Assembly: GCA_963844035.1 (NCBI GenBank)
Contig: CAWJMT010000003.1
Location: 160,001 to 224,000, forward strand
Origin: an uncultured Gemmatimonadales bacterium
GTDB lineage: Bacteria; Gemmatimonadota; Gemmatimonadetes; Gemmatimonadales; GWC2-71-9
Reading direction: 5' to 3'
Length of the DNA stretch: 64,000 nucleotides
Shown here: positions 1 to 64,000 of the stretch, piece by piece
Position numbering within the stretch: the stretch's first letter is position 1
Layout: every line of letters starts with the position of its first letter
The notes under the pieces: generated by a model
What the model was told of the DNA's origin: nothing
Seen by the model: the letters and a program-made list of their open reading frames with translations, nothing else
The model's database searches: none
Translations under genes and position numbers: made by a program

Positions 1-171
1 GCGGACACGTCGCAGACCAACTTCGCCTGGAATGCGGGCGCGGGCCTGACCTTCCCGCTCACTCCCGTGACGATGTTCGTCGAGTTCCGATACTACAGGA
101 TCGCGACCACCTTCGAATTCGCCAGCCTCCCGTTCGTCGCGGTGACAGCGGGTATCCGCTTGGGACGCTAG
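1..171 (+). CDS. 3' end of outer-membrane beta-barrel protein (partial)
   Basis: Frame 1 reads ADTSQTNFAWNAGAGLTFPLTPVTMFVEFRYYRI...VAVTAGIRLGR-TAG; alternating amphipathic strands typical of small OM barrels. Confidence 0.7.
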   Translation, partial: ADTSQTNFAWNAGAGLTFPLTPVTMFVEFRYYRIATTFEFASLPFVAVTAGIRLGR

Positions 172-230
172 CGGGGCGGCGTAGCACCTTCGGCAGGCCG
201 CGTTTAGGTTGTGGGCACCGCCGTGGGCGG

Positions 231-317
231 GGATAGGTGGCCGAGCGGCTGAAGGCACGCGCCTGGAAAGTGCGTAAACGGGTAACCGTTTCGTGGGTTC
301 GAATCCCACCCTATCCG
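231..317 (+). tRNA. tRNA-Ser (anticodon GGA), CCA not encoded
   Basis: Acceptor GGATAGG/CCTATCC+G, anticodon loop CTGGAAA, long variable arm, T-loop GGTTCGAATCC. Confidence 0.96.
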
Positions 318-323
318 TGCAGG

Positions 324-419
324 CTAGACGGCCAGTCGTATAGACGCATAGACGGGCAGTAGAACATAGAAATGAAGATTCTCCTTCCCGTCTGTGCGGC
401 TGTGCGCCTGTGCGCCTAG
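324..419. repeat. Inverted pair of 4x octamer arrays (TAGACGCA-like / TGCGCCTG-like) in the tRNA spacer
   Basis: tagacggc cagtcgta tagacgca tagacggg (325-356) versus cccgtctg tgcggctg tgcgcctg tgcgccta (387-418). Confidence 0.8.
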
Positions 420-427
420 TTCTTAGG

Positions 428-514
428 GGACAGGTGTCCGAGTGGTTGAAGGAGCCGGTCTCGAAAACCGGTGTGCCCGTAAGGGTACCGTGGGTTCGAA
501 TCCCACCCTGTCCG
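428..514 (+). tRNA. tRNA-Ser (anticodon CGA), CCA not encoded
   Basis: Acceptor GGACAGG/CCTGTCC+G, anticodon arm CCGGT-CTCGAAA-ACCGG, long variable arm, GGTTCGAATCC. Confidence 0.96.
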
Positions 515-574
515 TTCGACAAGATCCCGACGTGAGGAGGAAATACGACTTCCAGTCAGCCCGCCGCTCCAGGC

Positions 575-1436
575 CTGTCGATCACATCGCCGGGAGACTT
601 ACCATCGAGCGAGTTCGGTCTCGCCCTCGGCTACGTCATCGGGCATCATCTGCTCGACATGCAGGACCTGCACTACGGCTATTGGCCGGCCGACCTGCCC
701 GTGGTACCGAAAAATCTCGCCCGGGCCCAGGCGCACTACACCGACCTGTTGCTGTCGCACATCCCACCCGGGGTGAAGACGGTGCTCGACGTCGGCTGCG
801 GTGCGGGGAACACTGCCCGCAAGCTGCTCGAGCGGGGGTACCAGGTGGACTGCGTGTCGCCGAACGGCGTGTCTGACCGGGGTCGCGCGGCAGGTACTGG
901 GAGATCGCGCGACGATTTTCGAGACCCGGTTCCAGGACCTCGAGACCGATCGCCGCTATGACCTGATCCTGTTCAGCGAGAGCCTGCTGTTCATTCCGCT
1001 GGACGCGGCCTTCACTCAGGCGCTGCGGCTGCTCACGCCCGGCGGTCACATCTTGATCACCGATATCTTCCGCGTCCCGGCCGAGGGGACGAGCCCGATC
1101 GGGGGCGGTCACGAGCTGCCGGTGTTTCGAGCCGCCGTGGCCCGCTTCGGGCTCGAGCCGGTGCAGGACGTCGACATGACGGCCGGCATCGCGCCCACGT
1201 TCGATCTGCTCGACCGCATCACCGCGGACGCGATCCAACCGGCCTACCAGATGCTCATGGCCCGGTTCACGGTGCGCAGTCCCTGGCTGATGCGGATCGT
1301 GCGCTGGCAATTCGGGAAAAAGCTCGAGAAAGCCGAGCGGAAGCACTTCAGCGGCCGGCGCAACGGCGCGAACTTCAAGAAGTACAAGGCCTATCGCCTG
1401 CTGCTGTTTCGGCGCCCGGAGGCGCACCCCCTTTAA
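575..1436 (+). CDS. Class I SAM-dependent methyltransferase (frameshift near 872; start uncertain)
   Basis: LHYGYW and VLDVGCGAG motif I in ORF 659..961, continuing as YDLILFSESLL...GGHILITD in ORF 801..1436. Confidence 0.85.
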
Positions 1437-1471
1437 CCCACGTGGACCGCGAGCTAACTTTGAACCCCGAG

Positions 1472-2035
1472 ATGCCTCGGCCAAACCGCAGCACCATCCT
1501 CGACGCCCGCGCCCTGTCGCGGGCGCTTCAGCATATGGCGGCAGCGATCGTGGAACTGGCGCACGGGACCGATGATCTGGTGCTGATCGGGATCCAGCGC
1601 CGGGGCGTGGAGCTCGCCGAGCGCATCGGCAAGCTGATCGAAGCGGACCGGAAGGCCGCGGTCCCTCGCGGAGCCCTCGACATCACGCTGTATCGCGACG
1701 ACCTCGAGACCATCGGTCCGAAACCGGTCATCGGCGAGACCCACCTCCCGGGCGACCTCGCCGGCAAGCATGTCGTCATCGTGGACGACGTCCTGTACAC
1801 CGGCCGCACCGTGCGGGCGGCCCTCGATGAGCTCGCAGATTTCGGTCGTCCCAAGCGCATCTCGCTGGCGGTGCTGATCGATCGGGGCGGGCGCGAGCTG
1901 CCCATTCAGGCCGACGTCGTGGGGAGCGTGGTGCAGACCAACCCCGGCGACCGGGTGGACGTGTTCGTGAACGAGCTCGACGGTCGGGACGAAGTCGAGC
2001 TGATTCGCGCCGTGCCAAAGGAGGTCCCCGCGTGA
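1472..2035 (+). CDS. pyrR: Bifunctional pyr regulator / uracil phosphoribosyltransferase
   Basis: [21 protein letters not shown] motif [25 protein letters not shown]; upstream of pyrB. Confidence 0.95.
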
Positions 2036-2997
2036 CCGTGGGGTTGGGCAAGGACCTGGTCGGGCTCGCGTCCCTGTCGGCCGAGCAGATCGGTCTGATT
2101 CTCGATACTGCCGAGCCGTTCAAGGATGTGTCGGAGCGCCCCATCAAGAAGGTCCCCGCATTGCGGGGCAAGACGATCGTCAACCTGTTCTTCGAAGCCT
2201 CCACCCGAACCCGGATCTCGTTTGAGTTCGCCGAGAAGCGTCTGTCGGCGGACACCGTGAACGTGGCCGCGTCAGGGAGCTCGGTGTCCAAGGGCGAGAC
2301 GCTGGTGGACACGGCGAAAAACCTCGAAGCGATGCGGATCGATATGGTGGTGATGCGCCACTACTCGTCCGGCGCGGCGGAATTCCTTGGCAACCGCATC
2401 CGCTCGAACGTGATCAACGCCGGCGACGGCAAGCACGAGCATCCGACGCAGGCGTTGCTCGACATGCTGACCCTGCGCGACAAGTTCGGCCGCATCGCCG
2501 GGCTCAAGGTGTGCCTCGTCGGGGACGTGCTCCACTCCCGCGTGGCGCGGTCCAACATCTGGGGCCTGACGAAGATGGGCGCGCAGGTGGCGGTGTGCGG
2601 TCCCCGGTCGCTGTTGCCGCGCGGGGTCGAGGAGCTGGGCGTGACGGTGTTCGATCACGTGGAAGAGGCGATCCAGTGGTGCGACGTCCTCAACGTCCTC
2701 CGCCTGCAGCTCGAACGCATGGAGGCGGGGTTCATCCCGTCGCTGCGCGAGTACTACCGGGTGTTCGGCGTCACGCTGGAGCGGCTGGAGAAGGCCCCGA
2801 AGGACATCACCATCATGCATCCGGGACCCATGAACCGTGGCGTGGAGATCGACAGTCGCGTGGCCGACGGGCCGCACAGCGTGATCCTCGATCAGGTGAC
2901 GAACGGTGTCGCTGTCCGGATGGCGGTGCTCTACCTGCTCGCCGGCGGCAAACCCGACCTCGCCGACGCCGCCAGGCGCGGCCCGGGGCCGGACTGA
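2032..2997 (+). CDS. pyrB: Aspartate carbamoyltransferase catalytic subunit
   Basis: [37 protein letters not shown]. Confidence 0.97.
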
Positions 2998-4295
2998 TGC
3001 GCCCGCTGCTGCTCCGGGGCGGGCGGGTGATCGACCCGAGCCGCGGTCTCGATCAGACCGCGGATCTTCTGATTCAGGACGGCAAGATCGCCGCCGTCGG
3101 CGCCGGCGTAGGCACGCCCGACGGCGCGGAGGTGCGCGACGTGCGGGGCGCGATCGTCGCTCCGGGTCTGGTGGACCTGCACGTGCATCTGCGCGAGCCC
3201 GGCAACGAAGACGTCGAGACGATCGCCACCGGCGCGCGCGCCGCCGCCGCCGGCGGCTTCACGGCGGTCTGCGCCATGCCCAACACGGATCCCGTCACCG
3301 ACAACCAGGCGGCGGTGGGATTCATCGTCCGGCAGTCGCAGCGCGCCGGCGCAGCGCGTGTCCATCCCATCGGGGCAATCTCGGTGGGTGAGAAGGGCGA
3401 GCAGCTGGCCGAATTCGGAGAGCTGGTGGGCGCCGGTGCGGTGGCCGTCTCGGATGACGGCCGGCCGGTGGTCTCGGGCCACCTGATGCGCACCGCGCTC
3501 GAATACGCCCGCACGTTCGGCATCCCGGTGGCGGACCATTGCGAGGAGCCGACGCTGGCGAGCGGGGGCGTGATGCACGAGGGCCAAGTGGCCACCCGGC
3601 TGGGTCTGAAAGGGATACCCGCGGCGGCGGAGGAGATCATGGTGGCGCGCGACGTGCTGCTTGCCGAGCTGGTGGGCGGGCGCATCCACCTGTGCCACAT
3701 GTCCACGCGCGGCTCCGTCGAGCTGATCCGCCGCGCCAAGGAACGCGGCGTCCAGGTGACGGCCGAGGTGACGCCGCACCATTTCACGCTCACCGAGCAC
3801 GCCTGCGAAGGGTACGACACCAACGCGAAGATGAACCCGCCGCTGCGCGAAGCGGCCGATCTGGCGGCGCTGCGCGCCGGGCTCAAGGAGGGTGTAATCG
3901 ACTGCATCGCTTCGGACCACGCGCCGCACGCGTACGACGCGAAGGAAGCGGCGTTCGACGACGCGCCCTTCGGTATCGTCGGGCTCGAGACCGCGTTCGG
4001 CCTCGCGTACTCCGAGCTGGTGCAGGGCAAGGTGCTCACGTTGCCCGAGCTGATCGCGCGCATGAGCACGATTCCGGCTCGCGCCTTCCGCCTGTCCGGG
4101 GGCACGCTGCAGCCCGGCGCGGCGGCGGATATCGTGGTGCTGGACGTCGTGACGCCCTGGACGGTGGATCCGGTGCGCTTCCTGTCGAAGAGCCGGAACT
4201 CGCCGTTCAGCGGGCGGTCGCTGGTCGGGCGCGCCGTGTTGACCCTGGTCGACGGGGCAATCGTCCACGACGCGGAGGCGGCGCGCGGGCGGTGA
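2997..4295 (+). CDS. pyrC: Dihydroorotase
   Basis: DLHVHLREPG, AMPNT, KMNPPLR, ASDHAPH; ATG overlaps pyrB stop. Confidence 0.95.
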   Translation: MRPLLLRGGRVIDPSRGLDQTADLLIQDGKIAAVGAGVGTPDGAEVRDVRGAIVAPGLVDLHVHLREPGNEDVETIATGARAAAAGGFTAVCAMPNTDPVTDNQAAVGFIVRQSQRAGAARVHPIGAISVGEKGEQLAEFGELVGAGAVAVSDDGRPVVSGHLMRTALEYARTFGIPVADHCEEPTLASGGVMHEGQVATRLGLKGIPAAAEEIMVARDVLLAELVGGRIHLCHMSTRGSVELIRRAKERGVQVTAEVTPHHFTLTEHACEGYDTNAKMNPPLREAADLAALRAGLKEGVIDCIASDHAPHAYDAKEAAFDDAPFGIVGLETAFGLAYSELVQGKVLTLPELIARMSTIPARAFRLSGGTLQPGAAADIVVLDVVTPWTVDPVRFLSKSRNSPFSGRSLVGRAVLTLVDGAIVHDAEAARGR

Positions 4296-4942
4296 AGGCT
4301 CGCGACGTCGCTCGCCGGATGGCGTTGTGCTGCCGGCAGCTGGCGGCGCGGGGATTGATTGCCGGCCAGGACGGGAACCTGTCCGTGCGACTCTCCGCCA
4401 CCCGGGTGCTCGTCACCCCGCGCGGACTCATCAAAGGGCTGCTCACGGCGTCCGACATGGTGGAAGTCGACCTGTCGGGTCGCAAGCTGGGTGGCCGCCG
4501 CAAGCCCACGACTGAATTGGACTTACACCTGCGATTCCTGAGACGTCGCCCCGACGTGGGCGCCGTCGTCCACGCGCACCCGCCCACGGCGACGGGATTT
4601 GCCGTGGCCGGAATGGGCTTTGAAAAATTCGTCCTTCCCGAGATTATCTTGTTATTCGGCCAGGTACCGCTTGTCCCTTATGGGACACCGGGGACTCCGG
4701 AGTTGGGTGATCGGGTGGAGCCCTTCATCGACGGGCACGACGGCCTGCTGCTCGCCAACCACGGCGCGGTGACCGTCGGACCTACGCTGGACGCGGCGTG
4801 GATCCGGATGGAGAGTCTGGAGCACGCGGCGCGCATTCTTTTCACCGCTCGCGCCCTGGGACGGGTGACCGAGCTCACGAACGACGCTGCGGCGCGCCTC
4901 GAAGCGAGCCGCGCGCGGGCACAACGGGAGCCGGATGCCTAA
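4292..4942 (+). CDS. Class II aldolase/adducin family protein
   Basis: GQDGNLSVR, PTTELDLH, VVHAHPP, LLLANHGAVT. Confidence 0.9.
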   Translation: MKARDVARRMALCCRQLAARGLIAGQDGNLSVRLSATRVLVTPRGLIKGLLTASDMVEVDLSGRKLGGRRKPTTELDLHLRFLRRRPDVGAVVHAHPPTATGFAVAGMGFEKFVLPEIILLFGQVPLVPYGTPGTPELGDRVEPFIDGHDGLLLANHGAVTVGPTLDAAWIRMESLEHAARILFTARALGRVTELTNDAAARLEASRARAQREPDA

Positions 4943-5709
4943 AGGGTCGTCGAAAAGCACCGCCGACATCGAGCGCCTGCTCGAGGAACGGCGGCAGTAC
5001 GAGGCCTGGATCGCGCGCCTATCGGCCGCCGATGACGCCACGCCCGCCAACGTGCGGGAGCGCGTCAAGGCGGACTACGAGGCGCGGCTGCGGGCGGTAC
5101 TGGAAGAGCTCACGTCCCACGCCGAGAGCGCCCGCCAGACGATCGACCAGAAACAGCACTTCCGGCTCGAAGTCAAAAAGCGGGAGCGCCTCGCCGCCGA
5201 GAAGGTGGCGGAGATGGAGCTGCGCCACTCGGTGGGCGAGTACGACGAGGTGACGTGGAACCAGGTGCACACGGACGCGATGGCGGAGCTGGTGACGCTG
5301 CGCGAAGAGCTGCAGGCGGTCGAGGGGGATATCGCCAAGCTGCTCGAGCTGGACAATCTCGTGCGCTCGGGGCCGAAAGCCGCCGTCGGTCAATTCCGGG
5401 AAATTCCGGACCACGGCCAAACCCAAAGAAACGCTCGACGAGCTGGCATTCATCAAGTCGGTCACCGACGACGACAAGAGCAACACGCCCTCACCCAAGC
5501 GCGCGAGCGGGGCCCAGTACCAGCCGAACGTTCCGATGACCGCGCCGACGAAGCCGACGCCCCCGGCGGTGAACCCTGCGCTCCCGACCCCACCCGCGGA
5601 CGAGGATGTGGAAGATCCCCGTCCCCTGAAGTGCAGGGACTGCGGAACGATGAACTTGCCGACGGAGTGGTACTGCGAGCAGTGCGGGGCCGAGCTCGCG
5701 GCGGTGTAA
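4935..5709 (+). CDS. Coiled-coil protein with C-terminal C4 zinc ribbon (frameshift near 5400)
   Basis: Helical charged N-half; shifted frame continues DELAFIKSV...LKCRDCGTMNLPTEWYCEQCGAELAAV-TAA. Confidence 0.8.
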
Positions 5710-5712
5710 CGG

Positions 5713-5973
5713 TTACTTCTTCGCGGCGGCCTTCTTGACCAGGGCGGCGAGCCGCGACTTGTGACGCGCCGCGTTGTTGGGATGGATCAGTCCCTTGCGG
5801 GCTGCCCGGTCGAGGAGCTGCACCGCCTGCGCGTAGGCTTCGACTGCCGCGGTGCCCTCGACTGCGCGGACGCGCTTCACGGCGTTGCGCAGCTCGGAGC
5901 GCTGGCCCCGGTTGCGGATGTTGTGGGCGCGCGACTGCCGCAACGCCTTTTTCGCGGATTTGATGCGGGGCAC
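5713..5973 (-). CDS. rpsT: 30S ribosomal protein S20
   Basis: MPRIKSAKKALRQS...KGLIHPNNAARHKSRL. Confidence 0.97.
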   Translation of the reverse strand: MPRIKSAKKALRQSRAHNIRNRGQRSELRNAVKRVRAVEGTAAVEAYAQAVQLLDRAARKGLIHPNNAARHKSRLAALVKKAAAKK

Positions 5974-5999
5974 GAACGGTCTCCTCGAGTGAAGGCGGA

Positions 6000-6028
6000 A
6001 GCATAGACGGTAACTGCAGTGTGGTCAA
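6000..6028 (-). promoter_or_regulatory. sigma70-type promoter for rpsT
   Basis: Minus strand TTGACC-17 nt-TATGCT. Confidence 0.7.
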
Positions 6029-6040
6029 GGCGGTACAACG

Positions 6041-6070
6041 TTGACCGTGGCACACTCGATTCATTATCTT
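6041..6070 (+). promoter_or_regulatory. sigma70-type promoter for the site-2 protease/scpAB run
   Basis: TTGACC-18 nt-TATCTT, back-to-back with the rpsT promoter. Confidence 0.6.
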
Positions 6071-6128
6071 AGGCCGTTACCGACCCTAGAGTCTTGCTAT
6101 CTCGCTCGAGTTTCTCGTCTGGGCCCCG

Positions 6129-6779
6129 GTGCTGCTGTTCTCCGTTGTGGCCCACGAATACGCGCACGCTGAGGCCGCCTACCGGCAAGGCGACGATACC
6201 GCCCATCTCCTTGGGCGGCTGACTTTGAACCCCCTGAAGCACATCGACCCGGTCATGAGCCTCATCGTGCCGTTCCTGCTGTGGCGGCTTGGGGCGCCGG
6301 TGTTCGGGGCGGCCCGGCCGGTGCCGGTGAATCCCCTGAAATACCGCAACTTCCGCCGCGGCGACATCATCGTGTCGCTGGCGGGAATTGCGACGAACTT
6401 GGGGCTCTTCGTGGTGTCCGCCGCCGTATTCGCGGCCGCCGGCCTTGCGGCACAGCTGGTCCCGGCGCTCAGCCCCTCGTTTGAGATCCTGCAGCGCATG
6501 CTGTACTACGGGATGTATCTCAATCTCATCCTGGCATTCTTCAACCTGATTCCAATTCCGCCGCTCGATGGCAGTCACGTCTTCTATCATCTGCTGCCGC
6601 CGGGCGCCGGCCTCAGATATCGCCAGCTCCAGGCGCTGGGCTTTCTCCCCATCCTGGTCGTGGCGTGGCTTTTCCCCGGGATGCTGCGCGTGCTGCTCTG
6701 GCCCGCGCTCCATCTGATGGGGGCCGGCTGGCGGCTCGTGGGCGGCTTCGCGATCTCACCGGCGGTGATTCCCACGTGA
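6129..6779 (+). CDS. Site-2 protease (M50) family metalloprotease; true start may be slightly upstream
   Basis: HEYAH, RLTLNPLKH, FNLIPIPPLDG. Confidence 0.93.
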   Translation: MLLFSVVAHEYAHAEAAYRQGDDTAHLLGRLTLNPLKHIDPVMSLIVPFLLWRLGAPVFGAARPVPVNPLKYRNFRRGDIIVSLAGIATNLGLFVVSAAVFAAAGLAAQLVPALSPSFEILQRMLYYGMYLNLILAFFNLIPIPPLDGSHVFYHLLPPGAGLRYRQLQALGFLPILVVAWLFPGMLRVLLWPALHLMGAGWRLVGGFAISPAVIPT

Positions 6780-7513
6780 CCACCTCGATCCCGATCGTGC
6801 AGGAAGGCGGCGGCTTCGTCGTCGAGCTGGAGCAATTCTCCGGCCCGCTCGACCTGCTGCTGCATCTGATCCGCGAAGACGAGGTCGACATCACCGACCT
6901 CCCGATCGCCAAGATCGCGGATCAGTTCCTGGCGGTGATCGACGAGCTGGGTCTGAACCAGGCGTCCGACTACCTCGAAATGGCCGCCCGGTTGCTGCGC
7001 ATCAAAGCCCAGATGCTGCTGCCGCGGCGCCTGGGTGACGACGACTGGGAGGACCCGCGCTCCGAGCTGGTGCGCCGCCTGCTCGAATACCAGCAGATCC
7101 GCGAGCTGGTCGACTGGCTGGCGAACGCGGCGGACCGGCGCGCCGAGCAGTTCGGCCGTGGGTTTGCGCCGCCCCCGGAGGCCGCGCCGGAGGCTCCGCT
7201 CGTGATCGAATTGAACGAGCTGCTCGCCGCAGCGGAGCGGGTGATCGCGCTGATACCGGAGCCGGTGCTGCACCGCGTCGTCCCGCGCCCGCTCGATGTC
7301 GAAGGCGCGACGGAGCGGATTCAGCAGCTGCTGGTCAGGCGCGAAGCCTTCGGCTGGCTGGACATCGTGGGTACGCGCGCGGGGATCGTCGACATTCTGT
7401 CGGCGTTCATCGCGCTCCTCGAACTGGCGCGGCGCGGTGTGCTCCGCGTGGAGCAACCCGAGCCGTTCGCCTCGATTGTGATCAGGCGTGAGTCCCCTCG
7501 CGAAGCTGTTTGA
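6776..7513 (+). CDS. scpA: Segregation/condensation protein A
   Basis: FSGPLDLLLHLI, MAARLLRIKAQMLLP, DPRSELVRRLLEY, FIALLEL. Confidence 0.94.
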   Translation: MTTSIPIVQEGGGFVVELEQFSGPLDLLLHLIREDEVDITDLPIAKIADQFLAVIDELGLNQASDYLEMAARLLRIKAQMLLPRRLGDDDWEDPRSELVRRLLEYQQIRELVDWLANAADRRAEQFGRGFAPPPEAAPEAPLVIELNELLAAAERVIALIPEPVLHRVVPRPLDVEGATERIQQLLVRREAFGWLDIVGTRAGIVDILSAFIALLELARRGVLRVEQPEPFASIVIRRESPREAV

Positions 7514-8036
7514 AGCGGCCCTCTTCGCGGCATCCCGCTCGCTGACCGCCGACGAGCTGGCCGCACTCGATCCGTCCGCCGGGGAAGCCGCGGTGCAAGG
7601 CGCACTCGACGAGCTGCGCCAGGCGTACGCGACGGACGATCACGGCGTGGAGCTGGTGGAAATCGCCCAGGGGTGGCAGTTCCTGACCAGGCGCGAGTAC
7701 GCCGAGACCATCGAGCGCGCCCGCATCGCGCTGCGCACCCGCCGCCTGTCCCCGGCGGCGCTCGAGACCCTGGCGATCGTTGCCTACCGGCAGCCGGTAG
7801 GCCGCCTCGAGATCGAAGAGATCCGTGGCGTCGATTCCGGCGCGGTGCTCGACAAGCTGCTCGAGCGCGGGCTGGTCGAAGTCGCCACGCGCGGGGAAGG
7901 GCTGGGCCGCCCGCTCCTGTACGGGACAACGCCGCACCTCCTCGAGGTGCTCGGGCTCAAGGATCTGGACCAGCTGCCGCGGTTGGAGGAGCTGGCGGTG
8001 GCGCTGCGTCCCCCGGCGCCGGCCGAGCCCGAATGA
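7488..8036 (+). CDS. scpB: SMC-Scp complex subunit ScpB
   Basis: LSPAALETLAIVAYRQP, IEEIRGV, GRPLLYGTT. Confidence 0.95.
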   Translation: MSPLAKLFEAALFAASRSLTADELAALDPSAGEAAVQGALDELRQAYATDDHGVELVEIAQGWQFLTRREYAETIERARIALRTRRLSPAALETLAIVAYRQPVGRLEIEEIRGVDSGAVLDKLLERGLVEVATRGEGLGRPLLYGTTPHLLEVLGLKDLDQLPRLEELAVALRPPAPAEPE

Positions 8037-8920
8037 CCTTGATGCGCCTGCAGCGCGCGCTGGCGCGCGCGGGCGTGACGTCGCGGCGCAAGGCGGAGGA
8101 TCTGATTCGCGCCGGCCGGGTGCGGGTGGACGGCGCCGTGGCCACGATCGGCACGAGCGTCGATCCGGTGCGCCAGAAGGTGACCGTGGACGGGCAGGCG
8201 GTGCGGCCGGTCGCGACCACATGGCTGGCATTGAACAAGCCCGTGGGGTACGTCGTGAGCCGCAGCGACCCCGAGGGCCGGCAGACGGTGTACGACCTGC
8301 TCCCCAAGCTGCCCGGCCTCACGTACGTTGGACGCTTGGACATGATGACGTCTGGCTTGCTCCTCCTCACCACCGACGGGACGGCGGCGCACCGGTTGAC
8401 GCACCCGCGCTACGCGGTGCAGCGCACCTACTGGCTGCGGGCCCACGGTCTGGGGACGCGGGCGGTGCAGGCGGCGCTGGCTCAGCCGATCGAGATCGAC
8501 GGGCGCGCGGTGCGACCGACGAACTTCCGCGTGCGCACGATGGGGCGCGGCGTGGAAATCGAGTTGACGCTCGCCGAAGGACGGCACCGGATCGTGCGCC
8601 GTCTGGCGGAAGCGTTGGGGTTGAAGGTCGAGTGGCTGCACCGCGTGTCGTATGGCCCGGTCCGGCTTGGTCGTCTCGCCGAGGGTCGCAACCGTCCCCT
8701 CACGCCCGCCGAGATCCGGGCGATCGATCGCCTGGAGGGGGAGGGGAGCGGGCGGGGAGGGGGGCAAGAAGGCGGCGCCCGCCACCGGACGGCGCGCCCG
8801 GGCCAGGCGTTGACGCGCGATGACAACGCAAACGACCGGCATGGAGCGCGCCCTCGGGGCGATCGGCACCACGTTCCGGATGACCCGGCTGTATCCGCCG
8901 ATCCATCCCGCGCTGGTTGA
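8033..8920 (+). CDS. rluB: rRNA pseudouridine synthase, RluB/RsuA family (true stop probably 8823 after a frameshift in the G-rich tail)
   Basis: S4 domain RLQRALARAGVTSRRKAE, LNKPVG, VGRLD..TSGLLLLTTDG, LAEGR. Confidence 0.85.
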   Translation: MTLMRLQRALARAGVTSRRKAEDLIRAGRVRVDGAVATIGTSVDPVRQKVTVDGQAVRPVATTWLALNKPVGYVVSRSDPEGRQTVYDLLPKLPGLTYVGRLDMMTSGLLLLTTDGTAAHRLTHPRYAVQRTYWLRAHGLGTRAVQAALAQPIEIDGRAVRPTNFRVRTMGRGVEIELTLAEGRHRIVRRLAEALGLKVEWLHRVSYGPVRLGRLAEGRNRPLTPAEIRAIDRLEGEGSGRGGGQEGGARHRTARPGQALTRDDNANDRHGARPRGDRHHVPDDPAVSADPSRAG

Positions 8921-10362
8921 AGCGGTGCGCCAGGTAGGCGAAACGCTGCCGGCGCTTGGGGAGCTCGGCACCGTCGAGTGGAAGGTCGGCGCCACCGGTC
9001 TGCACTGGCAGGGTCATCACCTGCTGCCACGGAACACGCAGGTGGCGGAGCTCGCCGGATTGCTGTTCGCCCGCGGCGTCCGCTCCATTCAGGCGAGCCC
9101 GGGCGTTGTCGCGGACGACATCCTCGCGCTGTTCGGAGTGGCGACGGGCACCATCCCGCCGGACCACCGCAGCCTCGGGAAGCTCACCCTCAGCACCGGA
9201 CGGCGCACCCAGCGGCTCTCGAGGCCGACACCGACGCCCGGCGCGGGGCACACCGGCGATCGAGATCGACCCCGGCCCGCCCGCGGTGGCGGCTGCCCCA
9301 GTCCCGCCTCCCGCCGCCCCGCCGGTTCCCGAGTTCGGGCACACGACGACGGCGGAGTTTCAACCGGACACCGTTCCGGTCGACGTGGCGGTGCGGCGCA
9401 CGCTCGCGGTATTCAGTTCCGCGACCACGGCTGCGGAGCGCGCCGATGCCGTCGCCCGGCTGCAGGCGCTCACGCCGACCGTGCTCGCGCAGCGCGACAT
9501 CGGCCTGGTGGCCGAGGCCGTGGCGGCGCTCGATCAGCTGCTCGGGCGCGTGGACGATCCGGCGCTCGCGGAGGCGATCGGGACTGCCGCGGGGGCGCTG
9601 GCGGACAAGGCGCTCCTGGCCCGCATGGTGGCGCGACTCGGCGAAGCGCGGGTGACCGGCGCGGAGCGGGACGTGCTCCTGTCGGCACTCGGTGCGCTGG
9701 CGTCGGTGTCGGTCGGGGTGGTGTTGAACGCCTACCTCGCGGCGCGCGCCGACTTGAGAGAGCCGTATCGTGCGGTGATTCGGCGGGCAGGCGATCGCGC
9801 GTTGGAGCCGCTCCAGGGGCGGTTGGCGGATTCCGATCCGACGGTCGCCGCGGCGGCCGCCGAGCTGGTGGGCTTGAGCGGCGCGCCGCAGGTGATCGCG
9901 CTGCTGGTCCCGTTGCTCCGCCACGAGTCGGATTTCGTGCGCGAAGCGGCGGTGACGGGCCTGGCGGAAATCGGCGGACGGGAGATCAGCCGTCCCGTCA
10001 TGCCGGCCCTGAAGGACCCGAGCGTCGGTGTGCGGTCGGCCGCGGTGCGGGCGATCGCGGTGGCGGGTGACCTCGGCGCGACGACCGTCCTGGCGCGCCG
10101 CCTGGAGCAGGAAGACGACGAGGGGGTCATCGCGGACCTGCTTCGTGCCATCGGTCGGCTGGGGGCACCGGACGCGCTGGAAACCCTGGCGAAGTACGCC
10201 GAGCCGGGCGGGATGCTCAAGCGGCGCAGTCCAACGGTACGGGCGGCGGCGATCGAAGGCCTGGCCAGGATCACCACGCGCGAAGCGCGGGGCTTGCTGG
10301 AGCTGTACACCCATGACAAGGAGCCGACCGTGCGACGCGCGGCCGAGACGGCAATACGATGA
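8820..10362 (+). CDS. HEAT-repeat protein with N-terminal LYPxxHP domain (frameshift near 9245)
   Basis: N-term RLYPPIHP in ORF 8820; HEAT repeats (LRHESDFVREAAVTGL, LKDPSVGVRSAAVRAI, HDKEPTVRRAA) in ORF 8956..10362. Confidence 0.85.
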
Positions 10363-11348
10363 CGACACAAAAGGCGGCCCCGGCCCCGGCTCCGGCTGGC
10401 GACGCGGCGCTCACGCGCACGATCACGCGGGAGGTGGCGAAGCGGGTGGTCGGCCAGGAGGTCATGGTCGAGCGCCTGCTGATCGGCCTGCTGACCGGCG
10501 GGCACGTCCTGCTCGAGGGCGTCCCCGGCCTAGCCAAAACGCTGGCTGTGCGCACCGTGGCGGAGGCGCTCCGGATCTCGTTCTCGAGGATCCAGTTCAC
10601 GCCGGATCTGCTGCCGGCGGACGTGATCGGCACCATGGTCTTCGATCAGCGCTCGCAGGAGTTCTACGCGAAGAAAGGCCCGCTGTTCGCCAACCTCGTG
10701 CTGGCCGACGAAATCAACCGCGCTCCCGCCAAGGTCCAGGCGGCGCTGCTCGAGGCGATGCAGGAGAAGCAGGTGACGCTCGGCGGCGAGACGTTTTTTC
10801 TGGGCGAGCCGTTTCTCGTCCTGGCTACACAGAACCCGATCGAGCAGGAAGGGACGTATCCCCTCCCGGAGGCGCAGCTCGACCGCTTCATGCTCAAGGT
10901 GCGCGTCGGGTATCCCAGTCGCGATGCCGAGAAGGAGATCGTGGCCCGCATGGCGGGCGGACGCCCGATCGAGGTGCAGCGCATCGCCGAAGCGGGGGAC
11001 ATCCTCGCCGCCCGTAGCGCCATCGCCGAGCTCTTTATGGACCAGAAGGTGGTCGACTACATCGTGGATGTGGTGCGCGCCACCCGCGAGCCGCAGGCGG
11101 TCGGACTTCCGGAGTTGAAGCCCCTCATCGCCTTTGGTGCGTCGCCCCGCGCGTCGATCTACCTGGCGCAGGCGTCGCGGGCGCATGCCTACCTGCGCGG
11201 CCGCTCGTACGTGGTGCCGGAGGACGTGAAGGCGATGGCGTTCGATATTCTGCGCCACCGCGTACTGCTCACCTTCGAGGCCGAGGCGGAGGACATGGAC
11301 GCCGACCGCGTCATCGCCAAGATTCTCGAGGCCGTGCGCGTGCCGTGA
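10359..11348 (+). CDS. moxR: MoxR-family AAA+ ATPase
   Basis: LLEGVPGLAKT, RIQFTPDLLPAD, LADEINRAPAKVQ, TQNPIEQEGTYPLPEAQLDRF. Confidence 0.95.
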   Translation: MTTQKAAPAPAPAGDAALTRTITREVAKRVVGQEVMVERLLIGLLTGGHVLLEGVPGLAKTLAVRTVAEALRISFSRIQFTPDLLPADVIGTMVFDQRSQEFYAKKGPLFANLVLADEINRAPAKVQAALLEAMQEKQVTLGGETFFLGEPFLVLATQNPIEQEGTYPLPEAQLDRFMLKVRVGYPSRDAEKEIVARMAGGRPIEVQRIAEAGDILAARSAIAELFMDQKVVDYIVDVVRATREPQAVGLPELKPLIAFGASPRASIYLAQASRAHAYLRGRSYVVPEDVKAMAFDILRHRVLLTFEAEAEDMDADRVIAKILEAVRVP

Positions 11349-12286
11349 AGTACGCGGGAGAAGAACGCCGGCGTGGCCCCGTATCGCCGGCCCGCACCCG
11401 CCGGCGCACCGTCACCCCCGACGTGCTCCGGCAGGTCAAAGGGATCGAGCTTCGCACCCGCACCCTCGTCAACTCCCTGTTCACCGGCGACTACCGCTCG
11501 GTGTTCCGTGGACAGGGCATCGAGTTTGCCGAGGTACGGGAGTACCAGCACGGCGACGACTTCCGCGCCATCGACTGGAACGTATCCGCGCGGATGGGAC
11601 ATCCGTTCGTGAAGACCTACGTCGAAGAGCGCGAGCTCACCCTCCTGTTGCTCGTGGACCAGTCGGGGTCGCTGCACGTCGGCCGTCGCGCCACCAAGGC
11701 GGCGCTCGCCGTCGAGGTGGCGGCCGTGCTCGCGCTGGCCTCGGCCCGCCACAACGACCGGGTCGGCGCGCTGATGTTCTCGGACACGGTGGAATTCGTG
11801 GTGCGCCCCGCCAAAGGGCGGCCGCACGCGCTCCGGGTCATCCGCGACTTGCTCGCCTTTTCGCCGCGTGGCCGCGGGACCAACCTGGCGGAGGCCCTGC
11901 GCTACGCCACGCGCCTCTTGCGGCACCGCTCGATCGTGGCCGTGTTGTCGGACTTCCGAGCCGAGGGATGGGAGGAGCCGCTCGCGCGGCTGGCCGCGCG
12001 CCATGATGTGGTGGCGGTGACGGTGGACGACGAGCGCGAGCTCGACCTGCCGGACGCCGGCTGGGTGGACCTCCAGGATGCCGAGACGGGCGGCCGTGTG
12101 CTGCTCGATTCGAGTCACGGACCCACTCGCACGCGGTTCCGCGTCGCTGCCGAACGCCAGCTGCAGGAGCGCACGCGCAAGCTGATCCAGGCGGGCGTGG
12201 ATCGCGTGGCGCTCCAGACGCACGTGCCGTACGCCGTTCCCCTGCGCCGGGCGTTCGCCGAGCGGGCCCGCAGGCGCAAGCGATGA
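11345..12286 (+). CDS. DUF58 domain protein
   Basis: GQGIEFAEVREYQHGDDFRAIDWNVSAR, VKTYVEERE, DQSGS. Confidence 0.93.
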   Translation: MKYAGEERRRGPVSPARTRRRTVTPDVLRQVKGIELRTRTLVNSLFTGDYRSVFRGQGIEFAEVREYQHGDDFRAIDWNVSARMGHPFVKTYVEERELTLLLLVDQSGSLHVGRRATKAALAVEVAAVLALASARHNDRVGALMFSDTVEFVVRPAKGRPHALRVIRDLLAFSPRGRGTNLAEALRYATRLLRHRSIVAVLSDFRAEGWEEPLARLAARHDVVAVTVDDERELDLPDAGWVDLQDAETGGRVLLDSSHGPTRTRFRVAAERQLQERTRKLIQAGVDRVALQTHVPYAVPLRRAFAERARRRKR

Positions 12287-13144
12287 GGGCCGCGCGGCGC
12301 CGCGCGGCGTGGGGCGCCGCGCTGAGCGTCGTGGCATTTGCCGCGTTCCCCGGACCGGCGGCCGGACAATGGACCGTCGATCCACCCCGCCCGACGGTGG
12401 GTGACACGGTGTGGTTGGCGCGCGAAGTGACGCTACCCGCCGGATGGCGTGTGCGACCCGGGAAGCTCGACGAGGGCGACGCGATCGGATCGCTGGGCGA
12501 TGCGGCGGTGCTGTGGACACCCGGCGGGTGGCTGATTCGGTACCCCGTGGTCGCCTGGACTACCGGCGCGCATACGATCGTCCTGCCTCCTGTGTGGCGC
12601 CTGGCGCCCGACGGCCGCGCGGACTCCCTCCCGGGCGGTGCGGCTCGGTTCGACGTGCGGAGTGTGATCCCCGACAGCGTGACGCAGCCGCAGCCGCGCG
12701 GGGCCATCGCTCCGTTGCGGCCCAGCCGTCGGCACCCCGGCGTACTGTTGCTCGCGATCGCGGCCTCGGCGGCGCTGCTTGCGGGAGCGATGGCGTGGCG
12801 TCGCCGCCCAGGGCGCGCTCCCGTCCCGCCACCTCAGGTTCCACTAGAACGTGAAGTGCCCGATGCGCGCTGGCTCGCTGCCGGCGAGCCCAAAGCCGTG
12901 GCGGCCCGCGCCGCGCGCCACCTGCGAACGGCGATCGCGCGTGCGCACCCCGATGCGTTCGTGGCCCTCAGCACGACCGAGTGTCTGGCCGCGCTCAAGC
13001 ACACAGATTCCCGATATCCCCCTCCGCCAGCTCACCGAGGTCCTGACGCAGCTCGAGCGGGTCGGGTTCGCGTCGGCCCAGGGGGCGGAGGCGGCGGTGC
13101 TGGCCGAGCGCGCCCGGGCGCTGGCACGGGAGCTCGCGCCGTGA
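12283..13144 (+). CDS. Exported membrane-anchored protein of Bat cluster (frameshift near 13010)
   Basis: Signal peptide, beta-rich domain, TM helix followed by WRRR; lies between DUF58 and VWA genes with overlapping start/stop. Confidence 0.7.
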
Positions 13145-14122
13145 GTTTCGCCCGGCCGTTTCTTCTCTTGTTGCTGGCGGCAATCCCCGCGTGGTGGTGG
13201 CTGCGCGCGCGCCGCCTCGCGCGACTGTCCGGGACGACCATGGGAGATTTACGGCCGGCGGCCGGGGCCGGGGATCGCTTGTGGGTCGCGCGCCTCCCGC
13301 TGATGCTGCGCAGCGTCTGCCTGGCGGCGTGGATCATCGCGGCGGCGGGCCTGCGGCTGGGCGCGGCGCGGGCGGAAGTGCGCACCGAGGGGATTTCGAT
13401 CGTGCTCAGTGTGGACGTGTCCAGCAGCATGCTCGCGGAGGACTTCGCGCCGTCCAACCGCATCGACGTGGCAAAACAGACGGCGATCGAGTTCGTGCGG
13501 GCGCGCAACTCGGATCGCATCGGGCGTGGTGGCGTTCGCGGCGCAGGCTCTCACCCAGGTCCCGATCACGACCGACTATCCGGTTCTCGAGGCCGCGCTG
13601 CAGGGTCTCCGGATCGGGATGCTCGAGGACGGCACGGCGATCGGAACGGGGATTGCGACCGCGGCGAATCGGCTGCGCCACGCGCCGGGGAAGACCAAGG
13701 TCCTGATTCTGCTGACCGACGGCGTGAACAACCGCGGCATCGTCGACCCGCGCACGGCCGCGCAGGCGGCGGCCGCGTTCGGCATCCGCATCTATGCGAT
13801 CGGTGTCGGCACGCGGGGTGAAGCGCCGGTGCCGACCGGGGTGGGGCCGGAGGGGATGCGGTATCAGTCGCTCCCCGTCGAGATCGACGAGCCGCTGTTG
13901 ACGGAGATCGCGACGATGACCGGAGGGCGCTACTTCCGCGCCACCGACTCGCAGTCGCTGAAGCAGATCTTCGGGGAGATCGACCGGCTCGAGAAGAGCA
14001 CCGTCCAGCGCGTTATCTACCGTCGGTTCGACGAGGCGTTTCGCTGGCCGCTGGGTCTCGGGCTGCTGGTGCTCGCTCTCGAGATCGTGCTGTCGGCGAC
14101 CTTCGCGGTGCGGGTGCCGTGA
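13141..14122 (+). CDS. batA: BatA-like VWA domain protein (frameshift near 13522)
   Basis: SFARP N-term TM, DVSSSM MIDAS, GTAIG, ILLTDG, IYAIGVG, TGGRYFRA. Confidence 0.88.
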
Positions 14123-15780
14123 TCACCTTCGACGCACCCTTCGTGCTGTGGCTGGCCCCGGTGGTCGCGGTGGCCGTGTGGCTGGGCGCGGCGTGGGCGC
14201 GGCGCGTGCGACTGCGGCGCGCAGCGCTCTGGTCGGAGCAGACGGCGGCCCTGGCGAGGAACGCGGGCCGGGCGGGCCCGAGCATGGTCGCCGCCGCGGC
14301 GTGCCTCGCCACGGTCGCGCTGGCGGGGCCTCGCTGGGGGCACGAGGCGGTCGTCACCGAAACGCGCGGCCTCAACCTGGCGATCGCGATCGACATCTCC
14401 CGCTCGATGCTCGCGGAGGATGCGAGCCCGAACCGGTTGGGGCGCGCGGCGCGGGAAGCGCGGCGCCTGGTTCAGGACCTGGACGGTGATCGGCTCGGGT
14501 TTGGTGGCGTTCGCCGGGTCGAGCTATATCCTGTCGCCGCTGTCGGTCGACGGATCGGCGCTGCTGCTGTACCTGGACGCCCTGGACCCCGACATCGCCT
14601 CGCAGGGAGGAACCGGCCTGGCTGCGGCGCTGCGACAGGGCGGCGAGCTGCTCCGGGCGGGCACCGAGCTCGCCGATCGCGTGCTCGTGGTGTTTACCGA
14701 CGGCGAGGGGCATGACTCGCTCCCCGGCGTGGTGGCGCAGGCGCGGCGGCTGAACACGGCCGGCGTCCGGCTGATTCTCGTGGCGGAAGGCGGGCGCGCA
14801 CCGGTGCGGATTCCCGTGCGGGATGAAGCCAAAGTGCTGCGAGGATACCAGAAGGACGAATCGGGGAATGAGATCGAGACGAGCCGCCGCGACGATATCT
14901 TAGGCGCCATCGCCGACGCGGCGCAGGGCGCGCAGGTCGCCGCCGACCTTCCCGATCAGGCGGGCGCCGTGCGCGACCTCGTGGCCTCCTACAAGCGCGC
15001 GCGTGCCAGTGAGACGCAGACTGAGCGGGGGCGGCCGCGGGCCTGGGTGCTGCTGCTCGGCGCGGTCGGCTTGCTCATCGCCCAGGCGGCGACGCGCCGG
15101 ACCGCGGCGCTGCTCGGTCTCGCTCTGCTCGTGACGGCTGTCCCCGCGCGGGCCCAGGATTCCACGCGACCGCGCAGCGCGGCCCAGCGTGCGTGGGACC
15201 GCGGCCAGATCGATCGCGCGCGCCGGGCGTACGCGGCGGAGCTTGCGGCGCACCAACAGGACGACGTGGCCTGGTACAACGCCGGCACCGCGGCACTCGC
15301 GGCCGGTGATCGTGAAGGGGCGCGTCAGAGTCTGAGCCGGGCCGCGGCGTCGCTCGTTCCCGACCTGCGGTATCGCGCCCTCTACAACCTGGGCGTGCTC
15401 GCGCTGCGCGAGGCGGACATAGACAGCGTGCATCGCGACGCGCACTTGGCCGAAGCGGAGCGCGCCTACCGCGAAGCGTTGTTGCTGCAGCCCGAGCAGG
15501 TGACCGGCCAAGTGGAATCTGGAGCTCGCGGTGCGGCGGCGCAGTGGCGGTGGAGGCGGCCAATCACCCTCGGGCGGTGGCGGCGGGGGTGGCGGGGTCG
15601 GCGGCGGCGGCGGTGAGTCACCGCGCGGCGGCGGCTCGAGCGGAGCCCCAGGGCGGCGGTCTCAACAAGTCGCAGGCGGAGCAGATTCTCAAGTCGATTG
15701 GACAGGAGGAGCTGCGCACGCGACGCGATCGCACGGGGCGCACCCGGGTGGCCGGCGAGCCGGGAGTGAAGGACTGGTGA
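14119..15780 (+). CDS. BatB-like VWA fused to BatC-like TPR region (frameshifts near 14499, 15505, 15650)
   Basis: LAGPRWG, DISRSM, VFTDGE, then AWYNAG / ALYNLG TPRs, Gly-rich linker, QAEQILKSIGQEE...KDW end. Confidence 0.82.
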
Positions 15781-18114
15781 TCTTCGCGCTCGTTTTGGTC
15801 GCCTTGGCGCAGGGGGGACCGCCGCTCGTGACGGCCAGCGTGGACCGCACGCGGCTCACGGTCGGGGAGGCGCTGGTCCTCACCGTGCGCACGCGCACGC
15901 GCGCGGCGCAGCCGCTCACCTTCACGCTGCCGCCACTCGCGGGGTTTGCCATCGTCGCGACGCACGAAGTGACCGACGTCTCCGTCGGCTCGGGCGCGCG
16001 GCGACATGCTGCGAACCACGGTACGCCAGCTCACGCTGCGCGCGGACCGCGCCGGCCAGCTGGTGATCGGGGCGGTTCGGGCGCAGCAGGGGCGCGCCGC
16101 CGCGGCGACCGCTCCGATTCAGGTGACCGTGGATTCCGCGGTCGGCCGCACGGCGTCGCTCAGCCCGCCGGCGCGGGCGCTGCTCGATGCCGCAGTTCCG
16201 CCGGCGCGCGACGATCAGGTGGCGCTCAGCGTGGTCGTGCGCGCGGAGAGCGTGGTGGTGGGACGGCAGGTCGACATTCTCCTGGCGGCGTGGTTCCCGC
16301 GCGAGCTGCGGTTGCGGCTCCGAGGCCATCCGCAGCTGACCCTGCCGACGCCGCCCGGCGTGTGGGCGTACCCTGAGCAGGTGCCGGACGAATCCGTGGC
16401 ATCGCGGCGGGTGGGCAGCCGGTGGATGGACCTGTACGTCACGCATCGGATCGTCTTTCCCCTCGAGCCCGGCCGGCTGACGATCCCGCCGGCCACCGTG
16501 TCGTACGACGTGCCGGTGTCGTTCTCGATCTTCAGCCGCGAGGAGCGCTATTCGCTGCGCAGCGATTCCACGACGCTCATCGTCCTGCCGCTGCCGGCGG
16601 AGGGGCGTGCCGGCGGACGACCAGCGACTCGTAGCCCAGGACCTGGCGCTGACACTCTCGCTGACCCCGGCGGTGACTCGCGCCGACGAGCCCGTGACCG
16701 CGGTCGCCACCGTGGCCGGTATCGGCAACGTGCCGCTGTGGCCCGAGCCCGCGCTGCAGTGGCCCCGAGGGTTTCGCGACGTACGCCGCGGAGACGGACG
16801 TGCCGGCTGGAACCGCAGCGCGGGCTGGTGGCGGGTACGAAGACGTTCAGCTACCTCGTCGTTGCCGACTCGCCGGGGACCTTCGTGCTTCCCGAGCTGC
16901 GCTATCCGTACTACAACGTCACGACCGCCGGTTACGTCGGTGGCACGGGCTGCGCCGCAGACGCTCAGCGTCCTGGCTACGCCCGAGCCGCGGCCGGCCC
17001 GCGCGTTACCGCCGCTGTTGCGGCGCGAAGGAGAATCCGGGCCCGACCGGTTGGTGCGCGAGGTCGGCCTCTGGGGTTGGCTCGCGCTGCTGCTGTGCCC
17101 CCCGTTCCTCGCGTGGTGGGTCCGGCGCCGCGCAGCGGCCACGAGCGACGCGGACGCGAAACGGCCGACGCTCACCACGCTGGGGCGTCTCGAGCGCGAC
17201 TTTCACACGCTGCTCGCGAGCTACGTCTCGGACCGGGCGGCGCGCGATGGGGACGGGTTGGCGCGGGCCCTGCGCGCTGCGGGCATTGACAGCGCCATCT
17301 CCGATCACGTCATGCGGCTGCGCGACCGCGTGCGCGCGGCACGCTACGGTCCGCTCGGCTTGGGGGACGCGGAAGAGCTGGCCGCCGAGCTGGAGAAGGT
17401 CCTGCGCGTGCTCGGGGCGGATCCCGGCGGTGCGCGCCGGCGGCGCGTAATGGCCGTGCTGGTGTGCGCGGTGTTGCTGGCTCCGCGGGTTGGCGCAGCA
17501 CAGACGGCCGCTCCCGAGGCACTGTATGAGGCGGGGGCGCTGCGCGCCGCGGCTGACTCGTTTGCGGCGCGGGCCGCCGCGCACCCGTTCGTCGCGGCCC
17601 ACTGGTACAACCTCGGCGCGACGCTGTATCGCGCGGGGGCCGATGGCAAGGCCGTAGCGGCCTGGACCCGGGCCGCCCGTCTCGCGCCGCGCGACCGTGT
17701 GGTGTTGCGTGCCCGCGAGTTTCTCTCACCTCCCGACGCCGCCAGCGATCCCCTCCTCGCGGTCGGACCGGCGACGCCTGGTGAATGGGTCCTGGCGGTG
17801 GCCGTCGCCTGGGCCGCGTTGTGGGCGGCCGTGATCGCCCGGCGCCGCCGCGTCGTCCTGATCACACTGGCGGGCTTCACGGCGATCGCGATCGTGTTCG
17901 GCGCGGTGGAGGCGTCCCGCCGCGGGCGGCCGGTCGTGATCGTCATCGCCCCGGGCACCGCGGTGCGGGTGGCCCCATACGGAAGCGCGAATCCCAACGC
18001 GACGGTGGACGCGGGTGCCGCGCTGCTTGCGGTGGGGCGCTACGGCCGCTGGATCGAGGTCCGGCGCCGCGACGGCGTCCACGGCTGGGTCCTCGACTCG
18101 GACGTGGTGCGACT

Positions 18115-18118
<4 letters not shown>
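15777..18118 (+). CDS. BatD-like protein fused to BatE-like TPR+SH3 region (several frameshifts 16000-16940)
   Basis: VTASVDRTRLTVGE, FPLEPGRLTIPPA, GIGNV, then HWYNLG TPR and C-terminal WIEVRRRDGVHGWV SH3-like. Confidence 0.8.
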
Positions 18119-19803
<1,685 letters not shown>

Positions 19804-19880
19804 AATGCGGAATGGGGAATGCGGAATGCGGAATGGGTGGTGTGGTTTCATTCCGCACTCCGCAATCCGCATTCCGCACT
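19804..19880. repeat. Inverted pair of heptamer arrays (AATGCGG / CATTCCG) filling the mutL-miaA gap
   Basis: aatgcgg aatgggg aatgcgg aatgcgg aatg - 13 nt - cattccg cactccg caatccg cattccg cact. Confidence 0.92.
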
Positions 19881-19886
19881 CTGATC

Positions 19887-20859
19887 GTGTCAGACCTGCC
19901 GCTCGTCCCGGTCCTTGTCGGCCCGACAGGGGTGGGGAAGACGGCTGTCGCCGTTGCGCTCGCCGCACTGCGCCCGATCGGGGTGATCTCCGCCGATGCG
20001 CGCCAGGTGTATCGCCGCCTCGACATCGGCACCGCCAAGCCCTCGCCCGCGGTCCAGGCCGCCGTGCCGCACTACGGGATCGACGTGGTCGATCCGGGCG
20101 AGCGCTACAGCGCGGGCCGGTTTGCCCGAGACGCCGCCGGATGGCTCGACCGGGTGCGGGCGGCGGGACGCGAGCCCGTCGTGGTGGGTGGAACCGGCTT
20201 CTACGTGCGCGCGTTGGCGGACGGGTTGTTTCAGGAGCCGCCCCTCGATCCGGCGCGGCGCGAGTCGTTGCGCGCCTGGACGGCCCGGATGCCGGCCGCG
20301 CGGCTGGCGCATTGGGCGGCGCGCCTCGACCGCGGATTCGCGGGAGGCGGACGGCAGCGCGGCGCCCGCGCCATCGAGGTGGCCCTGTTGACGGGGCGGG
20401 CGCTCTCCTGGTGGCAGCGCGAGGCGCGCGAGACCGGCGCAATGCGCCCATGGTACATTCACCTGACGCTGCCGCGCGACGTGCTGCAGCGACGGATCGC
20501 CGCACGGGTGGACCAGATGCTCGCCGCCGGGCTCGTGGCTGAGGTGCGCGGATTGCTCGACAGCGGCCTGGCCGCCGACAGCGCCGGGCCTCGATGGGGT
20601 GGGGTACCGGGAAGTGGTCGCGATGCTGGGTGGCTCGTTGCCGCCCGCCGGCCTGCGGGATGCGATCCTCATCGCTACACGGCGCTACGCCAAGCGGCAG
20701 GACACGTGGTTTCGAAATCAACTGCCAAAGCGCAATCAGCCATCAGCCGTCAGCGGTCAGGAGGACGTGTGGATGCTCAACGCCACCGAGAGCCCAGCAG
20801 CGTTGGCGGCGACCATTTTCGAACGCTGGCAAGCCATCACGCTGATCTCTGATGGCTGA
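19887..20859 (+). CDS. miaA: tRNA dimethylallyltransferase (frameshift near 20585)
   Basis: GPTGVGKT, ISADARQVYRRLDIGTAKP, VVGGTGFY; shifted frame GYREV, TRRYAKRQDTWFR. Confidence 0.93.
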
Positions 20860-20875
20860 AAGCTGACGGCTGACG
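20734..20875. repeat. Inverted heptamer arrays (ATCAGCC-like / GCTGACG-like) bracketing the miaA 3' end
   Basis: aatcagc catcagc cgtcagc ggtcagg (20734-20761) and gctgatc tctgatg gctgaaa gctgacg gctgacg (20841-20875). Confidence 0.85.
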
Positions 20876-20880
20876 ACCTT

Positions 20881-22005
20881 GTGAGAATCGGCATCACCTG
20901 CTATCCGACCTACGGCGGTTCCGGCGCCGTGGCCACCGAGCTGGGGCTCGAGCTGGCGCGGCGCGGGCACGACGTGCATTTCATCGCCTACGCCAGCCCG
21001 TTCCGGCTGCGGGGGTTCTCGGAGCGGGTGACGTTCCACGAAGTGGTGACCGCCGAGTATCCCCTGTTCGAACACTCACCCTATGCGCTGGCGCTCGCCG
21101 TCAAACAGCATGAGGTGGCGCTGCGCGAGCGGCTCGAGCTGATGCACGTGCACTACGCGATCCCGCACGCCGCGACCGCCTGGCTCGCCAAGCAGATGCT
21201 CAAGAACGAGCGTGATCTGAAAGTCGTGACCACGCTGCATGGCACCGACATCACGCTCGTCGGTCAGGACCCGTCGTTCTATACCATTACGAAGTTCTCG
21301 ATCGAGCAATCGGATGCGGTGACTGCTGTCTCGTCCTACCTGCGCGACGAGACGTATCGGGCCTTTGGCTGCATCGGGTGTGATGTGCGCGTCATCCCGA
21401 ACTTCGTCTCGCCGCTCGAGTACCACACGTCCACCGGCACGTCGTTCCGCGGCATTCTCGCCCCGGCCGGTCACAAGATCCTGGTGCACGTCTCGAACTT
21501 CCGGCCGGTGAAACGCATCATCGACGTGATCCGCATCTTCGCCGGGGTACGCCGCGCGATGCCGGCCACGCTGGTGCTGGTGGGCGACGGTCCCGATCGG
21601 GACGCGGCTGAGCAGGAAGCCGACCGGCTCGCCCTCGGCAGGGATGTTCGCTTCCTCGGCAAGGTGGACCAGGTGGCCGAGCTGCTGCGCGGGAGCGATC
21701 TGTTCCTGCTGCCCTCTGAGACCGAGTCGTTCGGCCTGGCGGCACTCGAGGCGATGGCCTGCGGGGTGCCGGTGATCGCGACCGCGGTCGGCGGCCTGCC
21801 CGAGGTCGTGGTGAGTGGTGAAACCGGGTTTCTCGCCCCCGTTGGAGCCGTGGACGCGATGGTGGCCGAGGCGACCGCGATCCTCGCGGATCCGGAACGC
21901 CACGCGCGCATGCGCGCGGCCGCTGCGGACCGCGCGCTCACCTTCGCCACCGAGCGCATCGTGCCGCAGTACGAAGCGCTGTATGAGGAGGTGTTGCGTG
22001 GGTAA
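20881..22005 (+). CDS. bshA: N-acetyl-alpha-D-glucosaminyl L-malate synthase (GT4)
   Basis: MRIGITCYPTYGGSGAVATELG, HVHYAIPHA, TTLHGTDITLVG, HVSNFRPVKR, ESFGLAALEAM. Confidence 0.92.
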   Translation: MRIGITCYPTYGGSGAVATELGLELARRGHDVHFIAYASPFRLRGFSERVTFHEVVTAEYPLFEHSPYALALAVKQHEVALRERLELMHVHYAIPHAATAWLAKQMLKNERDLKVVTTLHGTDITLVGQDPSFYTITKFSIEQSDAVTAVSSYLRDETYRAFGCIGCDVRVIPNFVSPLEYHTSTGTSFRGILAPAGHKILVHVSNFRPVKRIIDVIRIFAGVRRAMPATLVLVGDGPDRDAAEQEADRLALGRDVRFLGKVDQVAELLRGSDLFLLPSETESFGLAALEAMACGVPVIATAVGGLPEVVVSGETGFLAPVGAVDAMVAEATAILADPERHARMRAAAADRALTFATERIVPQYEALYEEVLRG

Positions 22006-22579
22006 GGGCGCTCAGGTCGTCCTGTCCGTCGCGCTCGCGGTTCTGGCTGGTGGGTGGATCGCCATGGAACGATTGGCCATGCCGCCCTTGCTCGCCGGGG
22101 CGGCGGTCGCGGCGGCGGGGCTGGCGGCGGCTGTCGCATACTTCCGCCTGCATGAGCGGCGCGGACCTCTGGGCATTGTCATGCTTGCCGCGCTCGCGGG
22201 TCTGCCGTTCACGATCGGCGCGATGGCGGTCGGCCGCCCTGCGGCGGGGATCGTTCCCTCCATCCTCGCTGCCTGGCTTCAGGTCCTCCGGGTGATGGTT
22301 GCCGACCTCGAAACGGAATCCCCGGACCATGCGGCCGACCGGCGGACCCTCACCATCGTGGCGACGGGCGTGGCGCTCTCGTTCATTCCAGTCAGTTTCA
22401 TCCTGCCGGCGCGCGTCGGATTCGGGGGAGCCTTTTTCCTCATCGCACTGTTCGTGGAACTCGCCGTGCTCGTCAGCGCCGCCCGCCTGATTGTCGGACG
22501 GATCAATGGGGTCAATGCGCTCCTCAAGGGCGCGATGTTCGTCGGCGCGATCGCGCTGGTTGCGGGGCGGGTCACGTGA
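21998..22579 (+). CDS. Polytopic membrane protein, truncated or degenerate UbiA-like
   Basis: Multiple TMs; LRVMVADLETESPDHAADRRTL resembles the second Asp-rich UbiA motif. Confidence 0.55.
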   Translation: MGKGAQVVLSVALAVLAGGWIAMERLAMPPLLAGAAVAAAGLAAAVAYFRLHERRGPLGIVMLAALAGLPFTIGAMAVGRPAAGIVPSILAAWLQVLRVMVADLETESPDHAADRRTLTIVATGVALSFIPVSFILPARVGFGGAFFLIALFVELAVLVSAARLIVGRINGVNALLKGAMFVGAIALVAGRVT

Positions 22580-23356
22580 CGCTCTGGCAAGGCGATCGTC
22601 CTCGGACTTGTACAGGGACTGACGGAGTTCCTGCCGGTGTCGTCGTCGGGACACCTGCTCGTGTTGGAAGTAGTGACGGGGGTTCACACCCCAGGGGTGT
22701 TCGTTGAGGTGGCTCTGCATGTGGCGACACTCGCCGCGGTCCTCGTGATGTACGGGAGGCGCCTGTGGGGAATAGTGCGGGGAGTGTTGACACTGCGCGC
22801 CCAGGACCTGAAGATGACCGGCCTGCTGTTCCTCGGTACGCTTCCCGCGGGCATCGTCGGAGTGCTGTTCCACGAGAGCATCGCCAGGGCGTCGCTCGTC
22901 CCGATTGGGCTTGGGTTCCTGGTCACAGGGATGGTGAATTGGTCCACCCGGCGACGGGCGGGCGAACGCCCCGAGCCGACGGTGGCGGCGGCGATCGGCG
23001 TCGGGTGCGCGCAGGCGGTGTCGGCGGCATTCCGCGGCGTTTCGCGTTCCGGCTCCACGGTGGCGGCCGGGCTGTGGTGCGGGCTCAGTCCGGCGGCGGC
23101 TGCCGAGTTCAGCTTTCTTCTCACCGTACCGGTGATCGCCGGCGCAGCGCTGCTCGAAAGCCGCCACATCACCTCGGGCGTGACGGCGGTGGGCGCGGTG
23201 CCGCTGGCGGTGAGTTTCGTCATCGCGTTCGCCGCGGGGCTCTGGTCGATTCGCTTCCTGGTGGCGCTGGTCAGACAGGGTCGCTTCTACGCATTCGCGC
23301 CGTACAACTGGGCGATTGGTCTCTTGACGATCGTGTACGGCCTGTGGCGCGGGTGA
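22576..23356 (+). CDS. uppP: Undecaprenyl-diphosphatase (frameshift near 22590)
   Basis: LGLVQGLTEFLPVSSSGHL, GVSRSGST, AAEFSFLL. Confidence 0.93.
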
Positions 23357-24098
23357 CCCTCGATGGCATACCGGCGAGCACGCTGGCGCGGCGTTGGGGG
23401 GTGCCCCATGCCGCCGTCTTTCATTCGCTGACCTCGAGCCTCGACGTGGTCCACGATCTGGCGGCACGGGGCGCCGCCACACGGGACCGCGGTCATCGCC
23501 GAAGAGCAAACGGAGGGCCGGGGCAGGGACGGCCGCACTTGGCGGTCTCCCGCGGGAGGCGTCTGGCTGGGCATGGTGCTGCGGCCCGGGCACGTGGCGT
23601 TGGGGGCGTTCTCGGTACGCGCCGGCCTCGTGGTGGCAGACGCGGTCGATGAGCTGCTCGGCACGCCCGCCGCGCAGCTGAAGTGGCCCAACGACGTGCT
23701 GCTCGCCGACCGCAAGGTCGCCGGCGTACTGTGCGAGACGCGTTGGCAGGGCGAGGCACCGGAGTGGCTCGCGCTCGGCGTCGGGGTCAACGTGAGCAAT
23801 GAGATTCCCCCCGAGCTGGCAGGCGCGCGCGGTGGCGCTCGCCGAGTTCGACGCGGCGCTGCGGCGCATCGATGTGCTCGATCGACTGGTGCCCGCGCTC
23901 GCCGCGGTGGCCGCCGGGCGACCGACGCTTACGGAGGGCGAGTGCCGGGCCTTTGCCGAGCGGGACTGGCTGAGGGGACGCGAGCTGCGCGCGCCCGCGG
24001 CCGGACGGGCCGGCGGCCTGACCCCCGACGGAGCACTGCTTGTGGACCTGGGCGCGGACACCGTGTCCGTGCGGGAGGGTCACGTCGAGCTGATGTAA
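23353..24098 (+). CDS. birA: Biotin-protein ligase without HTH (frameshifts near 23480, 23820)
   Basis: AEEQTEGRGRDGRTW, LKWPNDVL, KVAGVLCE, LGVGVNV. Confidence 0.9.
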
Positions 24099-24119
24099 TT
24101 TCGCTATACTTACGCCCCC

Positions 24120-24899
24120 ATGCTGCTCGCGATCAACATCAACAACACCGAGACCAAGGTCGGGCTGTTCCGCGGCGACAGCCTGGAGTCGCACTGGCGC
24201 CTGACCACGACGCCGTCGCGGACCCCCGACGAGTGGGCGGCGACACTGACCTCCTACCTGTTGCAGGCGGGACGCTCGACGCAGGAAGTCCGTGCCGCGA
24301 TCGTGGCCTCCGTGGTTCCACCGGTCACGCGGGGGCTGTGCGAGGCCGTGGAGCGGGCGACGACGATCCGCCCCGTGGTGGTGGACGGCAGCGTGACGCT
24401 GCCGATCACGCTGGACGTTGACGAGCCGCTTCAGGTCGGGGCGGACCGCATCCTCAACACGCTGGCCGCGTCGCAGCTGTTCCGTCGCGACACCATCGTC
24501 GTCGACTTCGGCACCGCGACCACGTTCGATTGCATCACGCACGACGGCCGCTTCCTGGGCGGGGTGATCATGCCCGGGATTCGCACGGCCTCGGACGCCC
24601 TCATCCGCAACACCGCCAAGCTGCCGGCCACGGAGCTGATCCCGCCCGCGCACGTGATCGGACGCCGCACCGAGGAGGCAATCCGCGCGGGCGTGCTGCT
24701 CGGCACGGCGGACGCGGTGGACGGAATCGTGCGGCGGATCAAGGCCGAGTGGCCGAACGGCAACGTCCCGCAAGTGATCGCGACCGGCGGTCTCGCGAGC
24801 CTCGTGGCGCCGCTGGCGCGTGAAATCGAGTCCGTCAATCCCGATCTCACACTCACCGGCCTCCGGATCGCGGCCGCGGCGCTCGGGCTCAAGTGGTAG
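24120..24899 (+). CDS. coaX: Type III pantothenate kinase
   Basis: SVVP, VGADR, VVDFGTATTFD, GGVIMPG, VIATGG; follows birA. Confidence 0.92.
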   Translation: MLLAININNTETKVGLFRGDSLESHWRLTTTPSRTPDEWAATLTSYLLQAGRSTQEVRAAIVASVVPPVTRGLCEAVERATTIRPVVVDGSVTLPITLDVDEPLQVGADRILNTLAASQLFRRDTIVVDFGTATTFDCITHDGRFLGGVIMPGIRTASDALIRNTAKLPATELIPPAHVIGRRTEEAIRAGVLLGTADAVDGIVRRIKAEWPNGNVPQVIATGGLASLVAPLAREIESVNPDLTLTGLRIAAAALGLKW

Positions 24900-25819
24900 G
24901 CGACTCCCGGACCCTCAACGAGTGGCGGCGCTGGGGGTACCGGCTGCTCCCGGGCGACGCGTTCTCCTATCTCCTGCATATGCGCCCGGCCGAGTGGCCG
25001 ATCATGGTGGCGCATACGGCCCTGGGGTACGTGCTCGCGGTCGGGATCGGGGGCGCGGCGCGTGGTGCGTCGCTCTCGCAGGCGGTGTGGGCGCTGGTGC
25101 TCTGGGTGGTGTGCTTGAACGGCGGGACACTGGCGATCAACTCCGTGTTCGACCGCGACGAAGGGGACATCGGCTACCTGAACGCGCCCCCTCCCATCCC
25201 GCGCCACCTGCTGGCGTTCAGCGTGGCGCTGCTCGCGGGCGGACAGCTGCTTGCGGTCACGCTCCCCGTGGCCTACCAGGCCTGCTACGCGATCTGCGCG
25301 GTGATGTCGGTGCTCTATTCGGTGCCGCCGTTTCGATTGAAGGCGGTCGCGGGCGCCGACTGGGTGATCAACATGTGGGGCTTCGGAACGCTCACCCCAT
25401 TCGCCGGGTGGGCGGCGACCGCGCGGCCGCTCGATTTTGGGCACGCGCTGATCCTCGGCGCGTTCTGTCCGCTGTTTGCGGGACTCTATCCGCTCACGCA
25501 GCTGTATCAGTTCGACGAGGATCGGCGGCGTGGCGACCGCACGCTGGCGTTGATCCTCGGCATGCGCGCCAGTCTCGTCGTCGCCATCGTCTGCACGCTC
25601 GGAGCGTTCGGGCTGTTTGGATGGGCCGTCGCGGCGCTCCGCCCGGGACCGTGGGCGGGCGCGTTCGCCATAGCGCTGGCCGCCTGGCTGGCCGTGCTCG
25701 TGCCCTGGTATCGTGGCCATACCGGCTGGACGCCGGACCGGCACCAACGGGGTATGTACCAGGCGCTCGGGGCCTGGGCGCTGACTGACCTCGTGGTGCT
25801 GCTGGTGTTCGCCCGCTAA
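24893..25819 (+). CDS. UbiA-family prenyltransferase
   Basis: INSVFDRDEGD, YSVPPFRLK, YQFDEDRRRGDRTLA, many TMs. Confidence 0.88.
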   Translation: MVGDSRTLNEWRRWGYRLLPGDAFSYLLHMRPAEWPIMVAHTALGYVLAVGIGGAARGASLSQAVWALVLWVVCLNGGTLAINSVFDRDEGDIGYLNAPPPIPRHLLAFSVALLAGGQLLAVTLPVAYQACYAICAVMSVLYSVPPFRLKAVAGADWVINMWGFGTLTPFAGWAATARPLDFGHALILGAFCPLFAGLYPLTQLYQFDEDRRRGDRTLALILGMRASLVVAIVCTLGAFGLFGWAVAALRPGPWAGAFAIALAAWLAVLVPWYRGHTGWTPDRHQRGMYQALGAWALTDLVVLLVFAR

Positions 25820-25865
25820 GTCGGCTTAGATTTTCTCCCACCCCCGTACCTGGAGCGCGGTAGAC

Positions 25866-26474
25866 ATGTCAGCCACCTTGGCGCCGACAACGATGGATCG
25901 GACCGACGTCCGCCACCTACTCACCAACGGGACGAAGATCGGACTCGCCACGGCCGTCGCGGTCGTGCTGTACCTCTGGGTCTCGAGACACGTTCCCGCC
26001 GGCGGCGCCCGTGTCGGCCTGGAAGCGCTCCTCGTGCTGGCGGCCGGCACTGCCGTCACCTTCCTGCCTGGCCGCTGGTGCGCCGCGCGCACGGTGGAGG
26101 GCATCGCCGGTGCCGCCGGAATGGGACTCTGGGGGGCCATCATCTTTACGGTCGTGGACATCGTATTGCTCCGGCCGTTCAAGGCCTACCCCTGGACCTG
26201 GGACGCGATCGGTGGCGGCAGCACGTGGTGGTATCTCCCGATCTGGTGGATGTTCGGAACCTTCCTCGCGTGGATGGGCGGTACGCTCGTGGCCCGGGCG
26301 CCCGAAGGCGCCGGGTTGGCACGCACCGCGGCGCCCGTACTGATCGGTGCGGTCGTGGTGGGCGTGGCAGCGACGCTCGCGGGGTTCGATGCGACGCTGC
26401 CGGTAACTGCCGGGCTTGGCTTTGCGGTGACGCTCCCAGTGCTGGTCGTCGTCGCTCTCGCCCGCAAGGCCTAG
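25866..26474 (+). CDS. Hypothetical membrane protein
   Basis: About 6 TMs, Trp-rich loop YPWTWDAIGGGSTWWYLPIWW; GGAG upstream. Confidence 0.75.
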   Translation: MSATLAPTTMDRTDVRHLLTNGTKIGLATAVAVVLYLWVSRHVPAGGARVGLEALLVLAAGTAVTFLPGRWCAARTVEGIAGAAGMGLWGAIIFTVVDIVLLRPFKAYPWTWDAIGGGSTWWYLPIWWMFGTFLAWMGGTLVARAPEGAGLARTAAPVLIGAVVVGVAATLAGFDATLPVTAGLGFAVTLPVLVVVALARKA

Positions 26475-26486
26475 CGGGAGGGGCGC

Positions 26487-26768
26487 GTGCCCCGCTGGCT
26501 GGCCCACTTGCTCGTTGTGTGCGGTTGGCTCCTCACGCCGATCCTGGCGTGGGGAGCTTCGTATATGGGGTTGTGGGCGGGCGCCCTCGTGGCGTTGCGG
26601 TTCTCGCACCCCGCCACGATGCTGGCGGTGGCGGGGGCGGCCGCCGCGCTCTCGGGGCTTATCACTCTGGCGTTCTGGGTGCGATTCATGCGCCGCGTCC
26701 CTCACCTCCTGTCCCACCTCATGGCTGCGCGCGCCTCGGAAGAGGAGGCGGTTGCCGCGGCCGACTGA
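26487..26768 (+). CDS. Small hypothetical membrane protein
   Basis: Hydrophobic ORF preceded by GGAGG. Confidence 0.65.
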   Translation: MPRWLAHLLVVCGWLLTPILAWGASYMGLWAGALVALRFSHPATMLAVAGAAAALSGLITLAFWVRFMRRVPHLLSHLMAARASEEEAVAAAD

Positions 26769-26769
26769 G

Positions 26770-27731
26770 TTGCTGCGATTTGGATTCCTGGGTCTGCTCC
26801 CCGCCGTGCTCAGCGCGCAGGGGCGACAGATCGAGTTTCACCTCGGGCGCTGGGATGGCGACAATCCCGCAGTGACCTACGAGCTCCGCACCACCACCCG
26901 GCTCGGCGGTGTGTTCACCCACGGGATCGGCGTGACCGCGCTGGTGAGCGACACGCTGGGACGCCGCCGTGCGTTCTACGGAGCCGGGTACGAGATCCAG
27001 GCGCTGCGCCGCCGCCGCAGCCTGGAGGCGTACGCCCTGGCCGGCGTCGCCCTCGGACTGTCGACCGACACGTCGAGCGACGAGGTGGGCGCGCTGTGGA
27101 GCCTGGGCGGCGGCGCCGAATGGCAGCCGGTGCCCGGGTTCGCGCTCGGACTGGAAACCCGCTATCGCATCGAGGCCCGAGGCTCGCTGGGGTTCTGGCG
27201 TGCCGGGCCGAGTGCGCGGAACGGCCTCAGCGCCGCGATCGGCGTTTCGATCGGATTCGGCAAGGGCGGGGGAGGCAAGGGGAGCTCCGCCGCTGCGGCG
27301 CCCCACGCCCGCCGCCCATCGAGCCGCCGGCGACAATCGCCGGCAACGCCGCCGACGTGGTGCAGACGGCAATTGCCGCCATTGGGACCCCGTACAGCTG
27401 GGGCGGGACAGCGGAGAACGGGTTCGACTGCTCGGGATTGATCCAGTACGCGTATGGGGTCCACGGGATTCGCTTGCCGCGCCGCAGCCGGGATCAGGCC
27501 ACGGCGGGAGCCGAAGTCGCCCCGGTGGTGGAAGCCCTGCGGCCGGGCGACATCCTGTTGTTCTCGAGCAGCCCAGGCGCGGGTGTGACGCATGTGGGGA
27601 TGTACGTCGGCGAGGAAAAGTTCATTCACAGTGCGTCCAACGGCGTCAAGCTCTCGCGGCTCGATCCGCGCGACCCGGAGGGCGGCTATTGGGTCACCCG
27701 CTGGGTCGGAGCACGCCGGGTGATTCCGTGA
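26770..27731 (+). CDS. Beta-barrel-like domain fused to C40 (NlpC/P60) peptidase (frameshift near 27300)
   Basis: Signal peptide and amphipathic strands ending GVSIGF, Gly/Pro linker, then GTPYSWGG, GFDCSGL, HVGMY, FIHS. Confidence 0.85.
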
Positions 27732-28145
27732 GTCGCGGGCGGTGCATCGCGGCGATCCCATGCCTCCTCGCCGCGGCGTGCTTGCCGGGCGCGGGCGGGA
27801 ACCAGTCGTCGCTGCGCGGCTACCGCGTGGTAATCGAGTCCCACGACTCGCTCAGCGACGACCTGGCCCGCGCGCTTTCGAAGCGAGGGCTTCAGCGTAA
27901 AGCGCCACGTCAGCGGGGGGAGTCCCCCCACGGCGGCCCTCGTCACGTTCGAGTTCCGGGAGGTTGGCGACGCGCCGCCCATCGTCTGGCTCCATGCTCG
28001 CATGGCCGACACGCGCAGCGGCACCATCGTGGCGGCCGTTTCCGCGCCGCTCGATTCCCTCGGTAATACCACGGCCGCCCGCGCGCTGAGCGTGGCCGAT
28101 TCTTTCGCGGCGCACTTGCGGCGGGGTCCCGACTCGCCCCCTTGA
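27728..28145 (+). CDS. Putative lipoprotein (frameshift near 27895)
   Basis: GTG overlaps previous stop; LLAAAC lipobox-like; stop TGA 28143-28145. Confidence 0.55.
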
Positions 28146-28176
28146 CTTCGGTTGTACCGCTGGACAAATTCCCGCC

Positions 28177-28203
28177 TTAGCACTCTCGCCATGAGAGTGC
28201 TAG
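28177..28203. promoter_or_regulatory. CIRCE element (HrcA operator) upstream of groES
   Basis: TTAGCACTC-N9-GAGTGCTAG, one mismatch to consensus; TTGACT -35 candidate at 28142. Confidence 0.93.
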
Positions 28204-28255
28204 TACCAATAGATACAATGGGTTACGCCAACGCACCGAGCTGGAGGCTGGGATT

Positions 28256-28570
28256 ATGGCAACGGCAACTGCAAGCAAGGCAAAGCTCAAGGTTTACCCG
28301 CTGGCTGACCGGGTGGCGATCAAGCCCCTCGAGGAGACCGAGACGATGAAGGGTGGTCTCTACATCCCCGACACGGCGAAGGAGAAGCCGATTCAGGGTG
28401 AGGTGATCGCGGTCGGGCCGGGCAGGCGGGAGAAGGGTGACGTCGTCCCGATGGAGTTGAAGGTGGGAGACCGGGTCGTGTACGGGAAGTACAGCGGCAC
28501 GCAGGTCGAGCTGGGTGGGGACGAGATCATTCTGATCAAGGAATCCGATGTCATTGCGAAACTCGCTTAA
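28256..28570 (+). CDS. groES: Co-chaperonin GroES
   Basis: [31 protein letters not shown]. Confidence 0.98.
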
Positions 28571-28587
28571 GGCTTAGGGAGGAACAG

Positions 28588-30225
28588 ATGGCTGCGAAGC
28601 AACTGGAGTTCAATACCGAGGCCCGCGCCCGGTTGAAGCGGGGCGTGGACCAACTGGCAGAGGCAGTGAAGGTGACGCTTGGCCCCAAGGGCCGGAACGT
28701 CGTCATCGACAAGAAATTCGGCAGCCCCACCGTGACGAAGGACGGGGTCACGGTCGCCAAGGAAATCGAGCTCGAAGACCCGATCGAGAACATGGGCGCC
28801 CAGATGGTCAAAGAGGTGGCGACCAAGACCTCGGATCTGGCGGGCGACGGGACGACCACGGCGACTGTGCTGGCGCAGGCCATCTTTCGTGAGGGCCTGA
28901 AGTCGGTCACGGCGGGTGTGAGCCCGATGTCCCTCAAGCGGGGCATCGAGCGGGCGGTGGACGCGGTGGTGGACGAGCTGAAGAAGATCTCGGTACCGAC
29001 GGCTGGCCGCAAAGAGATCGCGCAGGTCGGCACGATCTCCGCAAACAACGACAGCGAGATCGGCAAGATCATCGCCGACGCGATGGAGAAGGTCGGCAAG
29101 GACGGCGTCATCACGGTCGAAGAGGCGAAGGGTCTCGAGACCACATACGAGACGGTGGACGGGATGCAGTTCGATCGCGGCTATCTGTCGCCGTACTTCG
29201 TCACCGATCCGGAGAAGATGGAGTGCGTGCTCGAAGATGCGCACATCCTGATTCACGACAAGAAGATCTCCTCGATGAAGGACCTGCTGCCCGTGCTCGA
29301 GAAGGTCGCACAGGCGGGTCGGCCCCTGCTGATCATCGCCGAGGATATCGAGGGTGAGGCGCTCGCGACGCTGGTGGTCAACAAGCTGCGCGGCACGCTC
29401 AAGGTGTGCGGCGTCAAAGCGCCGGGCTTCGGGGATCGTCGCAAGGATCTGTTGCGCGACATCGCCGTCCTGAGCGGTGGACAGGTGATCTCGGAGGAAG
29501 TCGGCTTCAAGCTCGAGAACGCGGTCCTGAGCGACCTGGGTCATGCCAAGCGCGTGGTGATCGACAAGGACAACACGACCGTCGTGGATGGCAAGGGCAA
29601 GCAGAACGACATCCAGGGCCGGATCAATGAGATCAAGGCCGCAGTCGAAAAGTCCACGTCCGACTATGACCGCGAGAAGCTGCAGGAGCGCCTGGCGAAG
29701 CTCGCCGGGGGCGTGGCGGTCGTGCACGTGGGCGCAGCCACCGAGACCGAAATGAAGGAGAAGAAGGCCCGCGTGGAGGATGCGCTGCACGCTACGCGCG
29801 CCGCGGTCGAGGAAGGCATCGTCCCGGGCGGCGGGGTCGCGCTGCTGTGGTGCCAGCGGGTCCTGGACAAGGTGAAGGGGACCACCGAGGACGAGAAGAT
29901 CGGTATCGACATCGTGCGGCGGGCGCTGGAAGAGCCGATCCGGATGATTGCCCAGAACGCGGGTGCGGAAGGCTCGATCATCGTCGGGAAGGTCAAGGAG
30001 TCGAAGGATAAGAACTTCGGCTACAACGCCCAGAACGACACGTTCGAGGACCTGGTGGCGGCCGGCGTCATCGACCCCACGAAGGTCACCCGGACGGCCC
30101 TGCAGAACGCCGCGTCGATCGCGGGACTGCTCCTGACGACCGAGTGCGTCGTCGTGGAGAAGAAGGAGAAGGACAAGGCTCCGCCGATGCCCGGCGGTGG
30201 CGGCGGCATGGGTGGCATGTACTAG
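28588..30225 (+). CDS. groEL: Chaperonin GroEL
   Basis: [32 protein letters not shown] tail. Confidence 0.99.
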
Positions 30226-30228
30226 GAC

Positions 30229-30264
30229 TAGACGCATAGACGCACAGACAGACGCACAGACAGG
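30229..30264 (+). repeat. Octamer array (TAGACGCA/CAGACGCA) after groEL stop
   Basis: tagacgca tagacgca caga cagacgca cagacagg; same unit as in the tRNA spacer. Confidence 0.8.
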
Positions 30265-30272
30265 TTGAGGCG

Positions 30273-30305
30273 CGCCCCGGGATTGCTCCCGGGGCGCCTT
30301 CTTTT
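30273..30305 (+). terminator. Rho-independent terminator of groESL
   Basis: CGCCCCGGGA-TTGC-TCCCGGGGCG stem followed by CCTTCTTTT. Confidence 0.85.
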
Positions 30306-30330
30306 GGTGCATAAGCATTAGCTTTCCCCC

Positions 30331-32430
30331 GTGGCCGTTCCCCCTTCGCCACCCAATCGTCCCGAGCGCGCGGCGCTGTCGCGCGATCTCGCGGATTTTC
30401 TCATCGAACTTTCCATCGCGCTCCACAAGCACGCGCTCTACCCACCGGATCATCCGTCTCTCGATCCGGCCGCGGGGGCGGTGGTCGACCGCGCCGAACT
30501 CCTGCTCACCGACCGCACCACCCTGGCACTAGGCGTCGCGCGCAACCAGCTGGTGATCGAAGGGGTCGCCACCGATCCCAAGCATCCGGTGCTGCGCGAG
30601 CTGGCTGACCGGTTGCACCGCCACCATCTCGGCGCGGTGACGTTCAGCCGGGGCGTGGGGGTCGCCGAGGTGCGCGATGCGCTGCGCACGCTCGCCATGG
30701 AAGCGGATCGAACCGGACAGCCGCTTGGCCTGGGGCCGCTCGAGGCACTGCGTCGCTGGGAGCACGTGCGCCTTCATCCGTTGACCTACGAACGGCTCGA
30801 GCTCGTCGACGAGGCCCCGGCAGCGGACGTGGCCACCGGCACCACGCGGAACCGCGCCGCCCAACTGTGGGTGGGACTCGCCCGCGCGGCCCTCGCCACC
30901 GAAGGGAGCGATGAGGCTCCTGCGTCCAACGACCCCGCGGTGATTGCGCGGGCGATCGACGAGCGCGTCCCGCATTCCGCCGGCGCGTACGATCAGGCCA
31001 TCGTCGGGTACATGCTGCAAATCGCCGAAGAGCTCAAGGCGGCGGGGAGCAATGAAGCGGTCGCGCTGCGGCGCCGGATGTCGCGTCTGGTGCGCGGCCT
31101 GAAGCCCCAGACGCTGCAGCGGCTGGTGGCGATGGGCGGCGACTTTGCGCAGCGGCACAAATTCGTGGCCGATGCGACCGACGGGATGGCGCTTGATGCC
31201 GTGCTCGAGATCGTGCAGGCGGCGGCCACCACCTCCAACCAGACCATTTCCCATGCGCTCGTGCGCATGCTCTCGAAGTTTGCCGCTCACGCCGAAGCGG
31301 GCTCGATCGAAGCGCGTCCCCAGGCTGACGCCGCCCTGCGGCAGCAGGTGCGCCAGCTGCTCGAGGGGTGGAGCCTCAAGGACCCCAATCCCGGTGCCTA
31401 CGGTGCGGCCTTGCAGCGCATGGCGAAGGCCACGCCCCTCTTCGCGGTGCCCGCCGAGGAGGCCTACCCGACGGAGCCCGAGCGGATCGCGGCCATGGGT
31501 CTCGAGCTCGATATCGACGCCGCCCCCGTGCTCGAAGCGGTAGACCGGGTCGTGGAGGAAGGGCGCGTGTTGCGCCTGCTCGAAGTCCTGGAGGAGATGC
31601 CGACGACGAGCATGGCCGCCGACCGCATGTGGGAGCGCGTGGCGACGCCCGGCGTCGTGCGCCTCCTGGCAACGCAGGAGCCGCCGGACTTCAAGACGCT
31701 TGACCGTTTGGTATCGCGGGTCGGTCCTGGCGCGGGCGAGCCCCTGCTCGAGGCGTTGGCGATCGCCGAGTCGCGCGGCGCGCGCCGGGGCTTCCTCGGC
31801 CTGCTGGTGCGCCTCGGGCCGGCAATATCGCCCCTGGTCATCGGCCGCCTGCAGGACGAGCGTTGGTACGTCACGCGCAATTTGCTGGCGTTGCTCGAGG
31901 AGCTTGGAGACTTGCCTCCGACCTTCGATCCCACCCCGTGGCTCCTGCATGCCGACGCGCGCGTGCGGTTGCAGGCGTTAAAGCTGCAGGTCAAGCGGCC
32001 TGCGGAACACGACAGCGCGCTCATTACGGCCCTGCAGGATGCCGATCAAAAGGTGGTGCGCCTGGCGCTTACCACGGTGCACCAGGGCTGTCCGGGGTCG
32101 GTGGTCCCGCACGTGGCGCGCTGGGCGGCAGACGGCACGGCGCCGATCGATCTGCGCGTGCTCGCGATTCGTGCCTTGGGGGGATCAAAAGCGCCGTCGG
32201 CGCGCGACGCGCTCCTCGACCTCACACACGGTGGGCGGACGCTGCTCGGCCGGGAGAAATTGCCGCCCAAGTCTCCCATGCTCATCGCCGCATTGCGGGC
32301 CCTCGCGGCCGGTTGGGCCACCAACCCGGCGGCGCGGCGCGTGCTGGCCCGCGCCGGCGCGTCGTCGGACCCGGATATCCGCTCGGCGATCACCTCCCCT
32401 CGCACACCGCCTCCGAGCGCTCATGAGTGA
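30331..32430 (+). CDS. Large helical HEAT-repeat protein with N-terminal LYPxxHP domain
   Basis: HALYPPDHP; C-terminal HEAT repeats LQDERWYVTRNLL, LLHADARVRLQAL, LQDADQKVVRLAL. Confidence 0.85.
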   Translation: MAVPPSPPNRPERAALSRDLADFLIELSIALHKHALYPPDHPSLDPAAGAVVDRAELLLTDRTTLALGVARNQLVIEGVATDPKHPVLRELADRLHRHHLGAVTFSRGVGVAEVRDALRTLAMEADRTGQPLGLGPLEALRRWEHVRLHPLTYERLELVDEAPAADVATGTTRNRAAQLWVGLARAALATEGSDEAPASNDPAVIARAIDERVPHSAGAYDQAIVGYMLQIAEELKAAGSNEAVALRRRMSRLVRGLKPQTLQRLVAMGGDFAQRHKFVADATDGMALDAVLEIVQAAATTSNQTISHALVRMLSKFAAHAEAGSIEARPQADAALRQQVRQLLEGWSLKDPNPGAYGAALQRMAKATPLFAVPAEEAYPTEPERIAAMGLELDIDAAPVLEAVDRVVEEGRVLRLLEVLEEMPTTSMAADRMWERVATPGVVRLLATQEPPDFKTLDRLVSRVGPGAGEPLLEALAIAESRGARRGFLGLLVRLGPAISPLVIGRLQDERWYVTRNLLALLEELGDLPPTFDPTPWLLHADARVRLQALKLQVKRPAEHDSALITALQDADQKVVRLALTTVHQGCPGSVVPHVARWAADGTAPIDLRVLAIRALGGSKAPSARDALLDLTHGGRTLLGREKLPPKSPMLIAALRALAAGWATNPAARRVLARAGASSDPDIRSAITSPRTPPPSAHE

Positions 32431-33640
32431 ACCGGCTGAATTCCTGACGGCGTTTGCCCAGGCGCTCGCCACCATGACCCTCTACGCCGAGGGCCATCCC
32501 GCGCGCGAGCGCGCGATCGACCTGGCGTATCGCGAGCTGCAGGATCTGCAGGCGGACACGCCCCATCCGCTGTTCACGTTTTTGGGCGACGAGATCGTGT
32601 TCGGCCGCCTCCCGCTCCGCGATCTCCGGGCGTGGGACTGGTCGCAGCGCCTGGCGCAGGCCGGGATTCAGCGTCTCGAGTTCGCCGACAACGTGGGACG
32701 CGAGGAGTTCGAGGGGTTTCTCGACGAGCTCCTGGCCCGCCTGACGCTGTCGGCCATCGATACGTCCGAGCAGAACCAGATGCGGCGGTCGAGTATCCGC
32801 TACGGGGCGGTCGGTGTGCGGGGGGATACCGAGTCCGAGCAGCAGCAGCCGCTCCAGACCGCCACGATCAGCTACTCCCTCGCGGAAGAAACCGACACGA
32901 TGCGCTGGATGCATCACGAGGTGAAGGCCACCGGATTGCTGCCACTCGCCGAGGCCGAGGCCGTCGTGCGCTCGTTGTCGGTCGCCATGCACTCCGGACG
33001 CCAGCTCATGATCCCGCTGCTGCAGCTGAAGGAGTTCGATCAGTACACGACCACCCATTCGCTCAACGTATCCGTGCTCGCGATGGCCTTGAGCGAATTC
33101 CTCGGGTTGGGCGCGAAGGATACGCGGGCGTTCGGAATCGCCGGATTGTTACACGATCTCGGGAAGATCCGTATCCCCCTCGACGTGCTCACCAAGCCTG
33201 GCCGGTTCACGGAACAGGAGCGGCAGCTGATGAACCAGCATCCCTCCGACGGCGCCCGCATCATCCTCGGCGCCGCGGAGCGGCTCGACCTTGCGGCGGT
33301 GGTGGCGTACGAGCATCACATCATGCTGAACGGCGACGGGTACCCCGCGATGCGATTCCGGCGGGACTGCCATTTCGGGAGCAAGCTGGTGCACGTGTGC
33401 GATGTATACGACGCCCTGAGGACCACGCGCCCGTACCGCGATGCCTGGCCGCAGGAGCGCACCGTGGCGTATCTCGAAGGGCGGAGCGGCTTGGAGTTCG
33501 ATGCCGAGATCGTCTCCGCCTTTACGCGAATGATGCGGGAGCGGGAACCGCAGTTGGCAGTCATGCGCGACGAGAATGCGCCCTTAGAGGGGGCGCAGGA
33601 GCCGTCTCCTCCTTCCCCGGCACCGGTACCCCCGGCGTGA
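32423..33640 (+). CDS. HD-GYP cyclic-dinucleotide phosphodiesterase with N-terminal LYAxxHP domain
   Basis: YTTTHSLNV, LLHDLGK, EHHIMLNGDGYP, CDVYDAL, RPYR. Confidence 0.92.
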   Translation: MSEPAEFLTAFAQALATMTLYAEGHPARERAIDLAYRELQDLQADTPHPLFTFLGDEIVFGRLPLRDLRAWDWSQRLAQAGIQRLEFADNVGREEFEGFLDELLARLTLSAIDTSEQNQMRRSSIRYGAVGVRGDTESEQQQPLQTATISYSLAEETDTMRWMHHEVKATGLLPLAEAEAVVRSLSVAMHSGRQLMIPLLQLKEFDQYTTTHSLNVSVLAMALSEFLGLGAKDTRAFGIAGLLHDLGKIRIPLDVLTKPGRFTEQERQLMNQHPSDGARIILGAAERLDLAAVVAYEHHIMLNGDGYPAMRFRRDCHFGSKLVHVCDVYDALRTTRPYRDAWPQERTVAYLEGRSGLEFDAEIVSAFTRMMREREPQLAVMRDENAPLEGAQEPSPPSPAPVPPA

Positions 33641-33699
33641 GCCCCCCTTCGCGGGGTGACTATGTTGTGCGACTGGGGTAACAAGCTCGGGAGGAAACC

Positions 33700-34092
33700 G
33701 TGGCGCGTTGGTCGTTCTGGATCATCTGCTTCTTATCGCTTACCGGTGGCCTGGTGGCCCAGACCACGGTCAAGCCCGGCCGCGTCCGTCTCGAAGGGGA
33801 TTGGCAGGCGAAAACCGACGACGGCATCCGGCACATCAGTGTCCGCGCCGACAGCTCGGCGCAGTTCGGCGACCAGGTGGCGCGCTGGCGGGTGGTCGGG
33901 GACAGCCTGTGGCTGACGCTGGGGGACGGCGTGTGGATGGTGTACGCCTACGCGGTCAAACAGGACAAACTGACGATCTCGGGGGGCGACCTCAAGAAAC
34001 CGGCGACGCTGCGTCGCGTGGGACCGGCCAGCGCGCGGCCCGACACCCTGACCATTCCGGAAGCACCGCCCGATACCGCGCGCGCCTGGTGA
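33700..34092 (+). CDS. Small secreted beta-rich protein
   Basis: GGAGG RBS, signal peptide, LEGDWQ strand motif. Confidence 0.7.
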   Translation: MARWSFWIICFLSLTGGLVAQTTVKPGRVRLEGDWQAKTDDGIRHISVRADSSAQFGDQVARWRVVGDSLWLTLGDGVWMVYAYAVKQDKLTISGGDLKKPATLRRVGPASARPDTLTIPEAPPDTARAW

Positions 34093-34099
34093 TGCGCCC

Positions 34100-35983
34100 C
34101 TAGCTCTTCATCTCCCGTACGCTCGCGACGCGCCAGCCGATGGGCGTCTTGATGAACCGCATCTCCAGGGACGCACGCTCTTCCCGCTGAGCGCCGCCCG
34201 CCGCCGGCAAGAACCGGTACTCGGCGCGCACCGTCGCGCCGGCATTGCTCCCCTGCACGCGGATCGTGTCGGTCGCGAAGGTGGCTTCGAGCTTCGACGC
34301 CCGCCGGAAGAAACTCCGCCAGCTCGCCGCATCCCGCTCGGTCATCGAAGGAAACAACTGCTTCAGGTTGGTCACGCGCTCGCTGCCCACGGCGCGCGCG
34401 AGGTCGAGGAGCAGCACGCCGATCGCGGCGTGCGGGGCGTCCGGCTGCGGGCTTGGGGGTGCGACACCGGCGGCAACCCCGACGCGCTCCGCGTCCTGGG
34501 CGGCGGACGCCGCGAGCGGATAGTCCATCTCGGCATAGAGCGATTCCGCCCGCGCAAGCGACGTGGCGGCGCGGGTCGCCGCGTCGAGCGGCGTGGCGAG
34601 GCCTTTGACCACCGGCGTCGCGCGCGCGATCGCCAGCTCCGCCTCCTTGCGGAGCCGTTCGACCTCCGCTCGCGCCTTGCGGTACTGGGCCACGGCGCTG
34701 AGATAGGCGCCGGATGCACGGCTGTGGTCGCCACTGCGGATCCCCTGTTCGGCGGTCAGGAGCATGGTTTCCGCCAACACCCCGGCGGGCACGTTGTTCT
34801 TGATGGCGCCGACGCGTTCGCTGCGCTGCCGCGCTTTGAGTGCGGAGTCGCGCAACGCGACGAGCGTGCCGCTCAGGCCTTCGGGCAGAGGCGCGCCCAC
34901 CAGCTCGTTCAGCGTGGTCGGAGCGACGGGCGCTGGCTGGACCACGGGGTCCGCGGCCGGGGCGGGTGGGAGCGGCGCGGGTACCGCGGGCTGTGCCGTC
35001 TTCTGTGACAGGTAGATCAGTCCCACGACGCCCACCACCAGACCGGAAACGGCAGCGACCCGCCACCGCGGCGGCGTGCGCGTGACGAGTCGCAGCACGG
35101 GCGCGGGGAGCGGCATCCAGCGCGGGTTCAGGCGCTGCGTCGCATCCGTCGCGCCCGACAAGGCGGAGCGAATTCCGAGCAGCACCTGCTGCATCTGGCG
35201 GGCGCTGTGGTACCGATCCTCCGGCACTTTGCTGAGCGCCTTGGAGACCACGCGCTCGAGCGCTGCCGGGATCGACGGCGCCATGGTGCGGAGCGGTTTC
35301 GGCTCGGTCGTCAACACCTGGTAGAGCACGCCATGCACCGTGTCCCCCTCGAACGGCTTGTGGTAGGTCAGCAGCTCGTACAGCAGGCATCCCACGGAGA
35401 ACAAATCGGTGGCGGCCGTGATCGGTCCGTTGGTCACCTGTTCAGGCGCCATGTAGTTCGGCGTGCCCACGATCGCGCCCGAGCCCGTTGCATCGGCCGA
35501 CTGCAGCCGCGCGATGCCGAAGTCCATGATCTTCACCCGTCCATCGGCGGCGATGCGCACGTTGGACGGCTTGATATCGCGGTGAATGACGCCGCGTTCG
35601 TGCGCGTAGGTGAGCCCCTCGAGCACTTCGATCACCATGTCGAGTTTGCGCTCCAGGTCCAGCGGCTCCATGCTGGAGATCATGTCACTCAGGTCGCGTC
35701 CCTCTACCAGCTCCATGGCGATGTAGAGCTGGCCTTCGGCTTCGCCCAGGTCGTACAGCGTGACGAGGTTGGGATGCTGGAGCACGCCGGCAGCGCGCGC
35801 TTCGCGGAGGAAGCGCTCCCGCGCGTCAGTCGTCTTGCCGACAGGGGTGGGGAGAAGCTTTAGTGCGACGTAACGGCGGATGACTGTGTCGTATGCCTTC
35901 CACACGACTCCCATCGCACCTTCGCCGATGAGGTCGTGCAATTCGAACTTGCTGACGCGGCGATACCGTTCCGTCTTGGTCAC
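34100..35983 (-). CDS. Hanks-type Ser/Thr kinase with TM and extracytoplasmic domain
   Basis: IGEGAMGVV, VALK, HRDIKPSN, DFGIAR, GTPNYMAPE, TM VAAVSGLVVGVVGLIYL. Confidence 0.95.
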   Translation of the reverse strand: MTKTERYRRVSKFELHDLIGEGAMGVVWKAYDTVIRRYVALKLLPTPVGKTTDARERFLREARAAGVLQHPNLVTLYDLGEAEGQLYIAMELVEGRDLSDMISSMEPLDLERKLDMVIEVLEGLTYAHERGVIHRDIKPSNVRIAADGRVKIMDFGIARLQSADATGSGAIVGTPNYMAPEQVTNGPITAATDLFSVGCLLYELLTYHKPFEGDTVHGVLYQVLTTEPKPLRTMAPSIPAALERVVSKALSKVPEDRYHSARQMQQVLLGIRSALSGATDATQRLNPRWMPLPAPVLRLVTRTPPRWRVAAVSGLVVGVVGLIYLSQKTAQPAVPAPLPPAPAADPVVQPAPVAPTTLNELVGAPLPEGLSGTLVALRDSALKARQRSERVGAIKNNVPAGVLAETMLLTAEQGIRSGDHSRASGAYLSAVAQYRKARAEVERLRKEAELAIARATPVVKGLATPLDAATRAATSLARAESLYAEMDYPLAASAAQDAERVGVAAGVAPPSPQPDAPHAAIGVLLLDLARAVGSERVTNLKQLFPSMTERDAASWRSFFRRASKLEATFATDTIRVQGSNAGATVRAEYRFLPAAGGAQREERASLEMRFIKTPIGWRVASVREMKS

Positions 35984-36052
35984 AGGGTTAGGAATTCTGA
36001 ATCTTGTCCAATCTGTGCAGCATATGGCAGGGCGGCAACTGCGGCGGGCCCC

Positions 36053-37222
36053 TCAGCGGGTGGCCCAGTCGTACACACGTCCAAGAGCGGCGCTGGTCGG
36101 CGGGTCCACCGCCACGTCGCGGCGCGGGAGTACGCGCCCGGCGACGGTAAGAAACCCCTCCCGGGTGACCCGCGTCGTCGCCGTTCCTCCCCAGGCGAAC
36201 GGTGCGACGTACTTCGGGGGCCGCACGGTATCGAACACATTGGCGCCCGTCCCGACCACGGTGCCGGTGTCGAGCAGCGTCCCGGTCGCGGTCTTGGCGT
36301 GGTCCCCGATGAGGCTGCCGAGGTTCGTCAGGCCGGTCTGGATCGTCGCGCTGCCGACGCGGAGGCGCACCGGGCCGTAGGTGTTCTTGAGGTTGGACGT
36401 GATGGTGCCGGCGCCCAGGTTTGCCCAGCGTCCCACGACGGAGTGGCCGACGAACCCGTCATGCGCCTTGTTGGCGAACCCGAGGAATACACACGCGGTC
36501 ATTTCCCCCCGGATGGTGCAGCGCGGACCGAAGGCCGACGCGCCGATCCGGCCGCCGAGTAGCCTGGTACTCGGCCCCGCCCAGAGCGGTCCTTCGAGTC
36601 GCGTTCCCGCCATGACCTCGACGCCGGCCTCGAGCACGATCGCGCCCGCGCGCGCGTCGAACACCACGCCCGGCTCGACCGCGGCCCCGCGCAGCCACAC
36701 CGCGGCCGGGTCGCCCAACACGGTGCTGCCTCGGGGCACGGGATCACCGTCGCCGCAGCGCGCGGCCGCGTCCTCTCCGAGCAGGTGAGGCAGCGTGCGC
36801 ACCAGATCGTACACGCCGCGCAGCACCACGCCGCGCACGTCGACGCCCGAGGCGCCTTGCTGCGGCCCCTCCCAGGTCATCCCGGCGCCCACGCCCCAGC
36901 CCACCGTGACCCCGTCGCAGGTGAGCCGGAACGCGCCCGCAGGAAACGCCGGCGCGGCGCCCAGCGGGACGAAGGTGGACGATCCGATGAGCGCCGGCCC
37001 GGTGACGGGGTGCCGGTCCGTCACGGATGGCACCCCCGGCTCGATGAATCCGGCGAGGTGGGGCAGGGCGAAGATCTCGCGGGTCTCCGCGCCGAGGAAG
37101 CGCTCCCATCGTTCGCGCACGAGGTACGCGCCCGCGCGCAGCTCCGACAACGGACGGGCCCCGGCGAACGGCGCCCAGGCGGGCGTTGCCTCCGGGTCCA
37201 GCAGGTAGAGGGCGTGGGTCAC
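36053..37222 (-). CDS. GlmU-like putative sugar nucleotidyltransferase with left-handed beta-helix
   Basis: PFAGARPLSELRAG, ANKAHDGFVGHSVVGRWANLGAGT..SNLKNTY hexapeptide region. Confidence 0.85.
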   Translation of the reverse strand: MTHALYLLDPEATPAWAPFAGARPLSELRAGAYLVRERWERFLGAETREIFALPHLAGFIEPGVPSVTDRHPVTGPALIGSSTFVPLGAAPAFPAGAFRLTCDGVTVGWGVGAGMTWEGPQQGASGVDVRGVVLRGVYDLVRTLPHLLGEDAAARCGDGDPVPRGSTVLGDPAAVWLRGAAVEPGVVFDARAGAIVLEAGVEVMAGTRLEGPLWAGPSTRLLGGRIGASAFGPRCTIRGEMTACVFLGFANKAHDGFVGHSVVGRWANLGAGTITSNLKNTYGPVRLRVGSATIQTGLTNLGSLIGDHAKTATGTLLDTGTVVGTGANVFDTVRPPKYVAPFAWGGTATTRVTREGFLTVAGRVLPRRDVAVDPPTSAALGRVYDWATR

Positions 37223-38229
37223 AGGTCTTGCACGAGCTGTTTCAGTCGATCGGCGCGGCCGGTCGGCATGACCAGGGTGTGCCCGTTGGCCCGCACGACC
37301 ACCATGTCCTCGACTCCGGTGACGGCGAGGTGCTCGCTCTCCGACCAGATGACCGATCGCTTGACGTCCTCGCCCACCGTCACATGGCCGACGATCACGT
37401 TGCCGCGTGCATCGGTGCGCCGGATGCGCAGCAGCGCATCCCAGGAGCCGATGTCGTCCCAGCGGAATCCGCCGGCGACGACGGCCAACCGCTTGGTCCG
37501 CTCGAGTACCGCGACGTCCACCGCCGCCGGCCGTACCGCACCGAAGAATCCGGGAATGTCGCCCGCGGCGAGCGCGGGCCACCCCGATTTGAGCTCGCGG
37601 GCGTACGCGCCGGCTTCGCCTAGAAAGCGCGCCACCCCCCAGGCGAATAGCCCGGTATTCCATAATGCCCCCCGCTGCCGCAACAGGGCCGCGCGCGCCG
37701 CCCGCGGCTTCTCGACGAAGCGACGCACGGTGCGCGCGGTGCCGAGCGGCTTGCCGGGAACGATGTACCCGTACCCCGACTCATTGCGGGTGGGTTTCAC
37801 GCCGACGGTGACGAGGACGTCGTATTCCTCCGCCACGCCCAGCGCCGTGCGGGCGGCGCTGCGGAAGGCGCGGTCGTCGCCCACGGCCCAGTCCGCGTGG
37901 AGCGAGAGCATGTGCGCGCCGGGGTCCTGGTGCGAAATCCAGTCGGCGGCCCAGACGAGGGCGGGCGCCGTGGAGGCCGCGCGCGGCTCGCCGAAGATCT
38001 GCGCCCGCGGCACTTGAGGGAGCAACGCAGCGATCTGATCGGCCAGGGACGGGGAGGTCAGGATCACGATCCGCTCCGGTGGCACGAGGCCGTCCAGGCG
38101 GTTCACTGCCTGAACGAGCAGCGGCCGGTCTCCGGCGAGCGGCAGCAGTTGTTTCGGCCGGTCGGGCAGGGACAGCGGCCAGAACCGCGTGCCGCTCCCC
38201 CCCGCGAGGATCGCTGCCCAGACGCTCAC
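37219..38229 (-). CDS. manC: Mannose-1-phosphate guanylyltransferase
   Basis: ILAGGSGTRFWPLS..PKQ, GEP...TAPA, GYGYI, FVEKP, WNTG, WDDIGSW. Confidence 0.9.
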   Translation of the reverse strand: MSVWAAILAGGSGTRFWPLSLPDRPKQLLPLAGDRPLLVQAVNRLDGLVPPERIVILTSPSLADQIAALLPQVPRAQIFGEPRAASTAPALVWAADWISHQDPGAHMLSLHADWAVGDDRAFRSAARTALGVAEEYDVLVTVGVKPTRNESGYGYIVPGKPLGTARTVRRFVEKPRAARAALLRQRGALWNTGLFAWGVARFLGEAGAYARELKSGWPALAAGDIPGFFGAVRPAAVDVAVLERTKRLAVVAGGFRWDDIGSWDALLRIRRTDARGNVIVGHVTVGEDVKRSVIWSESEHLAVTGVEDMVVVRANGHTLVMPTGRADRLKQLVQDL

Positions 38230-38654
38230 GGCACGTACCCCGATCGCGGTGGCGTCACAGGCGGAGCAGGCGCCGCGGCGGGCAGCAGTGCGTCGATCCT
38301 TGCGACGAGCTTGGTGGGACTGAAGGGCTTGGTAAGCAGCGCGGCGCCGAGCAGGCGGACGGCTTCATGAACGCGGTCCTCGTCTTCGCCGGTCAGGACC
38401 AGCACGGGGAGGGCGCGGTGCTCGGGGGTGGCGCGCAGCTGGCGCAGCCAATCCAGCCCCGATCCATCGGGCAAGTGGAGGTCGAGCAGCAGTACATCGA
38501 CCGGGGCCGCCGGTGCGGCAAGCGCCGCACGGGCCGCCGTCAACGTACGGGCCAGGCTCACACGATAGTTCAGGTGCTCGAGATGCGGGCGCAGCAGGAG
38601 CCCGATGTGGGGTTCATCGTCCACGACGAGGATGTGCCGCGACGCAGACGCCAC
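38226..38654 (-). CDS. Single-domain response regulator (REC)
   Basis: ILVVDDE, LLDLHLPDGSG, VLT, KPF; no output domain. Confidence 0.92.
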   Translation of the reverse strand: MASASRHILVVDDEPHIGLLLRPHLEHLNYRVSLARTLTAARAALAAPAAPVDVLLLDLHLPDGSGLDWLRQLRATPEHRALPVLVLTGEDEDRVHEAVRLLGAALLTKPFSPTKLVARIDALLPAAAPAPPVTPPRSGYVP

Positions 38655-38666
38655 GAATTGGGGCGA

Positions 38667-39020
38667 TTAGAGCAGCCGCGCGATGGCCGTGCGATGGCGG
38701 CGGAGATCGTACAGCAACGCTCCAACGTTGGTGGACGGCTGTACCAGCACGATCAGTAGGCAGTCGGAGTTGAGGACGCTGATGACCGCGATGCCGGCGC
38801 CGAACTCCAGCACGCCGGTGTCGAACTCGCCTCGTTGGCCGGCGTGACCGAGTTGGGCCAGACCGTTGATCGCCGAGGGCAGGAGTGCAGCGACGCTCTC
38901 GGGGTCCGTGCCGTTGGCCGTCCGGGCATCGATCGGGAGCCCGTCGCGGCCTACTACCACCACGGCATCGACCCCAGCGCGCCGGCTCAGCGCCTCGACA
39001 ACATCCCGGATCGTCGCCAC
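38667..39020 (-). CDS. Roadblock/LC7 (MglB-like) protein
   Basis: GVDAVVVVGRDGLPI, ESVAAL, VLEFGAG, NVGALLYDL. Confidence 0.88.
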   Translation of the reverse strand: MATIRDVVEALSRRAGVDAVVVVGRDGLPIDARTANGTDPESVAALLPSAINGLAQLGHAGQRGEFDTGVLEFGAGIAVISVLNSDCLLIVLVQPSTNVGALLYDLRRHRTAIARLL

Positions 39021-39027
39021 GGCGGCC

Positions 39028-39056
39028 AAGCTAGACCTGGCCGAGAGCGAAGTCAA
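39028..39056 (-). promoter_or_regulatory. sigma70 promoter, probably leaderless, for the roadblock operon
   Basis: Minus strand TTGACT-17 nt-TAGCTT, 7 nt before GTG. Confidence 0.72.
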
Positions 39057-39070
39057 GCTGGGATCATGGG

Positions 39071-39100
39071 TTGACCCACGTGGCATGCGCCGGGTAGTTT
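39071..39100 (+). promoter_or_regulatory. sigma70 promoter for lipoprotein-serS
   Basis: TTGACC-18 nt-TAGTTT, 8 nt before ATG 39109. Confidence 0.62.
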
Positions 39101-39108
39101 CCCGCCGA

Positions 39109-39690
39109 ATGTCTCCCCTCTGCCGCTCCGCGGCTTTTCTCATTGCTATCATCGGCCTGGTCTGGTCCGGCGCGTGCAAGTCGCCGCAGGAACTGCCCAA
39201 CGCGTCGGTTGTGAACAGGGTGGACACCGTCACGCTGTATTCGCTCAGCGGGACGCCGGTCGGTACGCCGTCCGGGTATTCCCTCGTCGGGCCGGTGATC
39301 ATCGACGTCGGCGTACCCCCCCTAGTCCCCGGGGAATGGTTCGACTTCGCGTTCAACATCGACTCCCAGCCCGTGCTGTTGCCGAGCGGCACATTTCCGG
39401 GACTTCCCAACGTCGCGGGGCTGCAGGTGTCCAACGCGACGGCGTTCCCGGCGATAACGCTCGCGCCGGTCGAGGGCTACGTGATCGACAAACCCCTGGT
39501 GATCAGCGTCGGGATGCTGGTGCTGGTGCGGTCGCGCAACTTTCTCTGCAGCGACGGAACCAACCATTCGTTCTATGCCAAGCTGCACGTGCTGGGCATC
39601 AACCTGCAGGCTCGCACCGTGACGTACGAGGTCATGGTGAACCTGAATTGCGGCTACCTCTCGCTCAAGCCCGGCCTCCCCGAAGAGTAG
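39109..39690 (+). CDS. Putative lipoprotein
   Basis: Signal ending WSGAC; beta-rich body with two further Cys. Confidence 0.75.
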   Translation: MSPLCRSAAFLIAIIGLVWSGACKSPQELPNASVVNRVDTVTLYSLSGTPVGTPSGYSLVGPVIIDVGVPPLVPGEWFDFAFNIDSQPVLLPSGTFPGLPNVAGLQVSNATAFPAITLAPVEGYVIDKPLVISVGMLVLVRSRNFLCSDGTNHSFYAKLHVLGINLQARTVTYEVMVNLNCGYLSLKPGLPEE

Positions 39691-39694
39691 GACC

Positions 39695-40981
39695 GTGATC
39701 GATCTCAAGCTCCTGCGCACCTCGCCAGACCAGGTGCGCGCCGCGCTCGCACGCCGCGGCGATCCTGGGGTCGGGAAACTGTTGGACGAGCTCGAGGCGC
39801 TCGACATCCGGCGCCGCACGGTCACCGGCCAGCTGGACCAGATCAAGGCGGAGCGCAACGACGCGGCCCGCGCCGACGCCAAATTGATGAAAGAGCAGGG
39901 CGCGATCCCGCCCGACGTGCTGGCCCAGCGCAAACAACTCGGCGCCCGCATCAGCGCACTCGAAGGCGAGCAGCGCGACATCGAAGCGACCCTCGAAGCC
40001 AAGGGCCTGTTCGTTCCCAACCTGCCCCTTCCCGACCTGCCCGATGGAGACGCATCGGGTAACCGGATCGTGCGCACCTGGGGTGCGCCCGCCCCCGCCG
40101 GCGGACGGCCGCACTGGGAGATCGGCGAGCGGCTGGGGATCATGGACCTGACGCGGGGAGCGAAACTGTCGGGCTCTGGCTTCCCGGTGTTCGTGGGCAG
40201 CGGCGCCAAACTGGTGCGGGCGCTCATCAATTTCATGCTCGACCTCCACGGGCGCGAGCACGGCTACGTGGAAGTCGAACCGCCCTTCGTCGTGCGACGC
40301 GAGACCATGCAGGGGACCGGACAGCTTCCCAAGTTCGAATCCGAAGCGTACCGCACCACGCCGGACGAGCTGTACTTGATCCCCACGGCCGAGGTGCCGC
40401 TCACCAACCTGCATCGCAACGAGATCATCGACGGCGCGCTGTTGCCGTTCGGGTACACGGCCTACACCCCGTGCTTCCGGCGCGAGGCGGGCGCGGCCGG
40501 GAAGGACACGCGGGGACTGCTGCGCGTTCACCAGTTCGATAAAGTCGAGCTGGTGCGATTCTGCGCCGCCGCCGATTCGCCGGTCGAGCACGAGAAGCTC
40601 ACGGCGCACGCCGAAGCGGTGCTCCAGCGGCTGGAGCTGCCGTACCGCGTGGTGCTGCTCGCCGCGGGGGATGTGGGGTTCGCGAGCGCCAAGACGTACG
40701 ATCTCGAGGTGTGGGCTCCCGGGGTCGGGCAGTGGCTCGAAGTCTCGAGCTCGAGCACGTTCACCGACTTCCAGGCGCGGCGCGCGAATATCCGTTACCG
40801 CCCACGCGCGGGTGAGAAGCCGGAGTTCGTGCACACGCTGAACGCATCCGGTGTGGCCCTGCCACGCACTATCGCCGCGCTGCTCGAGACCGGCCAGCGG
40901 CCCGACGGATCGGTCTCGCTCCCACTGGCGCTGGCTCCTTATATGGGGGCCGATCGCCTCGCGCCGGTCGGTGGCGCGTAA
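39695..40981 (+). CDS. serS: Serine--tRNA ligase
   Basis: [46 protein letters not shown]. Confidence 0.98.
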
Positions 40982-42144
40982 CGGCCGACTGAGCCGCGCG
41001 GGTCCCCCGGCCGTCCTCGGGCTGGCACTACTCCTGGGGACCCTGTCAGCCGGCTACACCTGGGTCATGGTGCGCCACCTGCGGGACGACGCCCGCGAAA
41101 CGGGACGGCTGCTCGGCCGCGCCTTCGTGGGGCTGAACGACCCGCGCCCCGACGCGGCCACCAACGCGCTCCTGGACCTCGCGACGCAGGCGCGCGCGCT
41201 CGGCATCCCGATCGCCGTTACCGATGATTCGGGACGCATCACGGCGATGGACAACGCCCCCGCCGACCTGGCGCACAGCACGGACACGGCCCGACTGCGG
41301 CAATGGATCGAGCAGCTCGACGCGATCGACCCGCCCGTCGTACAGCCGGGCGTCGGCACCATTCACTACGGCGTGCTCCCGGAAAGGCGCCGTGTCATCC
41401 TGCTCGCCGGACTGCAGGCGGTGCTGTTCCTGTGTCTCGCCACGCTCGCGGTGTGGGCCTATCGCGCACAGGTGGCCGGCACGCGCGATCGGCTCTGGGT
41501 GGCGATGGCGCGGGAGTCGGCGCATCAGCTGGGCACGCCGCTGATGAGTCTCACGGGATGGATTGGATACCTGCGGGAGAATCCCGATACGCCCGGCCGG
41601 GAGTTGATCGCCCATCTTGAAGCGGACGCGGAGCGTCTGGAGCGGGTCGCCAAACGGTTCGAGCGCATCGGGCGCATCGCCGGGAAAGAGCGCGTCGCAC
41701 TCGGTGCGGTGGCCGAACGGGTGGTCGCCTATTTCCGCCCCCGGCTCCCGACGCTCGCGAGCGCCGTCACGCTCGATCTCGCCGCCTCGGGGCCCGGCCC
41801 GTGGACGTTGGGCGATCCCGTGCTGGTCGAGTGGGCCTTCGAGTCCCTCATCAAGAACGCGCTCGACGCGCTGAGCGGACGCGGCGGTCTCATCGCCGTG
41901 CGGGTCGAGGCGGTGGGGGGAGCGGCGCGCGTCACCGTGCGCGACGACGGCCCCGGTGTGTGCCCCCGAAGTGCGGGCTCGACTGTTCGAGCCCGGGGTG
42001 TCCACGAAGCCGGGAGGGTGGGGACTTGGCCTGGCACTCACGCGGCGCATCGTGGAGCAGCAACATGGGGGACGCGTGCACTACCGCCCGGCGTCCACCG
42101 GCAGCGAGTTCGTGCTCGAATTCCCGATAGTCGCGTCCTCATGA
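40971..42144 (+). CDS. Membrane sensor histidine kinase (frameshift near 41960)
   Basis: Two TMs, H-box [14 protein letters not shown]-box [25 protein letters not shown]. Confidence 0.9.
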
Positions 42145-44371
42145 CACTCGCGCTCAATCCCGCCCAGGAGACCGCCGTGCGCCACGGGGAGGGACCACTC
42201 CTCGTGCTCGCCGGCGCCGGTTCGGGGAAGACCCGTGTGCTCACGGCGCGCATCGCGCACCTCATCAAGGAGCGCGGCGTACCCCCCGAGCGGGTATTCG
42301 CGGTCACGTTCACCAACAAAGCAGCGGGCGAGATGCGCACCCGGGTGGCCACGCTGTTGGGCGCCGACCCGCGAGGTCTGTGGATCGGCACCTTCCACTC
42401 GCTCTCGGCGCGCGTTGCTGCGGCGTGAGGCCACCCTGCTGGGCTTCGGGTCCAACTTCACGATCTACGATGCAGACGATTCCGAGTCGCTCACCAAACG
42501 CCTGTTGGAGCAGCGCGGGCTGTCGCCCAAGGACAACCCGCCGCGCGCGGTGCACTCGCTGATTTCGGCCGCCAAGAATCGCATGATCGGGCCGGAGGAA
42601 TTCGCCGCCACGGCGGACGGGCCGCTGGCCCGCGCCGCCGCCGAGGTGTACGCCCTGCTCGGGCCGGCGTTGAAGCAGGCGAACGCGATGGACTTCGACG
42701 ACCTGCTGGCGTTGCCGCTCACGTTGTTCGCGACGGTCCCCGAGCGCCTGGCCTACTGGCAGCGCCGGTTCGAGCACGTGCTGGTGGACGAGTTCCAGGA
42801 CACCAACGCCGCACAGTATCAGCTGGTCAAGCTGCTGGCGGGGACTCATCACAACCTCACGGTGGTCGGCGACGACGACCAGGCGATCTACGGCTGGCGC
42901 GGTGCGGACCCGCGCCACATGCTCACCTTCCAGCGGGATTTCGTGGGCACGACGGTCGTCAAGCTGGAGCACAACTACCGCTCGACGCAGATGATCCTGG
43001 ACGCGGCCAACGGCGTCATTGCCGAGAACGCTGCGCGGCTCGGCAAGACGCTGTTTACCACGCACCCCGGCGGCGAGCGGGTGGTCGTGCTCACCACCGC
43101 TGACGAGCGGGACGAAGCCCAATGGCTCGTGCAGGAATTCGCCCGGAGTGGCGGCGGAGACGGACATTCCGTACGAGGGGATGGCGTTTCTGTATCGGAC
43201 CAACGCGCAGTCCCGCCCGCTTGGAAGAAGCGCTGCGCCACCGCGGCATCCCCTACCGCCTCATCGGAGCGGTCAGCTTCTACGAGCGGCGCGAGGTCAA
43301 GGATCTGCTCGCGTATCTGCGGCTGTTGGTCAATCCGGCGGACGACGAGGCGTTCCTGCGGGTGGTGAATGTCCCGCGGCGAGGGATCGGCGATACGTCG
43401 CTCGACTTGCTGGTGCGGACCGCGACCCAGTGGCGGATGCCACTGGCGGCGGCGGCCGCGGTGGCCGATCGGATCCCGGAGCTACGCCCCAACCTGCGCG
43501 AGGCGCTGCGGGCGGTGGCGGCACTGCTCGCGGGGCTGCGCGAGCATTGGGGCCAGGCCGATCCGGCCACGGTCCTGGAGAAGGTGATCGCGGCCACGGG
43601 CTACGAGCGCTATCTCGCCGATGAGGGGGCGGAGGGGGTGGACCGGCTGGAGAACGTGCAGGAGCTGATTGCGGGCGCGGCGGAGTGGGCCGAGGTCGCG
43701 GTGGCGGGGAACGGCGCCGGAGGGGACGAGCCCGCGACCCTGCTGGAGCGGTACCTGACGCAGGTGGCGCTGGTGACGCCGGCCGACGGCGGGGCGGACG
43801 CGCCGGGCGGAGTGTCCTGATGACCGTCCACATGGCCAAGGGGCTCGAGTGGTCGCTGGTGGCGTTGACCGGTCTCGAGGACGGGCTATTCCCGCTGAGT
43901 CGCTCGGTGGGCGTCCCGGGTGGGGTGGAGGAGGAACGCCGGTTATGCTACGTGGGCCTCACGCGCGCGCGCGAAAAATTGTATCTCTCATGGGCGCGAA
44001 CCCGCTACCGGCACGGCCGGCTGGAGCTGTCGGAGCCGTCGCGCTTTCTCGAATCCGTTCCGGCCGGCGTGATCGAGGAAAAGGGCACGAGTGTGCGGTG
44101 GGATCGCCCGATGCGCGGGCGGCCATCCGCGGCGCGCGCTGGCGACGTGAGTTGGGACGAAGAGCCGTCAGATGAGCCGTCACAGGATGCGCCCCGCTAC
44201 GCGAACGGAGAGCGGGTGCGCCATCGGAAGTTCGGTGCCGGAGTGGTTCGTGCCGTCGCGGGATCGGGGCGGGCGCTCAAGGTGACCGTGGAGTTCGACG
44301 CCCCCGACATCGGAACCAAACAGCTGCTCGTGGCCTATGCCGGCCTCGAGCGGGAGTGGGAGAGTGCATGA
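42141..44371 (+). CDS. pcrA: UvrD/PcrA helicase (frameshifts near 42412, 43142, 43220, 43812)
   Basis: [64 protein letters not shown]. Confidence 0.93.
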
Positions 44372-44680
44372 GCGTATCGCGTGAGGACGTGTTGAAGATC
44401 GCCCAGCTGGCGGAGCTCGAGGTCGACGAGGCCACGCTGCCCGCGCTCGCGGACCAGATGTCGCGCATCCTCGACTACGTGGCGCAGATCAGCGGCGTCG
44501 CGGCGAGCGAGACGGTGAAGCCGTTCATTCCGGGACCCGACGCGCTGCCGGTTCCGGGCCGACGAGGTGAAGCCGATTCCCCTCGCCTTCGGCCCCGACA
44601 CGTTTGCGCCCGCATTCAAGGAGGGATTCTTTCTCGTGCCGAAGCTCGGGCAGTTTGAGGGAGCGGAGGGCGACGAGTGA
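44368..44680 (+). CDS. gatC: Asp/Glu-tRNA amidotransferase subunit C (frameshift near 44548)
   Basis: SREDVLKIAQLAEL; shifted frame GFFLVPK; upstream of gatA. Confidence 0.88.
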
Positions 44681-46065
44681 GCGACACGAGCGACGCTCTC
44701 GCGAGCGCGAAGGCGGCGGCCGATCGCATCGTGAAGGCCAAGCGGCTCAACGCATGCCTGACGCCGCCCAAGGAACTGCGAAGCTCGTTGCTGCGGCAGG
44801 CGCAGACCGCGCATCCCTCCGGCGTGCTGTACGGCATGCCGGTGGCCGTCAAGGACAACATCTGCACGCTCGAGTTTACGACCACGTGCGGGTCCAAGAT
44901 CCTCGAGGGCTACCGCTCGCCCTACGAAGCGACCGCGATCACCAAGCTGAAGGCCGCGGGGGCGTTGATCGCCGGCAAGGCGAACTGCGACGAGTTCGCC
45001 ATGGGGTCGTCCACCGAGCATTCGGCGTACGGCCGCACGGTGCACCCGATGGACAAGGCGCGCGTGCCGGGCGGTTCGTCCGGCGGCTCGGCCGCGCTCG
45101 TCGCCGCCGGCGCGGTCCCCGCGGCGCTCGGCTCCGAGACCGGCGGATCGGTCCGCCAGCCGGCGTCGTTCTGCGGCGTCGTCGGCATCAAGCCGACGTA
45201 CGGCCGCGTGTCCCGGTCGGGACTGGTGGCGTTCGGCTCGTCGCTCGATCAGATCGGCGTGGTCGGACGCAGCGTCCACGATGCGGCGCGCGTGCTGTCG
45301 GTGATCAGCGGACGCGACCCCCGCGATGCGACCTGCGAGGACCGCGATCCGCTCCGCCTCCCGACGGTGCCCGAGTCGCTGCAGGGGTTCGTGATCGGGG
45401 TGCCCAAGGAATATTTCCCGGCGGATCTCGATCCGGGCGTGCGGCGGGCGTGCGATCGCGCGCTGCGCTTGCTGCGCGAGCTGGGCGCCGCCGTGCGCGA
45501 GGTCTCGCTGCCGCACACCGCCTATGCCGTCCCGACCTACTACATCATCGCGCCGGCCGAAGCCTCGTCGAACCTCGCGCGCTACGACGGGGCGCGCTAC
45601 GGCCCCCGGTTCAACGGCAGCACGGACGTGCAGGCGCTGTACCGGCACACGCGCGGGGAGGGATTCGGGGCGGAAGTGCAGCGCCGCATTCTCGTGGGCA
45701 CGTACGTGCTCTCCTCCGGCTACTACGACGCGTACTACCGCAAGGCGCAGCAGATGCGGGCGTTGATCGCCCAGGACTTCCGCAACGCCTTCGACCGGGG
45801 AGTCGATTTGCTCTTCACGCCCACCACGCCGACTCCCGCGTTCAAGGCCGGCGAGAAAACCGCTGACCCCGTCGCCATGTACCTCTCCGACGTCTACACC
45901 GTGACGGCGAACCTCGCCGGGCTTCCGGCGCTTTCGCTGCCGGTCGGCCGGATCAAGGGATTGCCGATCGGCGGGCAGTTCATCGGCCAGGCGTTCCTCG
46001 AGGACGAAATGCTCGAGGCTGCGTACGCGCTCGAGCGCGTCGTGCCCGCCGGGGAGGAGGTCTGA
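44677..46065 (+). CDS. gatA: Asp/Glu-tRNA amidotransferase subunit A
   Basis: VKDNI, EFAMGSSTE, GGSSGGS, GSETGGSVRQPA, EASSNLARYDG. Confidence 0.97.
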   Translation: MSDTSDALASAKAAADRIVKAKRLNACLTPPKELRSSLLRQAQTAHPSGVLYGMPVAVKDNICTLEFTTTCGSKILEGYRSPYEATAITKLKAAGALIAGKANCDEFAMGSSTEHSAYGRTVHPMDKARVPGGSSGGSAALVAAGAVPAALGSETGGSVRQPASFCGVVGIKPTYGRVSRSGLVAFGSSLDQIGVVGRSVHDAARVLSVISGRDPRDATCEDRDPLRLPTVPESLQGFVIGVPKEYFPADLDPGVRRACDRALRLLRELGAAVREVSLPHTAYAVPTYYIIAPAEASSNLARYDGARYGPRFNGSTDVQALYRHTRGEGFGAEVQRRILVGTYVLSSGYYDAYYRKAQQMRALIAQDFRNAFDRGVDLLFTPTTPTPAFKAGEKTADPVAMYLSDVYTVTANLAGLPALSLPVGRIKGLPIGGQFIGQAFLEDEMLEAAYALERVVPAGEEV

Positions 46066-47501
46066 TGCCTCCCTCGACCGGGTGGGAGACCGTCATCGGG
46101 CTCGAGACGCACGTGCAGCTGGGCACGGCGACCAAGATGTTCTGCGGGTGCTCTGCAGCGTTCGGGGCGCGCCCCAACACCAACGTCTGCCCGGTATGCC
46201 TGGGGCTCCCGGGCGCCCTGCCGGTGCCGAACGAGATGGCGGTCAAGCTCGCGACGCGGGCGGCCCTCGCGCTCGGGTGCACCGTGCACGGCCGCAGCAT
46301 CTTCGCGCGCAAGAACTACTTCTATCCGGACCTCCCCAAGGGATACCAGATCTCGCAGTTCGAGAGCCCGCTCGCGACCGACGGGTCGGTCTCGTATCTG
46401 TCGCCCGACCGCGGCGTCGTCACGGCGACCATCGGGCGCCTGCATATGGAGGAGGACGCGGGGAAGTCGCTGCACGACCGCTTCCCGAAGCACACCGCGG
46501 TGGATCTGAACCGCTGCGGCGTACCGTTGATCGAGATCGTGACCGGTCCCGATTTCCGATCGGCGCCGGAGGCGCGCGCCTACCTGCTCACGCTCAAACA
46601 GGTGCTCGAGTACGCCGGCATCTCCGAGTGCGACATGGAGAAGGGCAGTCTGCGCGTGGACGCGAACGTCTCGATCCGGCGCATGGGGGAGACCGTCCTC
46701 GGCACGAAGACCGAGCTCAAGAACATCAACTCGTTTGCGTACGTCGAAAAGGCGCTGGTGGTCGAGCGGGACCGGCAGGTGGCGTTGATCGAGTCCGGTG
46801 GCACGGTGGTGCAGCAGACGATGCTGTACGACTCCAAGACCAACGAAGTCCGTGCGCAGCGCCTCAAGGAAGAGAGCCACGACTACCGCTATTTCCCGGA
46901 TCCCGACCTGCCGCCGCTCGTGCTGCGCCCCGAGTTCATCGCGGAGCAGCAGACGCAGCTGCCGGAGCTGCCGGCGCGCAAGCGCGAGCGGTTCGTCGCC
47001 GAGTACGCGCTCAGCGTGAACGACGCCGCGGTGCTGACGGCGGAGCGCGCGGTGGCCGAGTACTACGAAAAGGTCGCCGGAGCGGGAGCGGAGCCCAAGG
47101 CGGCGGCAAACTGGGTGATGGGCGAGGTGCTGGCCGATGCGAAGGATCACGGAGAGCGGTTGCGCGTGCAGCCGGGCGCGCTCGCCCAGCTGATCGCCCT
47201 CGTCAAGGGAGGCACGGTCTCGCATCAGGCCGCGAAACGGGTGTTTGTGGAGCTGGCGGAGCACGGCGGCGAACCGCGCACGGTCGCTGAGGCGCTCGGC
47301 CTGGTACAGGTGGCCGACTCGGGCGTGCTTGCGGGCTGGGTCAACGACGTATTGGGCGCCCATACGGCGGAGGTCGGCCGTTACAAGGGCGGTGAGACCA
47401 AGCTGCTGCAGTTCTTCGTGGGGCAGGTGATGAAGACGTCGCGCGGTAAGGCCGATCCGAAGCTGACGCAGCGCCTGTTGGAGGAGCGGCTTGCTTCCTA
47501 G
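46065..47501 (+). CDS. gatB: Asp/Glu-tRNA amidotransferase subunit B
   Basis: VIGLETHVQL, RKNYFYPDLPKGYQISQ, HMEEDAGK, DYRYFPDPDL. Confidence 0.98.
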   Translation: MPPSTGWETVIGLETHVQLGTATKMFCGCSAAFGARPNTNVCPVCLGLPGALPVPNEMAVKLATRAALALGCTVHGRSIFARKNYFYPDLPKGYQISQFESPLATDGSVSYLSPDRGVVTATIGRLHMEEDAGKSLHDRFPKHTAVDLNRCGVPLIEIVTGPDFRSAPEARAYLLTLKQVLEYAGISECDMEKGSLRVDANVSIRRMGETVLGTKTELKNINSFAYVEKALVVERDRQVALIESGGTVVQQTMLYDSKTNEVRAQRLKEESHDYRYFPDPDLPPLVLRPEFIAEQQTQLPELPARKRERFVAEYALSVNDAAVLTAERAVAEYYEKVAGAGAEPKAAANWVMGEVLADAKDHGERLRVQPGALAQLIALVKGGTVSHQAAKRVFVELAEHGGEPRTVAEALGLVQVADSGVLAGWVNDVLGAHTAEVGRYKGGETKLLQFFVGQVMKTSRGKADPKLTQRLLEERLAS

Positions 47502-48116
47502 ATGACGGCAGCACACCCTAACGCGCGGCTGGAAGCGCTCTGCGATGGCGTCTTCGCAATCGCGCTGACGTTGTTGATTCTCGAAGTCAAACTTCCTCCC
47601 ACGGAGAGCGTTGCCGGTACCGCCGCGTTGTGGCGGGCACTGCGGCATTTGGCTCCAGCGATATTCGCGTTCGTCTTGAGCTTCGGGATTATCCTCATCA
47701 CCTGGGTGAATCACCGCGCCACACTGAACCTGGTGAACAACTCATCCGCGGCGTTCATCTATGCGAATGGGTTCTTGTTGCTCACGGTTGTGTGTATGCC
47801 CTTTCCGACGGCGTTGCTCGGCGAATTCCTTTTTACCGACCACGCCGCTCCCGCAGTGGTACTCTACGTCGCGGTCCTGGCGGTTCAAGCGATCGGCTGG
47901 ATCCTGGTAACCGGCGCGGCACTGAAGGACCAACTTGCCACGGGCGTGCGATCAGCGTCGACGCTGCGTGACAACAAGCGAAACGGATATTTTGCGTTCG
48001 CGCTCTATGCTGTGCTTGCCGTGACGGCGCTCTGGTTTCCTCTCGTCATTGCCGTCATCACCATGCTGTCCTGGATCTTCTGGTTGGTGCTGAGCATTCG
48101 CATGAAGCACGCATGA
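47502..48116 (+). CDS. TMEM175 (DUF1211) family potassium channel-like protein
   Basis: RLEALCDGVFAIALTLLILE, SFGII...WVNH, PFPT. Confidence 0.88.
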   Translation: MTAAHPNARLEALCDGVFAIALTLLILEVKLPPTESVAGTAALWRALRHLAPAIFAFVLSFGIILITWVNHRATLNLVNNSSAAFIYANGFLLLTVVCMPFPTALLGEFLFTDHAAPAVVLYVAVLAVQAIGWILVTGAALKDQLATGVRSASTLRDNKRNGYFAFALYAVLAVTALWFPLVIAVITMLSWIFWLVLSIRMKHA

Positions 48117-48469
48117 GTGCGATGCCGGCCGCCGTCCGGTACGGTCTCGGCTTGCTGGCTATCGCGCTGGTAGTCAGGGTGGTCACGATGGCGGGCACAG
48201 GCAGGAGCCCGTTCATGGCGCTGGCCGCACTGCTCATTACCGGAAGCCTGCTGATTACGGCTGCTCGACGGCGGAACTGGGCACGTATCGCCCTCGTCCT
48301 CCTTGTTGTCGTCGGCGTCGCATTCAATACGATGTCGCTCCCGATTGAGCTTGACCAGGATCGCCTCGCAGCGACCTCGAGCGTGGTACAGTCGATCCTT
48401 CAGGCTTGCGGCGTGATTCTCCTGCTTCGCCAGAGCTCCGTGAGGTGGTACAGCGCTTCCCAACAATAG
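48113..48469 (+). CDS. Small hypothetical membrane protein
   Basis: 4 TMs, RRNWARI motif. Confidence 0.7.
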   Translation: MSAMPAAVRYGLGLLAIALVVRVVTMAGTGRSPFMALAALLITGSLLITAARRRNWARIALVLLVVVGVAFNTMSLPIELDQDRLAATSSVVQSILQACGVILLLRQSSVRWYSASQQ

Positions 48470-48478
48470 ATTTCCTTC

Positions 48479-49036
48479 ATGGCCACCCAGTACTACACCG
48501 CCTCCAGTCTCGATGGCTTCATCGCCACGACCGATCACTCCCTGGAATGGCTCTTCTCCCTCGGCGACGTCGCGGACACCAGCTATCCAACGTTCATCAC
48601 TCAAGTGGGCGCGCTGGCGATGGGATCGTCCACGTACGAGTGGATGCTGCGACATGTGGTCGGCCCGGAGGCCGACCACCCGGAGCCCTGGCCCTACCAG
48701 CAGCCGACGTGGGTATTCAGCTCTCGAGCGCTGCCGGCTGTTCCAGGAGCCAACCTTCACTTTGTGCGTGGAGACGTTCGGCCAGTCCACGATTGGATGC
48801 GAAAGGCCGCGGGCGAGAAAAACATCTGGCTGGTCGGGGGTGGACACCTGGTGGGGCAATTCTACGACCAGGGGTTGCTGGACGAGATCTTCGTGCAGGT
48901 CGGGTCGGTGATCCTTGGTGCCGGTCGGCCGCTGCTTCCCCGTGCCATTATCAAGCCGGCGCTGCGGCTCCTCTCCGTGCGGTCCGTTGGGACCGGATTC
49001 GCCGAGCTGCACTACGCGGTTCCGCCACGGCCCTAG
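48479..49036 (+). CDS. Dihydrofolate reductase / RibD C-terminal family protein
   Basis: ASSLDGFIA, MGSSTYE, IWLVGGG, GLLDEI, LGAGRPL. Confidence 0.9.
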   Translation: MATQYYTASSLDGFIATTDHSLEWLFSLGDVADTSYPTFITQVGALAMGSSTYEWMLRHVVGPEADHPEPWPYQQPTWVFSSRALPAVPGANLHFVRGDVRPVHDWMRKAAGEKNIWLVGGGHLVGQFYDQGLLDEIFVQVGSVILGAGRPLLPRAIIKPALRLLSVRSVGTGFAELHYAVPPRP

Positions 49037-49961
49037 GTCGGCTCCTCAACCAACCGGGCCTCCCTTCCAGGGTCGCTGCGCCCGCGACTGCCTGCCAGTA
49101 GCTGAGCGACCCCGGGGGCAACCCGAAGTGCCCCTCGGCCGTTTCTGCTAGCCGCTCGGGAGCCCCACGCGCCCCGTCGCCCAGCGCGTGGCGGCGCATG
49201 CGCTTTGCGAGCCCGAGCGCCTGTGTGCCCGCGGGATCGAGGCGGCGCGCCGCGGAGTCGGTCTGTCCCAACGTCTCCATCACATACTCGAACGCCACGG
49301 CCATCTGCCGGTCGACTTCCGAGTCGGCGAGATCCCAGCGACTGGAGTCGCGCAGCGTCTGGAACACCCATTGCCAGCTCTGGCTGTCGGTCAGGTGCAC
49401 CATGCCGCGAAACAGCCGCCGGCTGGTCCGCACGCTGAACAACGTGGGCGAGATAATGCCGTCGAGGTGGGCGTCGCTCGCGCCGTGGTCCCGAAGGATC
49501 ACCTCCTTGGCGGTGGCCGAGTACGCGTCGCCGAGGTGCGTCTCGAACCGGCTCTCCCAGTACGAATGGCCGATCGCGGTCGTCGTGGTGGTCAGCACGA
49601 GTTGTCGCGGCACGAAGAAGTTGTGCGCCACCGTGTCGGCGGCGAGGTGCGACAGGTAGCCGAGCCCGAAGGCGCGCAGCGGATCGGTGGGCGCGAGGTC
49701 GAATATTTCCTGGCCCACGTGCCAGGCGTGGCAGTGGCGGCCCACCGGCGCGTATTTCTTGGCGAGGGACGTATCGGCCGCGATGTTGCCGTACAGGAAG
49801 TCGTACGGGAAGGTCCGGAGCAGGTCGGCGATGGCGGTCGGCAGCTGGTGCAGATTCGCGAGCGCCGACTCGCCGAGGAAGATGTGCGTGCCGGGCGTCC
49901 AGGCGTGCGCGACGCCCGGGAGCAGCGCCAGCGCGATCACCGCGGCGCCGGCAGGGACCAC
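48951..49961 (-). CDS. Zinc-dependent phospholipase C family protein (true stop probably near 49040)
   Basis: Signal peptide then AWTPGTH, GNIAAD, GYLSHLAADTVAH, GHSYWE. Confidence 0.82.
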   Translation of the reverse strand: MVPAGAAVIALALLPGVAHAWTPGTHIFLGESALANLHQLPTAIADLLRTFPYDFLYGNIAADTSLAKKYAPVGRHCHAWHVGQEIFDLAPTDPLRAFGLGYLSHLAADTVAHNFFVPRQLVLTTTTTAIGHSYWESRFETHLGDAYSATAKEVILRDHGASDAHLDGIISPTLFSVRTSRRLFRGMVHLTDSQSWQWVFQTLRDSSRWDLADSEVDRQMAVAFEYVMETLGQTDSAARRLDPAGTQALGLAKRMRRHALGDGARGAPERLAETAEGHFGLPPGSLSYWQAVAGAATLEGRPGWLRSRPRAVAEPRSAARRIRSQRTARRGAAAPA

Positions 49962-49969
49962 CCAGCGCT

Positions 49970-50388
49970 TCAGCGTTTCTTGCGTCCGCGCTTCAGGCGC
50001 TCGCGGCCCCAGTCGATCAGGGAGATGCTGCGGAGCAGCATGCGAACCGTGGCGGCGAGGTCGATCACGGTCGCCTGAACCGATCCCTGCACCCCGCCCA
50101 GCAGCGCATTGACCTGGACCAGGCGGGCTTCGGCGGCGTCGGCGGCTTTCAGGATGCGCCCGCGCACGTCGCGGGACGTTGCCGTCACCGCCTCCACCTC
50201 GGTGCGAACCGTGGCGATGACCTGCCGCACGTCATCGAGGGCGGGGCCCGCGAGCTGCTGCAGCGCGCGCAGCTGCCGCTCGCATGCCCAGCGCAACGCC
50301 CCACGATCGCCGCGGCGACGGAGAGCGCCGAGAGCGCGATGATGGCGAGCGACAGCGCCGTGACGACCCCTACCCATGTTGGCATCAT
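49970..50388 (-). CDS. DUF948-like membrane-anchored coiled-coil protein (frameshift near 50290)
   Basis: N-terminal TM in ORF 50185..50388 joins the helical region of ORF 49970..50377. Confidence 0.65.
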
Positions 50389-50393
50389 TTGCC

Positions 50394-51629
50394 TCAGTCC
50401 CGGTCCGGATCGGACCTAAGCTCCACTGCGGGAATGCCTGCTGTCAACCGTGGCGGCGCAGCAGCAAGGCGCATCACGGCCGGCGCGACCGCCTGAGTGA
50501 GGACAACGCCGAGCGCGATCGTCGTCAGCACCGCGCCCCCGCGTGCCGCGGGCGAGTGAAAACCCGAGGCCGAGCGCGAGCGCCGAGGCGCCCTGCGCGA
50601 CGCTCGCGAGTCCGGCGATCGACGGCAGCGCCGCCGCCGGGAGATAGCCGAGGCCCGATCGGACCGTGCCCCACTGCACGATGACGCGCAGCGCCGCCAG
50701 GACGGGCGCGGCGGCCAGCACCCAGAACGTCGGCAGCGTGAGGGCCGCGCCCACCAGCACGAACAGCAGCTCGTACGACGGGCGGGCCCAGGCCGCGAGC
50801 AGCGCCGCGCACCTGGTGGCGATGGGGCGAGCGATTGACGATGACGGCGACCGCCAGCCCGCACACCACGAACGGCGACAGGTCGGCGGCGTACCCCAGG
50901 CCCGCTCCGAACAGTAGCACCGCGATGAGCGCCACCCCGAGGTCGGACTGCTCGCGTGCCAACCGCGAGACGCCCAGGAACAGCATTGCCGACGAGCGCG
51001 CCGGCCGCGACCTCCAGCACCAGCGCGACGATCCAGCCGGGCACGAACCCCGCCACGCGCGGGTGCTGCCATCCGAGCGCGATCGCGCATACCAGCGCGC
51101 CCCACGCCGCGTTGAGCAGCGCCACGCGGCGGAGCGAGCGGGCCAATCGCGGCGCCAGCCCCGCGGCCCGTGCCGCCCGTTCCATCGCGCCCGCCCCCGG
51201 AATCACGGCGACGGCGCCGAGGGTGAGTGCGGCGGGCACGCGCGGGGTCCACGCCGCCGCCAGCGCCGGCACGAGCTTCGTGCCGAGCCAGGCTGTCAGG
51301 AACCCGATGCCCACACCGGCGACCGCCTGTGCCGCGACGACGCCCCAGGTCTCCGGCCGGACGCGGCGCACCATGCGCCAGTCCCAGCGCGCGCCCAGAC
51401 GCGCGCCCACCCATCCGACCACCAGGGCCGAGACGGGTGCCAGCGCGGTGAGTGCGGCGCGGTCGAGCAGTCCGGCGACGGGCCCAAGCACCAGGCCCAG
51501 GAGCAGCAGCGGCATGCCGCTGGCGTAGAGCAGTTGAAGCGTGGGGGAGCGCGGTGTCGGCAGGGGGCGAAGTCGCGTCGCGAGCAGGCCGGCGATGGAA
51601 AGAAGCGCGAGCGCGACGGTCGAAGTCAT
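50394..51629 (-). CDS. Cation:proton antiporter-like polytopic membrane protein (frameshifts near 50985, 50810, 50560)
   Basis: LLLGLVLGP, VGWVG, LSPFVVC, LLFVLVGA, AQGASALAL; 10+ TMs. Confidence 0.7.
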   Translation of the reverse strand: MTSTVALALLSIAGLLATRLRPLPTPRSPTLQLLYASGMPLLLLGLVLGPVAGLLDRAALTALAPVSALVVGWVGARLGARWDWRMVRRVRPETWGVVAAQAVAGVGIGFLTAWLGTKLVPALAAAWTPRVPAALTLGAVAVIPGAGAMERAARAAGLAPRLARSLRRVALLNAAWGALVCAIALGWQHPRVAGFVPGWIVALVLEVAAGALVGNAVPGRLAVGTRAVRPRGGAHRGATVRSGPGVRRRPVAVRGVRAGGRRHRQSLAPSPPGARRCSRPGPARRTSCCSCWWARPSRCRRSGCWPPRPSWRRCASSCSGARSDRASAISRRRRCRRSPDSRASRRAPRRSRSASGFHSPAARGGAVLTTIALGVVLTQAVAPAVMRLAAAPPRLTAGIPAVELRSDPDRD

Positions 51630-51651
51630 CGCGCCAAACATGCGCGCACGC

Positions 51652-51681
51652 TTGACGCGAGCGCAAGCCGCGCCGTAGGTT
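51652..51681 (+). promoter_or_regulatory. sigma70 promoter for murA
   Basis: TTGACG-18 nt-TAGGTT, 9 nt before ATG, no SD. Confidence 0.6.
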
Positions 51682-51690
51682 GGGCGCACG

Positions 51691-53007
51691 ATGTCCTCGA
51701 CGTTTTTGGTGTCCGGCGGACGAGCGCTCAAGGGAACGGTGCGGCTCTCGGGCAACAAGAACGCCGCCCTCCCGATTCTCGCGGCCACACTGCTGGCCGA
51801 CGGCCCCTGCCGCATCGACAACGTGCCCCGGATTCGCGACGTGCTCACGATGATCGAGCTGCTCGAGCACCTCGGCGCCGTCGTGCGGTGGACCGGCCCC
51901 AACACGGTGGAAGTCGACGCATCGCGCGCGGAGCCGCGCGAGATCGATCCCGCCCTCTCCGCCCGGATCCGCGCGTCCATTCTGCTCGCGGGCCCGATGC
52001 TGGCGCGCTTCGGTCGGGTCACCTTGCCGCCGCCCGGCGGCGACGTGATCGGGCGGCGGCGCGTGGACACGCATTTCCTCGCCCTCGAGCAGCTCGGCGC
52101 CGAGATCACGGTCGGGAACGCGTACACGCTCGAGGGCAAGCTCACCGGGGCCGACATCTTTCTCGACGAGCCCAGCGTCACCGCCACCGAAAACGCCCTG
52201 ATGGCGGCCGTCGCCGCGCGTGGCACGACCGTGTTGCGCAACGCCGCGTGCGAGCCGCACGTCCAGGATCTGGCGCAGTTTCTCGTGGGCTGCGGGGCGC
52301 GCATCGACGGCATCGGCACGAACACGGTGACCGTGGACGGTGGGGCGCCGCTCGGCGCCGCTGCGTACACGATCGGCCCCGACTACATCGAGATCGGCTC
52401 GTTCATCGGGCTCGCCGCGGTCACCAACGGCGCCATCACCATGGAGGGCGTGCGGGCGAGCGACCTGCGCGCCACCCTGCTCGCGTTCGAGCGCCTGGGC
52501 GTGCATCCGCGGCTCGACGGAACCCAGCTCATCGTGGACGCCGATCAGGAGCGCCGCATCCGCACGGATCTCGGCGGTCACGTTCCCAAGCTCGAGGACG
52601 GGCCCTGGCCGGCGTTCCCGGCCGATCTCATGTCCATCGCCATCGTGGTCGCCACGCAGTGCGATGGATTGCTGCTCGTGTTCGAGAAGATGTTCGAATC
52701 CCGGCTGTTCTTCGTCGACAAGCTTATCGGGATGGGGGCGCGCGTCGTGTTGTGCGATCCGCACCGCGCGGTGATCGCCGGTCCCTCGCCGCTGCGCGGT
52801 CAGGTGGTCGAGAGTCCCGACATCCGTGCCGGTATGGGCATGCTCCTCGCCGCCCTCGCGGCGCAGGGAGACTCCGTGATCCACAACATCGGGCAGATCG
52901 AGCGTGGCTACGAGCGCATCGACGAGCGGTTGCGGGCGCTGGGGGCGTTGATCGAACGGCGAGATGATGGGCCGGAAGGGAAGGCGGGCAGGCGGGCCAG
53001 CGACTAG
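51691..53007 (+). CDS. murA: UDP-N-acetylglucosamine 1-carboxyvinyltransferase
   Basis: SGNKNAALPILAA, RASILL, PGGDVIGRR, SVTATEN, PWPAFPAD, SPDIRAG, IERGYE. Confidence 0.96.
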   Translation: MSSTFLVSGGRALKGTVRLSGNKNAALPILAATLLADGPCRIDNVPRIRDVLTMIELLEHLGAVVRWTGPNTVEVDASRAEPREIDPALSARIRASILLAGPMLARFGRVTLPPPGGDVIGRRRVDTHFLALEQLGAEITVGNAYTLEGKLTGADIFLDEPSVTATENALMAAVAARGTTVLRNAACEPHVQDLAQFLVGCGARIDGIGTNTVTVDGGAPLGAAAYTIGPDYIEIGSFIGLAAVTNGAITMEGVRASDLRATLLAFERLGVHPRLDGTQLIVDADQERRIRTDLGGHVPKLEDGPWPAFPADLMSIAIVVATQCDGLLLVFEKMFESRLFFVDKLIGMGARVVLCDPHRAVIAGPSPLRGQVVESPDIRAGMGMLLAALAAQGDSVIHNIGQIERGYERIDERLRALGALIERRDDGPEGKAGRRASD

Positions 53008-53054
53008 CCATGCACCAGACCCACCCGCCCGCCCGCCTCCCCGCCTTCCCGTCT
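52974..53054. repeat. Inverted octamer arrays (AGGCGGGC / GCCCGCCT) spanning the murA stop and pgeF start
   Basis: ggaaggga aggcgggc aggcgggc cagcgact versus acccgccc gcccgcct ccccgcct tcccgtct. Confidence 0.75.
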
Positions 53055-53798
53055 CTCACCGAGCAGCCCGCCGGCGACGCATCGGTTCCGCGTCTCGAGT
53101 TGCGCGAGTGGTCGGAGCAATACGGCCTTACCGCAGGCATAACGATTCGCGGACACGGGTTCGGGATGGGACTCTGGAGCGACGACAGCGTTGGACAGGT
53201 GATGACGCGGTGGCGCGCGTTCCACGCGACGGTCGCCAAGGGCTTCCCGGCGGTGGTGACCGGTCACCAGGTGCACGCGACGGAGGTGCGCTGGCAGGGC
53301 CAGCGGAGCGACGGCTGGTTACTGCTCGACGGGGTGGACGGGCACGCCACGGCCGCGCAGGGGGTCCTGCTCACGGTGATGATCGCGGACTGTATCCCGG
53401 TCTACCTCGCCGTGCCGCGCACGGGAGCGGTCGCGCTGCTCCACGCCGGATGGCGTGGTGTGGCTGGTGGGGTGCTGCAGCGCGGCGTCGAGCTGCTCGA
53501 CCGGCACGCGCAGGCCCGGGGAGCGGACATCGTAATGCATTGTGGAGTGGGGATTTGCGGCAAGTGCTACGAGGTAGGTCCTGAGGTGGCGGTGCGCTTC
53601 GATCAAGCCACCGGAACGGGACCGCACCACGTCGACCTGCGGGCAGTGCTGGCACGTCAGGCGGAGCATCTGGGTATCGCGCAGGTAACGGTTTCGTCAT
53701 GGTGCAGTGCGCACGACAACCAGCGGTTCTTTTCCCATCGCGCGTCCGCGGGCCGCGATGGCCGCATGGTGGCGTATTTGGGGCGTCCGCTCGCTTGA
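53010..53798 (+). CDS. pgeF: YfiH/PgeF family protein
   Basis: HQVH, ADCIPV, LHAGWRG, CYEVG, FFSHR. Confidence 0.9.
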   Translation: MHQTHPPARLPAFPSLTEQPAGDASVPRLELREWSEQYGLTAGITIRGHGFGMGLWSDDSVGQVMTRWRAFHATVAKGFPAVVTGHQVHATEVRWQGQRSDGWLLLDGVDGHATAAQGVLLTVMIADCIPVYLAVPRTGAVALLHAGWRGVAGGVLQRGVELLDRHAQARGADIVMHCGVGICGKCYEVGPEVAVRFDQATGTGPHHVDLRAVLARQAEHLGIAQVTVSSWCSAHDNQRFFSHRASAGRDGRMVAYLGRPLA

Positions 53799-53863
53799 CA
53801 CTGGGTGGTCCCGGGATAGATTCCCAAATCGAAGCGGGCGAAGTCAGGCCCGCCCTTTTTTTT
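53795..53863 (+). promoter_or_regulatory. Promoter and terminator-like leader of the rimP-nusA-infB operon
   Basis: TTGACA-16 nt-TAGATT; GCGGGC/GCCCGC hairpin (53834-53853) plus T8 tract directly before ATG. Confidence 0.78.
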
Positions 53864-54342
53864 ATGCTCACCGACAGTCTCATCGACACGTTTCGGGCCA
53901 AGCTCGACGAATCTCGGGCTCGAACTGGCCGACCTTCGCATCGGCGGCACGCCCAACCGGCCGCTGGTTCAAGTCCGCATCGAGTGGCCGGTGAGTGATC
54001 CGGCGCGCAATGTCACCGTGGACGACTGCGGGCTGGCGAGCAGGGCGCTCGAAGTCCTGGCTCGACGGCGACGGGCGGCTCGGCTCGCGCTACGTCCTCG
54101 AGGTCTCGAGCCCGGGACTGGACCGCGCGATCCGCTGGCCGCGTCACTGGGCCCGGTTCGTGGGGCGGGACGTGAATGCCACGGTCGCTGGGCTGGGGCG
54201 GGTGCGCGCCCGGATTGTGGCGGTGCCCGACGAAGCGACGGTGGTGCTCCAGCCGCTGGTGGGGGCGGGGCGCCCGGGCGGCACGCCACGCTCGGTGCGG
54301 CTGAGCGACGTGCGCGATGCGCGTCTGGCGGTCGATTGGTAG
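53864..54342 (+). CDS. rimP: Ribosome maturation factor RimP (frameshifts near 53910, 54053)
   Basis: VTVDDC, YVLEVSSPGLDR; upstream of nusA. Confidence 0.9.
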
Positions 54343-54370
54343 CGATGAACAGCCTTTTCCGGATGGTCCG

Positions 54371-55729
54371 ATGGCGAACGCACCTGACGTAGTTTCCGCG
54401 ATCCGCGAGCTGACCAGCACCAAGCAGCTCGATCGCAGTGAGCTGCTCGATCTCTTGAAGGACGGCCTGCACGCCGCCCTCGTGAAGCGCTACGGCCCCA
54501 ACGTCCGGTCCGAAATCGGCATCGACGAGCTCAAGGGGACGATCAAGATCGTCCTGCTCCGCACCGTGGTCGAGACGGTCGAGGATGCCGGGAGCCAGGT
54601 GTCGGTGGAGGAGGCCCGCTTCGAGGACGAGAACTTCCAGGTCGGCGACGTGCTGGAAGAGGAAGTGCCGTTCGAAGGATTCGGGCGCACCGCGGTGCAG
54701 GCGGCCAAGCAACGCATCATTCAGCGCGTGCGCGAGGGTGAGCGTACCCGGATTCGCGAAGAGTTCTCGGACAAGGTGGGCGAGCTGCTGAGCGGTGAAG
54801 TGCAGCAGATCGAGCGCGGGAAGATCGTCGTCATGCTCGTCAAGTTTCGCGAAGCCGAGGCGATCATCCCGTATCGCGAGCAGAATCACCGTGAGCACTT
54901 CCATCAGGGTGATACGATCCGCGCCGTGCTCAAGCGCATCGAAGAGACGCCCAAGGGCCCGCGGCTGATCCTGTCGCGCGGCGATCCGATGTTCGTGAAG
55001 GCGCTCTTCAAGATCGAAGTCCCCGAGATCCAGCAGGCGGTGGTGGAGATCCGCGCCACGGCACGAGAAGCCGGAAGCCGCACCAAGATCGCCGTCGCGT
55101 CGCGCGATGACTCGATCGATCCGGTAGGCGCCTGCGTGGGCCTCAAGGGCTCCCGGGTGCAGGCGGTGGTGAACGAGCTGGGCGGCGAGCGGATCGACAT
55201 CGTGCCGTGGTCGCCGGACCCGGAGCGCTTCGCCAAGCTGTCGCTCGCGCCCGCGCGTGTCGCGCGGGTGTTCTCGGACCCCGACAGCAAGACCATTCAG
55301 GCGATCGTGGACGAGGATCAGCTATCGCTCGCCATCGGGCGCAACGGGCAAAATGTGCGGCTCGCATCGGAGCTGACGGGGTGGAAGATCGACCTGTACT
55401 CGAGCCGCGAGTGGCTGGAGCGCGGCGGCGAAGGTCCGCTGTTCGCTCCGCTGCCGCTCGAAGAGGAGCAGGTGGTCAAGGTCGCGCTCAGCGAGATGCG
55501 CGGGCTGTCGCCCGAGCTCGTGGGTGTGCTCGAGAAGGCGGGGAAGAAGACGCTGCAGGACGTGCTCGATCTCGAGCGCGAAGAAGTCGAGAAGATGGAG
55601 GGGATGACGCCGGAGCTCGCCGACAAGCTGATGGCGTTCCTCACGGAGCTGACGGAAGAGGGCGGTGAGGAAGAGGCTCCCTCCGCCGGTACGCCGCCGC
55701 CTCCCGGGGGCGAGGCCGCGCCGGCGTGA
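54371..55729 (+). CDS. nusA: Transcription factor NusA
   Basis: FGRTAVQAAKQ, EVPEI, REAGSRTKIAV, VGACVG, LSLAIGRNGQNVRLA. Confidence 0.97.
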   Translation: MANAPDVVSAIRELTSTKQLDRSELLDLLKDGLHAALVKRYGPNVRSEIGIDELKGTIKIVLLRTVVETVEDAGSQVSVEEARFEDENFQVGDVLEEEVPFEGFGRTAVQAAKQRIIQRVREGERTRIREEFSDKVGELLSGEVQQIERGKIVVMLVKFREAEAIIPYREQNHREHFHQGDTIRAVLKRIEETPKGPRLILSRGDPMFVKALFKIEVPEIQQAVVEIRATAREAGSRTKIAVASRDDSIDPVGACVGLKGSRVQAVVNELGGERIDIVPWSPDPERFAKLSLAPARVARVFSDPDSKTIQAIVDEDQLSLAIGRNGQNVRLASELTGWKIDLYSSREWLERGGEGPLFAPLPLEEEQVVKVALSEMRGLSPELVGVLEKAGKKTLQDVLDLEREEVEKMEGMTPELADKLMAFLTELTEEGGEEEAPSAGTPPPPGGEAAPA

Positions 55730-56028
55730 ACGATCGCATCACCCGCCTGCTCGGCCTGGGGCTGAGGGCGGGTCGAGTGGTCGTCGGGGTCTCGGGGGTA
55801 CGGGCCGGACTGCAGCGGGAATCGGTGCATTGCGTGGTGCTGGCGGCGGACGCGAGCCAGCGCACGCGAGACAAGGTGGAGCGGTTGGCGCTGGCGCGCG
55901 GGATTCCGGTGCTGCAGGGCCCCCGCGCCGGGGAGTTGGGTGACCGCCTCGGGCGTGCGCCCGTGCAGGCGGTCGGGGTCGAAGATGGGGCGCTCGCGCG
56001 AGGCCTCATGACGTCTTTGGAGGAGTGA
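55726..56028 (+). CDS. L7Ae/YlxQ family RNA-binding protein
   Basis: LLGLGLRAGRVVVG, VLAADAS, ELGDRLGR; between nusA and infB. Confidence 0.85.
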   Translation: MNDRITRLLGLGLRAGRVVVGVSGVRAGLQRESVHCVVLAADASQRTRDKVERLALARGIPVLQGPRAGELGDRLGRAPVQAVGVEDGALARGLMTSLEE

Positions 56029-58638
56029 GTGGCGACAACGCGCATTCATGATCTGGCGGCGGAGTTCGGCGTGCCGAGCGAGCAGCTCATCGGCATGCTG
56101 AAGGAGATGGACATCTTCGTCCGCAGCCACCTGACACCGCTCCTCCCGGAGCAGGTGGCGCTGGTGCGCGCCCGGTGGGAGCGCGAGAAGCGCAAGCAGA
56201 AGGAGCCCCCGACGCCGACCAAGCGCCGCCGGGCGACGAAAAACGTGGAGCCCGAGGCACCGGTGGCGGTCGCGAGCGATCGTCCAGTGCGCCGACGCCG
56301 CACCGCAGCCGAGGTTGCGGTCGCCGAGGCCGAAGCGCAGGCCGTCGCCGCCATCGAAGCCGAGCGGGAGCAAAAGGCGCGCGAGGCACTCGAGGTGACG
56401 CGCGCGATGGAGGAGGAGGAACGTCCGGCCGCATCGCTCGAAGAGCGCGCGGCCGCGTTGTTCAAGGACCTGCCGCCGGCCGAGGACTCGGGGCGGGCCG
56501 ATACGAGCGTCGCACAGGCGCCGCCGCCCCCGCGGCCGTTCATCCCCACGCCGGTGCGTCCCAAGCCCGTCGCCAGCGCGACGCCGGGCAGCCCGGTGCC
56601 CCCGCGCCCCGTGGCGTCCGCGACTCCGGGCGCCGCCCCGATGGAGGAGCGCCGCCGCGAGAAGGGGAAGAAGCGCAAGAAGGGTCGCAAGTCCTCGGTG
56701 GACCAGGAGGCGGTCGCGCAGAACATCTCGCGCACGCTGGCCTCCATCAAAGGACCGGTCGGCAAGAAGGGCATGCGTCATCGCGACGAAGGCCCGACCT
56801 TCCGCGACGCGCAGGAGGAAAAGCGGCGCGAAGAGAAGGAGCGCGAAAAGACGCTGGTGCGCGTGACCGAGTTCATCACGGTCTCGGAGTTGGCCAACGT
56901 GCTCAAGGTGCCGCCGACCCAGATCGTGGCGTTCGCGTTCAAGGAGCTGGGGCAGATGGTCACGATCAACCAGCGCCTCGACTTCGACATGATCGAGCTG
57001 ATCGCGTCGGCCTTCGACTTCCAGGCTGTGCAGGAGGAAGAGTACGTCGCCTCCGCGCCGGTCGAGCGCGAGCCCGAGAGCGCCGAATCGCTCAAGCCGC
57101 GCCCGCCGGTGGTCACAGTCATGGGACACGTTGACCACGGCAAGACCTCGCTGCTCGACTTCATCCGCAAGGCGACCGTCGTCGCCGGCGAGGCGGGTGG
57201 CATCACGCAGCACATCGGCGCCTATCAGGTCACGCTCAAGGACCACCGGGCGATCACGTTCCTCGACACACCCGGTCACGAGGCGTTCACGGCCATGCGC
57301 GCCCGCGGCGCGCGGGTGACCGACATCGTGGTCCTCGTCGTCGCCGCCGACGACGCCATCATGCCGCAGACGGTGGAGGCAATTTCGCACGCGAAGAACG
57401 CGGGCGTGCCGCTCGTCGTCGCCATCAACAAGATCGATCTGCCGTCGGCCAACGTCCAAAAGGTCAAGCAGGACCTGCTGGCGCACGGCGTCGTGCTCGA
57501 GGAGTTCGGTGGCACCACGCTGGCCACGCCGATCTCGGCCAAGACGGGACAGAACGTCGAAACGCTGCTGGACCAGATCCTGTTGCAGGCCGAGCTGCTC
57601 GATCTCAAGGCCAATCCCGATCGTCACGCGCAAGGCACCGTGGTGGAAGCGGCCCTCGATCCCGGCAAGGGACCGGTTGCCACGGTACTCATCCAGAGCG
57701 GGACGCTCAAGGTGGGCGCCGACTTTATTTGCGGGCAGTATGCCGGCCGCGTCCGCGCGCTGTACGACGAGCGCGGTCAGACGGTCGTGACCGCGGGGCC
57801 GTCCACGCCCGTGCAGGTCCTCGGGTTCGAGGGCGTGCCCGAGGCGGGCGATCCGTTCCTTGTCATGGCCGATGCGACCGCCGCGCGCGAGATCGCGCAA
57901 AAGCGCCAGCGCCTGGAGCGCGAGGCGCAGCACCGCCGCACCGGCCGCGTGAAGACGCTCGAAGACTTCGTGACCTCCCATGCCGACGGCGGGATGGCCA
58001 CGCTCAAGATCATCATCAAGGCCGACCAGGGCGGTCCGGCGGAAGCGCTCGCGGATGCGCTGCAGCAGCTGTCCACCACCGAGGTGAGGGTGGAGGTGGT
58101 CCACCGCGGCGTGGGCGCGATCACCGAGAGCGACGTGCTGCTCGCCAAGGCGTCCGGTGCCATCATCATCGGCTTCCACGTCCGGCCCGATTCCAACGCC
58201 CGCGCGGCCGCCGAGCACGAGCGGGTGGAAATCCGCACCTACCGCATCATCTACGAGGCGGTGGAAGAGGTGAAGGCCGCGATGGAAGGGCTGCTCGCCC
58301 CGGAGAAACGGGAAGTGGTGTTGGGCGAGGCCGAAGTCCGGCAGGTCTTCAAGATCGCCAAGGTGGGCACCATCGCCGGCAGCTTTGTGCGCAGCGGCGT
58401 CATTCCGCGGACCGCCCGCGTGCGCGTGATCCGCGACGGCGTCGAGGTGTACGATGGGACGTTGGCGTCGCTCAAGCGGTTCAAGGACGACGTGCGCGAG
58501 GTCCGGGACGGCTTCGAATGCGGAATCGGGGTCGAAAACTTCAACGATGTGAAGACAGGGGACCTCATCGAAGCGTACCGGGTCGAAGAGATCGCCCGGT
58601 CGCTCGACGCCGGGAGTGCGGCCAAGAAGGACGCGTGA
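56029..58638 (+). CDS. infB: Translation initiation factor IF-2
   Basis: MGHVDHGKT, EAGGITQHIG, DTPGHEAF, NKID, SLKRFKDDV. Confidence 0.98.
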   Translation: MATTRIHDLAAEFGVPSEQLIGMLKEMDIFVRSHLTPLLPEQVALVRARWEREKRKQKEPPTPTKRRRATKNVEPEAPVAVASDRPVRRRRTAAEVAVAEAEAQAVAAIEAEREQKAREALEVTRAMEEEERPAASLEERAAALFKDLPPAEDSGRADTSVAQAPPPPRPFIPTPVRPKPVASATPGSPVPPRPVASATPGAAPMEERRREKGKKRKKGRKSSVDQEAVAQNISRTLASIKGPVGKKGMRHRDEGPTFRDAQEEKRREEKEREKTLVRVTEFITVSELANVLKVPPTQIVAFAFKELGQMVTINQRLDFDMIELIASAFDFQAVQEEEYVASAPVEREPESAESLKPRPPVVTVMGHVDHGKTSLLDFIRKATVVAGEAGGITQHIGAYQVTLKDHRAITFLDTPGHEAFTAMRARGARVTDIVVLVVAADDAIMPQTVEAISHAKNAGVPLVVAINKIDLPSANVQKVKQDLLAHGVVLEEFGGTTLATPISAKTGQNVETLLDQILLQAELLDLKANPDRHAQGTVVEAALDPGKGPVATVLIQSGTLKVGADFICGQYAGRVRALYDERGQTVVTAGPSTPVQVLGFEGVPEAGDPFLVMADATAAREIAQKRQRLEREAQHRRTGRVKTLEDFVTSHADGGMATLKIIIKADQGGPAEALADALQQLSTTEVRVEVVHRGVGAITESDVLLAKASGAIIIGFHVRPDSNARAAAEHERVEIRTYRIIYEAVEEVKAAMEGLLAPEKREVVLGEAEVRQVFKIAKVGTIAGSFVRSGVIPRTARVRVIRDGVEVYDGTLASLKRFKDDVREVRDGFECGIGVENFNDVKTGDLIEAYRVEEIARSLDAGSAAKKDA

Positions 58639-58641
58639 GCC

Positions 58642-58923
58642 GTGATCGTCGGGCTCATGACCTGGGAGCTGCATATCGAGGGGTGCCAGTCCTTGAAGGA
58701 TAAGCGGCACGTGCTGAAGAGCTTGAAGGACCGGCTTCACAACAAGTTCAATGTGTCCGCCGCGGAGACCGATCACCACGACCTGTGGCAACGCGCGGAG
58801 TTGAGTGTGTGCGTGGTGAGCACCGACCGGCAGCACGCCGAGAGCGTGTTGCGCGAGGCGGATCGGATGGTGGCGGGGGATGCGGCGGCGCGGGTGATCG
58901 ACACCAGCACGAGCTTTCTCTAG
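58642..58923 (+). CDS. DUF503 (YlxP) family protein
   Basis: SLKDKR, KFNVSAAE, DLWQRA. Confidence 0.9.
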   Translation: MIVGLMTWELHIEGCQSLKDKRHVLKSLKDRLHNKFNVSAAETDHHDLWQRAELSVCVVSTDRQHAESVLREADRMVAGDAAARVIDTSTSFL

Positions 58924-58926
58924 CGC

Positions 58927-59286
58927 ATGCCCCGGCGTCCCACGCATCGCCCCGAGCGGCTTGGCGAGCTGATCCGGCAGACGGTCGCGGCGTTCCTCAC
59001 CGGGAACGTGCGCGACCCACGGATCGGCTTCGTCACCGTGACCAGTGTCGACGTCTCGGGCGACCTGGGGCACGCGCGGATTCGGGTGAGCATCATGGGC
59101 ACCGAGGAGGAGCGCGCGCGGAGCCTCGAGGGACTGGGGAGCGCCGCCCGGTTCCTCCGCGCACAGCTGGCGCGCGAGCTGACGCTGCGCACCACGCCTG
59201 AGCTGCACTTCGAGCTCGACCGCGGAATCGAACACGCAGCGCGCATCGACGACGTGCTCCGGAAGCTGCGGGAGGACGGCGGCTGA
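58927..59286 (+). CDS. rbfA: Ribosome-binding factor A
   Basis: VRDPRIGFVTVT, SGDL, LRTTPELHF. Confidence 0.95.
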   Translation: MPRRPTHRPERLGELIRQTVAAFLTGNVRDPRIGFVTVTSVDVSGDLGHARIRVSIMGTEEERARSLEGLGSAARFLRAQLARELTLRTTPELHFELDRGIEHAARIDDVLRKLREDGG

Positions 59287-59318
59287 CGTCCGGAGAGAGC
59301 GGGGGCGAGGGCGGGGTC

Positions 59319-60164
59319 GTGCTCGTGGCGAAACCGGCAGGGCCCACGTCCCACGATGCGGTGGACATCGTCCGGCGGGCGTTGGGGGTCACCCGGGTTG
59401 GCCACCTCGGCACCCTGGATCCGTTCGCCGCGGGGCTGCTCGTGCTGGTGGTCGGCCGCGCGACGCGGCTGGCGCCGTTCGCCGCGGAATGGACCAAGGA
59501 CTACGAGGGTGTGATTCGGTTGGGCACTGTGACGACCACCGACGACGGAACAGGCGAGGTCGTCGGGACATCGGAGGAGTGGCGGACCCTCGATCGCAGC
59601 CGGATCGCAGCGGTATTCGCAGAGTTTCGTGGAGCGTATGATCAACGGCCGCCGGCGTTCTCGGCGGTGAAGGTCGACGGAGAGCGGGCCTACCGGCGGG
59701 CCCGCCGTGGAGAGCCGGTGGTGCTCGAGGCGCGGCGCGTGGAGGTGCGCGAGTTCACCATGACGGCCTGCGCGCCGCCCGACGTATCGTTCCGGGCCGC
59801 CGTCACGGCCGGCACGTATCTGCGCAGCCTGGCGCGCGACGTGGGCGAGCGACTCGGGTGCGGCGCACATCTCAGGGCGCTCACGCGTACGCGGGTGGGT
59901 CCCTTCGGGCTGGAGGGTGCGACGGCTCCCGAGGCGGTGACCGCCGCTGCGGTGCGCGATCCCGCACTGCTGGTCGCGGACCTGCCGCGCCGCGATCTGG
60001 ATGCGGAAGAAGGGGTGCTCGTGTCGCACGGTCGCTCGGTCGCCGCGGGATCGGGGACGGGGGACGAGGGACGGGTGGCGCTGTTCTCGCACGGACACCT
60101 GGTCGCGGTCGCTGAGCGGGTCGGCGACGTGCTCAAGCCGCGTGTGGTCCTGGCGGACGCATGA
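59319..60164 (+). CDS. truB: tRNA pseudouridine(55) synthase
   Basis: KPAGPTSHD, GHLGTLDPFAAG, PPAFSAVK, GTYLRSLARD. Confidence 0.95.
   Translation: MLVAKPAGPTSHDAVDIVRRALGVTRVGHLGTLDPFAAGLLVLVVGRATRLAPFAAEWTKDYEGVIRLGTVTTTDDGTGEVVGTSEEWRTLDRSRIAAVFAEFRGAYDQRPPAFSAVKVDGERAYRRARRGEPVVLEARRVEVREFTMTACAPPDVSFRAAVTAGTYLRSLARDVGERLGCGAHLRALTRTRVGPFGLEGATAPEAVTAAAVRDPALLVADLPRRDLDAEEGVLVSHGRSVAAGSGTGDEGRVALFSHGHLVAVAERVGDVLKPRVVLADA
60047..60074 (+). repeat. 4x heptamer array (GGGACGG) inside truB C-terminal domain
   Basis: gggatcg gggacgg gggacga gggacgg. Confidence 0.72.
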
Positions 60165-61050
60165 CCGGGACGGTGCTGAGCTGCGGATCGTTCGACGGCG
60201 TGCATCGCGGTCACCAGGCCGTGCTGGCGGAGCTGGGCCAGCGGGCCCGGGCTGCTGGATCTCGCGAGCGTGGCTTTGACCTTCGAGCCGCATCCGCTCG
60301 AGGTGGTGAATCCGGCGGCGGCGCCGCGGCTGCTCACCCTGGCCGATGAGAAGCGGGAGCTGCTGGCGGCGAACGTCGAGCGCGTCGAGTTCCTGCCGTT
60401 CACGCAGGCGTTAGCGGCGCTCGACGCCGAGCAGTTTACGCGCGACGTGCTGGTGGGTCAGTTCGGCGTGCGGCACCTGGTGGTGGGGTACGACCACGGG
60501 TTCGGCCGCGGGCGCGCCGGGGACGTGGAGTTGTTGCGGCGCATTGGCACCCGCGAGGGGTTCGAGGTGTCCGTTGTGGACGCAGTGCGGGACGGCGAGC
60601 AGCGGATTTCGTCGACGTTGATCCGCACCGCCGTGGCGCACGGGGACCTCGCGGCCGCGGAACGCTGGCTCGGGCGCCCGTACAGCACGCGTGGTGTGGT
60701 GGAGCCGGGGCAGGGACGGGGTCGCACGCTGGGGATCCCGACGATCAACCTGGCGGCGCTCGATCCCCGCAAGCTGCTGCCTCCTGACGGCGTGTACGCG
60801 GTGCGGGTGGAGTGGCGCCGCGTCCGATACGGCGGCATGATGAACCAGGGGCCGCGGCCCACGTTTGCCGTCGACCGAGCGGGCGCTGGAGATTCACCTG
60901 TTCGATTTCGACGAGGATCTGTACGGTGAAGCGGTGACGGTCGAATGGGTGCGGCGGCTGCGGGACACGCAGGCATTTCCGTCGCGCGACGCACTGGTGG
61001 CGCAGCTGGCGCGCGATGCGCGGGCGGCGCAGGACAGTCTCAAACCCTAG
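60161..61050 (+). CDS. ribF: Riboflavin kinase / FAD synthetase (frameshifts near 60265, 60880)
   Basis: GSFDGVHRGH, TFEPHP, ISSTLIR, GRTLGIPTIN, GVYA, EIHLFDF. Confidence 0.93.
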
Positions 61051-61060
61051 AGATCCGACG

Positions 61061-62702
61061 ATGAACAAGCAGATTCGCCAGCGACTGATGATCATCGGCG
61101 TCCTGATCGTGGCGAGCGTGTGGGCGCTCCTGCCGCGCAACGTGACGCAACGAGTGGTGGACCGACGACCGGCCGGATGAAAGACACGACGGTGCGCGAG
61201 GTGCCGATCAACTTCGGCCTCGACCTCCGCGGCGGCATCCACCTGGCCCTCGAGGTCGATCAGTCGCGCGGCCCGGTGCCCGACCCCGCCGAAGCGATCC
61301 GGCGGGCCGAACGCGTGGTGCGGACCCGGATCAACGAGTTCGGCACCAAGGAACCCGTTGTCCAGATCGTCGGCGGCAACCGGCTGATCGTCGAGCTCCC
61401 CGGCGAGCAGGACCCGGCGCGGGCCAAGGGTATCATCCAGCGCACGGCGTTTCTCGAGTTCCGCATCACCGACATGAAGAACCAGTTCCGGGATGCACTG
61501 CCCGGGATCGACCAGGCGCTCAAGGCGGCCGGCGTGCATGCCGCGGGCGCCGCGCCGGCCAGCGCCGTGTCGCAGCTGTTCGGCGGCGACACGTCCAAGC
61601 AGAAGGGGAAGGACAAGGCGGCGGCAAAAGACACGAGCCAGAACCAGGCTGGGGCGCTCACGTCCCTCCTCTTTCAGGGCTCGGTCCCCGGCGAGTTCCT
61701 CGTGCCGGAAGAGCAAGTGCGCTGGCGCCGACAGCCTCCTCGCCCGGCCCGATGTGCAGCGGCTGATTCCCCGCGGGCTCGACTTCAAGTGGAGTACCGA
61801 GGTGGAATCCCGGGGCGCGCGGTCCTATCGCGCGCTCTACATCGTAGAAGACAAGCCGATCATCACCGGCGACTATCTCGAGAAGGCGACGGCGCGACGC
61901 GACCAGATGACGAATCAGTCGATCGTGGAGTTCACGCTCTCGCGCAAAGGCGGCCGCGTGTTCGAGCGGGAGACCGGCCGGCACGTAAACGACTTCATGG
62001 CCATCATCCTGGACGGCCGCGTCCAGGGGGCGCCGCCGATCATCAAGAGCCAGATCGGGCAGCGTGGCCAGATCGAGCTCGGGAGCAAGACGCTGCAAGA
62101 CGCCAATGATCTCGCGCTCGTGCTGCGGGCCGGCGCGCTCCCCGCGCCGCTCGTCATCGTCGAAGAGCGCACGATCGGCCCGTCGCTCGGCAAGGACGCC
62201 ATCCATGACGGCATCAAGGCCGGGATCGCGGGCGTTTTCCTGGTCGTGCTGATCATGGTAGCCTACTACCGCATGGCGGGCCTGCTCGCGGTGCTGGCCC
62301 TCGTGCTGTACGCGCTGTACACGATGGCCGGGCTCGCCGGCTTCGGGTTCACGCTCACGCTCCCAGGGCTGGCGGGGTTCGTTCTGTCGATCGGTATTGC
62401 CGTGGACGCCAACGTGCTGATCTTCGAGCGCATTCGTGAGGAGCTGGCGGCTCGGGAAAACCGTCCGGATGGCCATCGATCAGGGGTTCGCCCGCGCGAT
62501 GAACGCCATCGTCGATTCCAACGTGTGCGCCATTCTCACCGCGCTGTTCCTCTTCCAATTCGGGACCGGCCCCGTCAAGGGGTTCGCGGTGACGCTCATC
62601 CTGGGCGTGCTCGCCTCGATGGTCACCGCGATCTTCGTCACGAGGACGTTCTTCATGATCTGGCTGCAACGCCGTCCCACTATGGAAACGTTGAGCATCT
62701 GA
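61061..62702 (+). CDS. secD: Protein translocase subunit SecD (frameshifts near 61160, 61720, 62450)
   Basis: FGLDLRGG, LIVELPG, MAIILDG, LRAGALPAP, IGPSLG, AVDANVLIFERIREE, GPVKGFAVTL. Confidence 0.94.
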
Positions 62703-62706
62703 TCCC

Positions 62707-63756
62707 ATGCGCCGACTCTTCAGTCAACACGACCTTCGATTTCATCGGTGTCCGTCGCTACGCCTATGTCCTGACGGCGGCGTTCTTCATTCCCGGGCTG
62801 CGTGCTGTTGCTGGTCCGCGGGCTCAACTACGGCATCGAATTCACCGGCGGGACGCTGGTTCAGGTGCAGAGCACGGTGCCGATTGATGCCGCGGCCCTG
62901 CGGCACGCCCTCGACCAGCACGGGCTGACGGGCGCCGAGATCCAGTCGTTCGGGAGCGACCGCGACTACACCATCCGGGCCCGCATCGAAGGGGAAGGGC
63001 ACAAGGCTGAAGACACCGAGGCAACGGTCACCGCGGTGAGCGCGTCGCTCGACGCGACGCTTGGAGCCCGGCCAGTACAAGATCCTCCGCCATGAGGCCG
63101 TCGGGCCGAAGGTCGGCGGTGAGCTGCGCCAAAAGGCCCTGCTCGCCACGCTGCTGTCGTTTGCCGCGATCCTCATCTATCTCGCGATCCGGTTCGAGTG
63201 GCGCTTCGGCCTCGCCGCCATCGGCGCGACGGCGCACGACATCCTCGGCACGATCATGTTCATCAGCCTGATGCGCCTCGAGGTGAGCCTCGTGATCGTC
63301 GGCGCGGTGCTGTCGGTGCTCGGCCTGTCGCTGAACGAGACCGTCATCATCTTCGACCGCGTGCGGGAGAACGAGCGAAAACGGCTGAAGCTCGATCTGT
63401 CGGCTGTGCTCAACTTGTCCATCAACGAGACGCTGCCGCGTACCGTGTTGACGCACGGCACCGCGCTGTCGACGATGGCGACGCTGGCGATCTTCGGCGG
63501 TGAGGTCATCAGGCCGTTTGCGTTCGTGATGTTCTTCGGCGTATTCACCGGAATCTTCTCGTCCATGTTCATCGCCCCGGTGGCGCTCATGTACATCCGC
63601 CGCCGGTGGCCGGTGGAAGGCGGCGCCCGCGTCACCGCGGCTGCAGCGCGGCGCCCCGCGCCCGCCACCGTCGCGCACCCCGCGTCGGCACCGACGGCGG
63701 CTGAGGGTGCTGGTCGACGCCCACTGCCATTTGGGCGACGAGGCGTTCGATCCTGA
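62707..63756 (+). CDS. secF: Protein translocase subunit SecF (frameshifts near 62720, 62800, 63062; true stop may be 63704)
   Basis: LNYGIEFTGG, VGPKVGGEL, IRFEW, HD, SLNETVIIFDRVRE, SINETLPRT. Confidence 0.93.
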
Positions 63757-64000
63757 CCGTGACGCGGTCCTCGATCGCGCGCGGGCAGCCGGGGTCGGGA
63801 CATGTGGTGGTGATCGGGACGACGGCGGCCGACTCGGAACGGGCCGCCGCCCTGGCGAGCAGCCGTCCCGGCCTTTCGGCCACCGCTGGCGTGCATCCCC
63901 ACGAGGCGAAGGACTGGTCGACCGACACGGAGCGGCGGCTGCGCGCCCTGCTGGCCCGTCCCGGCGGTGGTCGCGGTCGGCGAGACGGGTCTCGACTATC
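63707..64000 (+). CDS. tatD: TatD family hydrolase (partial, frameshifted)
   Basis: MLVDAHCHL, TAGVHPHEA, VVAVGETGLDY. Confidence 0.88.
   Translation, partial: MLVDAHCHLGDEAFDPDRDAVLDRARAAGVGTCGGDRDDGGRLGTGRRPGEQPSRPFGHRWRASPRGEGLVDRHGAAAARPAGPSRRWSRSARRVSTI

Follow-up and report, generated by a model that had tools for sequence, protein, structure and literature searches.

Four-unit heptamer and octamer arrays of a Gemmatimonadales genome are associated with a PF05635 four-helix-bundle gene

REP/REPIN elements with RAYT and MITEs occur as inverted doublets at gene junctions, and the repeats also flank a gene that is autonomous; cyanobacterial STRRs are heptamer repeats, of which one genome contains several families in arrays of few units. 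Heptamer arrays of Xanthomonas (GGGAATC) and Nostoc (GGGGA(C/T)T) were described by Rehm et al. (2015; PMC4692102), who also cite a report on Calothrix STRR and, in the parts of that paper drawn on here, call the heptamer excess and the four-unit rule unresolved. The layout of the repeats reported below is already described there for Xanthomonas, in those same parts without a link to a protein. The IVS of 23S rRNA, for which a horizontal, selfish distribution has been proposed, has in Coxiella a stem of 28 bp, equal to the length of four heptamers, and the function of S23p/PF05635 is likewise called unresolved in the cited portion of that work (PMC4990558). In the diversity-generating retroelement (DGR) complex, as outlined in the excerpt used here, every one of the five Avd protomers touches a single stem-loop, whose flipped bases enter the inter-protomer crevices (10.1101/2023.10.23.563531).

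The window, a 64-kb stretch of DNA from an uncultured Gemmatimonadales bacterium, belongs to an assembly (G000) that is 84% complete. All seven arrays listed by a sequence-only reading of the window were recovered, forming four inward-facing pairs and three solo arms (Table 1), and, as that reading held, they are placed at gene junctions or in coding linkers with the frame kept, the open frames passing through the coding arms. The window pairs carry no ORF inside and are sited in mRNA junctions, in coding DNA and, in the case of 325-354/389-418, in the spacer between two tRNA-Ser genes. The loop of the GCGGGMRG pair contains the murA stop and pgeF start codons. The CCRTCAG pair brackets the final ~27 codons of miaA; the inverted pairing noted there stands, but its interior is host coding DNA rather than a mere spacer, and is homologous in relatives with and without arms. 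At the mutL-miaA junction, arms are absent from most relatives. The MutL linker of six relatives contains a full matched pair where the window has a solo arm, which, by comparison with these orthologous loci, is probably half of a pair, and the TruB-loop site has a complete pair in one relative. An Rfam scan of the window matched two tRNAs only, so the arms are not covered by any known RNA motif. Of 20 public runs sharing words with the window, all represented by contigs, none contained more than 0.30 of the words, and four DNA runs compared with positions 18900-21200 contained relatives' fragments, with neither usable polymorphism nor RNA ends.

Table 1. Arms and loop of the window, and one cassette gene found elsewhere in G000
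Feature	Position	Strand	Context
Left arm, 8-mer family ACGCAYAG	325..354	+	begins 7 nt past tRNA-Ser(GGA) 231-317
Inverted right arm, family ACGCAYAG	389..418	-	stops 9 nt short of tRNA-Ser(CGA) 428-514
Solo right arm, 7-mer family GTGTCAG	19212..19241	-	in-frame, MutL linker (TPDPRHLTP)
Left arm, 7-mer family AATGCGG	19800..19835	+	abuts stop codon of mutL (18133-19803)
Right arm of AATGCGG pair	19849..19883	-	shortly upstream of miaA start; loop 13 nt
Left arm, 7-mer family CCRTCAG	20732..20760	+	in-frame insertion, MiaA C-terminal linker (NQPSAVSGQ)
Loop of CCRTCAG pair	20761..20840	+	conserved host coding DNA, MiaA VW.LDAT...ERW segment
Right arm of CCRTCAG pair	20841..20877	-	overlaps miaA stop (20852), abuts bshA start (20881)
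Solo left arm, family ACGCAYAG	30226..30263	+	after groEL stop (30225), before terminator-like hairpin 30272-30297
Left arm, 8-mer family GCGGGMRG	52973..52997	+	in-frame, MurA C-terminal extension (murA 51691-53007)
Right arm of GCGGGMRG pair	53020..53054	-	in-frame, predicted PgeF N-terminus (ORF from 53010)
Solo left arm, 7-mer family GGAMGRG	60047..60075	+	in-frame, TruB loop (GSGTGDEGR)
G000 cassette gene	C27:31490-31876		unit GCGGGAAG

The genome-wide scan proposed by the sequence-only reading yielded 134 period-7 and 133 period-8 arrays in G000, counts that pool more than one organism because the assembly contains duplicate stretches of 77-99% identity. Null genomes (five synonymous-codon shuffles, five codon shuffles and two order-5 Markov genomes) yielded 1-6 arrays, which excludes chance; the other periods 5, 10, 11 and 13 gave 4-7 arrays each genome-wide. 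As anticipated, one architecture accommodates many units: nine unit families share the arm layout, and all nine are represented on the window's own contig. The expected excess of inverted pairing is also evident, as the 94 cases of close neighbours (≤200 nt) among 339 arms comprise 88 inward, one outward and five tandem arrangements, and both arms belong to one family in 83 of the 88 inward pairs (16% by chance). Polarity is strict, the purine/G-rich strand reading 5' to 3' into the loop.

One arm consists of four 7-8-nt units and five regularly spaced G posts, with fixed ends. Exactly four full units are present in 200-208 of 337 arms and five in only 15-28, and the four-unit peak recurs in cassette arms across phyla (56 of 112). 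G precedes the first unit in 92% of 291 arms, where chance would give 33%, and the match to the unit breaks off after the final G, from which simulated random-phase ends differ; an outer end that at first looked variable proved phase-fixed in a controlled test. Units inside one arm resemble independent draws, with adjacent units identical at a frequency of 0.26 compared to 0.25 after within-arm shuffling, and similarity between partner arms (0.869) does not exceed that between arms picked at random within a family (0.870). The simple templated origin considered in the sequence-only reading is thus unsupported. Fold-back copying is rejected by the partner comparison, and a master-copy origin was discarded as identical three-unit strings do not exceed independent sampling in eight of nine families.

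A small four-helix-bundle gene had been suggested as cargo between arms, and such genes are present in the form of PF05635/TIGR02436. G000 encodes seven PF05635 genes located between protein-coding genes, six of which are enclosed by clear arms. The cassette protein passes the curated profile cut-off of PF05635/TIGR02436 and is modelled with a four-helix fold. Inverted arms were detected at 103 of 115 cassette loci of the bacterial family (direct-orientation control, 9), at 72 of 75 cross-phylum loci from many phyla (control, 11) and at 24 of 33 viral loci (control, 6). The protein model matches PDB 2GSC with a TM score of 0.92 and, more weakly, Avd (PDB 4DWL; TM 0.77, 17% identity); by comparison with 2GSC and 2RLD, which have five chains each, the cassette protein is likely a homopentamer. 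The nuclease cargo also proposed was not found: a search of G000 for GxxExxY nucleases returned none, and between same-family arms 200-2500 nt apart only parts of host genes were identified besides PF05635 genes. The cassette encodes no recognised enzyme, and a search of G000, at 84% completeness, for reverse transcriptase (PF00078) gave no match.

Unit period follows the protein tree, here a quick tree, with 13 changes compared to 40.9 after shuffling. The column that best matches the base after the post is the residue following NIAEG, H accompanying G in 20 of 25 cases and Q accompanying T in 24 of 27, in an analysis that leaves out 44 of 194 cassettes with ambiguous register and contains 2-4 supported independent pairs only (median sign-test p = 1). 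Inside the bacterial family alone, this residue-base code is weak and register-dependent, and since arms are co-inherited with the gene, co-variation arises from that alone. Four of the nine families (GGAMGRG, AATGCGG, CCRTCAG and GCGGTCRG), including those of the window's miaA and mutL-miaA pairs, are without a cognate cassette in the G000 assembly. A link between the gene and the arms was not found in the literature searched, which consisted largely of open-access main texts.

Arrays track the gene among relatives. Across 60 genomes of the family, array count correlates with PF05635 gene count (Spearman 0.57), and more than five array matches occur in 37 of 47 gene-bearing versus three of 13 gene-less genomes. 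The PF05635 gene is absent from the congener G063 (100% complete), which contains no GGGA-type arrays compared to 32-87 in four congeners and two 8-mer matches compared to 9-26, a near-absence that holds for these two tested patterns; its miaA has a repeat-free linker and tail, both still lengthened. Presence/absence variation, which the sequence-only reading had looked to relatives for, and unit swaps were both seen at orthologous loci. Nine junctions are filled in some relative but not in G000; of these, six have no arms, two an empty pair and one a partial arm. At the miaA site, one unit is common to both arms in 17 of 19 clade members examined, and the unit class, assigned by eye, underwent at least three changes on supported branches of the species tree. 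A single origin of the unit class is rejected (p-AU 3e-6), and the unit equals a cassette unit of the same genome in seven of 17 cases (mean 11.9, against 8.4 under permutation; p 0.0003), both p values overstating the significance as the relatives are not independent. Furthermore, both arms are swapped between duplicated contigs, around a homologous loop at C12:1052 and C23:48867, and within near-identical flanks at C3:12145 and C35:283195.

On balance, we favour the interpretation that the arms are footprints, without the gene, of a selfish cassette. Its protein, likely a pentamer, would read the five-post arms and drive their repeated rewriting at tolerant sites. Each subunit of the predicted PF05635/TIGR02436 ring would bind one post, and the protein would recognise the unit family of its cassette, probably in single-stranded or extruded-hairpin form, by analogy with Avd, which grips flipped-out bases. 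Bound arms might then be extended, converted or recombined by some host repair or recombination activity, giving rise to new arms and matched pairs and, now and then, to acquisition or loss of the enclosed gene. Selection would leave survivors at gene junctions and in flexible linkers, sites at which the frame and the signals for translation stay intact, and arms would decay upon loss of the gene. Against this interpretation stand the three gene-less genomes that nonetheless bear arrays, the four families and ten of 17 miaA-site units without a cognate cassette in their own genome, the six relative-filled junctions that are arm-free in G000, and the failure to find a recognised enzyme in the cassette or a reverse transcriptase or GxxExxY nuclease in G000 at 84% completeness. 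More tentatively, the cassette may represent a widespread protein-programmed repeat-writing system, in which the pentamer would read a five-post DNA or RNA word by a small residue-to-base code and direct a host enzyme to write, match and replace word pairs on either side of a short segment of any kind, host coding DNA and the cassette's own gene among them. If true, this could explain the heptamer excess, the four-unit rule, the repeats of Xanthomonas and the STRRs, and how ORF-bearing rRNA IVSs arose, and would constitute a reprogrammable nucleic-acid-binding ring.

It is unlikely that the arms are instead RNA elements useful to the host, with matched arms forming mRNA stems for RNase III processing or stability, the protein acting as an RNA chaperone or regulator, pairing maintained by selection and turnover by slippage. 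The pairs do fold well (z = -6.15, -7.11, -2.25 and -4.00 for the four in the window), the 28-bp Coxiella IVS stem is cut by RNase III according to the section of PMC4990558 cited, 25 of 47 junction pairs start -10 to +14 nt from a stop codon, and solo arms mostly have their purine strand in sense orientation (94 vs 43), the latter two counts being approximate as the gene calls stem from a rough caller (76% coding). However, no compensatory mirroring between partner arms was seen, G-U wobble in G000 shows no preference for the transcribed strand (29 cases in sense, 60 in antisense) and no wobble strand bias was detected in 129 cassettes (p 0.40), so that the RNA processing or stability hairpins of the sequence-only reading gained no backing from wobble and covariation tests. 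Stems within the miaA, mutL and truB coding regions would also cut essential mRNAs, and G063 does without arrays.

De novo repeat addition is quite improbable. In this scheme a pentamer-guided polymerase would lengthen each 3' end by about four units, at a break or at two staggered nicks, and joining would leave the arms head to head with a short spacer or a stretch of host DNA kept between them. It would account for the strict polarity (88 vs 1), the mutual independence of partners, the near-independent units and the missing target-site duplication, and the fold is common to Avd, a partner of reverse transcriptase in the part of PMC6182149 used here. Yet no reverse transcriptase was found in G000 at 84% completeness, the phase-fixed outer end points to a binding footprint more than to priming at variable positions, and reuse of the same sites needs a targeting rule.

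A transposase that mobilises classical MITE- or REPIN-like elements in trans, the four-helix-bundle gene being carried along, is a very improbable source of the arms and is largely refuted, in line with the earlier argument from differing units that these are not copies of one MITE. Terminal inverted arms are present, Y1 transposase genes occur in G000, and one junction exists in a filled form in G060 and as an empty pair in G000 (C1:3786). The longest direct repeats outside 83 pairs, however, follow the permuted distribution, indicating no target-site duplication; one 13-nt match was the only sequence shared among 55 loops, and a loop can be orthologous host coding DNA. Moreover, no arms were found within 600 nt of the four Y1 loci of G000, and a Y1 match is missing from the array-rich G064 (98% complete, with 73 matches to arrays). 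Least probable are slippage-born simple repeats kept for G-quadruplex (G4) or hairpin structure without a dedicated protein, as the four-unit preference and G4 folding of Xanthomonas GGGAATC and the slippage proposed for the heptamer excess (PMC4692102, in the part cited) are outweighed here by phase-fixed ends and by three G-poor families (52 arms) that share the layout without even G2 tracts, which contradict this reading, by four G3 tracts being confined to 121 of 339 arms in two of nine families, by adjacent units no more often identical than after shuffling, and by the gene association and G063 result left unexplained.

The arrays of G000 share features with several described systems. Like the Xanthomonas repeats, they prefer four units, form convergent inverted pairs (70 in Xcc) and lie next to stops and starts, the G-rich strand of the Xanthomonas repeats being sense just past stops and antisense just before starts; in the cited parts of that paper, however, Xanthomonas and Nostoc have one unit per genome, explained by G4 and generally without a mobile-element link (PMC4692102), whereas in G000 nine period-7/8 families coexist, several of which cannot form G4, and are tied to a four-helix-bundle cassette. 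The ORF-bearing 23S IVS resembles the cassettes of G000 and its relatives in that S23p is PF05635 and is enclosed by terminal inverted repeats (PMC4990558, in the portion cited). In contrast, the G000 genes lie outside 23S rRNA, cassettes and gene-less pairs occur at mRNA junctions, in coding linkers and in a tRNA spacer, and the arms are tandem arrays, hundreds of them gene-less. Avd is a pentameric barrel of the same fold that binds a stem-loop, but the cassette genes are not accompanied by a reverse transcriptase, template or variable region. Inverted doublets and a flanked gene are shared with REP/RAYT and MITEs, but the cassette gene is not a transposase, target-site duplications and a shared interior are missing, and the repeats are built of 7-11-mers in tandem, not of palindromes. 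Cyanobacterial STRRs, here compared by description only, likewise comprise several heptamer families per genome; G000 has in addition an equally large octamer class. The concerted replacement of both arms around a coding segment of an essential gene goes beyond transposon, REP and slippage models. The data tie the heptamer excess, the four-unit rule and PF05635 function together, and a direct assay is offered by one small protein whose fold is known, together with the five-post word of that protein and with gene-less controls that occur naturally. If true, this link would provide a testable explanation of the long-puzzling 7-base repeats of bacteria.

All seven arrays that the sequence-only reading had placed in the window were recovered there, and the layout it described held, with four inward-facing pairs, three solo arms and the coding arms translated through in frame. 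The genes at these arrays are two tRNA-Ser, mutL, miaA, bshA, groEL, murA, pgeF (match below the family cut-off) and truB. Genome-wide, the source assembly (GCA_963844035.1, here G000; 3.47 Mb, 67% GC, 84% complete) contains 134 period-7 and 133 period-8 arrays, whereas none of twelve null genomes exceeds 6; other periods (5, 10, 11, 13) yield 4-7 arrays. Profiles of its nine unit families identified 339 arms, as opposed to 18 and 28 in two nulls. The assembly also contains long duplicate stretches of 77-99% identity (C3/C35, C1/C17, C12/C23, C13/C32, C1/C9/C30 and others), which indicate a mixture of related organisms, although its stated contamination is 3%, so that genome-wide array counts are pooled over them. 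All nine families are represented on contig C3, the source of the window.

Both the excess over shuffled sequence and that of inverted pairing had been anticipated by the sequence-only reading. Of 94 cases of neighbouring arms (≤200 nt), 88 are oriented inward and 1 outward; 83 of the 88 inward pairs share a family (16% by chance), and the 5/88 mixed-family pairs are plausible intermediates. Of the same-family pairs, 39 sit at junctions of co-directional genes, 7 at convergent and 4 at divergent junctions, and 17 within genes (16 unassigned), and 25 of 47 junction pairs begin -10 to +14 nt from a stop codon. That the pairs are RNA stems useful to the host we consider unlikely. G-U wobble shows no bias toward the transcribed strand in G000 (29 vs 60) or across 129 cassettes, i.e. 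PF05635/TIGR02436 four-helix-bundle genes between inverted arms. As a separate observation, same-family pairs in co-directional context in G000 favour the antisense strand for G-T wobble (20 vs 35 pairs; p approximately 0.01), an effect that comes mostly from two families.

Locations of individual features in the window and in contigs of the source assembly
Location	Feature	Remarks
Window 11345-18118	One of six regions (three in the window, three elsewhere in G000) in which several housekeeping genes are fragmented in rough gene calls and 3/7 four-helix-bundle genes are frameshifted	Assembly errors or real decay
Window 42235-44371	As above	As above
Window 61120-63756	As above	As above
Window 30272-30297	Intrinsic-terminator-like hairpin after groEL	Solo arm between groEL stop codon and hairpin
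Window 62085-62103	Two-unit partial match, ACGCTAAG-like family, in secD-region coding DNA	Below threshold, possibly chance
C1:101000-105300	As for window 11345-18118	Assembly error or real decay
C27:104682-104943	As above	As above
C37:130338-130604	As above	As above
C20:13738-13859	AT-rich inverted 8-mer pair, unit AAATTGTT	Differs from the nine GC-rich families; may derive from foreign DNA
C30:5190-5760	Cassette site filled in at least 8 genomes (this locus together with L035, L037, L087, L092, L103, L106, L108)	G-ACG core of units kept, remainder drifts; downstream gene presumably mnmG-like, by its sequence

Each of the nine unit consensuses can be written with a purine followed by G as its ending. 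Exactly four full units were counted in 200-208 of 337 arms; 83-101 arms have three and only 15-28 have five, with very short arms under-detected. Of 291 arms, 92% have a G before the first unit, and matches stop directly after the last G, unlike simulated random-phase ends; with its ends fixed in this way, an arm consists of five G posts and four spacers. Adjacent units within arms are identical at 0.26 (0.25 when shuffled within arms, 0.22 under independent sampling), and units behave almost as if each had been drawn independently from the spectrum of its family. Partner arms showed no excess likeness over random same-family arms (0.869 vs 0.870; 83 pairs). De novo repeat addition at DNA ends is another conceivable origin, which we judge improbable. 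An origin as MITE/REPIN elements deserves slightly less credence: neither target-site duplications at array pairs nor sequence common to different loops was found, in line with the earlier claim that the arrays are not copies of one MITE. Slippage with G4 formation is the least probable, G3 quadruplex potential being present in only 2/9 families.

The seven PF05635/TIGR02436 genes of G000 occupy five distinct sites, one site being present in three copies; inverted arms are clear at six genes and degenerate at one, and the flanking units represent five of the nine families. Across 115 cassette loci (6 from G000 and the top-scoring 109 among some 210 matches in 47 genomes of the family), inverted arms occur at 103, compared with 9 in a direct-orientation control. 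Arm periods range from 7 to 11 and are clustered on a quick tree of 100 proteins, with 13 changes as opposed to 40.9 after shuffling. The longest periods, 9, 10 and 11 nt, were observed in cassettes L094, L095, L102, L112, L113, L126, L132, L133, L137 and L144, most of them in the octamer-associated protein group. Among the 80 best relatives of one subfamily across phyla, 72 of 75 positionable loci carry arms (11 in the control), as do 24 of 33 viral loci, some near-duplicates (6 in the control). The predicted fold of the cassette protein matches Xcc0516 (2GSC, TM 0.92) and Avd (TM 0.77), and by analogy with 2GSC and 2RLD it is probably a pentamer. The base that follows the post is best indicated by the protein column directly after NIAEG (H with G 20/25, Q with T 24/27), in phylogenetically non-independent proteins and with 44/194 cassettes dropped.

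Presence/absence variation among relatives, as the sequence-only reading had proposed, was observed at miaA, murA-pgeF, the mutL linker, truB and mutL-miaA. At the miaA end (60 loci, 55 readable), an in-frame insertion following WFR(H/N)QL forms the left arm, the right arm is located at the stop codon, and the loop comprises about 27 conserved host codons. Among 19 members examined from a clade with full support, 17 have one unit common to both arms, the exceptions being G058 (right arm weak) and G063 (armless), and this unit varies by species (CCATCAG, GGATGCG, GGAAGCG, GGACGAG, GTGTCAG, ACGTCAG and TCGTCCG, among others). With units sorted by eye into two classes before tree building, at least three class changes are needed on supported branches and six on the best tree, and a single origin was rejected (p-AU 3e-6; related genomes). 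The miaA-site unit equals the cassette unit of the same genome in 7/17 genomes (permutation p 0.0003), G000 not among them. Furthermore, five genomes have matched pairs at the murA-pgeF junction, each with a unit of its own, and one of these units has period 9; full pairs occur in the mutL linker of six relatives and at truB in one, and the mutL-miaA junction is armless in 50/59 readable loci. At closer range, duplicated G000 contigs differ likewise, by replacement of both arms around a homologous loop, by a pair versus a single unit, and by a pair versus a solo arm. Of 98 armed cassettes of relatives, 23 mapped onto 12 G000 junctions when the output was read by eye (11 by automated binning), of which 3 are filled, 2 are empty pairs, 1 has a partial arm and 6 are bare; empty pairs can thus be cassette sites, and many cassette sites are armless in G000. 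By an automated threshold the background is 154/2737 junctions, and only one unfilled mapped junction passes it.

Array matches (period-7 GAC pattern, with its reversed form as second detector) correlate with PF05635 gene number across 60 family genomes (Spearman 0.57, a test overstated by kinship), and more than five matches occur in 3/13 gene-less versus 37/47 gene-bearing genomes, a contrast likewise overstated by relatedness. Heptamer arrays without a PF05635 match were observed in G006, G025 and G049, which may reflect gaps in the assembly, a recent loss or a different reader protein. The congener G063 (100% complete) lacks a PF05635 gene and has 0 GGGA-type matches (32-87 in four congeners) and 2 octamer matches (9-26 in congeners). 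Its MiaA retains the elongated linker and tail in repeat-free form, which would read as decay following gene loss.

We lean towards an arm being a word read by a PF05635-family protein, with arms being rewritten and the gene moving between pairs; the count of five posts in each arm, the degenerate, family-specific units with no sign of copying from one another, and the dependence on the gene all fit a protein-read word. By analogy with Avd, a pentamer would bind the five-post arm with each protomer reading bases. Some host activity might then act on bound arms, rewriting or recombining them, selection would retain arms where stops, starts and frames survive, and the PF05635 gene would travel between arm pairs. 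No reverse transcriptase, GxxExxY nuclease or arm-flanked Y1 transposase was identified as a candidate rewriting enzyme in the 84% complete assembly. In Avd, all five protomers touch a stem-loop, with bases flipped into inter-protomer crevices (10.1101/2023.10.23.563531).

A published link between the PF05635 gene and tandem arms was not found in the mainly open-access literature covered. The family occurs in cas loci, in an account whose accessible portion leaves repeats unmentioned (PMC3936711). The Coxiella IVS, in which a PF05635-family protein is enclosed by a 28-bp stem that RNase III cleaves (PMC4990558), has the protein family in common with the G000 cassettes. The G000 arrays are alike in layout to the four-unit, convergent, stop/start-adjacent repeats of Xanthomonas, for which Rehm et al. 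offered a G4 explanation and left function open (PMC4692102). The G000 element failed defining tests for MITE, REP/RAYT, G4-SSR, DGR and rRNA IVS, and is similar in layout to IVS and REPIN; the arrays are a real feature that known element classes do not account for, with a mechanism that we in part infer.

Follow-up and report, generated by a model that had tools for sequence, protein, structure and literature searches.

An overlapping HEAT-repeat and HD-GYP gene pair with a common uncatalogued N-terminal domain: a candidate cyclic-dinucleotide signalling unit in Gemmatimonadota and Acidobacteriota

Introduction

The described systems closest to the locus reported here include the HD-GYP enzyme PmGH (PDB ID: 4MCW) and the Bd1817 family (PF11871; PDB ID: 3TM8; also PA4108 and VC2497). 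Roles have been assigned to the HD-GYP active-site residues (PMC4159591; bioRxiv 2021.11.05.467447), and the guanine-reading motif gives a rule for substrate in which RxY[K/R] marks c-di-GMP and RxxQ/N marks cGAMP (bioRxiv 2021.11.05.467447). Bd1817 carries a small N-terminal domain, for which protein binding was proposed, followed by a helical linker and the HD-GYP domain; in this protein the Glu of the HHExxDGxGYP consensus braces the backbone of the GYP loop and is not a metal ligand. The DUF3391 domain of such proteins opens with four strands and occurs almost exclusively together with HD-GYP. The locus analyzed here lies in a 64,000-nucleotide stretch of DNA from an uncultured Gemmatimonadales bacterium (the window), and its HD-GYP gene is accompanied by a gene for a HEAT-repeat protein that begins with the same domain.

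Results

A conserved gene pair

The pair and the element that precedes it are as follows:

30331..32430, forward strand: gene 1, a 699-aa HEAT protein with the shared N-terminal domain, a helical middle domain and HEAT repeats
32423..33640, forward strand: gene 2, a 405-aa predicted HD-GYP phosphodiesterase whose start overlaps the gene 1 stop by 8 bases
30272..30307, forward strand: terminator-like hairpin of 11 bp with a U tail, in the stretch that separates groEL from gene 1

The overlap of the gene ends, noted in the original prediction, amounts to the eight bases ATGAGTGA; the HD-GYP gene begins at the ATG at 32423 and not at the mechanical ORF start at 32039. All motifs that the prediction quoted are present in the sequence.

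Adjacency of the two genes holds across both phyla in which it was followed. Among Gemmatimonadota loci picked by the HEAT gene, the pair is adjacent at 38 of 39, with spacings from −28 to +42 and 22 cases at −4; at loci picked by the enzyme it is adjacent at 60/60, and a further count gave 68 full and 8 partial cases among 80. The corresponding figure in Acidobacteriota is 16 of 20 loci. The remaining neighbours change from locus to locus, and we therefore regard the pair itself as the conserved unit; a connection to GroEL was dropped, as a terminator intervenes and groEL is near just 14 of the 39 loci. It is very likely that the HEAT and HD-GYP genes act as one functional unit.

The shared N-terminal domain

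Each protein begins with a copy of a domain of about 130 residues with a predicted alpha/beta layout:

30382..30780, forward strand: copy 1 in gene 1 (residues ~18–150), uncatalogued
32429..32806, forward strand: copy 2 in gene 2 (residues ~3–128), with a W-x-W motif that is invariant within the enzyme subfamily

Copy 1 is predicted to run helix-YPxxHP-helix-strands-helix-strand-helices-strand, and the models of the two proteins show N-domains with an identical order of elements (mean pLDDT 85), with no sign of the differing folds that would have counted against the original prediction. The prediction had aligned three N-termini, the third being that of a HEAT gene at 8820, by eye; against 2000 shuffles the pairwise scores are weak (z = 2.3 for HEAT/HD, 4.2 for HEAT/8820 and 0.3 for HD/8820), so such an alignment is no proof, but homology is upheld at the level of family profiles. 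Comparison of the HEAT and HD N-domain families with hhalign gave a probability of 97.6 (E 3.1e-12), and a second comparison gave 97.9 (E 3.5e-13). An HMM built from HEAT proteins only, run against 31,871 genome ORFs, recovers the N-terminus of the HD-GYP protein (E 3.4e-7) and that of the 8820 gene (E 6.1e-8), and all 21 of 21 pairs of subfamily profiles align (E 3e-39 to 4e-4). The HP of the LY[P/A]xxHP signature proposed for the domain is (nearly) invariant within the pair's own families, where its His is found in 95/95 sequences of both proteins, but was overemphasized as a mark of the domain at large: other subfamilies have NP, NA, SK or SE at this position, and the single invariant residue of the broad alignment is a Tyr. 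A tree of 103 N-domains, made by quick search only, leaves the deep branches open, and no order of events is claimed from it.

That the domain is unnamed, as the prediction had it, agrees with our searches. No Pfam or NCBIfam family matches it, and PF11871 in particular matches neither window protein nor any of 71 N-domain sequences. Across 61 genomes PF11871 scores above cut-off in 0/61 and below threshold in 3/61, mainly over the linker part of the model. A search of PDB sequences with the N-domain profile returned nothing significant (best E 2), and fold searches with the full-length models (Foldseek among them) gave lists taken up by hits to the HD and HEAT portions, with no clear row over the N-domain. 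In the ESM Atlas the N-domain falls with unnamed clusters (best 0.90); the top named match, DUF3391 at 0.75, is a lead only. The shared domain differs from DUF3391 in that it opens with two helices and is found at the start of HEAT proteins and within cyclases as well. Our literature search found no description of a HEAT and HD-GYP module with a shared domain.

The domain is common, with 4,962 clusters at 50% identity; its enzyme copy occurs in 177 of 301 Gemmatimonadota genomes, and among Acidobacteriota 54 of 151 genomes have the domain. As it has no Pfam or NCBIfam model, it is nevertheless invisible to annotation. Two N-domain queries had no match on plasmids, and in phages just the catalytic part was matched, not the N-domain. 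A known anti-phage defence system was rejected as an identity for the locus, since PADLOC returned only short Cas3-HD and mad8 motif matches and no defence-system protein beyond such generic motifs. MoxR-vWA conflict systems were likewise set aside: the excerpt of PMC7159879 that describes them mentions neither HD-GYP nor the pairing, and moxR stands beside 2 of 9 orphan-type loci.

The HD-GYP enzyme

Gene 2 continues beyond the shared domain with two further elements:

32882..32989, forward strand: two linker helices preceding the catalytic domain, similar to the linker of Bd1817
33035..33553, forward strand: HD-GYP catalytic domain, by profile and by residue comparison with PmGH

The catalytic domain matches PmGH by profile (E 5.7e-37) and by structure (VIA Z 19.4, rmsd 3.5, 190 aligned), and model residues 143–374 align with residues 80–308 of 3TM8, its linker and catalytic part (Z 19.3, rmsd 4.0, 222 aligned). 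The active site comprises D206, Y208, H212, H244/D245, K248, KPG, H273, H298/H299/I300, GYP, D327, D330 and R336-x-x-R339. All seven shared metal ligands (H, HD, H, HH, D) are kept, as are KPG, GYP, RxxR and the equivalents of D183, K225 and D308. Retention of the metal-binding residues and GYP, one of the original claims, extends to the family: in 95 orthologues surveyed in PmGH numbering, the equivalents of H189, D222, H250, H276, H277 and G284-Y285-P286 are present in 95/95, with H221 in 94, D305 in 91, D183 in 92, K225 in 86, D308 in 93 and R314 in 94. The K317 equivalent is Arg in 94/95, and the guanine-reading motif is thus RxxR (R336/R339, each 94/95), of the c-di-GMP type.

At the position of PmGH E185, all 95 orthologues have Tyr in place of the Glu or Asp of trinuclear (E/D-T-G) enzymes, and on its residues the enzyme is grouped with the Y/F (binuclear) subfamily of PMC4159591. 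The HHI in place of HHE that the prediction singled out is real, but it is a family trait at a structural position and was given too much weight: Glu is found there in 0/95 orthologues, with E278 replaced by Ile, Val, Leu or Met. Across the family R192 has become Asn and I294 mostly Cys. With these three positions changed, one of them the Glu that in Bd1817 supports the GYP loop, the enzyme may differ in activity or specificity. HHI as the mark of a dead enzyme was rejected, because the lost Glu is structural, the change is family-wide and the metal ligands are kept, and the enzyme is likely to be active on c-di-GMP. Relative to PmGH, the structural reference, it differs in Tyr for E185 and HHI for HHE, and it has an uncatalogued input domain instead of GAF or REC and a dedicated HEAT partner gene.

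The HEAT protein

Beyond its N-terminal domain, gene 1 encodes:

30838..31428, forward strand: conserved middle region made up of helices only, with a WxLxDPNP motif and invariant Trp and Lys
31477..32388, forward strand: HEAT-repeat solenoid (residues ~383–686), from the model and Foldseek
32230..32262, forward strand: basic, hydrophobic-tipped hairpin (residues 634–644), a candidate membrane anchor

The middle region has no family match. The solenoid consists of tandem helical hairpins and matches HEAT_2 with E 0.0011, below cut-off (the 8820 gene reaches 2.6e-29); the Foldseek matches of the model include HEAT solenoids, PP2A-A among them (E 2e-5).

The hairpin loop has a net charge of +3.7, against −0.17 ± 1.14 over all comparison windows, and 89 of 95 HEAT orthologues satisfy its basic/hydrophobic pattern. 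Of 16 other Gemmatimonadota paralogues 81% have a basic-plus-aromatic loop, as do 88% of 24 Acidobacteriota proteins, compared with means of 8–10% elsewhere in the same region, where single other comparison windows reach 62–71%; a cruder alignment-free test gave a weaker contrast (17/24 vs 20/72) and missed the window's own HEAT protein. This loop resembles a membrane anchor, and the chances that it is one are about even; it could bind a nucleotide or nucleic acid rather than lipid. The membrane-targeting sequences of MinD/MinE are likewise short hydrophobic and basic motifs that, according to the excerpt of PMC6803595, bind anionic lipids weakly; those are terminal amphipathic helices, whereas here the hairpin is internal and lies between helices of the HEAT repeats, and the comparison is one of analogy only.

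Other carriers of the domain

One further copy lies in the window:

8820..10362, forward strand: third copy, an orphan gene of N-domain plus HEAT, split by a frameshift in the assembly, with a basic/hydrophobic loop at its end

That a third copy heads this HEAT protein is borne out by the HMM match given above, with the amendment that the gene is frameshifted between about 9248 and 9373; it is a single frame in two relatives. Domain-HEAT genes without an enzyme are known from this locus and from locus L283.

The full-length partners observed for the domain are HEAT, HD-GYP and GGDEF-AAA-HEAT. In the last, diguanylate cyclases, the domain is mostly in tandem, with two copies in 20 of 21 GGDEF fusions. 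The idea that the tandem is a fusion of the HEAT-type and enzyme-type copies was rejected, because the two copies are nearer to each other (E 3e-39) than either is to the partner types. At locus L265 the cyclase, HEAT and HD-GYP genes stand in a row; 7 of the 8 cyclase loci examined have no pair alongside. A second, paralogous pair in the same genome has an enzyme with the cGAMP-type RxxQ, which also occurs in 6 of 18 Acidobacteriota enzymes. Genome-wide matches comprised 19 GGDEF, 9 HD_5 and 1 EAL.

Discussion

The common N-domain and the persistent adjacency in two phyla make an unstudied signalling unit likely. A cyclic-dinucleotide role for the pair, put forward as a candidate by the original prediction, is well supported, and the residues favour c-di-GMP. 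We give a probability of roughly 0.45 to the leading reading, that the pair consists of a scaffold and a c-di-GMP phosphodiesterase, in which the HEAT protein would bind the enzyme via the shared domain and keep it at the membrane's inner face. That the two proteins form a physical complex is somewhat more probable than this whole; that the contact is made domain-to-domain is tentative, and we infer such homotypic docking from domain sharing, the tandem copies and the gene coupling.

Coupled translation would supply the two proteins in matched amounts, and their shared domains would pair with each other, a pairing that may also occur in cis between the tandem copies of the GGDEF fusion. The HEAT loop would dip into the membrane and position the complex, where the enzyme, with Tyr at E185, would cut c-di-GMP mainly to pGpG and form a local sink; the GGDEF-AAA-domain-HEAT cyclases, with the same domain and loop, would be the matching local source. 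Local c-di-GMP modules (PMC10211494), with cyclase, phosphodiesterase and effector at one place, similarly join a local source and sink by protein contacts, although the abstract of that paper mentions neither a HEAT scaffold nor a shared docking domain, and the likeness is one of proposed logic. Against this reading, an independent sensory role or a duplication relic would also account for the shared domain and the coupled genes, and both the orphan domain-HEAT genes and the cyclase loci that lack a pair count against it. A complex prediction (HEAT 15–686 with enzyme 1–132, 95-row alignments) gave no verdict, with a score of 0.00 in both runs and controls not folded, and is used neither way; an underpowered MI-APC analysis (164 pairs, effective 124) put only four pairs above z 5, all of them within a single protein.

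The best surviving alternative, though an unlikely one, is that the domain senses a ligand or protein, each protein reading the same signal alone, the enzyme by a change in its activity and HEAT by relaying it to other targets, with no docking needed. HD-GYP and GGDEF enzymes normally have N-terminal input domains, the invariant residues differ from one subfamily to the next (the enzyme copy has W-x-W, for example), and orphan copies exist; yet one invariant Tyr across subfamilies is little for a common ligand pocket, and overlapping gene ends are more typical of subunits. Slightly less likely still is a complex in which the grip on the catalytic domain or linker comes from the HEAT repeats or from the helical middle region, for scaffolding or metal-centre maturation, with the N-terminus an old duplication or a means of oligomerization. 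The resemblance to scaffold solenoids such as PP2A-A, the invariant residues of the middle region and the weak intra-protein covariation with an Arg/Tyr/Asn ladder in the repeats would suit such a grip, and a partner could compensate for the loop-bracing Glu that the whole family lacks; but both proteins of every complete pair examined retain the domain, and the cyclase has it doubled, which argues that it has a present function. That the HD-GYP protein is no working c-di-GMP hydrolase, and serves instead as a receptor for a nucleotide or acts on another dinucleotide, with HEAT as its output, is improbable: the altered E278, R192 and I294 equivalents and the RxxQ enzymes of the paralogous pair and of Acidobacteriota speak for it, but the pair's own family retains the seven metal ligands, D183, K225, D308, KPG, GYP and RxxR.

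A wider and decidedly speculative extension of the scaffold–phosphodiesterase reading casts the domain as a homotypic address module of bacterial second-messenger enzymes, comparable to the death fold, that would assemble membrane hubs of HEAT scaffolds, an ATPase-controlled cyclase and an HD-GYP of either c-di-GMP type or cGAMP type, as an undescribed, modular and local two-messenger network of Gemmatimonadota and Acidobacteriota. For HD-GYP enzymes, control usually comes from a sensor in the same chain; if the scaffold–phosphodiesterase reading is true, a separate partner that shares a domain with both the enzyme and the cyclase would represent a new mode of placing and controlling cyclic-dinucleotide turnover.

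Conservation of the gene pair

Gene 1 encodes the HEAT-repeat protein and gene 2 the HD-GYP protein, each headed by a copy of the same N-terminal domain (hereafter N-domain):

30331-32430, gene 1, domain-HEAT protein of 699 aa, 3' of groES-groEL
32423 (ATG), gene 2, domain-HD-GYP protein

Judging by how its nearest homologues are named, the window belongs to a Gemmatimonadota genome. A terminator-like hairpin separates gene 1 from groES-groEL. The motifs quoted in the original prediction are all found in the sequence, and the overlapping ends described there amount to 8 bases between the gene 2 start and the gene 1 stop. At 33700-35983, 3' of the pair, lie the gene of a small secreted-looking beta protein, for which Pfam returned no match, and a convergent Ser/Thr kinase gene; these neighbors occur at 9 and 6, respectively, of 39 loci and are restricted to near kin. 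Other neighbors differ between loci, with groEL present in 14 of the 39.

The pair module is real and conserved. Both N-domains are present in 35 of 41 related genomes, and the HEAT/HD-GYP adjacency, for which a search of other genomes had been proposed, recurs widely. An enzyme gene lies directly behind the domain-HEAT gene, on the same strand, at 38 of 39 HEAT-hit loci (with a 4-base overlap in 22), the remaining locus being a 1.6-kb contig, and a domain-HEAT gene stands in front at all 60 enzyme-hit loci, chosen among 150 listed matches for spread and contig room. Among 80 GTDB loci the partner is whole in 68 and represented by its C-terminal part in 8, while upstream sequence is absent in 3 and one lies just beyond the distance cut. 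Because these locus sets overlap and are kin, their counts were neither summed nor compared statistically. The enzyme copy of the N-domain occurs in 177 of 301 Gemmatimonadota genomes; one genome in this count is flagged unpublished and supports none of the claims made here. With a broader profile the domain was also detected in Acidobacteriota, in 54 of 151 genomes; 16 of 20 loci taken from the better hits there carry the pair, which is duplicated at two of them. At 50% identity, 4,962 clusters match the profile of the HEAT N-domain.

The common N-terminal domain and its partners

The N-termini of gene 1, gene 2, and the orphan domain-HEAT gene at 8820 had been described as alignable. Direct pairwise scores are weak (z 2.3, 4.2, and 0.3), but the HEAT and HD-GYP orthologue-family profiles align over 127 columns (probability 97.6, E 3.1e-12), and a six-frame scan of the genome with an HMM built solely from HEAT N-termini picked up the start of the enzyme at E 3.4e-7 and the 8820 copy at E 6.1e-8. 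The AlphaFold models of the two pair proteins (mean pLDDT 85.5 and 84.9) show the same order of elements in both N-domains. The YPxxHP loop connects an initial pair of long helices; a hairpin, one helix, and one strand come next, followed by a long helix, one or two short ones, and a final strand. The domain is covered by no family of Pfam or NCBIfam, whether in the window proteins or in member sets of 36, 35, and 41, which agrees with its earlier description as unnamed. Seven subfamilies can be aligned in every pairing (E 3e-39 to 4e-4), and a Tyr is the sole residue invariant across all of them.

The third copy is thus homologous as claimed, but its gene is split here by a frameshift and whole in two relatives. 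The split is likely an assembly error, as several more genes are interrupted in the same assembly; seemingly frameshifted genes in the window (4935-5738, 8820-10362, 12283-14122, and 36053-37663) suggest indel errors. Within 6665-14122 the 8820 gene lies between genes whose translations resemble scpA-scpB-rluB and a MoxR/DUF58/vWA cluster; of nine loci related to this orphan, four are flanked by scpAB-rluB and two by moxR. Further relatives are found in this genome (G000; C, contigs) and at other fetched loci (L):

L071:4769-9254 (G000:C3), GGDEF-AAA_16-domain-domain-HEAT gene, frameshifted, ~29 kb beyond the window
L265:1091-9430, Acidobacteriota, frameshifted assembly, consecutive genes on one strand for the cyclase, a domain-HEAT protein, and a domain-HD-GYP protein
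L070:5717-8829 (G000:C12), second domain-HEAT and domain-HD-GYP pair, between trpB and trpA
G000:C36:147724-149517, HEAT protein with an N-terminus resembling a shortened N-domain that lacks the YP loop
L283:2716-7923, open frame of 1,736 aa, N-domain internal and HEAT at the C-terminus, followed immediately by a second domain-HEAT gene

The GGDEF fusion, broken in the window's genome, is whole in relatives (~1,400 aa). Two N-domain copies are present in 20 of 21 such proteins, and all 16 that the pattern parsed retain an intact GGDEF motif. The three-gene row was not found at seven other fetched cyclase loci, the N-domain HMMs did not detect the C36 protein, and no HD-GYP gene lies within the fetched stretch of L283. 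In the full-length proteins examined, the domain's partners are a cyclic-dinucleotide maker, a breaker, or otherwise HEAT repeats only; borne by HD-GYP pairs and GGDEF fusions, it therefore accompanies both making and breaking. The N-domain could alternatively serve each protein as an independent sensor, a role that we regard as possible but rather unlikely.

A basic loop at the end of the HEAT proteins

In the model, residues 634-644 near the C-terminus of the HEAT protein form a hairpin. Its net charge of +3.7 (vs -0.17 +/- 1.14) makes it the most basic segment in the family, and the tip is hydrophobic or aromatic in 89 of 95 orthologues. The same loop occurs in the second-pair, orphan, C36, and cyclase proteins, and also in Acidobacteriota. 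It is basic and aromatic in 81% of 16 other Gemmatimonadota paralogues (other segments: mean 8%, maximum 62%) and in 88% of 24 Acidobacteriota proteins (mean 10%, maximum 71%); an alignment-free rule gives a weaker contrast (17/24 vs 20/72). In MinD and MinE, short motifs of basic and hydrophobic residues serve as anchors to anionic lipids (PMC6803595), and by analogy the loop may have a membrane role. Binding of the two proteins through the HEAT repeats, rather than through the N-domain, seems somewhat less probable than a sensory N-domain.

The HD-GYP active site

The catalytic domain is of a known kind. Together with its linker, it superposes on residues 80-308 of the DUF3391-HD-GYP protein Bd1817 (PDB 3TM8; Z 19.3, rmsd 4.0, 222 aligned). 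When 95 orthologues were compared with PmGH (PDB 4MCW; residue roles from PMC4159591), the seven shared metal ligands, D183, K225, D308, KPG, and GYP were each kept in 86-95 rows, extending to the family the retention of metal-binding residues and GYP first noticed in gene 2. The E185 position is Tyr in 95/95, a feature that bioRxiv 2021.11.05.467447 and PMC4159591 assign to the two-metal group, whose members often stop at pGpG. In 94/95, both guanine-reading residues are Arg, the c-di-GMP type according to the Galperin and Chou preprint (bioRxiv 2021.11.05.467447).

The HHI seen in place of HHE is likewise general, the Glu being absent from all 95 orthologues. In Bd1817 this Glu braces the GYP loop and binds no metal. 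Because the Glu is absent family-wide and is not a metal ligand in Bd1817, HHI is a subfamily trait and no sign of a dead enzyme. The R192 position is Asn and the I294 position mostly Cys, and these changes, together with HHI, leave room for altered enzyme behavior. That the HD-GYP protein is a receptor, or acts on another substrate, is improbable.

In the second-pair enzyme, which has an additional C-terminal region, the guanine-reading motif ends in Gln (RxxQ), a form linked to cGAMP in the same preprint. Genes of trp flank 7 of 9 loci of this type. The 18 Acidobacteriota enzymes comprise 8 RxxR, 6 RxxQ, and 4 unparsed, and the tandem duplicated pairs at L270 and L273 each combine one RxxR with one RxxQ enzyme.

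A possible local signaling unit

The N-domain, the partner gene, and the cyclase fusion are uncatalogued. No description of an HD-GYP/HEAT module was found in a literature search that covered few subscription papers, and the word HEAT is absent from the main text of the HD-GYP architecture survey by Galperin and Chou, whose image tables or supplements could list this one. The analysis establishes the homology, the coupling of the two genes, the intact active site, the range of domain partners, and the loop. From these we infer, with a probability of roughly 45%, that the pair forms a two-subunit local signaling unit. The HEAT scaffold would be held at the membrane and would bind an active c-di-GMP phosphodiesterase through the common N-domain, and cyclases bearing the same N-domain and loop may provide the local source.
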